Source of the DNA: Gemmatimonadota bacterium
GTDB taxonomy: Bacteria > Gemmatimonadota > Gemmatimonadetes > Longimicrobiales > Gaopeijiaceae
Length of the DNA stretch: 36,794 bases
NCBI GenBank assembly: GCA_039589315.1
Contig: JBDHHQ010000073.1
Location: 1 to 36,794 of the forward strand
Reading direction: 5' to 3'
Part shown: in pieces, positions 1 through 36,794 of the stretch
Layout of the letters: every line of letters starts with the position of its first letter
Position numbering within the stretch: the stretch's first letter is position 1
Notes under the pieces: model-generated
The model's database searches: none
The model's input: only the letters and a program-made list of their open reading frames with translations
What the model was told of the DNA's origin: nothing
Made by a program: the position numbers and the translations under genes

Positions 1-218
1 CCGGGCCCCTTTCAAAGCACACCCGATTTCAAGATCACGGCATCGGGGGACAGGAGATTCCGAGAAGGCTCCGAGCTCATCCAGAGGCCCAAGCCCGGGA
101 TCGAAGGAATGATCCAGGTCCAAGGCAGACAATACGGTCAAATCGTTGGGAGGAGAACAGGGGCTGCGAAAACACTGGGGGTAGTCGAGTCGGCCGTGGT
201 ATGCGATGACGGCGTGCG

Positions 219-391
219 CTCTAACAAACAATCGCTACTGGCGCGGTGGACGTGAACGGCTCAGGGGCCCCTCGTCGCCAGGACTCCTCGGAGCGATGAG
301 CCTTGATCGCTCGCTCTGGTCACACCTACGGTGTTCACGTCGCTGCGCGCGTCAGCACTAGGCCGCGCAGAAGAATCGCAATCCGTTACGT
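219..391 (+). mobile_element. attC-like recombination site, long form (173 bp)
   Basis: CTCTAAC (219-225) ... GTTACGT (385-391); left arm ATCGCTACTGGCGCGG pairs imperfectly with right arm CCGCGCAGAAGAATCGC; inner stem GACGTGAAC (249-257)/GTTCACGTC (333-341); interior repeated at several other intergenic sites. Confidence 0.85.
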
Positions 392-421
392 AGCCAAGTC
401 ACTGATCGAGAGGGGATAAGC

Positions 422-1159
422 GTGACTGACCGCGAAGGGCATGGACGCCACGACCCGATGTCAGCGCCGCGGTATATGGATATTCCCACGTTCATGCGGA
501 CTCCGCTGATCGATGATCCGGCCGAGTTCGACATCGCCCTGGTCGGGATTCCCTACGACGGAGCGGTCACGAATCGCCCGGGCGCACGGCATGGGCCTAG
601 GGAGGTGCGTAACGCGTCGAGCATGATGCGCGCGATCCACCCCACGTCGCGTATTAATCCGTATGAACTGTGTCGGGTTGGCGACGGCGGCGACGTACCA
701 TTTACGCGCCTATACGAACCTGAGTCTGCCCATCAGGACATCGAGAGGTTCATCTCCAGGTTTGCTACCGCTGGCGCCCGCACCGTGGCTGCGGGAGGTG
801 ATCACTCCGTGACTCTACCGGTGCTCCGAGCGGTGGTTTCGGACGGGCCGGTGGGCTTGATCCACATCGATGCTCATACCGATACGTGGGATGAGTTCAT
901 GGGATCGCGCTATAGCCACGGCGCGCCGTTTCGTCGAGCGGTTGAGGAAGGGCTCATCGACCCTCGCCGCACGATACAGATCGGGATCCGTGGTGCCCAG
1001 AACTCGACGGAGGGATGGGACTACTCGCACTCGAGTGAGATGCGCGTCGTGTTCATGGACGAGGTGACGCGGATGGCGCCCCTGAGGGCCAAGCGTTCGG
1101 CGCAGACGGGATGGGGTTTGCTGCAGACGGGCCGCAGCTACTGGGTTCAGGCCTTGTAG
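422..1159 (+). pseudogene. speB: Agmatinase/ureohydrolase, 3'-truncated
   Basis: GIPYD, RPGARHGP, GGDHS and HIDAHTD motifs; similarity ends near nt 1075 (VFMDEV) and the C-terminal S(F/L)DxDxxDP metal-binding motif is missing. Confidence 0.85.
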
Positions 1160-1209
1160 GTCGTGAATCTGCCGTGGATGCCTCACGCACCCGAATGTCC
1201 AGCGCCCGT

Positions 1210-1659
1210 TTAGCGCCCTTCGACCTGATTCCAGATCCGAGCGTAGCGCGCGGCCCCCCCGGCCGGCGACCACATCACCAGGGCTCGAGTGGGCGACGCA
1301 CCCTCAGGAGTGACGTGGTTGACGAAGTCGGGAGGCGTCACGTGACCGAGCATGCCCGGTTCGAGGATCGTGCTCTCTCCGTTCACGACATGCTCAAGGG
1401 TGCCCTCCAGCACATAGAAGATCTCGGTCTGGTCGTGTTGGTGATCACCGGAGTTCATGCCCGGAGGGAAGGTCATGATGCCCACGTCCAACGGCACGTC
1501 CCTACCCAGCCCATCGAACAGGATCTTCACGCGAGTATCCCCGCTCTCGAAGACCGCCCCTTCCAGCGACTCTTGTGTGATAGCGCCCGCCGCGAACGAC
1601 GCCGCGCAGGCGCTCACCATCGCAACGACCAGCACCACATGTTGGATCTCCTTCTTCAT
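1210..1659 (-). CDS. Cupin-domain protein with signal peptide
   Basis: HQHDQTEIFYVLEG ... G..GHVTPP...NH cupin motifs; GGGAGG RBS ahead of ATG at 1659; hydrophobic N-terminus. Confidence 0.85.
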   Translation of the reverse strand: MKKEIQHVVLVVAMVSACAASFAAGAITQESLEGAVFESGDTRVKILFDGLGRDVPLDVGIMTFPPGMNSGDHQHDQTEIFYVLEGTLEHVVNGESTILEPGMLGHVTPPDFVNHVTPEGASPTRALVMWSPAGGAARYARIWNQVEGR

Positions 1660-1832
1660 CACAGCCTCCCAGGATGGCGTTGGACCGCCAACGTGATCAC
1701 GCGACAGGGGAGAGACAAGACGGTCGCCTGGTTCACAGGTAGAGGCCTTCGCCCGGGCAGCCATGCAAGTGTTTCCCGAGAGGGGGTCAAGGCCAACGTT
1801 TTGGAGAGCAAGACGAGCAAGCACCGGAGACC

Positions 1833-1914
1833 ACCTAACCAGCGGTTGCTGCAGACGCGGTGGACGGGAGTCGGGTGGTGTAGGTCGCGCAGCAGAACCG
1901 AAGAGCCGTCAGGC
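1833..1914 (+). mobile_element. attC-like site, short form (82 bp), core GTT changed to GTC
   Basis: ACCTAAC (perfect RYYYAAC) CAGCGGTTGCTGCAGACGCGG ... TCGCGCAGCAGAACCGAAGAGCC GTCAGGC; arms pair with two unpaired bases on the left arm, as expected for attC. Confidence 0.85.
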
Positions 1915-2073
1915 GACGAAAGCGCCATGGGCCAACCGCCGTTGCGCAGGCCCTCCCATGACCCGGAGTCGTTCCAGATAGCTGGTGATTGCGCGATTCG
2001 GCTGCAACGCTGCTCCGTACTTCTCGTGTCGAACTGAACGGACGAAGACAGCCCAAAGCGAAGAGGACGGTAA

Positions 2074-2820
2074 ATGGATCGGTCACAGCGACGAGTTCGG
2101 TGGCTCATGGCTCTGAATGCACTGACGTTGATCTCGTTGGGCGTGGTTCTATTCGTCCTGTTCTCTGGTCAGGGTCGCCTCAGGCTCAAGGAACTGAGCG
2201 CCCGGCGTGTCGATATCGCGGGTCCGGACGGACGCCCCGTCTTGGCCCTGGCGCACCGCACCGCGATTCCCGGACCTTCGATCAACGGCAAGAACTACCC
2301 GCCTGATGTCATTGAGAGTCGTCCGCTATTGTCAGGAATGATCTTCTTCAACGACCAGGGCGATGAGGTCGGTGGGTTGATCTACAATGGGATCACTCGC
2401 GGGTCAGGCTACTCCGCGGTCGGCCACCTCTCGTTTGACCAGTGGAGACAGAATCAGGTCGTAGCGATCCAATACAACGATAACGGACGGACGCGGCGTG
2501 CCGGCCTGAACGTGTGGGATCGCCCGACCGATCGGACAATGGACCAGCAGCTTGACCTCCTCGGGCGGATTCGAGGGGCCGAGGGCGAAGAACGGGATTC
2601 TCTGATGCGCGTCCACTCCGAGGCACAGGTTGCGGGTGACTACGGGGTACAGCGGCTCTTTGCCGGTAGCCGAGACGAGACCGCGCAAGTCGAGCTACGA
2701 GACACCGCTGGCCGAGTGAGGGCGCGGCTGAGCGTGGATGCGGCGGGTGTCGCACGCCTCGAGTTCCTGGACGAGTCGGGAAGGGTAGTCGCCACCTACC
2801 CTGGCGCGAGTGCCAGCTAA
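2074..2820 (+). CDS. Hypothetical protein with N-terminal membrane anchor; cassette-like gene
   Basis: 248-aa ORF with GAGG RBS and N-terminal TM helix; lies between two attC-like sites and its TAA stop is inside AGCTAAC. Confidence 0.85.
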   Translation: MDRSQRRVRWLMALNALTLISLGVVLFVLFSGQGRLRLKELSARRVDIAGPDGRPVLALAHRTAIPGPSINGKNYPPDVIESRPLLSGMIFFNDQGDEVGGLIYNGITRGSGYSAVGHLSFDQWRQNQVVAIQYNDNGRTRRAGLNVWDRPTDRTMDQQLDLLGRIRGAEGEERDSLMRVHSEAQVAGDYGVQRLFAGSRDETAQVELRDTAGRVRARLSVDAAGVARLEFLDESGRVVATYPGASAS

Positions 2821-3107
2821 CGAGCGATTGCTGCAGACGCAGTGAGCGAGAAGCGGCCTGGGAGGCTCCTCGTCGCGGTTGCTCCTCGGAACGATGAGCC
2901 CTGATCGCCTCCTAACACGGTATCGCTGCCGTCCAGGAAGTCTGTGGTGGCCATGCGCGATGCGCACGCGTAAGCCTTGGTGCTCCGTCCGCGGCATTGC
3001 AGAGAACGTTGGAGGGCAGCGCAGCGCTTGGTCCGTTCACTCCCACGGTGTTCACGTCGCTGCGCGGTGGGCGGGCAGGTCGCGCCGCGGAGATCTACTG
3101 GTTGGCA
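2815..3107 (+). mobile_element. Mosaic/interrupted attC-like site(s)
   Basis: AGCTAACGAGCGATTGCTGCAGACGC left arm; interior CTCCTCGGAACGATGAGCCCTGATCGC to ~2909; resumes at ~3032 with CCGTTCACTCCCACGGTGTTCACGTCGCTGCGCGGTGG...GGTCGCGC; intervening 2910-3014 is itself bounded by TCCTAAC and GTTGGAG. Confidence 0.75.
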
Positions 3108-3308
3108 CGGCGAGGGGGACGGCAGGCCAGGCGATGAACTACGCCCGCCTTCGGGCGGTAGATCAGGCCGTGGAAGACGCGCTCGAGAGTGCTATTCAAG
3201 CCCGGTGAGCAGGCCTGCGGTGTCCCCGGCGCCGCGCCGTGGCACCTCGTCGAATGACCCAGCCCACAAGACTTGGACCGAGAACAGCCCAATCACAAGG
3301 AGAGAGAA

Positions 3309-3607
3309 GTGAAGAAGTTCGTGCTGCTCCATTACGGATTCGAGACGCCCACCCCGGAGATCATGAAGGCATGGAGCACCTGGTTCGAGTCAGTCGCCGA
3401 CAGGACGGTTGACAACGGTGGCTTCAGCGGCGGGCGAGAGGTCTCCGCCTCTGGAACAAGGGACCTCCCATGGGGAATGGAGTCCATCACTGGCTACACG
3501 GTGATCGAGGCCGAGAGCCTTGACGAGAGGCAGAGGAGATCGCTCGAGACAATCCCTATATCGCGAGCATCCGCGTCTACGAGGTCAGGGGTATCCAGCG
3601 CGCCTGA
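3309..3607 (+). pseudogene. YCII-related protein, frameshifted
   Basis: KKFVLLHYG...W..WF...VD.G...ITGYTVIEAESLDE, then the natural tail AEEIARDNPYIASIRVYEVR continues in another frame after GACGAGAGGCAG (~3522-3533). Confidence 0.8.
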
Positions 3608-3865
3608 CTGACGAGGAGCCCCAGGGGACTGAAGAGGCCTACGCCCACGTTCCGGACCCTAGCTCGAACTGGTTCGTTCCAGCGAGTCCCTGCGGAGAGA
3701 CATCCGTCCGCAGGACCCGGAGCGGTATTCGAGAGCCTCGCGGAAGAAGTCGCACGACGTGGGGCGAAGTGCTGGTTCTGGAACGCATTGAGTGTTGGAG
3801 TTGGCTCAGGGAGTGATCCCAACCAACTTACGGTCGGCTCCGCCGAGCCAACGGCCCTCGCCCAG

Positions 3866-3910
3866 AGGAGGACAACCGATGAGCGACACAGGAGGACAAC
3901 GGATGAGCGA
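3866..3910 (+). repeat. Tandem duplication of RBS plus start codon (21 bp, period 24)
   Basis: AGGAGGACAACCGATGAGCGA (3866-3886) and AGGAGGACAACGGATGAGCGA (3890-3910), 20/21 identical. Confidence 0.9.
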
Positions 3911-4253
3911 GTCGCCCGGGGCCGTCGCTCGAACCTGGCTCCGGGCCTGGGACACCGGCGACCTGAGCCTGCTTCGTCTCGCCCCAGATTTCGTCCACAC
4001 GAGTCCCTTCGGCCGTATCGAGGGCGCCGAGGAGTACCTTCGCATCGTCGAGCCCATGTCGCGGAAGAGCGTCCTCGGGATCACGGTGAGGGATGTGATC
4101 GAGGACGAGGGCCGGGCGGCCATCACCTACGATCTCGAGACTCCGGCAGGTAAGGTCGAAGCCTGCGACTGGGTCTTCGTAGAGCACGGCCGCATTCTGG
4201 AAGTGAACTCCTATTACGACAGCGTGACGAATCGCGCGGCTCTCGATAGCTGA
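3879..4253 (+). CDS. SnoaL-like / NTF2 family protein
   Basis: WLRAWDTGDL..L.LAPDFVHTSPFGRIEG...Y pattern; strong AGGAGG RBS; alternative in-frame start at 3903. Confidence 0.85.
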   Translation: MSDTGGQRMSESPGAVARTWLRAWDTGDLSLLRLAPDFVHTSPFGRIEGAEEYLRIVEPMSRKSVLGITVRDVIEDEGRAAITYDLETPAGKVEACDWVFVEHGRILEVNSYYDSVTNRAALDS

Positions 4254-4258
4254 GCGGG

Positions 4259-4360
4259 CGGAGCGATGAGCCTCGATCGCCTGCTCCGTTCACGCCTACG
4301 GTGTTCACGTCGCTGCGCGGTGGATGGAGGTCGCGCGGAAGAATCGCGAGCTCGTTACAT
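4259..4360 (+). mobile_element. attC-like site, left arm deleted
   Basis: CGGAGCGATGAGCCTCGATCGC...TTCACGCCTACGGTGTTCACGTCGCTGCGCG...GGTCGCGCGGAAGAATCGCGAGCTC GTTACAT, closely matching 289-391; begins just after the SnoaL stop. Confidence 0.85.
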
Positions 4361-4387
4361 GATTCCCTCTCCGAACGATTGAGTCAG

Positions 4388-4703
4388 ATGATGCCAAGGC
4401 TTCGGCTACCGGCGGCGTTCAGTGCCGCCGTTCTCCTTCTCCTTCTGCTTCTTATCCGGCGGTCAGGTGCTCAAAGCGATGCTGGGTAGTCTGGACAGGG
4501 TCGTACGGGTCGTGAAGGTACTTGGGATGGTCAACGCCGACCCGGATTTCGTGGATCATCCGGCCGTGATCAACGGGTTCTCGGACCTGATCGTAGAGGT
4601 CTTCGGCGAGCGCGGACGGCACGCGCGGGCCGCGGTGGGGATGGCCTCGTTACCGCGTGGCCAGGCCGTGGAAATCGAAATGATCGACGAGGTACGCGAC
4701 TAG
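4388..4703 (+). pseudogene. RidA/YjgF family protein, internally deleted
   Basis: C-terminal half LGSLDRVVRVVKVLGMVNA.PDF.DHPAVINGFSDL..EVFGERGRHARAAVGMASLP..AVEIE; preceded in another frame by a signal-like peptide MMPRLRLPAAFSAAVLLLLL. Confidence 0.8.
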
Positions 4704-4822
4704 GGAGTACATGTGACGCACCGCATCAGGTTGGTCCCAGGGTTTGTGGTTCGGCTTTCGGCGTTCTTTCCGATGTGGCGCGCGAGGGCGCAGTCGGAAG
4801 GAGACACACCCATCGAATTGAG

Positions 4823-5254
4823 ATGAGACTTACCGTTGAAGAACATCGGGAGGCGATCAAGCGGTACAGTCACGTCAGGCCCGCTCGCGGCTCGAAAAGC
4901 AGGTTGTGCTCCACCCTGTGCCCCGGCACGCGCCGCACCTGCACGCTCGGGAAGGGCCATAGGGGACCCCATGTCGCCCACGGCCTGTTCAAGAAGGTCG
5001 TCGCTGTGTGGGAGTCGGACACCGGAGCTGGAGTATCCAAGGAGCCGGTAGGAAACGCTGCGCACGCCAAGTCACGAAGCGGTGTCGGGACGAGGAAGCC
5101 AATCGGTCTCCGGACCGGGAGACCAGTCGGGATCCTCGAGGCTCTTAGGGAGCGTGTCGTCGGCACTGTCGGTTCTGTGGAGGAGATCGCGTTCCTCATT
5201 TTCTTCCTTGCCTTTGTGGGGTTCGCCATCCATTGGTTCTTGCTACTGGGATAG
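4823..5254 (+). CDS. Hypothetical protein with Cys/His cluster and C-terminal TM helix
   Basis: CSTLC...CTLGKGHRGPHVAH motif; C-terminal IAFLIFFLAFVGFAIHWFLLL; start uncertain (4775 or 4823). Confidence 0.7.
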   Translation: MRLTVEEHREAIKRYSHVRPARGSKSRLCSTLCPGTRRTCTLGKGHRGPHVAHGLFKKVVAVWESDTGAGVSKEPVGNAAHAKSRSGVGTRKPIGLRTGRPVGILEALRERVVGTVGSVEEIAFLIFFLAFVGFAIHWFLLLG

Positions 5255-5288
5255 ACTGTTCGCTAGCACACAGGCCAAACCCGACACC

Positions 5289-5786
5289 ATGCCTCTCGTC
5301 AGACGTCTTCGTGACCACGAGTGGCGAGCGTACCGCGATCTGCGGCTTCGCTCCCTGAGAGATTCGCCGGATGCCTTCGGTAGTAGATTCGACCAGGAAA
5401 AGCGACGATCTGACGCCGAGTGGGCGGAGCGGGTCGCGGCCGGGACCAGGTCCGAGTCGGTGCTTCCGCTGGTGGTTCCGGAGGAAGCGGATTTCGTTGG
5501 CTTGGCCTGGGCGAAGATCAAGTCGCCCGACCCCGATACTGCGCGCGTATCCCAGATGTGGGTTGTGCCCGAAAGGCGGGGCCGAGGACTTGGCTTTGAA
5601 CTGCTTTCTACGGTCGTCAGCTGGGCTCGGGATGCGAAGGCGCGCCGCGTGGTCCTCCGTGTCACCTGTGACAACACGACCGCGCGACGGCTGTACGTCC
5701 GGGCCGGCTTCAAGGATCTGGGCGAGTCGGAGCCACTCAGGCCAGGCGCGAGCATGCGGTCGCAGCCCATGTGCCTCGACCTCTGA
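5289..5786 (+). CDS. GNAT family N-acetyltransferase
   Basis: MWVVPERRGRGLG acetyl-CoA motif; N..ARRLY.RAGF. Confidence 0.9.
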   Translation: MPLVRRLRDHEWRAYRDLRLRSLRDSPDAFGSRFDQEKRRSDAEWAERVAAGTRSESVLPLVVPEEADFVGLAWAKIKSPDPDTARVSQMWVVPERRGRGLGFELLSTVVSWARDAKARRVVLRVTCDNTTARRLYVRAGFKDLGESEPLRPGASMRSQPMCLDL

Positions 5787-5836
5787 GGCAGTGCCGAGGG
5801 GCGTCCACTTCCGAAGACGTGGTGAGCGGACCAGTC

Positions 5837-6028
5837 GGCACATTCTCGGTCGACGCTGAGGCTGGTGACGTGACGCATCACCTCGAGGTCGCTTCGATCC
5901 CGAATTGGGTCGGAACCGATCACCTGCGGATGTTCGAGTTCGGGGACGGTACGCTCAGGTTGAGTACGCCGCCCATAATGATCGACGGTGTCGCTGCGGT
6001 GAGCGTCCTACTCTGGCGCCGCGACTGA
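5837..6028 (+). pseudogene. Lipocalin-like domain protein, C-terminal fragment
   Basis: GTFSVD....VTHHLEVASIPNWVGTD..R.FEF.DGTLRLST....LLWRR resembles the Lipocalin_5 C-terminus; N-terminal half absent. Confidence 0.75.
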
Positions 6029-6077
6029 GGCCGGCCGCTCCAACGGCCGTGCAAGGGAAGGTGGTCCGCTCCCATCC

Positions 6078-6809
6078 ATGTTCTCCGAAGCCCCCGAGCT
6101 CTACGACCTCATCTATGGGTCCTTCAAAGACTATCGATCCGAGGCGGACAAGATCGCCGAGGTGCTCAGTACAGCAGCCCCTGAGGCCAAGACCGTCCTC
6201 GATGTAGCGTGCGGTACTGGGGAACATGCGCGGCATCTGCATGCCGAACATGGCTACGTCGTCGCTGGCCTCGACATCGAGCCGGGGTTCGTGGCAATCG
6301 CTCGCTCCAAGCTACCCAACAGGCGATTCTGGCACGCCGACATGGCCGGTTTCGACCTCGGCGTCCGGTTCGACGCCATCCTCTGCTTGTTCAGCTCCAT
6401 CGCCTACCTCTGCGAGTTGGACCAGGTCGAGCAGGCCCTCCGCTGTTGCCACAGGCACCTCGAACCGGATGGTGTCCTACTCGTTGAGCCGTGGTTCGAG
6501 CCCCACTCATGGGCCCCAGGACGTGTCTACGTTCAGACGTCAGAGTCGGAGAATCTCCGCGTCATCCGGATGAGTCACTCCAAAGTCGCGGGCCGGATCT
6601 CGAAGCTCGAGTTCCACTACTTGATCGGCACGGCCGAGGGCATCGATCATCGTGTCGAGCGCCACGAGCTCGGGTTGTTCACGACGGCAGAGACCCTCGA
6701 GCGCTTTCGGCGCGCGGGCTTCACCGACGTCACCCACGACCCCGAGGGCCTGACCGGCAGGGGGATGTTCGTTGCGCGCGTCGATCGGGCAGAGAGCCAC
6801 AAGCCTTGA
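6078..6809 (+). CDS. Class I SAM-dependent methyltransferase (TylM1/DesVI-like)
   Basis: YDLIY..KDY..EA, VLDVACGTGEH, CLFSSIAY, LLVEPWF, LTGRGMFVA. Confidence 0.9.
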   Translation: MFSEAPELYDLIYGSFKDYRSEADKIAEVLSTAAPEAKTVLDVACGTGEHARHLHAEHGYVVAGLDIEPGFVAIARSKLPNRRFWHADMAGFDLGVRFDAILCLFSSIAYLCELDQVEQALRCCHRHLEPDGVLLVEPWFEPHSWAPGRVYVQTSESENLRVIRMSHSKVAGRISKLEFHYLIGTAEGIDHRVERHELGLFTTAETLERFRRAGFTDVTHDPEGLTGRGMFVARVDRAESHKP

Positions 6810-6896
6810 TGGCTCGCTCGGTTCACAGCTACGGTGTTCCCATCGCTGCGCGATGAGCAGGTCGAGTTGCGCCGTCGGATCGCGAAGCCGTCAGAC
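6802..6896 (+). mobile_element. Degenerate attC-like site, right half
   Basis: AGCCTTGATGGCTCGCTCGGTTCACAGCTACGGTGTTCCCATCGCTGCGCG aligns to 299-349; ends GGATCGCGAAGCC GTCAGAC. Confidence 0.8.
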
Positions 6897-6945
6897 AGCG
6901 CCAGAACGTGGCTGTCCGCAACGCCTTGCCCCTGGAGCGAGATCT

Positions 6946-7845
6946 ATGACTGAGCCTGACGAAATGGGGGATCTGGTGGCGTCGCTGGAACAAGCGGCCG
7001 TCCGAGCTGACGGAAAGGGCCAGCTCAACATCAGCAAGCTACTCCGCGCTTCTGCAACTGCGCTTGTCCGAAGGGCAGCGGCGGCGAGAGGCTATCCCGA
7101 TGAGTCTGAGCTGCTTGCGGCGGATCTCGCAGATCTCGCGAATCGGCTCAAGGGAACCGGCATCGATCCAGCCTTCAGCGAGCGACTGCAGCTGGGCGCG
7201 AAGTTGGTCGCTCGCGGCCAGCAGAGCTACATCGACGAGTTCCCCGACCCTTACGTGTGCCGCCGTTGCGGAGCGATCGAGGCGAACAATCCCGTATCCA
7301 GTTGCGACACGTGCGGCGCTCACGAGCTGACGTTTGAACGCTTTCGGCCGGTCTACTGGATGACCGTCTATCGACCGCACGAGGTCATGGAGCGGCTTGC
7401 CGGGAATCCGCCCCTCTTCCAAGAGGCGATCGATCGGATGCCTGACGATCGCCTGGAGTGGACCCCCGCCGAAACAGCATGGGCGGCGGTCGACGTGCTT
7501 CGTCACGTCCGCGATGCACAGTCCGTGTTGGCGCAACGCATCGTGCTCATTTTGGACGAGGATGACCCGCCACTGGAGTTCCAGGCGGTCTTCGAGTGGA
7601 CGAATCAGGGGACGGGGCGGGCGGAGTCGGCTCATTCGATCCTGGACGCATACATCGCGTCCCGGGACGCCTCGTTGTCACGTCTTCAAGCCATGGAGCC
7701 TGACGGCTGGAGCCGCACGGGCGTCCACGAGGAATTCGGGCGAGTCACGCTGATCGAGCAGGCAAGCTACTTCGCGGCGCACGAGTTGATCCATCTGCGT
7801 CAGTTGGAACAGCTCCGGCGCGCCATCGCCTCGAGCGAGGACTAA
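6946..7845 (+). CDS. DinB family protein with N-terminal rubredoxin-like CxxC...CxxC module
   Basis: YVCRRCG...CDTCGA; W.A.DVLRHVRDA, W.RTGVHEEFG, HELIHLRQL. Confidence 0.85.
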   Translation: MTEPDEMGDLVASLEQAAVRADGKGQLNISKLLRASATALVRRAAAARGYPDESELLAADLADLANRLKGTGIDPAFSERLQLGAKLVARGQQSYIDEFPDPYVCRRCGAIEANNPVSSCDTCGAHELTFERFRPVYWMTVYRPHEVMERLAGNPPLFQEAIDRMPDDRLEWTPAETAWAAVDVLRHVRDAQSVLAQRIVLILDEDDPPLEFQAVFEWTNQGTGRAESAHSILDAYIASRDASLSRLQAMEPDGWSRTGVHEEFGRVTLIEQASYFAAHELIHLRQLEQLRRAIASSED

Positions 7846-7866
7846 TCAACACCGGGCGCGTTACAT
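7840..7866 (+). mobile_element. Possible collapsed attC relic (ends only)
   Basis: GACTAAT containing the DinB stop, then CCGGGCGC GTTACAT overlapping the next ATG; same GTTACAT as 4354-4360 and similar to CCGGGCGCC GTTAC at 10441-10454. Confidence 0.35.
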
Positions 7867-8266
7867 GGCGCTGAGACTCGAAGGCATGTGCCCGCTACTG
7901 CAGGTCTTCGACATGCCCACGGCCATCGCGTTCTATCGCGATGTCCTGGGGTTCGTGGTCGTCGATTCCGCTCCGCCCGGGGACGACTGGGACTGGGTCT
8001 GGCTACGTAGCAATGACGCCGAAGTCATGTTGAACACGGCCTACGAGGTGCCGTACCGCCCCTCCGCGCCGGATCCCGCCCGCGTGGCCGCGCATTCGGA
8101 TACCACCGTGTACTTCGGCTGTCGCGATGTGGACGGCGCCTATGAGTATCTGGCAGGGCAGGGTGTCGAGCTCGAGCCCCCGACGACCGCCCCCTATGGT
8201 ATGCGTCAGCTCTATGTCCGCGATCCCGACGGCTACAACCTCTGCTTCCAGTGGCCAGACGGCTAA
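7865..8266 (+). CDS. VOC family (glyoxalase/bleomycin-resistance-like) protein
   Basis: PLLQVFDM..AIAFYRDVLGF; APYGMRQLYVRDPDGYNLCF; TAA stop lies within GGCTAAC. Confidence 0.92.
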   Translation: MALRLEGMCPLLQVFDMPTAIAFYRDVLGFVVVDSAPPGDDWDWVWLRSNDAEVMLNTAYEVPYRPSAPDPARVAAHSDTTVYFGCRDVDGAYEYLAGQGVELEPPTTAPYGMRQLYVRDPDGYNLCFQWPDG

Positions 8267-8325
8267 CGAGGTCACGGCCCGGGTGGGCTGATGAGTCGGA
8301 CAACAGAATCGCAAAGCCGTTGGAC
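8261..8325 (+). mobile_element. attC-like site with damaged left arm
   Basis: GGCTAAC (holds VOC stop) ... CAACAGAATCGCAAAGCC GTTGGAC (perfect GTTRRRY); right arm resembles those at 361-391 and 1885-1914. Confidence 0.7.
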
Positions 8326-8386
8326 GGCGCCCTGGGGCCGATCCGGAGATCCGACCAGGGCGCCCTCAGGTTGTCTTGCGCCTGTG

Positions 8387-10285
8387 CTATGGAATCGTCG
8401 GAAGGAAGGTTTCCATTTCCACCCGTTGACGCGCCAGATCTTCATCGACGACTCGAACGGCCTCCAGGAACCGTGGGTCATTCCGGACCGTATCCCAGGT
8501 CGGATCGATCTGGAGCATCCGGTAGTTGGGATATCCGGCGGTGACGGCGTCAAGCAGCCGAAGCAGCGCGTCCGCGGGGAGACCCTGGAGCATGAGCGCC
8601 TGAGCGGACGCGTAGAGGACCTGGGGTGAGGTCGCGGAGTCTCTTTCGAGTGCGGCGTCCGCCCTGAGCAGGGCTTCCGTGAGTAGATCACCGACTTCAT
8701 CAGCGCGATCCTGCTGGAGCAGGGCCCAGGCCAGGAGCACTCGCGACTGGACTTGTTGCCCCCACCAGTCCCAATCGGGGTGATCCGTCACCAGAGCACG
8801 GGCAGCGTCTTCGACCCGCCGTGAGTCCCGCTGGCCGAGCCCAAGGCGCATCTCCAACCAGTGGACCTGGGGATCACCCGGGTCTCGTCGCCGGACGATC
8901 GAGAGGGCCTGCTCGGCCGCAGCGAACTCCAGACGCTCGGCCGCGTAGAGAGCCTCGAACACTGCGAGCCAGTAGTAGTCGGGGTCCATCCGTCTGACTT
9001 CGTCCATCCAGCGGCGGTGTTCCTCATCGAGGAGAAGATAGTACGTGTGGTCTGCAACGTGCTCGGCGACGAGTGGATCTGTCGGGGCCACCTTCCGTGC
9101 GCGCGCTATGAGCCTGAGGCCCTGGGCGTGCTGGCGACTCCACCACGCACGCGTCGACAGGCTGATCAGAACCACTTCCCAATTCGGCCGCAGGGCGAGG
9201 GCTCGCTCGTAATCCCCCAGAAGCCGATAGGCCATGGCGTTCTCGGGATCGACTCGCAGTGCCTGCCGCGCGTGGACTCTAGCCGAGTCCCGCATCTCGG
9301 GGCCATAACCCCCCTTTTGTGCCCTTTGCTGATAGGCCATGCCGAGCCAGGCCCACGCGTCGGCGTAATCCGGCGCCACTTTCGTGGCTTGAGCGAAGAA
9401 CTCGAGGGCCTTTTCCACGTCTTCGGGCCCACCCTCGTACAGGTCCCGTCCTCGCAGGACGAGATCGTAAGCGTCGAGGTTCCCGGTGGGAACGGCACGA
9501 ATCCGGCGGGTTTCGTCAGGCGTGAGCGCTGCGTGCAGAGCCGCCGCAATTCGAAGGGTGAGGTCACTTCGGATCTCGAAGAGATTCTCCGTCGTCAGCA
9601 CTTCGTCGTACGTCTGGCCGAACAGATGCGCGTCAGTTTCCGTATCGATCAACTGCACAATGACGCGAATACGATCTCCAACTCGCTCCACCCCTCCTTC
9701 GACGATAGCGCCGACCCCCAACGCCTGACCGATCTCGCGCACGCTCCCCCCGTCGCGATACTCCATCACGGACGTTCGGGAGGTAACCGCCAAGTCTTCA
9801 ATCCGTGAGAGTTGCGTGATGAGCTCGTCGTGTAGACCATCTACGAAGTACCTCTGGTCGGGGACCGAGCTCCGGTTTTCGAGGGGGAGGACTGCGACCG
9901 TGGGCTGACCGAGGGGTGTACGGCGATCGTCGGGGCCACGGTCGCGAGACGAAAGCCACCACACGCCGATTGCCGATGCCCACAGGACCGAAGCGGAGAC
10001 AAACGCTGCCAGCAACCGGGCACGAAAGGCCCCGGTCGAGACCGGTTCGGCCCGCCGGACCCCGGCCGGCGTGACATCGAAGGCCCAGGCCAGGGCAACC
10101 GCGAGGGGGAAACCGAGCGCGAGCAGAAGGAGGACCAGCTGCGCCGTCCAGTTTGGGAGTGCGAGAATCCCGCCCAGCAGGTCCGCAGCTTCCACCAAAG
10201 CCCACGCGACGGCGCCATACAGCAGCGCGACGCGCACGACCTTGCGCTCCTTGAGCTGATCCCAGAACGACGGCCCAAGTGACAT
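8387..10285 (-). CDS. Membrane protein with TolB-like (TolB_N/FlgO-type) domain and TPR repeats
   Basis: LKERKVVRVALLY and LGFPLAVALAWAFDVTP N-terminus; VAVLPLENRS, DGLHDELITQLS, SRTSVMEY; TPR region; C-terminal DPTWDTVRNDPRF. Confidence 0.9.
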   Translation of the reverse strand: MSLGPSFWDQLKERKVVRVALLYGAVAWALVEAADLLGGILALPNWTAQLVLLLLALGFPLAVALAWAFDVTPAGVRRAEPVSTGAFRARLLAAFVSASVLWASAIGVWWLSSRDRGPDDRRTPLGQPTVAVLPLENRSSVPDQRYFVDGLHDELITQLSRIEDLAVTSRTSVMEYRDGGSVREIGQALGVGAIVEGGVERVGDRIRVIVQLIDTETDAHLFGQTYDEVLTTENLFEIRSDLTLRIAAALHAALTPDETRRIRAVPTGNLDAYDLVLRGRDLYEGGPEDVEKALEFFAQATKVAPDYADAWAWLGMAYQQRAQKGGYGPEMRDSARVHARQALRVDPENAMAYRLLGDYERALALRPNWEVVLISLSTRAWWSRQHAQGLRLIARARKVAPTDPLVAEHVADHTYYLLLDEEHRRWMDEVRRMDPDYYWLAVFEALYAAERLEFAAAEQALSIVRRRDPGDPQVHWLEMRLGLGQRDSRRVEDAARALVTDHPDWDWWGQQVQSRVLLAWALLQQDRADEVGDLLTEALLRADAALERDSATSPQVLYASAQALMLQGLPADALLRLLDAVTAGYPNYRMLQIDPTWDTVRNDPRFLEAVRVVDEDLARQRVEMETFLPTIP

Positions 10286-10359
10286 ATCTCGAAGCTAGAC
10301 CGGACTACGAGGCCCCAGCAAGCGCACGGTATGATGGGGGCAGCCGCCCATGCCGAACG

Positions 10360-10456
10360 GACTAACCGCTTGGCCGCAGCCCGCGGTGGTCACGCACCGG
10401 CCAGCGGCCGCCGCCGGGCGCGTGGGAGGTCATGGCCACCCCGGGCGCCGTTACGC
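10360..10456 (+). mobile_element. Degenerate attC-like site
   Basis: GACTAACCGCTTGGCCGCAGCCCGCGGTGG resembles ACCTAACCAGCGGTTGCTGCAGACGCGGTGG (1833-1863); ends in GTTACGC. Confidence 0.5.
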
Positions 10457-10509
10457 GGTATCATCCATGCTGCTCGGACAGCCCGGTTGTCGCCCGGCCC
10501 GGTGTTGGC

Positions 10510-10686
10510 GCGCAGGACGCGATCCACTATCTGAGCGGTGTGGCCTCCCTGAAGTGGCCCCTGCATCGCTGGTACCTGGGGCTGCTCCGCCGCTACCTCC
10601 GAGCGGTGCTTCGAGGGCTCGACTATTACGTGACAACCGAGCGGGATGTGGCGCCAAATCACTGTGGGCGAGTCGGACATGTGTAG
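10510..10686 (+). pseudogene. Probable C-terminal fragment of an SRPBCC-like protein
   Basis: KWPLHRWYLGLLRRYLRAVLRGLDYYVTTERDV resembles the terminal helix of SRPBCC proteins; no matching N-terminus. Confidence 0.4.
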
Positions 10687-12109
10687 CCATCTGAGAGTCC
10701 AATCGGTCCTTGTCGCGTTGGCGATTCCGCTGTGGGGGTGTAGCCCGTCTGACACCGATCCCGTGGACGCCTACATAGAGGGTGTCATCGGCAAGCACCA
10801 CATCCCTGGTCTTGCCCTCGCTGTGGTCAAGAATGGCGAGATCGTCAGGGCGGAGGCTTACGGACTCGCAAACATGGAACTGGATGTGCCGGTGACCCCA
10901 GAGAGCGTCTTCGAGCTAGCCTCCGTGACAAAGCCCTTCACGGCGACAGCCATCATGATGCTCGTCGAAGAAGGGAAGGTCCACCTGGACAGCCCCATCG
11001 GCACGTATCTCGTTGGAACTCCCGACAGCTGGCACGGTGTCACCGTGCGTCATCTGCTCGGTCATACGGCATCCATGTCGGCGCAGACCCGCGAACGAGA
11101 CGACGCGAAGGACTACACGACTGCGGAGATGTTCGAGGCCATCACGCAATGGAAGCTGGACTTCGAGCCAGGAGAGCGGTGGCAATACTTCGATCTGGGC
11201 TACTTCCTACTCGGGATGATCATCGAGAAGCAAAGCGGACAACGATACCGGGAATTCCTCAGGGAGCGGATATTCGAGCCGACGGGCATGACGAAGACCA
11301 CCGTGATCGACCAGTGGGAGATCGTCGAGGATCGTGTAGCGGGGTACACCATCCGGAACGGCAGCCTAGCTCACATCAGGCGTCACACTCAGATCGAGCT
11401 GCCTTCCAGCTTCGGTGTCTTGTCCACCGTCATCGATCTGGCCAAATGGGACGTGGCTCTTGCGTCAGAACGGCTCGTCAGCCGGTCCAGTCTTGAGCAG
11501 ATGTGGACGCCCGTTCGGCTCGCTGACGGATCGACCTATCCATACGGCCTGGGGTGGTTGCTGATGGATCATCGCGGCCACAGACGCATTGCGCACAGCG
11601 GTGATACAGGGACGTACATCGGTCGCTTTCCTGAGCAGGGTCTTACGGTCATCGTCCTGACCAATCTGGGCCACGTACAACAGTTCGCGTGGCACTTGGC
11701 CCTGGGGGTGGCCGGTCACTACGACCCGGCTCTGGTTCCGCCGGACATGTTGAGCCAACGAACGGACCCAGATCCAGGGAGGACGGAGCAGCTGCGGGGA
11801 TTCCTGACGCAGCTAGCCAGCGGTGTAGAGCCCGGTGGCATGACTAACGGGTTGCGTGCGATCCTACCTCGCGCAAGCCGACTCCGCGTGAGTAGCTTCA
11901 AAGGGATCGAGTCCCTCGATCACCTGGCGTGCGACCAAGTCCCGGAGGGTGGGCTGGAGCGGCTCGGCACGAGTGTAAGCCTGATCTGCCATTACAGGGT
12001 TACGACCGGGCAGGGCATGTTCTATGTCACGTTCTGGCTAACGGCGGATAGTAGGGTTGCGGACTTCATGCCGTTCCGAGACTTGGCTGGAGAGGGACTT
12101 GACTGGTAG
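10679..12109 (+). CDS. Serine hydrolase, beta-lactamase/AmpC-like family, probable lipoprotein
   Basis: FELASVTK (SxxK), TVRHLLGHT, F.PGERWQY, YGLGW, HSG; LWGC lipobox-like signal. Confidence 0.92.
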   Translation: MCSHLRVQSVLVALAIPLWGCSPSDTDPVDAYIEGVIGKHHIPGLALAVVKNGEIVRAEAYGLANMELDVPVTPESVFELASVTKPFTATAIMMLVEEGKVHLDSPIGTYLVGTPDSWHGVTVRHLLGHTASMSAQTRERDDAKDYTTAEMFEAITQWKLDFEPGERWQYFDLGYFLLGMIIEKQSGQRYREFLRERIFEPTGMTKTTVIDQWEIVEDRVAGYTIRNGSLAHIRRHTQIELPSSFGVLSTVIDLAKWDVALASERLVSRSSLEQMWTPVRLADGSTYPYGLGWLLMDHRGHRRIAHSGDTGTYIGRFPEQGLTVIVLTNLGHVQQFAWHLALGVAGHYDPALVPPDMLSQRTDPDPGRTEQLRGFLTQLASGVEPGGMTNGLRAILPRASRLRVSSFKGIESLDHLACDQVPEGGLERLGTSVSLICHYRVTTGQGMFYVTFWLTADSRVADFMPFRDLAGEGLDW

Positions 12110-12116
12110 GGTGACC

Positions 12117-12347
12117 ATGACCATGAAGCGATTCGGAAGAGCGGGCTCACTCGAGGTGTGGCTGGCTGCCCTATCGCTGTCGTATCTCGCTGGATGCACG
12201 TCAGGGAGGACCGATATGGATCCCGAGAGACTCAGGGAATTCGCTGCTCAATACACCGCCGCGTGGTCCAGCCAGGACGCCGCCCGTGTCGCGTCGTTCT
12301 ACAGCGTGAGCGGCTCGCTGAAGATCAATGACGGCTACGATCCCTGA
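12117..12347 (+). pseudogene. SnoaL/NTF2-like lipoprotein, truncated
   Basis: LAGC lipobox; LREFAAQYTAAWSSQDAARVASFYS..GSLKINDG then premature stop. Confidence 0.75.
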
Positions 12348-12351
12348 TCAC

Positions 12352-12387
12352 GGGTCGAGCGCACATTCACAGGGTTGAGCGCACATT
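12352..12387. repeat. Direct repeat, 16 bp, period 20
   Basis: GGGTCGAGCGCACATT / GGGTTGAGCGCACATT (15/16). Confidence 0.8.
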
Positions 12388-12528
12388 GCGAGCGCTCCAC
12401 CACAGCACGGTTTTCCCATGAGTACTGTCGGCCTCGCCGTATTCGTGTTCCTTGCCTTTCTGGTGCCAGTACCCCTGCTTCATTGGCTTGACCTGCCGAA
12501 GCGCTCCTCGAGGCCTGAGCCGAAGTAG

Positions 12529-13080
12529 ATGTACGCCGGTCACTTCGCCGCCGGCCTCGTTTTGAAGGCCAAGGAGCCACACGCTCCCATGTGGGGCATC
12601 CTCATCGGCGTTGGTCTCCTTGATCTGCTGTTCGGGCCTTTCGTGCTGGTGGGGCTGGAGCGCGCCTCGGTGACACCAGGTGCCTCGCCCGGATTCTCGC
12701 TGGATCACATCGACTGGTCCCACTCGCTGGTCATGTCAGTGGTCTGGTCTCTCCTGTATGCTGGACTCTTCATTCGCTGGGGAGCTCGAGTGGCTGGAAT
12801 CATGGGGCTTGCCGCTTTTTCGCACTTTCTGTTGGATCTCCCCATGCATCCGCCGGACATGGCCCTTTGGCCGGGCTCAGACATCCATCTAGGACTGGGC
12901 CTCTGGCGAACTCTGCCTCAGGGTTGGTGGTTCGTGGAGTTGGCGGTGATCGTGCCCGCCTGCGTCTACTATCTGCGGAAGGCTCGAACGTCGACCGAGT
13001 TCGGGGGACGCGCCGTCGCCGTCGCCGTCGTGGTGCTCCTGCTTCACGTGACGAACTCCCCGTGGCTTTCCGCTCTGTAG
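12529..13080 (+). CDS. Integral membrane protein, metal-dependent hydrolase-like
   Basis: MYAGHFA, WSHSL, SHFLLDLPMH motifs with several TM segments. Confidence 0.85.
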   Translation: MYAGHFAAGLVLKAKEPHAPMWGILIGVGLLDLLFGPFVLVGLERASVTPGASPGFSLDHIDWSHSLVMSVVWSLLYAGLFIRWGARVAGIMGLAAFSHFLLDLPMHPPDMALWPGSDIHLGLGLWRTLPQGWWFVELAVIVPACVYYLRKARTSTEFGGRAVAVAVVVLLLHVTNSPWLSAL

Positions 13081-13089
13081 TCGGCTGAC

Positions 13090-13170
13090 ATGGAGGAGGT
13101 GATCGGAAGCAGGCTCCGCGACCTCGGCTATGAGCTACCAGCTCCCAGAGTACCGGTCGCCAGCCACGGC
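13090..13170 (+). pseudogene. RidA/YjgF family N-terminal fragment
   Basis: IGSRLRDLGYELPAPRVPVAS is a typical RidA N-terminus; runs straight into the 3' end of the convergent permease. Confidence 0.65.
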
Positions 13171-13172
13171 TC

Positions 13173-15913
13173 TTACTCGGACCCCAGGGCCTCCATAGGA
13201 CTCACCTCGGCGGCCCGCCAGGCGGGCACCCAGGACGCCACGATCGCGACGCCTCCAAGCAGCAGGCCCACTCCGACGAACGTCAGGGGGTCCAGGGCCG
13301 GCACTCCCACCAGTAGTCCCGAGATGAACCTCGTCAGAACCACGGAGCCGATGATCCCCACCAAGACGCCTAGCGCGGCCAGGCCGGCACCCTCTGCGAG
13401 GACGCCGGTCCAGACCTGATGTCGGGCGGCGCCGAGGGCGCTCCGGATCCCGAACTCGCGCGTACGGCTGCCGACCGAGAACGCGAGGACGCCGCCGATG
13501 CCGACGGCTGCGATGACCAGGGCCAGCAGCGCGAACCCGCCGAGAAGCATCGTGTTCAACCTCCGCGGCGCCACGGACTCGTTACCCAGGTCCGCGATCG
13601 TCGCGACGTTGACGATGGGCTGATTCGGATCGCGGGCTAGAACCACCTCGCGAACGCTGGGCACGACTGCGCTCGGAAGAAGGGCGTAACCTGACGATAC
13701 GGGTTGTAGACCGCGTGGCCCGCGTCGGCGTCGAGCCCTCCGTCCCTGGTATCCGTGACCACACCGACGACCGTGCGCCACTCGGGACTCAGGCCCAGGA
13801 ACTTGAACGTGTCGTCGGTCCATGCGATGCGCTGACCGATGGGATTGCGCTCACCGAAGTACGACCGTGCCATCGATTCGTTGATCACAACCACGCCCTG
13901 CGCATCCTCGAGGTCCGTGGTCACGAACTCGCGACCCCGCAGAACCTCGATCCGCATCGTCGCGAAGTAGCCGGGCGACACGACGCGGAAATCCGCTCTG
14001 GGGGCAGGCCCGCCGGGCGTTGGCTCATGCCCTTCGACATCCATCTCCAGACGAGTCGTAAAGCTGCCCCGGTTCGTGAGCGGCACCGAGCTGGTCAGCG
14101 CAGCCCCTTCCACTCCGGGCAGGGCGCGAACGTCGCCCAAGATGGCCAGGTATCGATCCCGGATTTGCGCAGGCGAACGGCCTGCAGTATTGGCGGGAAT
14201 GTCCATCGACAGGATCTGAGCGGTTTCGAAACCTGGATCCACCTGGCTCAGGTGCATCATCGTCCGCAGGAGCAGCCCCGCGCCGATCAAGAGCACGAAC
14301 GACGTTCCGATCTGGGCCACCACCAGCACCCGCTGGGCGCGTTTGGCTCCGGAGCCGACCGTGGATCGGGATCCACCACTCGTCAGCGCGCCACTCACGC
14401 TGTCACCGTCCGGCAACGCGGGCACCAGCGTGAAGAAGACCGAGGCCGCGATTGCCGCGAGGAGCGTGAAGAGGAAGACGGACGAATCGAGCGTGATCTC
14501 GGAAGCGCGCGACGTGAAGCGCTCTGCGAACGTGACGAGAAGGTCGATGCTCACCGAGGCCATGAGCAGCCCGAGCGCTGCTCCGGCGCCTGCCAGAACC
14601 ATGCTCTCGACCAGGAGCTCACGGCGTAGCGCAATCCGGCTCCCACCGAGGGTGACCCGGATCGCCAGCTCGTGATCTCGCCGAAGCACGCGCGTCAACG
14701 TGAGGTTCGCCAGGTTGGCACAGGCGATGATCAGCACGAGGAACGCGGTGCCAAGCAGAATCAGTAGCGTCGGCCGCGCGCGCGCGGTGAGCTGTGCCTT
14801 GAGAGCCGTGACGGTGACCTCGAAGCCCGAGCCTGCATCGTACGCCTCGGGGTGGTCCGCGTGAATTCGCGAAGTGATGGCGGACACTTCGGTGCGGGCC
14901 GACTCGATGGTGGCCTGCGTCGACAGCCGTGCGAATACCTCCGTCATCCGATGGATGCGGTCATGGTTCATCGACGCATCCAGATGGTGCGGACTCGCAG
15001 CCATGTTCACGTAAATGTCGGTGCGCTCGGGATAGGGGGGCGCCGGCTCGGCGACTCCGACGAATGTCGCCGTGCGGCCATTCATCTCGACCGTCTTCCC
15101 GACGATGTCCGGATCGGAGCCGAAGACCGTCCGCCAATACGCATGCGACAGGACGATGACCGCCGGCGCGTCCTCTCCGTCGTCTTCGCGACCCACCGTT
15201 CGGCCGAGAGTCGCGGACAGTCCCATCACCTCGAAGTAGTTCCCCGTCACGATACCTGCCCGCACACGGCGGGGCTGGTCATATCCCAGCATGGTGAACG
15301 AGAGGGCCGAGAACTCCGCCACCGCCTCGAGGGAAGGAGATCCTTGACGGTAGTCGTCGATCTCGGGGACCGAGAACAGGGCGTTCTGGATGCCCACGAG
15401 GGGTGCCTGGTGGCGGAGATACACGAGGCGATCGCCATCTTGGTGAGGGAGCGGACGGAGCAGCACTCCGTTGACGGCGCTGAACATGGCCGTGTTCGCC
15501 CCGATCCCGAGACCCAGCGTCACGATGAAGACCAGCGCGTACGCAGGGTTCTTGGTCAGGCCGCGCGTCGCGTGTCGGATGTCCCTCGAGATCCCGTCCA
15601 GCATCGTCCCCACCCCTCGCCGATTCAGTTCGTTACCACCACCCAGGGCCGCCCGGCCATTCCCACTGCTTCGCCGCACACCGTTGGCGGTTGCCCAGCG
15701 CTCGCGCACGCGGCCCAGCCGCAGGGTCACGCCCGTGGCCACCGCATCCGTGCCTGCGTCCCACCAGAACCGCGCCGTGCCAAGCGCGAGCACACGGTAC
15801 CGCGACTCGGTGCGCTGGCAGGTCAGGTGCCGGGCGAGCTCGCCCCCGAATTCGTCTCTGAACCACCGCGGATAGGCTCGGAGGAGCAGCCGATGGAACA
15901 GCGGTGGTCGCAT
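13173..15913 (-). pseudogene. ABC-type permease (MacB/FtsX duplicated orphan permease), frameshifted
   Basis: LGLGIGANTAMFSAVNGVLLRPLP, LIIACANLANL, QIGTSFVLLIGAGLLLR; C-terminal RTREFGIRSALGA and PAWRAAEVSPMEAL lie in a second frame; shift near 13678. Confidence 0.9.
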
Positions 15914-16275
15914 CACGCGGGCCTGCGCACGACTGCCCGAGCCGCTTCGAGGTCGGATTCCAGGCGGACGATTTCAGCCTCGAGTACCTCTCGCCCGCGG
16001 GGTGTGATGGCATAGAACCGCCAACGCGCGCCCGGCTCCGCGTCCCCAGCGTCCTCTGGAGGATCGGTCTCCTCGATGAGGCCGTCTTGGGTCATCCGGC
16101 GGATGCCGGCGTACAGCGTCCCGGCCCCGAGGGTCACTGCGCCCCTGGTGCGTTCCTCGACCATCCTCTTGATGTGATAGCCGTGGGCGACCCCCTGCGT
16201 CAGGCTGAGGAGGATATGGAACGTCGCCGGCGTGAGCGGGCGAGTCGGTGGCTCGTTGCGCTGGTTCATTGGCAC
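15913..16275 (-). CDS. PadR family transcriptional regulator
   Basis: FHILLSL...HGYHI....GAGTLY..I.RM...GLI...RFYAITPRGREVL; stop overlaps permease ATG (TGATG); start GTG 16275 or ATG 16269. Confidence 0.93.
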   Translation of the reverse strand: MPMNQRNEPPTRPLTPATFHILLSLTQGVAHGYHIKRMVEERTRGAVTLGAGTLYAGIRRMTQDGLIEETDPPEDAGDAEPGARWRFYAITPRGREVLEAEIVRLESDLEAARAVVRRPA

Positions 16276-16306
16276 CCCGGTCCATGCGTCGGCGTCGCCG
16301 ATGCAG

Positions 16307-16348
16307 TATCGACGGTCGATTATCGATGAGTGATTATCGATGATCGAT
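16307..16348. promoter_or_regulatory. Three tandem 14-bp palindromic operator boxes (putative PadR sites)
   Basis: TATCGACGGTCGAT, TATCGATGAGTGAT, TATCGATGATCGAT abutting with exact 14-bp period; AT-rich island upstream of padR. Confidence 0.8.
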
Positions 16349-16375
16349 AATACAGGAGCGGTGCGTGGGCGTCAA
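16347..16375 (-). promoter_or_regulatory. Sigma70-type promoter for padR-permease
   Basis: Minus strand TTGACG (16375-16370), 17-bp spacer, TATTAT (16352-16347). Confidence 0.75.
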
Positions 16376-16390
16376 GATGGGCGGAATCTG

Positions 16391-16491
16391 GACTCGGGAG
16401 GGTCCTGGTCGCCACGCGCGTCTGGAGCGATGAGCCTTGATCGCTTCCTGCTTTCACACATACGGTGTTGAGGTCTGTGACCGCGTTGGGC
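16391..16491 (+). mobile_element. attC-like interior relic
   Basis: GGGAGGGTCCTGGTCGC...GGAGCGATGAGCCTTGATCGCT (identical to 290-311)...TTCACACATACGGTGTT; possible core GTTGGGC at 16485-16491. Confidence 0.75.
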
Positions 16492-16568
16492 AGCCCGGTC
16501 GCCGAGAGCTGCAAGGTCGATAGGATGGCCTGCCAGGCCACAACGGAGCAGGGGGTCGAGGTCGGCGC

Positions 16569-17825
16569 ATGGACGTTACGACGGAGGTGGTGGTGATCGG
16601 TGCCGGCCAGGCAGGATTGGCCGTCAGCTATTTCCTCAAGGAGTCCCAGGTGAGGCACGTCGTCCTGGAACGTGGTACCATCGGCGATTCGTGGCGGTCA
16701 CAACGCTGGGATTCGTTTTGCCTCAATACGCCGAACTGGTCCAACAGCCTACCGGGGTTGGAGTTTGACTCGGAGGCTCCCGGGGCTTTTGGGCATCGGG
16801 ACGAGCTGGTGGCCTTCTTGGAACGCTACGCTCGGACCTTTGATCTTCCGGTTGAGCAGCGAACTCCTGTCACGCGCCTGGGGAGACTTTCGACAGGTCA
16901 CTATGAAGCGCACACCGAGAAGGGTGCCCTACGGGCGCGGGCGGTGGTGCTGGCGACCGGCAGTATGAGTCGACCCCGAGTACCGGAAATGGCCAAGGGC
17001 CTGGCGAGTGACATCGTCAGTATCTCCGCGGGAGAGTACAGAAACGCAGACGTCCTCCCGCCCGGTTCGGTGTTGATCGTCGGGAGTGGCCAGTCAGGAT
17101 GTCAAATCGCTGAGGACCTCCTCGCCGCGGGACGAGAAGTCTTCCTGTGTGCGAGCCGGGTGGGCCGCATTCCACGCGTCTACCGCGGCCGAGATATCTT
17201 GGACTGGTGGCGCGATATGGGTTTCTTGGACGTCAGAGTCGAGGAGTTGGAGGATCCATCCGCGCGGTTCGCGGCCCAGCCGCAGGTCTCCGGAACGAAC
17301 GGAGGCCACACCGTCAGCCTCCAGTCCCTGGCCCGCGACGGTGCCACCTTGCTCGGGCGGGCGACCCGGGTACAGGGAGGCCGCGTCACCCTCGGTGGCG
17401 ATCTCCTCGAATGCGTCACGTTTGCCGACGAGAAGTCTCGCTCATTCAAGGCAGCGATCGACGACTGGATCGACCGGCAGGCTGTCTCCGCTGAACCACC
17501 CGCGGTGGATCCGGGCGAACCGCCGCTACCGGACCTCGGCGGCTCAGACCGGCTCGACGAATTGGATCTGCGAGATGCCGGGGTCAGCTGCGTCATCTGG
17601 TGCGTCGGCTTCGATGCAGATTGGAGCTGGGTGAAGGTGGGCGTGTTCGACGAAGACGGCCGGCCACGACATCAAGGCGGCATAACCGATTCGCCCGGCA
17701 TCTACTTCGTCGGTCATCCGTGGCTCTCAAAGCGCGGAAGCGGGATTCTGTACGGTGTGTCCGAGGACGCCAGTAGGATTGTCGGACATTTGCGACGCCA
17801 CGTGCTCCGCGATCCGGCCGTCTAG
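16569..17825 (+). CDS. FAD/NAD(P)-dependent oxidoreductase (flavin-containing monooxygenase-like)
   Basis: VIGAGQAG, W.SQRWDSF.LNTPNW, VLATG, IVGSGQSGCQIAEDL, PGIYFVG. Confidence 0.92.
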   Translation: MDVTTEVVVIGAGQAGLAVSYFLKESQVRHVVLERGTIGDSWRSQRWDSFCLNTPNWSNSLPGLEFDSEAPGAFGHRDELVAFLERYARTFDLPVEQRTPVTRLGRLSTGHYEAHTEKGALRARAVVLATGSMSRPRVPEMAKGLASDIVSISAGEYRNADVLPPGSVLIVGSGQSGCQIAEDLLAAGREVFLCASRVGRIPRVYRGRDILDWWRDMGFLDVRVEELEDPSARFAAQPQVSGTNGGHTVSLQSLARDGATLLGRATRVQGGRVTLGGDLLECVTFADEKSRSFKAAIDDWIDRQAVSAEPPAVDPGEPPLPDLGGSDRLDELDLRDAGVSCVIWCVGFDADWSWVKVGVFDEDGRPRHQGGITDSPGIYFVGHPWLSKRGSGILYGVSEDASRIVGHLRRHVLRDPAV

Positions 17826-17882
17826 ACACGGCGAATCGTAGAACAGCTGCACCACCAAGAGGCGAACCAGGCCGCGCCAAAC

Positions 17883-18368
17883 ATGAGTGACTCGATGATC
17901 CATGACCCCACCATTCGGCTCGCCACGGCAGAGGACGCTGCCGAGCTCGCGCGTCTGCTCTCGCCCCTGGGGTATCCCATCTCTGCCACCGACGTCGCGA
18001 TGGTGTGGGAGGCGTGGGTAGCGGGGGGCAATTTTGCGCTGGTGGTCCCCGGGGCGGACTCGCTCCTTGGTGCGATCACGCTACATCGCATGGTCGTGCT
18101 GCATCGAGCCAAGCCCGTGGGCCGCATCACCTCGCTGGCCGTCGATCCTTCGGCGCGCGGGCAGGGGCTCGGCCGCGCCCTGATGCAGGCTGCGGAGGAC
18201 GCGATGGTCAAGTCCGCCTGTGGCCTGCTCGAGGTGACGAGCCACGTACGTCGCACCGAGGCACACGCCTTCTACCGGCACATGGCGTATGAGCAGACGA
18301 GCTTCCGCTTCGCCAAGGTGTTCGCTCCGTCGGCCACGGGGCACCGAGGAGTCGCGACGGACATTTGA
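17883..18368 (+). CDS. GNAT family N-acetyltransferase
   Basis: GRITSLAVDPSARGQGLG; LEVTSHVRRTEAHAFY. Confidence 0.9.
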   Translation: MSDSMIHDPTIRLATAEDAAELARLLSPLGYPISATDVAMVWEAWVAGGNFALVVPGADSLLGAITLHRMVVLHRAKPVGRITSLAVDPSARGQGLGRALMQAAEDAMVKSACGLLEVTSHVRRTEAHAFYRHMAYEQTSFRFAKVFAPSATGHRGVATDI

Positions 18369-18371
18369 GGA

Positions 18372-18824
18372 ATGACGTTGATTCGGTATCGAGAGGCGAT
18401 CGTCGAAGACGTGCTAGGGATGGAGAGCGTCCGTGCTCCAGACTCCGAGGCGGGCCCGGCCGATGTTCGAATGGCCAGGTATCTGCGCGGCGAGCACCAC
18501 CCGCAGCAGGCGCTCATGCCTCGCGTCATGTACGTCGCCGCCGACACCGAAGCAGTCGTGGGCTATATCGGCGGCCATCTAACCCACCGCTACGGGTGCG
18601 ACGGGGAGCTGCAGTACCTGTACGTCACCCCGTGCCACCGCCGATGTGGCGTCGCGTCCGGGATGCTACACGTTCTCTGGCGTTGGTTCCTGGAGCGCGA
18701 CGCGTCACGCATCTGCGTCGATGTCGAGCCAGACAACGCGGCGGCGCGAGGGTTCTACCTGAGCCATGGCGCGACCTATCTCAACAGTCACTGGCTCGTT
18801 TGGCCGGACATCCGCGGGCCTTGA
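18372..18824 (+). CDS. GNAT family N-acetyltransferase
   Basis: GELQYLYVTPCHRRCGVA; NAAARGFY; GAGG RBS; 3 bp after upstream GNAT. Confidence 0.9.
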   Translation: MTLIRYREAIVEDVLGMESVRAPDSEAGPADVRMARYLRGEHHPQQALMPRVMYVAADTEAVVGYIGGHLTHRYGCDGELQYLYVTPCHRRCGVASGMLHVLWRWFLERDASRICVDVEPDNAAARGFYLSHGATYLNSHWLVWPDIRGP

Positions 18825-19001
18825 TGGGTCGGATCGCGGGGTTGTGATGAGACAGGGACTGCTTTGGCGCCGGAGGCTGAAGGGGGTCGGGGCGGTCCGC
18901 AGTGGTGCCGCGGTTGGTGTGCCCCCAGTCTCCTGTGTTGCCAGGCACAGAGGTCCTCCGTGGCTCGGGTGCCAGAGGAAGTCGTCTGCGCGGTCGACCT
19001 G

Positions 19002-20057
19002 CTACGCGCTGTTGGCTCGCTCCATCTCCAGCAGCCGCTTCTTCCGCCAGATTCCCCCGCCGTAGCCCACGAGCTTGCCGTCGGCTCCGACCACGCGATG
19101 ACAGGGCACGACAATGGCCAGGGCGTTGTCGCCGTTGGCGTTCCCCACGGCCCGTACGGCCTCGGGGCGACCGATGGAGTCGGCCAGGTCCTTGTAGCTG
19201 CGGGTCTCTCCGTAGGGGATGGCCCTGAGGGCCTTCCACACGCTCTTCTGGAATGGCGTCCCGGCGACGGCCAGTGGGAGGTGGAAGTCACGCCGACGGC
19301 CGTCGAAGTAGTCACCGACCTGATCAGCCACCCGCTCCACCAGGACGTTGGCGCCCGGGACGAACGCCGCGTTCAGCTTGGACCCGATGCGCTTGATCTG
19401 GTTCGCCAGCGCCCGCCGGTCTACGAACTCGAGCAGACAGAGCGCCTCGTCCGTAGCGCCCACCAGCATGGGACCCAGGGGCGTCAAGATCCTGTGCACG
19501 TGGACCACCGACCGTCCGGTCGTATCGGTGGGATTCGATCCGAAGTAGCGGCGGAAGGCTTCGTGGAACCCGCTCAGCGAATCGTAGCCGCTGTCGAAGG
19601 CTGCTCGAGTGACTTCCGCACCGTCCTTCATCCACCCCAGCGCCGAGCCCAGGCGGCGGGCGCGACTATAGGCGTGGAAGGTCATTCCGTGATGCCGTTG
19701 GAACCACCTTCTCACGCGCCCGGGGCTGAGCCCGTACGCACGGATGTCGGCATCGGTCCAACGTCGTGTCGGGTCGCCGTCCACCGCCGTCAACAGCGCC
19801 TGCAACCACTCGGGGGGCTGCCCGGCGTGCTCCATCGGGCGGCATCGCTTGCATGGGCGATACCCTCCGAGGAGCGCTTCTCTCGGGGATCCGAAGAACG
19901 AGATGTTCTCGTGGCGGGGCTTTCGGGCGGTACATGAAGGGCGGCAGAAGATGCCGGTGGTGCGTACCGCGGTCACGAAGATGCCGTCGAAGGAGGCGTC
20001 TCGTCCCAGGAACGCGTCCAGCATGACCGACTCGGGGGGCAGCATGTGTGTATCCAT
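19002..20057 (-). CDS. ada: Bifunctional transcriptional activator / O6-methylguanine-DNA methyltransferase
   Basis: Ada Zn domain TTGIFCRPSC and GYRPCKRC; AraC-type HTH (SGYDSLSGF); C-terminal AVRAVG.ANG.N and PCHRV active site. Confidence 0.93.
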   Translation of the reverse strand: MDTHMLPPESVMLDAFLGRDASFDGIFVTAVRTTGIFCRPSCTARKPRHENISFFGSPREALLGGYRPCKRCRPMEHAGQPPEWLQALLTAVDGDPTRRWTDADIRAYGLSPGRVRRWFQRHHGMTFHAYSRARRLGSALGWMKDGAEVTRAAFDSGYDSLSGFHEAFRRYFGSNPTDTTGRSVVHVHRILTPLGPMLVGATDEALCLLEFVDRRALANQIKRIGSKLNAAFVPGANVLVERVADQVGDYFDGRRRDFHLPLAVAGTPFQKSVWKALRAIPYGETRSYKDLADSIGRPEAVRAVGNANGDNALAIVVPCHRVVGADGKLVGYGGGIWRKKRLLEMERANSA

Positions 20058-20178
20058 GGACCCAAGATGGCTCTTGCCGTGATGGAGCACTACCGAAATC
20101 CAGACGTCGAATTCGGACCCGCCCCCACTCCGGCTCCACCTCCGCTGTCGCGCTCGCAGCGGACGGAGCTGGACTCCG

Positions 20179-20446
20179 TCAGAACCCGCTGCTGTCTCTG
20201 GGCTCACTATGGTGGCGGAACCGCGAAGAGCGAAGTTCCGAGATGTCCAGGCTCTCGGCCTGGCCGCCGAGGGCGAGCTCGCACACGAGCATGCCGGCGG
20301 CCGGTGCGTGCATGAGCCCCGTGCCGGAGAATCCGGCGGCCGTGAGCGAGGAGCGTGCGCACACCGGCCTTGGCCATGTAATAGGCACACGCCAAACCGA
20401 CGATTCCCCCGCCGACCACTACGACGTCGTGTGTGTCCTCGCGCAT
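20179..20446 (-). pseudogene. FAD-dependent oxidoreductase (sarcosine/D-amino-acid oxidase-like), ends only
   Basis: N-terminus DVVVVGGGIVGLACAYYMAKAG joined out of frame to C-terminus AAGFSGTGLMHAPAAG..VCEL....LDISELRSSRF. Confidence 0.8.
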
Positions 20447-20529
20447 ACCAGAGTCTACCCTTGGCGCAGTATGGAGAGGAGGGTCGTGGCGCAGATTCAC
20501 CTGGCGGAGCCGGTGCACCGCGAGGGGGG

Positions 20530-20717
20530 CGGTGAAGTGCCAAGTCGTTGGCGAGATCCAACTCATACGCCGTAAACGACAGCTCGGGAAAGACGAGCAA
20601 TCGGGTCCCTGCTTCCGCCGCGGCGTGAACGAGTCCAGCGTGCCGCTCGACGTTGGCGTGGATATCACCCCGGCGGTGGATAATCTGGGCGGCGGCCAAC
20701 GCGCGACGGCTTGACAT
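20530..20717 (-). pseudogene. Carbon-nitrogen hydrolase (nitrilase family) N-terminal fragment
   Basis: LAAAQ....GDIHANVERH....AA.AG..LLVFPELSFTAYE; catalytic Lys and Cys regions absent. Confidence 0.8.
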
Positions 20718-21092
20718 GTCGACACCAGCAGGCTCGTTGTGGTTCTTCACGGCACGGACCTGAATCGTCAGAATTCCGCGGTAAAGCCGCCGGCGACCGG
20801 TGCCGTTGCATGAGAATGCCGATCACGCAGGGGGCTCGAGCAGATGATCAAGGCAGCGGAGGGGCTTCTTCGGATTACCGTGGCCGCAGGGTTCACCGCT
20901 GGTGCCCTAGGGGCTGTGCCCCCCAAGCGCGGTGCGGCCGGACGGGACGAAGCTCGACCGCACTCGGCTTGCAGCTGGTGCTCGGGAGCCGGCATAGTGG
21001 TGAAAGGGGAACGACAGATCCACCAGAGAACCCGGAGAAGGAATGCGGAGTCCTGCTGAGAAGCCATTTCGCTTCCGACCCCTTACCCGGGT

Positions 21093-22316
21093 ATGAAGAC
21101 CCGAAGCGCCATCTTGGTCAGCGGAGTCATCGTGTCGACGCTCGCTGCGGCGTGCGCCTCGCCGCCCCCGGAGCAGGATATCAGGCTCGTTCTGGCCGGG
21201 CAGGCCCTGATCAAGAAGGACCCCAGGCTCCGTTGGGACGATGCATTCGGCTCGCTTCGACCCATTCTGGACCGCGCCGACGTCGCCTTCACGAACTTCG
21301 AGATGGCGATCATGTCCGACGAGGACCGTTGCGGCCTTCCTCTCGACTACGAGGTCTCCCTCGGAACACCCCGGTTGGCTGCCGGACGCCGTCCGGGCAA
21401 TTCTGGCGGCCCCCACGCGGTGGCCCCCTCGGTCATGGGGTTCCTGGCCGCCCTGGGGTTCGACCTCATGTCTCTCGCGAACAACCATGCCTGGGACCTG
21501 GGGGACTGCGGGGTGGCCGCGACGCGCGCGGCGGCCGCAGCCCATGGCGTCACACACGCGGGCACGGGGCCCGACGTCGAGACGGCGACAGCCCCGGGTT
21601 ACCTCACGGTCGGGGACCTGACGATCGGATTGGTGGCGGCAACGACGAGCCATGACGAGCGCGCTGCGATCGGACACGCCGTGAACGGCGTGTGGACCGG
21701 CTGGCAGGAGGACTGGGATCGTAATCTCGCTGCGGTTCGGGACGCGGCTGACCGAGCGGATCTCGTCATCTTCTACCAGCACTTCCAGCTCGATCTGGAT
21801 GAGTTCTCAGGTCTAGCCCCTGGCCAGGCCACCGGCGACGGTCACATGTGGGTCGAGGATGTTGCGGCCTGGCAGACCCGGTTTGCCCGCGCTGTCCTGG
21901 ATGCTGGAGCCTCCATCTATGTGGGGCATGGGCATCGAGCCTTCGACGGGGTCGAGGTCTACCACGGCAAACCCCTCCTTCGTCAATTGGGCGGCCTGGC
22001 CTACCAAGGGCTGAACCCCGAGCTCGGCGCCTATGACGAGCACCGCCCCTGGGAAGGCCTCCTCGCCGAGCTCACGATCCGGGGAGGCGTGCTCACGCGA
22101 ATGGAGTTCACACCGCTCGACCTGGACGAAGGCGAGGCCTATCGGCCGGGTTTCGACGACGTGGAGTTCCTGTCACGCCGCGGTCTCGCTGAAGTGGCGA
22201 CCGGGCCGCTCGCCGACTCCATCCTCATCAGGCTCCGGGAGCTCTCGGCCGCCTACGGAGCCAACCTGACGATCGCCAATGGCCGTGCCGCCGTGGATAT
22301 CGGCTCCCAGCGGTGA
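21093..22316 (+). CDS. CapA/PgsA family metallophosphatase-like lipoprotein
   Basis: ADVAFTNFE, GFDLMSLANNHAWDLG, HAGTG, DAGASIYVGHGH, GVEVYHGKP; AAAC lipobox. Confidence 0.88.
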   Translation: MKTRSAILVSGVIVSTLAAACASPPPEQDIRLVLAGQALIKKDPRLRWDDAFGSLRPILDRADVAFTNFEMAIMSDEDRCGLPLDYEVSLGTPRLAAGRRPGNSGGPHAVAPSVMGFLAALGFDLMSLANNHAWDLGDCGVAATRAAAAAHGVTHAGTGPDVETATAPGYLTVGDLTIGLVAATTSHDERAAIGHAVNGVWTGWQEDWDRNLAAVRDAADRADLVIFYQHFQLDLDEFSGLAPGQATGDGHMWVEDVAAWQTRFARAVLDAGASIYVGHGHRAFDGVEVYHGKPLLRQLGGLAYQGLNPELGAYDEHRPWEGLLAELTIRGGVLTRMEFTPLDLDEGEAYRPGFDDVEFLSRRGLAEVATGPLADSILIRLRELSAAYGANLTIANGRAAVDIGSQR

Positions 22317-22505
22317 AGCGCAGCTGGGCTGCACGGTCGCGCATCGAGAGGCGTCGTAGACGGGAGATCGCGGGACACAGCGGGTCGGCGAACATGCTCC
22401 AGCCATTCCGCGAAGCCGGATCGTTGACACCGGCCTCGTGAGGGAGTCCGGCGTGAGCTGCCGCGCGCACGACGAGATGACGCAGCCAACACCCAGCCAC
22501 GCATC

Positions 22506-23912
22506 ATGAACCAAGACGACTATCTCGTTTGGGCGCAGAGAGCCGCCCAGTGGGGGGCCGCCTATTTGTCGACGCTCCGCGACCGCCCCGTGCGCGCCCA
22601 GACCACGCCCGGCGCGACCGCCGCTCTGCTGCCGGCAGAGCCGCCCGAGCACCCGGAGGGCATGGAGACGATCTTCGCGGACTTCGAGCGTATCGTGCCT
22701 GGCGCGATGACACACTGGCAGCACCCGCGCTTCTTCGCCTACTTCCCCGCCAACGCGGCACCCGTCTCGATGGTTGCCGAGCAGCTGATCAGCGTGATGG
22801 CAGCCCAGTGCATGCTCTGGCAGACCTCTCCGGCAGCGACCGAGATGGAGTCCCGCATGGTCGACTGGATGCGGCAGGCCCTGGGCCTTCCGTCAGGTTT
22901 CGACGGAGTGATCCAGGACTCGGCAAGCTCTGCCACGCTGTCAGCCGTGCTCACGATGCGCGAACGGGCGCTCGCGTGGCGAGGCCTCGAAACGGGAATG
23001 GCCGCCGAGCCGCGGCTGCGGGTCTATGCCTCGTCCCAAGCCCACTCTTCGGTCGACAAGGCCATCCGCATCGCTGGAATCGGGCAGCGGAACCTGGTCA
23101 AGATCCGGACCGATGAAACGTGGGCGCTCGACCCCGCCGCGCTGCGAGCGACCATCGAAGCCGATCGCGCGGCCGGATTCATGCCCGCCGGGCTCGTGTT
23201 GTGCGTAGGAGGTACCTCGATCGGGGCCTCGGACCACCTGCGCGAATCGATCGCTGTGGCGCGCTCGGAGGATCTCTACGTCCATGTCGATGCCGCGTGG
23301 GCCGGCTCGGCAATGATCTGCCCCGAATTACGCGATATCTGGGAGGGCGTCGAGGGCGCGGACAGCATCGTCTTCAACCCGCACAAGTGGCTCGGGGCCC
23401 AATTCGACTGCTCCGTCCAGTTTCTGGCCGATCCTGGGCCCCAGGTTCGCACCCTCGGCCTACGCCCCGATTACCTGCGCACCCTCGGGCAAGACGGGGA
23501 GGTGATCAACTACAGCGAGTGGACGGTGCCACTGGGGCGCCGCTTTCGGGCCCTCAAGCTCTGGTTCCTCCTGCGAGCTCATGGGCTCGAAGGGCTGCGC
23601 GGGCGGATTCGGAACCACATCGCGTGGGCGCAAGAAGCCGCGGAGGCCGTCGGTGCCCTGGACGACTTTCGCCTGACGACGCCCTGCCGCCTTTCGTTGT
23701 TTACCTTTCAGTACGCTCCCGACGGCGAGAGCCCCGACGCGGCCACTGAGCGGTTGATTCGGCGCGTCAATGACGACGGTCGCATCTACCTGACCCAGAC
23801 GGCCCATGACGGCAGGTTCGTGATCCGCTTCCAGGTAGGACAGTTCGACTGCACGCGAGACGACGTCATGCAGGCCGTCCGCGTGCTGCAAGAAGTCGCC
23901 GCGGGGATGTAA
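22506..23912 (+). CDS. PLP-dependent group II decarboxylase, aromatic-L-amino-acid decarboxylase-like
   Basis: THWQHPRFFAYFP, SPAATEME, AHSSVDKA, HVDAAWAG, NPHKW, LGRRFRALKLWF. Confidence 0.93.
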   Translation: MNQDDYLVWAQRAAQWGAAYLSTLRDRPVRAQTTPGATAALLPAEPPEHPEGMETIFADFERIVPGAMTHWQHPRFFAYFPANAAPVSMVAEQLISVMAAQCMLWQTSPAATEMESRMVDWMRQALGLPSGFDGVIQDSASSATLSAVLTMRERALAWRGLETGMAAEPRLRVYASSQAHSSVDKAIRIAGIGQRNLVKIRTDETWALDPAALRATIEADRAAGFMPAGLVLCVGGTSIGASDHLRESIAVARSEDLYVHVDAAWAGSAMICPELRDIWEGVEGADSIVFNPHKWLGAQFDCSVQFLADPGPQVRTLGLRPDYLRTLGQDGEVINYSEWTVPLGRRFRALKLWFLLRAHGLEGLRGRIRNHIAWAQEAAEAVGALDDFRLTTPCRLSLFTFQYAPDGESPDAATERLIRRVNDDGRIYLTQTAHDGRFVIRFQVGQFDCTRDDVMQAVRVLQEVAAGM

Positions 23913-24079
23913 GGTGGTGCCCAAGGAGCGACGGGCGGATGAGCTCGACGAGCGCGACGTCTGGCGGCAACGCGCGGGATACGGAGGATACGTCAGTTGG
24001 ACTCTGGTGGGGGAGGACACCTAGCAGAGCCCGTCGAGCGATCGCTGCCCCACCCAATCGTCGAAAGGTCCACCGACCC

Positions 24080-25300
24080 ATGAGGTTCTTCATCATGCTG
24101 TCGTTCTTGCTCTTGGGAACCGGATGTGCCCCCGACTCGCCGGCCGACGACGTCGCGGATGCGGAGAGCCGCGTGCCGGAGATCGCTCGGACGTCGATCA
24201 TCATCGATACCCATGTCGACGTACCGTACCGTCTCGACGAGCTGTGGGAGGACGTTTCCGAGGCCACGGAGCACGGCAACTTCGACTACCCGAGGGCTGT
24301 GGCGGGCGGTCTGAACGCGCCCTTCATGTCGATCTACACGCCTTCCGAGCTCGAAGCCGAGGGGCGCTCCCGAGAGCTGGCCGAACACTTGATCGACATG
24401 GTCGAGGGCATAGCGGCCGACTCGCCGGACAAGTTTCGGATCGCCTATTCGACTGCCGATGTACGTCGTGACTTCGAGGATGGCGTCATCTCGTTGCCGA
24501 TGGGTATGGAGAACGGCTCGCCCATCGAGGGCGACCTGGGCAACGTCGCTCACTTCTACGAGCGCGGCATTCGCTACATCACCCTCGCCCACAACCTCTC
24601 GAATCACATCGCCGATTCGTCCCGCGACGACCCCCGGTGGGACGGCCTCAGTCCCTTCGGTGAGGAGGTCGTACGCGAGATGAACCGGCTCGGTGTCATG
24701 GTCGACGTGAGTCACGTGTCCGATGACGCCTTCTGGGACGTGATGGAGATCTCGGCCGTCCCGGTGATCGCTTCGCACTCGTCGCCACGGCACTTCACGC
24801 CCGGGTGGCCCCGCAACATGTCCGACGAGATGATCACCGCTCTGGCCGAGAAGGGCGGGGTGATCATGATCAACTTCGGATCGAGCTTCCTTTCGCAAGA
24901 GGCGAACCAATACCGCTATGGCCGACGTGATGCCTACCGCGCGTACCTGAGCGAAGCGGGTCTGCCGGCCAGCGATGTGGAAGAGGCAGCCTTCAACGCG
25001 CGGTGGTCGGACGAGCACGGCCCCTTTCCGTTCGCAGACCTCGAGCACGTCCTGGATCACTTCGACCACGTGGTCGGTCTCGTTGGCGTGGACCACGTCG
25101 GAATCGGGTCGGACTACGACGGCGTGGGGGACACGCTGCCGATCGGGCTCAAGGACGTGAGCACCTACCCGACGCTGATTCGCGGTCTCCTCGAACGGGG
25201 ACACTCGGTAGCGGATGTGCGGAAGATCCTCGGAGAGAACCTGCTCCGGGTGTGGGGTGAGGTCGAGTCCTACGCCGCCGCTGCGCCGACAGCCTCGTGA
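24080..25300 (+). CDS. Membrane dipeptidase, peptidase M19, lipoprotein
   Basis: IIDTHVD, MGMENG, GIRYITLAH, VDVSHVS, IASHSS, HVGIGSDYDG, KILGENLLRV; GTGC lipobox-like signal. Confidence 0.93.
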   Translation: MRFFIMLSFLLLGTGCAPDSPADDVADAESRVPEIARTSIIIDTHVDVPYRLDELWEDVSEATEHGNFDYPRAVAGGLNAPFMSIYTPSELEAEGRSRELAEHLIDMVEGIAADSPDKFRIAYSTADVRRDFEDGVISLPMGMENGSPIEGDLGNVAHFYERGIRYITLAHNLSNHIADSSRDDPRWDGLSPFGEEVVREMNRLGVMVDVSHVSDDAFWDVMEISAVPVIASHSSPRHFTPGWPRNMSDEMITALAEKGGVIMINFGSSFLSQEANQYRYGRRDAYRAYLSEAGLPASDVEEAAFNARWSDEHGPFPFADLEHVLDHFDHVVGLVGVDHVGIGSDYDGVGDTLPIGLKDVSTYPTLIRGLLERGHSVADVRKILGENLLRVWGEVESYAAAAPTAS

Positions 25301-25314
25301 GGGCGGGAGAATCG

Positions 25315-26076
25315 ATGACGAGCAGAGCCGAGCGGGTCGCCGCACTCTACGACATACACGGCAACCTCCCGGCGCTCGAGGCCGTCCTTCGAGACATCCA
25401 CGACGCGGGAGTCGATCACATCGTCGTCGGCGGGGACGTCATTCCGGGACCGATGCCGCGAGAGGCGCTCGAAACCCTGTTCGAGTTGGACGTACCGGTC
25501 AGCTTCATCCACGGCAACGGCGAGCGTGAGGTGCTCGCTCGTCTAGCGGGCATCGAGACGGGCGCAGTCCCGGAGCGGTTTCGCGAGGTCATCCGGTGGG
25601 TGGGACAGCAGTTGCCCGACCGGTATGTGGAGCTCCTCGAGAGCTGGCCGCCGACGCTCGCAGTCGACGTGCGTGGCGTTGGCCAAGTGCTGTTCTGCCA
25701 TGCGACACCCCGCGACGACAACGAGATCTTCACCAGGCTGACGCCCGAGGACCGGCTCGTCCCTGTCTTCGAACCGGTGAGAGCCCGGGTCGTCGTCTGC
25801 GGTCACACCCACATGCAATTCGACCGTGCCATAGGAACCACGCGTGTCGTGAACGCGGGCAGCGTGGGCATGCCGTTCGGGGAACCGGGCGCGTATTGGC
25901 TCATGGTGGGACCCGACCTCGAGCTGCGCCGGACCAGCTACGACATCGAGGCGGCGGCCGAGCGCGTGCGCGCTACGGAGTATCCACACGCGCAAGAGTT
26001 CGCGGCGGAGAACGTCCTGCGGTCCCCGGCCGAGGCCGCGATGCTCGAGGCGTTCGAGCGGGCGGCGCTCCGATAA
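25315..26076 (+). CDS. Metallophosphoesterase family protein
   Basis: DIHGN, GGD, HGNGE, CHATP, CGHTH, NAGSVG. Confidence 0.92.
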   Translation: MTSRAERVAALYDIHGNLPALEAVLRDIHDAGVDHIVVGGDVIPGPMPREALETLFELDVPVSFIHGNGEREVLARLAGIETGAVPERFREVIRWVGQQLPDRYVELLESWPPTLAVDVRGVGQVLFCHATPRDDNEIFTRLTPEDRLVPVFEPVRARVVVCGHTHMQFDRAIGTTRVVNAGSVGMPFGEPGAYWLMVGPDLELRRTSYDIEAAAERVRATEYPHAQEFAAENVLRSPAEAAMLEAFERAALR

Positions 26077-26288
26077 TCGGGTGCTGCGCGGGGGCCTGGC
26101 CGCAATCGCGCAAAAGCCGCGCTGCTGTACCGTCTAGGCACGGTCTGTGGAGCCCCGCCAGGGGCGCGTTGCTCCTGGTTGCGCCGACCTTCGTCGGATG
26201 TGCAGGTTTGACGTAGCGTCGATTGGCGCGCTTTCGAGGAGAGCCGCGACGCTTGGGCCAGAACGCTCCAGGAAGGGCGGACTCGCAT

Positions 26289-26858
26289 ATGTTCAACAAG
26301 CTCGATGTGCACCGGATCTTGAGGCGGGCGGCAGAGATGGAGGGGGCGGAGGACACCGCACTTCTCACGGTCGAAGAGCTGCGCTCGATTGCGGGCGAGG
26401 CCGGGTTCGGGGCGCGCAGCGTCGATCGTGCGATCGACGAGGCGCAGAAAGCCGGGTCCGCACCGGTTCACCGTCATCCGGTCCAGAAGTCGGGAGTCGT
26501 GATCACCCACCTCTCCACGATCCGAACGATTCCGATCGAGATCAGCTCAGAGCAGCTCATGACGGCAGTGCGGCTCTTTCAGCCCTATCGGGAGGGGCCG
26601 GCCCAGGTCAACCTCGGTGAGCACGAGATGACGTGGCGCGATCGTACGGGCCTCAGATTCACAGTCACCACCGGTGCGGGGGTGACGCAGATCCGCGTCT
26701 TCGTTTCGAAGATCCTGGTTCGACGGGGCCGCTGGATGGGCTGGGTGAACGCGGCGGCCGATACACTGGAATCGCTGGTCTCCCTGGTGGCGAATGGGGA
26801 CCAACCGCGCAAGGCGTCCCACGCGCAACTCCCACGAGCCGGGATTCCACCCGCCTGA
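26289..26858 (+). CDS. Hypothetical protein
   Basis: Protein-like ORF (ILRRAAE....LTVEELRSIAGEAG) with GC-rich codon bias; no family recognised. Confidence 0.7.
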   Translation: MFNKLDVHRILRRAAEMEGAEDTALLTVEELRSIAGEAGFGARSVDRAIDEAQKAGSAPVHRHPVQKSGVVITHLSTIRTIPIEISSEQLMTAVRLFQPYREGPAQVNLGEHEMTWRDRTGLRFTVTTGAGVTQIRVFVSKILVRRGRWMGWVNAAADTLESLVSLVANGDQPRKASHAQLPRAGIPPA

Positions 26859-27029
26859 ATGGACGTGGAGCCACTGCCACACACCCATGAAATGCAGGAC
26901 ACTGCCGTTTGGCGAGGACATTGTCCTGTCGCTTCTGGTTTCGGTCGTCCTGGCGGAGGTGCGACGACCGTTGTCGTCGGCCTAGATAACGGGACGCCCG
27001 GCGAGTAGCCGCGTCCTCACGCACGGCAG

Positions 27030-27905
27030 ATGGATCTCCAGCGCGCCTCGGCCGAGGTCCACATCGACGCGGACCTCGCCCGGGCCCTCCTTCGGGACCA
27101 GTACGCGCCATTGGCCGGCGAGCCCCTCGTCTTGGTCGACGAGGGCTGGGACAACGTGACGTACCGGGCCGGGTCCGCATATGCCGCCCGGATCCCGCGG
27201 CGCCGGGTCGCTGTCGACTTGCTCCTGAACGAGCACAGGTGGCTTCCGTTCATAGCACCGCGGCTATCCGTGGCGGTGCCTCGGCCGGTGTTCCCCGGGG
27301 TTCCGTCCGCACTCTTCCCCTGACCGTGGAGCGTCGTGGAGTGGGTCCCGGGCAAGACCGCTGACCAGAGTCCGCTTCCGCCCGGTCAGGCTCCGCGCCT
27401 GGCCGAATTCCTCCTGGCACTGCACCGACCCGCCCCCGCGGACGCTCCGTCCAATCCGTTCCGCGGCGTGCCGCTGGAGGGGCGGCAGGACGTCGTGGAG
27501 GAACGGCTGGCTCGGTTGGACTTGAACCAGTTGGCGCACATCTGGCGCACGGGGATCGAAGCGGCCCCCGCAGAGGACAGCATCTGGCTGCACGGCGACC
27601 TCCATCCTCGGAACGTCGTCGTGCGGGACGGGACGTTGGCGGGCATCATTGACTGGGGTGACGTGACGGCCGGCGACGTGGCGACGGACCTGGCATGCGC
27701 GTGGATGCTGTTCGACTCGGAAGCCGGTCGACGTGCCTTCCTGCAAGCGTACGAGCCGTCGGAAACATCGCTGATCCGAGCCGCCGCCTGGGCCGTGAAT
27801 TTCGCAGCGGCGCTACTCGACAGCGGGGAGCCGCGGCACGTGCGGATTGGCGCCGCGGTCGTGCGAGGGCTGGTCGAGTTCGGTGGACCTCCAGGGGGTG
27901 CATGA
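27030..27905 (+). pseudogene. Aminoglycoside phosphotransferase-like (APH family) kinase with in-frame nonsense codon
   Basis: EGWDN..YR, RIPRR, WLHGDLHPRN, GIIDWGD, D.ATDLA; both ORF halves share a frame, separated by TGA at 27321-27323 (FP*PWS). Confidence 0.88.
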
Positions 27906-28170
27906 TTCGAGGCTCGATCATACTTGGAGACGACGACTCTGGGGGTCATCGACCGGTAACGTGGACGCATCGACCCCGCAACGGCAAGGGACTGTCGGAG
28001 GCACGCGCCACCGTCCCAGCGTCACAGCTCGCATTCGCCGAGCGGGCGCCTCCGCTTGCAGCCCAGGCCCTGGATGGACATCGTGCTTCAGGGCCGAGGC
28101 CCGAATCCGGCCTGAGCATGCGACAGCAGCGGCTCGAAGGGACGATGAGGAGCGTTTCGGTGCAGCGACC

Positions 28171-28962
28171 ATGATCTGGATTCCGATTGTTCTGGCCTTC
28201 GGTCTCACAGGCGCCTTCCTGCTCCTGAGGTGGGGAACACGCTGGGGTTCAACACCAGCGGACCGCGCTCGGAGGATGCCCGGTGACGAGTGGCTGGAAG
28301 GTGGTCCCACAGCCCGCGTGGCCATGACGCGGGCCGTGTCCATTGGAGCGCCACCGGAGCGCGTGTGGCCTTGGATCGCCCAGCTGGGACGCGGTGCAGG
28401 GTGGTACAGCATCGATGCGCTCGACAACGGACGGCGGGTCTCGGCCTGGCACATCGTCTCGTGGATTCCCGCGCCCCGACTCGGCGACGCGACGGCGATC
28501 GGGTACGTGCGCCACATCGATACCGGCCGGACCCTCGCGTGGTGGACGGGTGGCGGGCACTTCAGCGGGGCCCAGGTGCGCCTGGTCACTTGCTTCCGGC
28601 TGGAAGCCGAGGGCGAGGGTACCCGTCTGATCAGCAGGATGTCGGCCGACGCGGCCGGAGCCACCGCACAACTGGCGCTGCTCATCTTCCGGGTTCTCGA
28701 TTCGATCATGGCGCGCCGTCAACTGCTGGGCATACGGGACCGCGTCGAGTACGCGCAGGCCGAGCGTGCGGCTCCGAAGGACCCGGAGACCGGAGCGCGA
28801 GATCAATACCAGCAATACGAGGTGCTCTACGCGGCCGGAGGGAGCGCCGGGGTCGCAGGCAGGGAGCAAGGTGCTCGGTGGCGGCGGTCGGCCATCGAGG
28901 ACGGCGTCCTCGACGAACCCGAGGTGGGGGGACCTGACTCGGAGGCGGAGGGAGCGGTTTGA
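28171..28962 (+). CDS. SRPBCC-like hypothetical membrane-anchored protein
   Basis: RWGST......MPGDE, TRAVSIGAPPERVWPWIAQLG.GAGWYS.D.LDN, GTRLISR, MARRQLLGIRDRVE. Confidence 0.8.
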   Translation: MIWIPIVLAFGLTGAFLLLRWGTRWGSTPADRARRMPGDEWLEGGPTARVAMTRAVSIGAPPERVWPWIAQLGRGAGWYSIDALDNGRRVSAWHIVSWIPAPRLGDATAIGYVRHIDTGRTLAWWTGGGHFSGAQVRLVTCFRLEAEGEGTRLISRMSADAAGATAQLALLIFRVLDSIMARRQLLGIRDRVEYAQAERAAPKDPETGARDQYQQYEVLYAAGGSAGVAGREQGARWRRSAIEDGVLDEPEVGGPDSEAEGAV

Positions 28963-29191
28963 GCAGGCCGGTTCTCCCCCGCCGAGACCTACTCTGCCCT
29001 CCATCGTCTAGCCTGCTCGAAAGGCACTGATCGAGGCGCTGCTTCCGAGAGGGGCCGAGTCCGACGATGGATCAGGCGGATGAGCTTCTCGCGGCCGAGT
29101 TCCAAGGAGGCGCCAGCCTCGCCGACCGAGTCGGGCGCCCAGGTCGCCTGCGTGGCCTCTTTGCGTCCTTGATCGAGGAAGACGCCCTACC

Positions 29192-30031
29192 ATGACCTTG
29201 AAGATCTGCATCGCGGGTGTGACTGGCTGGACCGGCTCGGCGATCGCCCGGGCGGTTCTCGGCTCTCAGGATTTCGAGCTGGTCGGTGGGATGGCTCGCC
29301 GGGCGAACGGGCAGGACGTCGGCCACGCGCTCGGAGAAGACGCCTGCGGTGTCCCGGTCGTCAGCACGATCGAGGAGGCCCTCGTCCCCGAGACCGACGT
29401 CGTAGTCGACTACACCCATCCCGCGATCGTAAAGGCCAACGTCCGCTTCGCCCTGTCCCGAGGTGTGTCGGTCGTCGTCGGCACCTCCGGACTGACTGGC
29501 GACGACTACGCGGAGATCGAGGGGCTGGCGCACCAGCACGGAGTGGGAGTCATCGCCGCCGGCAACTTCTCGCTCACCGCGGCGCTCGTGAAGCACTTCG
29601 CCGGCATCGCCGCCCGACACATCCCTCACTGGGAGATCATCGACTACTCTCACGGGACGAAGCCCGACGCGCCCAGTGGCACCGTTCAGGAGTTGGCGGA
29701 GTTTCTGGGCAGGGTCGCCGAAAACGAGCTCGGCCATCCACTCGACGAGACCATGGGAGCGAGAGATGCCAGGGGCGCCACGATCGGTGGAGCCCAGGTT
29801 CACGCGCTCCGGTTGCCGAGCTACGTGCTCTCCTTCGAAGCCATCTTCGGACTGCCCCACGAGCGCCTGTCCGTCAGGCACGACGCTGGTTCGGGTGCGG
29901 AGCCATACGTAAACGGGACGCTCCTAGCGGCCCGGAGAGCCGTCACCACGCGCGGTCTGATTCGCGGTCTCGACACGCTGCTGTTTCCAGCGGTCGATCC
30001 GGAAGAGACCGGGTCGGAGCGGATTACATGA
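29192..30031 (+). CDS. dapB: 4-hydroxy-tetrahydrodipicolinate reductase-like protein
   Basis: IAGVTGWTG, VVDYT, VVVGTSG, AGNFS, KPDAPSGT, VHALRL, RHDA. Confidence 0.88.
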   Translation: MTLKICIAGVTGWTGSAIARAVLGSQDFELVGGMARRANGQDVGHALGEDACGVPVVSTIEEALVPETDVVVDYTHPAIVKANVRFALSRGVSVVVGTSGLTGDDYAEIEGLAHQHGVGVIAAGNFSLTAALVKHFAGIAARHIPHWEIIDYSHGTKPDAPSGTVQELAEFLGRVAENELGHPLDETMGARDARGATIGGAQVHALRLPSYVLSFEAIFGLPHERLSVRHDAGSGAEPYVNGTLLAARRAVTTRGLIRGLDTLLFPAVDPEETGSERIT

Positions 30032-30098
30032 GCGTGGAGGGGGCGGTGCGCCTGGCCGGTGGGCTCACTGACGGCGCAAGCCGGAGCGGGGTGGGGGA

Positions 30099-30803
30099 AT
30101 GGTGAGACGGTCGCCCTGGATGCTGGTGCTGAGAGGCCTCATCGGCGCGGTGTTTCAAGTAGCGCTGTTCGCCACTCTCCTGCTCGTTCCGGCCGGGACA
30201 TGGCAGTGGCCACGGGCTATTCAGTTTCTGGTGGTCTACTTCATCGTCTTGTCGGTGTCGATCGTCGCGCTCGGGGTCCTCGCGCCAGCTAGCCTCGAGG
30301 CACGCCTCGGAGCACCGACGGCGAAGAGCCAACCGGTCGCGGATCGTGTGGCTACCGCGCTCATCATTCTCGCGATAGCCGCCTGGTTCGTCTTCATTCC
30401 CATCGACGTCTTCCGCTTGCAGCTGCTGCCACCGATGTCCTTGGGCGTCTCCGTGCTTGGAGCGATCGTCGCCGTGTTCGGATACGGGGTCACGTTCGCC
30501 GTGTTGCTGCAGAACGCGTTCGCGGCGCCCATCGTCAAGGATCAGTCGGACCGGGGCCAGCAGCTGGTTGACACCGGACTCTACGGCTTCATCCGGCACC
30601 CCTTCTATCTGGGCATGCTCCTGATGTTCGCGGGCATCGCGCTGTGGCTGGAGAGCTACGCGGGTGTTCTGGCACTGATCGTGGTGTTCGGAGCTCTGGT
30701 TACGCGGGTGACGGTCGAGGAGCGAACCCTGCGGGAGACCCTGCCCGGGTACTCAGCCTACACCGAACAGGTGCGGTACCGGATCATCCCGTATGTGTGG
30801 TGA
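30099..30803 (+). CDS. Isoprenylcysteine carboxyl methyltransferase family membrane protein
   Basis: QQLVDTGLYGFIRHPFYLG, EERTLRETLPGY..Y...VRYRIIPYVW; multiple TM helices. Confidence 0.92.
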   Translation: MVRRSPWMLVLRGLIGAVFQVALFATLLLVPAGTWQWPRAIQFLVVYFIVLSVSIVALGVLAPASLEARLGAPTAKSQPVADRVATALIILAIAAWFVFIPIDVFRLQLLPPMSLGVSVLGAIVAVFGYGVTFAVLLQNAFAAPIVKDQSDRGQQLVDTGLYGFIRHPFYLGMLLMFAGIALWLESYAGVLALIVVFGALVTRVTVEERTLRETLPGYSAYTEQVRYRIIPYVW

Positions 30804-30873
30804 CCGGGATCACGCGCAGGGGCGGGCTCGGCTGATGGCTTCGAACCGGGGTCAGAGGCGGCTCTAGGATGTC

Positions 30874-31079
30874 ATGGGAAGGGTGCTCGTCCTCGGTCCA
30901 GGCGGCGCTGGCAAGACCACCCTCTCCCGGCAATCGCGGCGGCCACCGGCCTACCGCTGACTCATCTCGACATGCACTACTGGCGTGTGGGGTGGGAACC
31001 GACGCCTGCGGTGGAGTGGGAGAGCGCGATTGCGGCCCTGGCTCGCCGGTTGACCGACCCCAGGCTCGATCCGACCTGA
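30874..31079 (+). pseudogene. P-loop kinase (adenylate kinase / topology modulation protein-like) fragment
   Basis: MGRVLVLGPGGAGKTTLSR, frameshift near 30930, then IAAATGLPLTHLDMHYWRVGWEPTP..EW; truncated; not shown in the ORF track. Confidence 0.8.
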
Positions 31080-31301
31080 GCCTGCCCACAACGACGTCGC
31101 CGAGCACATCCGGCCCGCACTGCAGAGCCTCGCGGGACGAACGGCGTAGGAATGATCGGCGAGGTACGATCCTCGGTCGCTTGCCTGGTCCGGTCGTGCG
31201 ATGCACCCTTCCGCGGAGCGACGGGAGCTGCACGAGCGCGGGTGCGTGTCAGGCCGTCTTCTCGAACGCCAGCTCTCGCAGTCACGCCGATGGGGGTGCA
31301 C

Positions 31302-32333
31302 ATGGTTCGCCGACGACCGGTACCGACGTTCGCGGCCTGCCTTGGGATCTTGGCGCTGGCGCTGTCTTGCGACGCTCTGCCGGAGCCAGAGGGCAGCGCC
31401 GGTCAGGTGGCCCCGCGGGTCGAGCGCCTCCCCGGGAATCCGATGATCCGCCCCGAGATGCTGCCGGGTGATGCCGGCGAGAACATCAACGGCCCCTCTT
31501 TGATTCGCGTCCCGTCATGGGTCGACGGCGCGCTGGGCCGGTACTACCTCTACTTCGCGCACCACGCCGGGACCTACATACGGCTCGCCTACGCAGACGA
31601 CCTGGCGGGGCCCTGGGAGATCTACCAGCTCGGCACGCTCCGCATCGAGGACACAGTCTGCAACGACGTGAGCGAGCCGTCCTGGGCGGGCTACCGTCAT
31701 GTGGCCTCACCCGACGTGCACGTGGATGCGGCCTCGCGCACCATACGAATGTACTTTCATTGCCCCGCCTACATATCCGGACCGCGGGACCGCAGAGAAA
31801 GCTACCGACAGGTCACGCTGGTTGCCACGTCGACGGACGGTCTGAGCTTCGAGGCAGGGACCGAGCCTCTCGGCAACTCCTACTTTCGGGTCTTCGAGTG
31901 GGACGGATTACGCTACGCACTGGGCATGCCCGGAGTCTTCTACCGATCACGGGATGGCCTGGGCGGGTTCGAGGAGGGGCCCACATTGTTCACGGCGGAC
32001 ATGCGCCATTCCGCCGTCAAGGTCGAGGACGGCAAGCTCCGCGTTTTGCACACCGTGGTAGGCGAGAGCCCAGAGCGCATTCTCCTCTCCGAGATAGAGC
32101 TGGGCCGAGACTGGATGACCTGGTCGGCCACAGATCCCCTGGTGGTACTCGAGCCCGAGTTGGATTGGGAAGGCGCCGACCTGGCACGAGTGCCCTCGGT
32201 TCGTGGAGCGGCGATGGAGCCCGTCCGACAGTTGCGGGATCCGGCCCTGTTCGAGGACGAAGGACGTAGCTACCTGCTCTACAGCGTGGCGGGAGAATCG
32301 GGAATTGCCATCGCGGAGGTTCATTGGCGGTGA
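31302..32333 (+). CDS. Putative glycoside hydrolase-like beta-propeller lipoprotein
   Basis: ENINGPSLIRVP, RYYLYFAHH.G.YIRLAYADDL.GPW, HVASPDV, QLRDPALF..YLLYSVAGE; ALSC lipobox. Confidence 0.75.
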   Translation: MVRRRPVPTFAACLGILALALSCDALPEPEGSAGQVAPRVERLPGNPMIRPEMLPGDAGENINGPSLIRVPSWVDGALGRYYLYFAHHAGTYIRLAYADDLAGPWEIYQLGTLRIEDTVCNDVSEPSWAGYRHVASPDVHVDAASRTIRMYFHCPAYISGPRDRRESYRQVTLVATSTDGLSFEAGTEPLGNSYFRVFEWDGLRYALGMPGVFYRSRDGLGGFEEGPTLFTADMRHSAVKVEDGKLRVLHTVVGESPERILLSEIELGRDWMTWSATDPLVVLEPELDWEGADLARVPSVRGAAMEPVRQLRDPALFEDEGRSYLLYSVAGESGIAIAEVHWR

Positions 32334-32505
32334 GCATGCCGCCGGCGCTCGATCCGACCGGGTCCCAGGGCGATGTCATCTAGCCAGGTGCCGAAACGAC
32401 CTGACGAGGCCGGTGAGCTCGCCCGCGTCAAGCGTGAGTGCGATCGCCATCTGGGGAGCGTCTCAATCCCCGTGCTTGCCCCCATTGCGACGAGACGCTC
32501 CGGGA

Positions 32506-33228
32506 GTGAGTGACCTCGGCCACATCGAAGCGATCACGTTCGACTTCTACAACACACTCGTTTTTCACCGAGACGGGCGGGGGCGCGGACGACTCCTCGT
32601 CGAGTATCTGGTGACTCACGGGTTTCGGCCGGCACCGTGGGAACACGCCGTCTTGTACGACGTCTTCGAGACGCACGACGCACACTATTCCCCGGAGGCA
32701 TCCCAGGAGGCGCGGGATGAGTATTACGCCCGCCTCGCTCAGCGAGTGTTCCGACGCCTCGAGCTTGGAGCGTCCGAGCGGGACGCGCCCCGGCACGCCA
32801 CGGCGCTGTGGGAGATCCTGGGACCCGCCTGCCTGGGCGTCTTCCCCGAGGTAGCGGGCACGCTCCAGGACCTGCGGGGCGCGGGATACCCGTTGGCCCT
32901 GATCTCGAACTGGCAATGCGGCCTCCGCCACTTCTGCACGGAGCTCGGCCTGTCGGAACACTTCGACCACATCCTGGGCTCAGCGGACCTCGGTGTAGCG
33001 AAGCCGGACGTGCGCATCTTTGCCCATGCTTGCGAGCGATTGGGTGTGGCCGCCGACCGCGTCCTTCACGTCGGCGACACACTGGAGGACGACTACCTCG
33101 GTGGGAGGAGCGCAGGGCTTTCCGTCGCTCTCCTCGCAAGGGACGAGGGATCGGAACCTGCCGTGGCAAGGGTGATCAGCAGCCTCGCCGAGGTGCGCAC
33201 GATGCTCCCCGGTCAAACGGGGCAGTAG
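32506..33228 (+). CDS. HAD family hydrolase
   Basis: ITFDFYNTL, LISNW, KPD.RIF, HVGDTLEDDY.G; start approximate. Confidence 0.9.
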   Translation: MSDLGHIEAITFDFYNTLVFHRDGRGRGRLLVEYLVTHGFRPAPWEHAVLYDVFETHDAHYSPEASQEARDEYYARLAQRVFRRLELGASERDAPRHATALWEILGPACLGVFPEVAGTLQDLRGAGYPLALISNWQCGLRHFCTELGLSEHFDHILGSADLGVAKPDVRIFAHACERLGVAADRVLHVGDTLEDDYLGGRSAGLSVALLARDEGSEPAVARVISSLAEVRTMLPGQTGQ

Positions 33229-33341
33229 CTCTACCCGCGGTATGCGGGACCGGATGCCGTTCTCGCTTGCAGCTGAGCATCGCGAAGCCGCAGCTTGCAC
33301 GGAGCCGGTTGGATGTCATCGCCAGAAGGTGGGAGAAGGCC

Positions 33342-34160
33342 ATGGGTGCGAGGGGCTGGAGCGCGGTAGCGGGAGCTCTGTTGATACATGTGAGCGCCAG
33401 CATGGGACTCGCACAGGCTCCGAAACGCGGGATCGAGCTGGTCGATCTGACGTGGGTCGAAGCGGAAGAGGTGCTCGGACCCGAGACCATCGTCGTGATA
33501 CCCCTCGGCGCCGCGTCCAAAGAGCACGGTCCCCATCTGCGTCTGGACAACGACCTGCAGATGGCTGACTACCTGAAGGAGCGCGTGCTGGAGGCCGCGG
33601 ACGTGGTCGTCGCACCCACGATCTCCTACCACTTCTATCCCTCATTCCTCGAATACCCGGGCTCGACGCATCTCCGCTTCGAGACAGCGCGAGACGTGGT
33701 GGTGGACATCGTCGAGAGCCTGGCTGGGTACGGACCTCGGCGGTTCTATGTCCTGAATACGGGCGTCTCGACGCTACGCCCTCTCGAAGCCTCGGCGCAG
33801 GCGCTCGAGGGCGAGGGCATCGTCCTGCGCTTCACGAATATCCTGGAGGTGGCCGGGGCGGCCGAGGATCAGGTGCGCGAGCAGGTGCGGGGGACTCACG
33901 CAGACGAGATCGAGACGTCGATGATGCTCTACATCGCGCCCGAGCGGGTCGACATGGCCCTCGCCGTGCGCGAGGACAACCCGAGAGGTCGTGGCGGCCT
34001 CACGCGCCGAGCGGAGGGGGAGGGGACCTACTCCGAATCGGGTGTATGGGGCGATGCGACGCTGGCCACGTTGGAGAAAGGCCGCATCGTCGTGGAGGCC
34101 ACCGTCGCGGGCATCCTTCGTGATATCGAGGGTCTGGCAGCGGCCGAACTGCCCCGCTAG
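33342..34160 (+). CDS. Creatininase family amidohydrolase with signal peptide
   Basis: LTWVE, VIPLGA..KEHGPHL...D, YPGS, HADEIETSMML, SESGVWGDATLAT.EKG. Confidence 0.88.
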   Translation: MGARGWSAVAGALLIHVSASMGLAQAPKRGIELVDLTWVEAEEVLGPETIVVIPLGAASKEHGPHLRLDNDLQMADYLKERVLEAADVVVAPTISYHFYPSFLEYPGSTHLRFETARDVVVDIVESLAGYGPRRFYVLNTGVSTLRPLEASAQALEGEGIVLRFTNILEVAGAAEDQVREQVRGTHADEIETSMMLYIAPERVDMALAVREDNPRGRGGLTRRAEGEGTYSESGVWGDATLATLEKGRIVVEATVAGILRDIEGLAAAELPR

Positions 34161-34177
34161 TAACGGGGCTACCAACG

Positions 34178-34484
34178 ATGACACAGATCGTGATTCTCGG
34201 CCGCGGAGACGAAGCGACGCTTGACGCGGTGGCTCCGGACGTGTTCGACCTTCCGGTTCAGGCGGAGCGCGCCGTCGAGTTTCTGGCGGATGACCGTCAC
34301 CACATTGCGGACCAACCGTCCTGCGATGCGACTATACCACTCTATCGGCGGGCTCGAGCCGTCCTCCGAGACGGTGATGTTCTCGTTTCGGCTTGGAGAG
34401 CGCGACGGTGCGACGGGAGTCGGCAATGGCCGTGACGGATGGCTGCGGTCCGCGCTGACATCAGGCAGGGGAGGGGAGCGATGA
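34178..34484 (+). pseudogene. GNAT acetyltransferase, internally deleted
   Basis: N-terminus L.AVAPDVFDLPV......FLAD.RHHI joined out of frame (~34310) to C-terminus NRPAMRLYHSIGG....VMFSF; central acetyl-CoA motif missing. Confidence 0.75.
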
Positions 34485-35053
34485 AGAAGACCGCGTTCAC
34501 CATTTGGGTCGGAATGGGGATCGCTGTGGCCTGTGCCCCGGATGACCCCGCCGGCCAGCAGGAGCTTCAGCCAGGGGAAGCCCAGACCGCGGATGCGGAG
34601 TTTGGCCGGCTGAACCCACTCGCCCCACCCGAGACCGAACACTGGGGGCGACTTGCGGGGGTTTGGAGCTGCACCATCCCCACCACGACCCCGGATGGAG
34701 CGCCAGGGCAGAGCCGCGCAACGTGGACATGGCGGTACATCCTCGACGGCCACGCGGTTCAGGACGTGTATGTCGGCCACCGGGGCCAGGGGCAACCCGA
34801 CTTCTACGGAACCGGTGTGCGCATCTACCACCCCGGAACCGAGACCTGGGAAATCAGCTGGATCGCCAACTCGCCTTCGACGGGGATTGCGCCCAGGATC
34901 ACCCGCTTCACGGCCACGTCCGAGGGCGGAGACATCGTGATGAGGCGCGCCGAGGGCGATCCGGAGTGGCGGGTCGTGTTCCACGACATCGGTGACGACA
35001 CGTTTGCCTGGAGAAGCGAACCCTCGGGGCAGACGATGACGTGTGCTCGATAG
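34481..35053 (+). CDS. Hypothetical lipoprotein (beta-barrel, DUF1579-like)
   Basis: AVAC lipobox; LAGVWSC, WTWRYILDGHAVQD, GTGVRIYHP...W.ISW; GGAGGGGAG RBS. Confidence 0.75.
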   Translation: MKKTAFTIWVGMGIAVACAPDDPAGQQELQPGEAQTADAEFGRLNPLAPPETEHWGRLAGVWSCTIPTTTPDGAPGQSRATWTWRYILDGHAVQDVYVGHRGQGQPDFYGTGVRIYHPGTETWEISWIANSPSTGIAPRITRFTATSEGGDIVMRRAEGDPEWRVVFHDIGDDTFAWRSEPSGQTMTCAR

Positions 35054-35141
35054 CGCCCTCACCCTCGTACTGACCAGCCGTGGCCGCGTCCCCGGTCAGC
35101 GGCTCCGAGTGGCGCATTCGCCTCCGGGCCAACAGGTTGAC

Positions 35142-35177
35142 GGGAGACCGCTCGTCGGCGGGTCGGAGCCCGATGAG
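35142..35177 (+). mobile_element. Highly eroded attC interior relic
   Basis: GGGAG-N4-CTCGTCG...TCGGAGC(CC)GATGAG, same order and first spacing as in the copies at ~2860-2898 and ~16396-16434. Confidence 0.45.
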
Positions 35178-35295
35178 GGGCGGTTTCCATTGTCATCGTA
35201 GCGTCACTCTCCTCTGCCGGGCCGTGGCCCTGAGCGACGGGTGTGTTCCGATGACCTTCAGCCGCGGCCACGGCCAGACGTTCGTGGAGCTTGCC

Positions 35296-35847
35296 ATGAG
35301 GCGTGCGGATCATCCTCTGCCCGAGTGGGTCGACCGAACGGACGTGCCCGCCGGGCCCATTGCGGATCGGCATGCCCCGGACCGGAGATGCGTCCTTCAG
35401 CGCCGAGTCGCCCTGGCGCACGCGATCCTGGTCGCCTTCTCGGCGAGTGCCGCAGCGCAGCAACCTTCCGCGAACGAGACGGGATTCAACGTTGTCGGTC
35501 GCACATTCGTCGCCATCCAGGTACGGGACGAGGCGGCCGCGGCGGAGTGGTACACCGGGGTCTTCGGCCTCGAGGAGGTGAACCGCCTGGAGTCTGCGGA
35601 CGGCCGGTACTCGATCCGCATCCTGTCCGGCGGCGGACTCTCGCTGGAGCTCATTCGTCACGAGGGCGCAGGCCCCCGAAGGCCCGAAGCACCGCTGGGT
35701 CTCTTCAGGCTGCGTGGCCGCGGGGTGGACACCGACCGGACCGTGCTTACCGATCGAGCCCTACAGGCACGCACGTTCACGTTCCGAGACGTCGAGGGGA
35801 ATCGGTGGCAGGCGTTCGAGGCATGTGGTGGCGACTGTGGCTCGTAA
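35296..35847 (+). CDS. VOC family protein with signal peptide, possibly carrying a short in-frame deletion
   Basis: FVAIQVRD..AAAEWYTGVFGL, LELIRH, TFTFRDVEGNRWQ; start uncertain; the second beta-strand segment looks missing near 35706. Confidence 0.7.
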   Translation: MRRADHPLPEWVDRTDVPAGPIADRHAPDRRCVLQRRVALAHAILVAFSASAAAQQPSANETGFNVVGRTFVAIQVRDEAAAAEWYTGVFGLEEVNRLESADGRYSIRILSGGGLSLELIRHEGAGPRRPEAPLGLFRLRGRGVDTDRTVLTDRALQARTFTFRDVEGNRWQAFEACGGDCGS

Positions 35848-35939
35848 TGCGTCGACGAGGGCGGGGAGTGGCGTCTCCTGGCTCGGTCGCTCACGCCCTG
35901 CTTCGAGATGGTAATCTCTCGCGGGCCATGCTGACCCTG

Positions 35940-36794
35940 ATGGACAGGCGCTCATACATCCTCGCGCCGATAGCGGTCACCCTGCTCTTCGGGTGTGCCG
36001 ATGGCGGGGACGGGCGGGCGATCGCTGAGCCGAGCATCCGCCTGGCGATCGTCGGCCAGGCGCTGATCGAGCATGACCCCCGAGACTACCTCGAAACCCC
36101 CATGAGCACGGTGCTGCCCCTCCTCGGCCAGGCCGATGCCGTGTTCACGAACCTCGAAGTCGCCGTTTCGGGCCCCGGGTGTGCCTGCGTGCCCACCAGG
36201 GACGACGTCTACTTCCACGGGGCCCAACCGAACGTGCTCGACTTCCTGGCCGAGATCGGTGTCTCGCTCCTGGCATTGTCGAACAACCACTCGTGGGACT
36301 ACGGGACTCAAGGCATCCTGTCCACTATCGATGAGGCCGAGAAGCGGGGCCTGATCCACGCGGGCACCGGCATGAACGTCGCCGCGGCCACGGCTCCCGC
36401 TTATCTGGACCTCGACGGCTTCCGGCTGGGGCTGGTCTCGCTGGCCACGGTCAACTCGCCCGATGGGGCCAGGGCAACGCCCGCGCGCGCCGGCGCAAAC
36501 ATGCTGGATCCGGGTGACACTGCCGCCTGGGACCGCAACATCGCGGCGGTCCAGGCCGCTGCCGCCGAGGCCGACGCGGTCCTCGCATACCAGCACTTCC
36601 AGATCGACGCTGAGCCAGGGTGGCAAGAGCGGTGGGCACGCGCCACGATCGACGCGGGCGCGGACGTCTATGTGAGTCATGGGGAGCCTACCCTCGCGGG
36701 CGTCGAGGTGTATGGGGGTGGGCTGATCCTCTACGGCCTGGGCAACTTCATCTTCCACACCAGGACGGAGCTCGGTCGCTATCCGCCGGACGTG
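35940..36794 (+). CDS. CapA/PgsA family protein, runs off the window end
   Basis: Open frame (not in ORF track): LLFGC lipobox, IRLAIVGQALI, ADAVFTNLE, ALSNNHSWDYG, HAGTG, YQHFQ, DAGADVYVSHG, YGLGNFIF. Confidence 0.88.
   Translation, partial: MDRRSYILAPIAVTLLFGCADGGDGRAIAEPSIRLAIVGQALIEHDPRDYLETPMSTVLPLLGQADAVFTNLEVAVSGPGCACVPTRDDVYFHGAQPNVLDFLAEIGVSLLALSNNHSWDYGTQGILSTIDEAEKRGLIHAGTGMNVAAATAPAYLDLDGFRLGLVSLATVNSPDGARATPARAGANMLDPGDTAAWDRNIAAVQAAAAEADAVLAYQHFQIDAEPGWQERWARATIDAGADVYVSHGEPTLAGVEVYGGGLILYGLGNFIFHTRTELGRYPPDV

Follow-up and report, generated by a model that had tools for sequence, protein, structure and literature searches.

Remnants of an eroded integron array in a Gemmatimonadota genome: a chromosomal integron's likely old, distal end

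Integron integrases (IntI) insert new cassettes at attI, and older cassettes therefore shift away from attI; the excision of a cassette requires two foldable attC sites. How cassettes exit the mobile pool and how integrase-less clusters originate are open questions. The closest described systems are sedentary chromosomal integrons belonging to the Vibrio cholerae IntIA/VCR type, with an IntI that carries the integron insertion and a homogeneous, lineage-specific attC family (PDB 2a3v; PMC5371416), and the same-orientation or 'inverted integrase' integrons of Treponema, in which the transcription of intI runs toward attI and the cassettes (PMC3607928, PMC4889954). Related to them are CALIN, defined by at least two co-oriented attC sites on a contig without intI (PMC4889954), and the frozen arrays of Xanthomonas, whose cassette order is stable across related genomes (10.1101/2025.06.18.660453). 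In the available text of these two accounts, freezing is tied to the loss or inactivation of intI. Furthermore, genes can become fixed after attC loss, as described for cassette 'de-recruitment' (Boucher et al. 2006, PMC1382264) and for cassettes fused by attC deletion (PMC8876359); the cases presented in the accessible parts of both sources are single cassettes, mostly outside the array.

Here, we analysed a 36,794-nt stretch (the window; contig C73 of genome G000) of a Gemmatimonadota bacterium. The initial annotation described it as a decaying cassette array in a lineage where such arrays are little studied; Gemmatimonadota are, however, already listed among integron carriers in the part of PMC8618304 available to us. 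Nine attC remnants were found at seven intergenic places, all on the + strand between 219 and 16,524, making the original count of about ten co-oriented copies a fair one. Arm profiles built from other genomes only gave seven window matches of 18.8–36 bits, all on the + strand, compared with a genome-wide background of about 0.17 matches per strand per window at ≥10 bits. A matrix of 140 sites from other genera placed left arms at 219, 1833, 2815 and 2910 and right arms at 361, 1883, 4329, 6865 and 8294, each arm being expected at most 0.055 times per window. The sequence-only model R1, whose training set included 217-389, added a remnant at 16373-16524 (E 1e-15). As initially noted, the left ends (YTAAC) enclose the gene stop codons 2818-2820 and 8264-8266, and the right ends read GTT at 385, 3008, 4354 and 8319 and GTC at 1908 and 6890. 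Past 16,524, neither the 140-site matrix nor R1 gave a significant attC match in the window. With the matrix, the intervals 35040-35240, 33215-33340, 26060-26290 and 10345-10400 scored at background, and the sole distal R1 matches are marginal (31161-31242, E 0.038; 34988-35107, E 0.25). The proposed extent of 219..35177 is thus confirmed up to 16,524 only, and the right end near 35,177 is at background. A candidate site at 10363-10453 was dropped; the generic YAAC...GTT hairpin search was equal on both strands (19/19, 9/10, 3/3).

The first remnant (219..391, +) is a long-type attC of full length (173 nt) with intact AAC and GTT triplets and damaged L-box pairing, for which a non-recombinogenic fold is predicted (pfold 6e-10, or 1e-4 in the other register). 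It is followed by an agmatinase/arginase-family cassette gene (422..1159, +) whose 3' end is missing after ~1065, and by a cupin gene in the opposite orientation (1210..1659, −). In the 82-nt attC at 1833..1914 (+), the central region has collapsed and the arms pair (pfold 0.06-0.16), with GTC rather than GTT at the right end. An unannotated 248-aa cassette gene (2074..2820, +) carries its TAA inside the left end of the next attC, where the left part of a long-type site (2815..2909, +), a short-type remnant of ~105 nt resembling intact sites of other genera (2910..3014, +) and the right part of a long-type site without its right end (3025..3092, +) represent three collapsed cassettes. Next come a frameshifted cassette (3234..3611, +) without a Pfam match, the product of which we take to be YCII-like, a SnoaL-like gene (3879..4253, +) and the right half of a long-type attC (4259..4360, +). 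The following genes and fragments (4422..6809, +) abut with no attC between them and comprise a RidA/YjgF fragment, an unannotated gene, a GNAT gene, a lipocalin fragment and a methyltransferase gene. The decayed right part of a long-type attC (6794..6896, +) precedes a DinB gene and a VOC/glyoxalase gene (6946..8266, +), and the VOC stop lies inside the left end of a 65-nt remnant (8261..8325, +) that consists of a left end, an internal deletion and a right arm.

Between 8387 and 16275 lies a block of mixed orientation with no detected attC, which contains genes for a TPR membrane protein (−), a beta-lactamase-family serine hydrolase (+) and YdjM (12529-13080, +), a RidA stub, a frameshifted ABC permease gene (−) and a PadR gene (−). 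The last detectable attC remnant, heavily decayed, follows at 16379..16524 (+). From there, a distal run without attC (16569..36794) carries unrelated genes and fragments, mostly on the + strand, including a CapA/PGA_cap-family gene (21093..22316, +) and an APH-family phosphotransferase gene with an internal stop (27030..27905, +). Overall, 35 of the 42 scanned window ORFs are on the + strand, and many genes now abut without a site between them. The earlier description of unrelated single genes, mostly on the + strand, holds for their co-orientation, but several of the neighbours are fragmentary or lie on the minus strand and so do not form clean single cassettes.

The attC architecture (RYYYAAC ... 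GTTRRRY, paired L boxes and bottom-strand extrahelical bases) is present in the consensus and in the sites of relatives, while the window holds remnants only. The consensus of 14 long copies forms a canonical bottom-strand attC hairpin of ~175 nt with 10/10 L-box pairs, AAC/GTT, extrahelical C and T and a pfold of 0.11. In common with Vibrio-type integrons, its bottom-strand hairpin comprises an R box, an unpaired spacer and an L box, together with extrahelical bases and a terminal region that is long and branched, and the locus shares the stop codons overlapping the left end and the GNAT, VOC, DinB and SnoaL cargo. In contrast to that type, the bottom strand has C as its first extrahelical base, the order of genes is frozen between two species, and the sites are spaced by several kb instead of ~0.9 kb, all of those in the window being damaged; their length of ~175 nt also exceeds the 57-141 bp range in the accessible text of PMC5371416.

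Each copy in the window is truncated, mispaired or changed at the crossover triplet, and deletions run through sites and genes alike. Neither 215-392 (z +0.87) nor 1831-1916 (z -0.14, not significant) folds better than its shuffles, and RNAalifold on 15 copies gave a weak structure that missed the attC stem, with two-sided changes in 3 of 18 pairs. The pairing arms reported initially are thus found in the consensus and in 1833-1914, but not in most copies. Paired sites that look competent amount to 3 of 14 in this genome, none of the three being located on C73 or on contig C75, and to none of nine in six contigs of the sister species (G001); in other genera the count is 106 of 177, made on loci that trained the matrix. 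These folding predictions argue against IntI-mediated excision or insertion at the window sites today. The half-site breakpoints are scattered across the whole element, and site-specific cutting, for which clustered breakpoints were sought, was discarded as no clustering was found.

To place the window in its genome, we considered the other contigs. It overlaps C75 by 114 exact bases, giving a 59-kb join that lacks intI; its first 38.7 kb contain 17 co-oriented site loci and the remainder contains none. Along this join, identity to the consensus drops (-0.59, p 0.026, n=14) and GC climbs from 0.63 to 0.664 (genome 0.675). Its upstream end is a contig break. No transposase was found behind a TATAAG scar on C75. 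The initial annotation had suggested searching for an integrase elsewhere, and a full-length gene is indeed present on contig C97 (385-1353, −), scoring 342.6 bits against the TIGR02249 cut-off of 265 and without stops, so that the absence of an integrase holds for the window but not for the genome. The product has the R, K, HxxR, H and Y motifs, which are presumably the catalytic residues, and aligns over its full length, integron insertion included, to the V. cholerae IntI of PDB 2a3v. An attI-like 7-5-7 site ending in GTTATGC, found by eye, lies ~190 nt downstream of the intI stop in the same orientation; similar sites occur after intI in loci L017-L020, L023 and L024, and before the first cassettes in relatives. 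A scan for sigma-70 promoters around intI found none. The gene is transcribed toward attI and the cassettes, as in the relatives G010 and G061, which corresponds to the Treponema-type layout; here, both the phylum and the attC family are different. Moreover, the array of T. phagedenis froze by intI loss according to the available text of PMC3607928 and PMC4889954, whereas here intI is full length and the sites have decayed.

The two single-contig genomes G061 and G010 of the same family display the complete arrangement: intI and attI, then attC sites that are intact and share these arms, and finally a tail in decay. In G061, intI (847,376-848,320, +) is followed by 15 paired high-scoring sites and then by 6 weak or half sites; in G010, the intI of which aligns to the model from position 90 onward only, 5 paired high-scoring sites precede 9 weaker or half sites. 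Site score declines with distance in both (Spearman -0.57, n=21, for G061; -0.79, n=14, for G010). The exact left-arm motif occurs in 39 of 301 family genomes and in neither genome of this genus, although both hold dozens of eroded copies; surveys that rely on models would thus seem to miss part of this lineage's integron-derived DNA. The long attC form had no match in plasmids and none in 400 other genomes of the phylum (two candidates scored in each; the sister species lay outside this draw).

The gene-order comparison with close relatives that had been recommended initially shows that the sister species is collinear with the window over 6.5-31.7 kb, with reciprocal deletions. All 15 collinear genes tested have dN/dS values of 0.07-0.26, indicating purifying selection. 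The remnant at 6794..6896 has an equally truncated orthologue in the sister species (82% identity), the remnant at 16379..16524 has an orthologue there, and no attC trace follows this orthologue on contig C227. The APH-family gene has an open reading frame in the sister species. Proximally, the changes in gene order point to past mobility; the full 316-aa homologue of the agmatinase follows an attC in a different gene neighbourhood (dS 1.47) and is probably a separate capture. Four window genes have attC-linked homologues in relatives. The YCII-like gene is 88% identical at the nucleotide level to a gene located after an attC right arm in G214, the YdjM homologue is an intact cassette in G244, the CapA homologues of G101 and G058 (74-76% amino acid identity) are cassettes whose attC sites are intact, and the APH homologue (47%) is located after an attC right arm in G244.

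Taken together, the consensus hairpin, the arrays of relatives and the damaged copies support an integron cassette architecture with decay, and the window holds an eroded integron array. This region likely represents the old and distal part of an array in the chromosome, the intact integrase gene of which lies on the unjoined contig C97. The ends of the contigs fit an assembly break inside one array, as C97 ends ~180 nt past attI and C75 begins 86 nt before an attC. Since C97 has no end overlap with C75 or C73, the link of the window to this intI remains putative. The same lack of an assembly link favours a rather unlikely alternative, namely that the remnants belong to a detached cluster of the CALIN kind, which a rearrangement severed from the C97 integron or which IntI assembled in trans at a secondary site, with decay following where it lies; formation routes of this sort are described in the available parts of PMC4889954 and 10.1101/2022.09.11.507474. 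Detached clusters are common here, because single pieces or small groups of the attC family are also present on many further contigs, including isolated copies on the large contigs C11, C15, C27, C33, C39 and C93, and because G108 and G138 each have several separate clusters. In addition, a second array of G010 lies 1.7 Mb away from the intI of that genome, and for a gene between attC sites on C61, the sister species has an 88% homologue that follows an attC remnant within a C15-syntenic region. However, the 17 co-oriented loci over 38.7 kb with their one-way decay match the tails behind intI in G010 and G061. Compared with CALIN and the frozen Xanthomonas arrays, the sites are eroded in a gradient, and the missing intI may reflect an assembly break. 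That the repeat is instead a dispersed structured element with another function (REP- or MITE-like, or a small RNA), its central part being the conserved unit, is highly improbable. Half-sites are frequent among the copies, and the central 88 positions show 9.7% mismatch compared with 24% (20/84) for crossover triplets and 16% (46/294) for L boxes; this core was picked after the alignment had been viewed, and its difference from the whole central region is not significant (p 0.067). Moreover, the arms match intact sites behind intI and attI in relatives, the breakpoints are random, and an Rfam scan of the window gave no match. Copies spread genome-wide in both orientations and outside a cassette context, which the initial annotation had named as contrary evidence, were not observed: the window copies are all on one strand, and genome-wide the copies concentrate on few contigs with one strand per cluster.

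The array origin of the whole window, as originally proposed, stands for the first 16.5 kb and extends to the distal 20 kb by inference from co-orientation, gene fragments and attC-linked homologues of two distal genes; we infer that the run at 16569..36794 is the oldest part of the array. It is doubtful, though compatible with either a tail or a detached cluster, that only the first 16.5 kb are cassette-derived and the remainder is an ordinary accessory-gene island. Such an island would agree with the absence of site remnants from the distal part of either species, a distal GC near the genome average and the presence of common chromosomal genes (Ada, decarboxylase, dipeptidase, DapB, HAD). 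Among the 14 distal genes with homologues fetched, 12 have close homologues without adjoining attC and 2 have attC-linked ones. The region after CapA resembles the attC of its relative no more than expected (162 of 2000 controls as good). In contrast, two other genera carry CapA, which lies at 21 kb here, as a complete cassette, the APH homologue follows an attC arm, and the unrelated, mostly + strand genes are cut by mid-gene deletions like those of the proximal part. Beyond the genus, matches were limited to scattered single genes (59 family genomes, 4 candidates scored in each) and did not show the synteny in distant relatives that was initially listed as adverse to an array.

Starting from the preferred reading of an array tail, a mechanism can be tentatively proposed. 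Sites may break by point mutation, random deletion and probably attC-targeting insertion elements; cassettes with broken sites could no longer be excised and would be fixed in the chromosome. Later deletion would strip spacers and useless genes, leaving the useful ones, and the outcome would be a gradient of age that begins with live sites near attI, passes through half-sites and ends in a run of former cassette genes devoid of sites. It is possible, albeit short of probable, that the integrons of this family work as a one-way conveyor from mobile cassettes to permanent genes: an intact integrase adds cassettes at the head and excises those with working sites, cassettes whose sites are broken preferentially persist at the tail, and deletion there erases the sites and leaves long co-oriented islands of former cassette genes under purifying selection. 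If so, many attC-free accessory-gene islands in this lineage would be unrecognised integron tails. Each of the parts, namely IntI, attI and attC, the same-orientation layout and the detached clusters, is already known. Compared with the single-cassette cases of de-recruitment and fusion, tens of kb are here apparently fixed in place at the end of an array, and the locus displays successive stages of decay in one scaffold, with damage dated by the sister species and a matching gradient behind intI in two single-contig relatives, so that the fate of old cassettes becomes measurable. A second repeat family of the genome (C136, C37, C23, C171, C211), of which the window holds no remnant, adjoins an insertion-less recombinase on C248.

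Contig C73, the whole of which is the window, is part of a 6.67-Mb assembly of 288 contigs and carries copies of a repeat family of about 175 nt, which repeat finding and blastn also placed on C75, C61, C121, C187, C154 and other contigs of this genome. Judged by its sequence, the repeat is the cassette recombination site attC. A majority consensus was built from 14 long copies, taken from this genome and its sister species (G001); in it, AAC pairs with GTT, the spacer is unpaired, the L-box pairs at 10 of 10 positions, and the extrahelical C and T are present. The predicted probability of the recombinogenic fold (pfold) for this consensus is 0.11, using the measure outlined in PMC5371416 with our own constraint set. 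Single copies folded no better than their shuffles, and RNAalifold did not recover the attC stem. In G010, a single-contig genome of the same family, intact sites some 100 nt long lie between the same arms, and 13 of its 15 sites hold both triplets. An exact match to the left-arm motif is present in 39 of the 301 family genomes (control matches, 0) and in neither of the two species studied here. The long central region was found in these two species only (of 41 relatives searched, three were hit, the third by the arms alone) and in none of 400 other genomes of the phylum. Two loci of other genera (L108 and L113) contain intact attC sites of 179-182 nt with the same arms; as their central regions are unrelated, long sites arose more than once.

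A profile search of the genome returned 51 matches at E below 1, part of them noise. To avoid circularity, arm profiles were trained on other genomes only, and these gave seven strong matches in the window, all on the + strand. A matrix built from 140 sites of other genera located left arms at four positions and right arms at five; for none of them does the expected number per window exceed 0.055. Together with the sequence-only site model R1, this yields nine attC remnants at seven loci, all on the + strand: 219-391, 1833-1914, 2815-3092, 4259-4360, 6794-6896, 8261-8325 and 16379-16524. The stretch 2815-3092 is three collapsed sites (2815-2909, 2910-3014 and 3025-3092), the middle one being of the short type of other genera. 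The initial annotation had described co-oriented repeat copies whose left ends contain gene stop codons; the common orientation is borne out, and the stops at 2818-2820 and 8264-8266 do lie in left ends. The proposed extent of the repeat copies to about 35,177 was not confirmed, as R1, the arm matrix and further site searches of the window found no significant site right of 16,524.

Both crossover triplets are kept in only 3 of the 14 long copies. When paired sites were called competent-looking if they kept both triplets, formed 12 or more of the 13 pairs and had a pfold over 1e-3, this genome had 3 of 14 (on C2, C154 and C171, all short type), G001 had 0 of 9 over the six contigs covered, and other genera had 106 of 177, at loci that had trained the matrix. 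Half-site breakpoints are dispersed along the element, as random deletion would give. Triplets were changed in 20 of 84 cases compared with 9.7% in the central core (p 0.0003, with the core defined post hoc and some copies orthologous) and at p 0.067 against the whole central region; this excess hints at survivorship but does not establish it. Separately, the sites C27:110, C61:27696, C75:20625 and C214:4737 are all interrupted at the same position, by an end that contains TATAAG and is likely the scar of an attC-targeting insertion element. No transposase was found behind the scar on C75. The cuts resemble attC-targeting IS1111 elements as outlined in PMC11187229.

In comparison with G001, gene order is frozen over much of the window: its contigs C48 and C227 are collinear with the window between 6.5 and 31.7 kb, the identity being 75-90% and the gaps reciprocal. 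The window stubs of RidA at 13090, of a 304-aa gene at 23939 and of agmatinase are deletion ends, the G001 genes being whole. The orthologues of the remnants at 6794 and 16379 carry the same damage, which therefore predates the species split. All 15 collinear genes tested are under purifying selection (dN/dS 0.07-0.26 at dS 0.23-0.54, by simple counting in a GC-rich genome), although the window copy of the APH gene has a stop. In the proximal part, gene order differs between the species, and their agmatinase cassettes (dS 1.47) probably stem from separate captures. One G001 gene (locus L056, G001:C179:4514-5717) lies behind an attC remnant in an otherwise C15-syntenic region, while its counterpart here sits between attC sites on C61; it is a possible insertion outside the array.

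Of 42 window ORFs scanned, 35 are on the + strand, and their Pfam families are unrelated: arginase, cupin, SnoaL, RidA, three GNATs, methyltransferase, DinB, two VOC, serine hydrolase, YdjM, flavin monooxygenase, Ada, CapA, decarboxylase, dipeptidase, phosphoesterase, APH, DapB, HAD and creatininase. By family match, a beta-lactamase-family serine hydrolase (10,646-12,109) and an APH-family phosphotransferase (27,030-27,905, internal stop) belong to this cargo. Repeated ATCGAT palindromes at 16,300-16,350, between divergent padR and monooxygenase genes and kept in the sister species, are likely a PadR operator. Homologues of the CapA gene at 21 kb (74-76%) have an intact attC after the gene in G058 and on both sides in G101; the YdjM homologue lies in an intact cassette in G244, and an attC right arm precedes homologues of the YCII-like gene in G214 and of APH in G244. 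By the same test, no attC arm stands beside any fetched homologue for 12 of the 14 distal genes and 7 of the 12 proximal ones that had homologues. A membrane-peptide-like ORF of about 37 codons (12,417-12,528), immediately 5' of YdjM, is kept in G244 and G188, which makes the YdjM cassette a two-gene one. The 59 family genomes outside the genus gave single-gene matches only, with four candidates scored per genome. At four loci of other family genomes, L080 (G068:C28), L135 (G244:C62), L079 (G020:C80) and L092 (G053:C314), homologues of several window genes are clustered with no attC detected; these may be fully eroded tails.

The first 114 bases of the window are the end of reverse-complemented C75. 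In the 59-kb C75-C73 join, 38.7 kb with 17 site loci, all on one strand, is followed by 20 kb without any. Identity to the consensus drops along the join (Spearman -0.59, p 0.026, computed on 14 blast hits without the one of 35 nt at 1835), and GC rises from 0.63 over the first 13 kb to 0.664 in the remainder, the genome standing at 0.675. In the single-contig genomes G061 and G010, intI is followed by 15 and 5 paired high-scoring sites and then by 6 and 9 weak or half sites, respectively. With missing arms scored as 0, site score falls with distance in both (Spearman -0.57, n=21, excluding one hit on the minus strand, and -0.79, n=14). The window looks like these tails.

No integrase had been seen at first, which is correct for the window but not for the genome: C97 encodes a full-length IntI without a stop (385-1353, - strand; 342.6 bits on TIGR02249, cut-off 265), which aligns throughout with V. 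cholerae IntI of PDB 2a3v. The closest relatives of this IntI are encoded by three named records, all of them Gemmatimonadota metagenome bins, which makes Gemmatimonadota the likely lineage of the genome; 9 of the 41 relatives searched have an intI over the cut-off. The G001 gene, of which the first 91 codons are present at a contig end, is 79% identical (dN/dS 0.15). About 190 nt past the intI stop lies an attI-like 7-5-7 site ending in GTTATGC on the same strand, and C97 ends some 180 nt beyond it. Relatives share this layout and have a gene following the site; the arrangement is described for Treponema (PMC3607928, PMC4889954).

As outlined in PMC5371416 and PMC8876359, insertion at attI pushes older cassettes outward, and excision requires foldable sites. 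Broken sites would have locked cassettes in place, and deletion would then have erased sites and useless genes. We infer that the window makes up the tail of the C97 integron, although neither end of C97 overlaps an array contig. A detached cluster is the live alternative, in line with the second array of G010 far from intI and the several attC clusters each of G108 and G138. Under the preferred reading, a tail of the C97 integron, the case differs from Xanthomonas and T. phagedenis, whose arrays froze through intI loss; intI pseudogenes are reported as common (PMC2426708). De-recruitment of single cassettes is already described (PMC1382264), Gemmatimonadota are listed as integron carriers (PMC8618304), and none of the 11 attC models of PMC8352920 is for this phylum. 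Literature titles and abstract openings, a scope with few subscription papers, contained neither this attC family nor a case in which the tail of an array erodes in place while its intI stays intact. We regard the window as an instructive evolutionary state of a known kind of system.

A second, intact-looking cassette-site family of about 175 nt occurs on C248, C211, C136, C37, C23 and C171, the last two holding both families; one copy lies downstream of a recombinase without the IntI insertion (C248:1017-2243, - strand), and the window has no remnant of this family. In G010, a recombinase gene and a 402-aa gene, which we take to resemble an IS91-type transposase, lie between intI and its attI (G010:C1:2,205,741-2,207,804); the recombinase has seven copies there, one just before the second array. 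An element of about 1.3 kb follows attC right ends in the G010:C1 arrays (L057-L060) in at least eight copies. In the genome studied here it is noted for C240 and C154, and on C240 a homologue with 68% identity stands behind an attC remnant; the element is possibly a transposase carried in cassette form.
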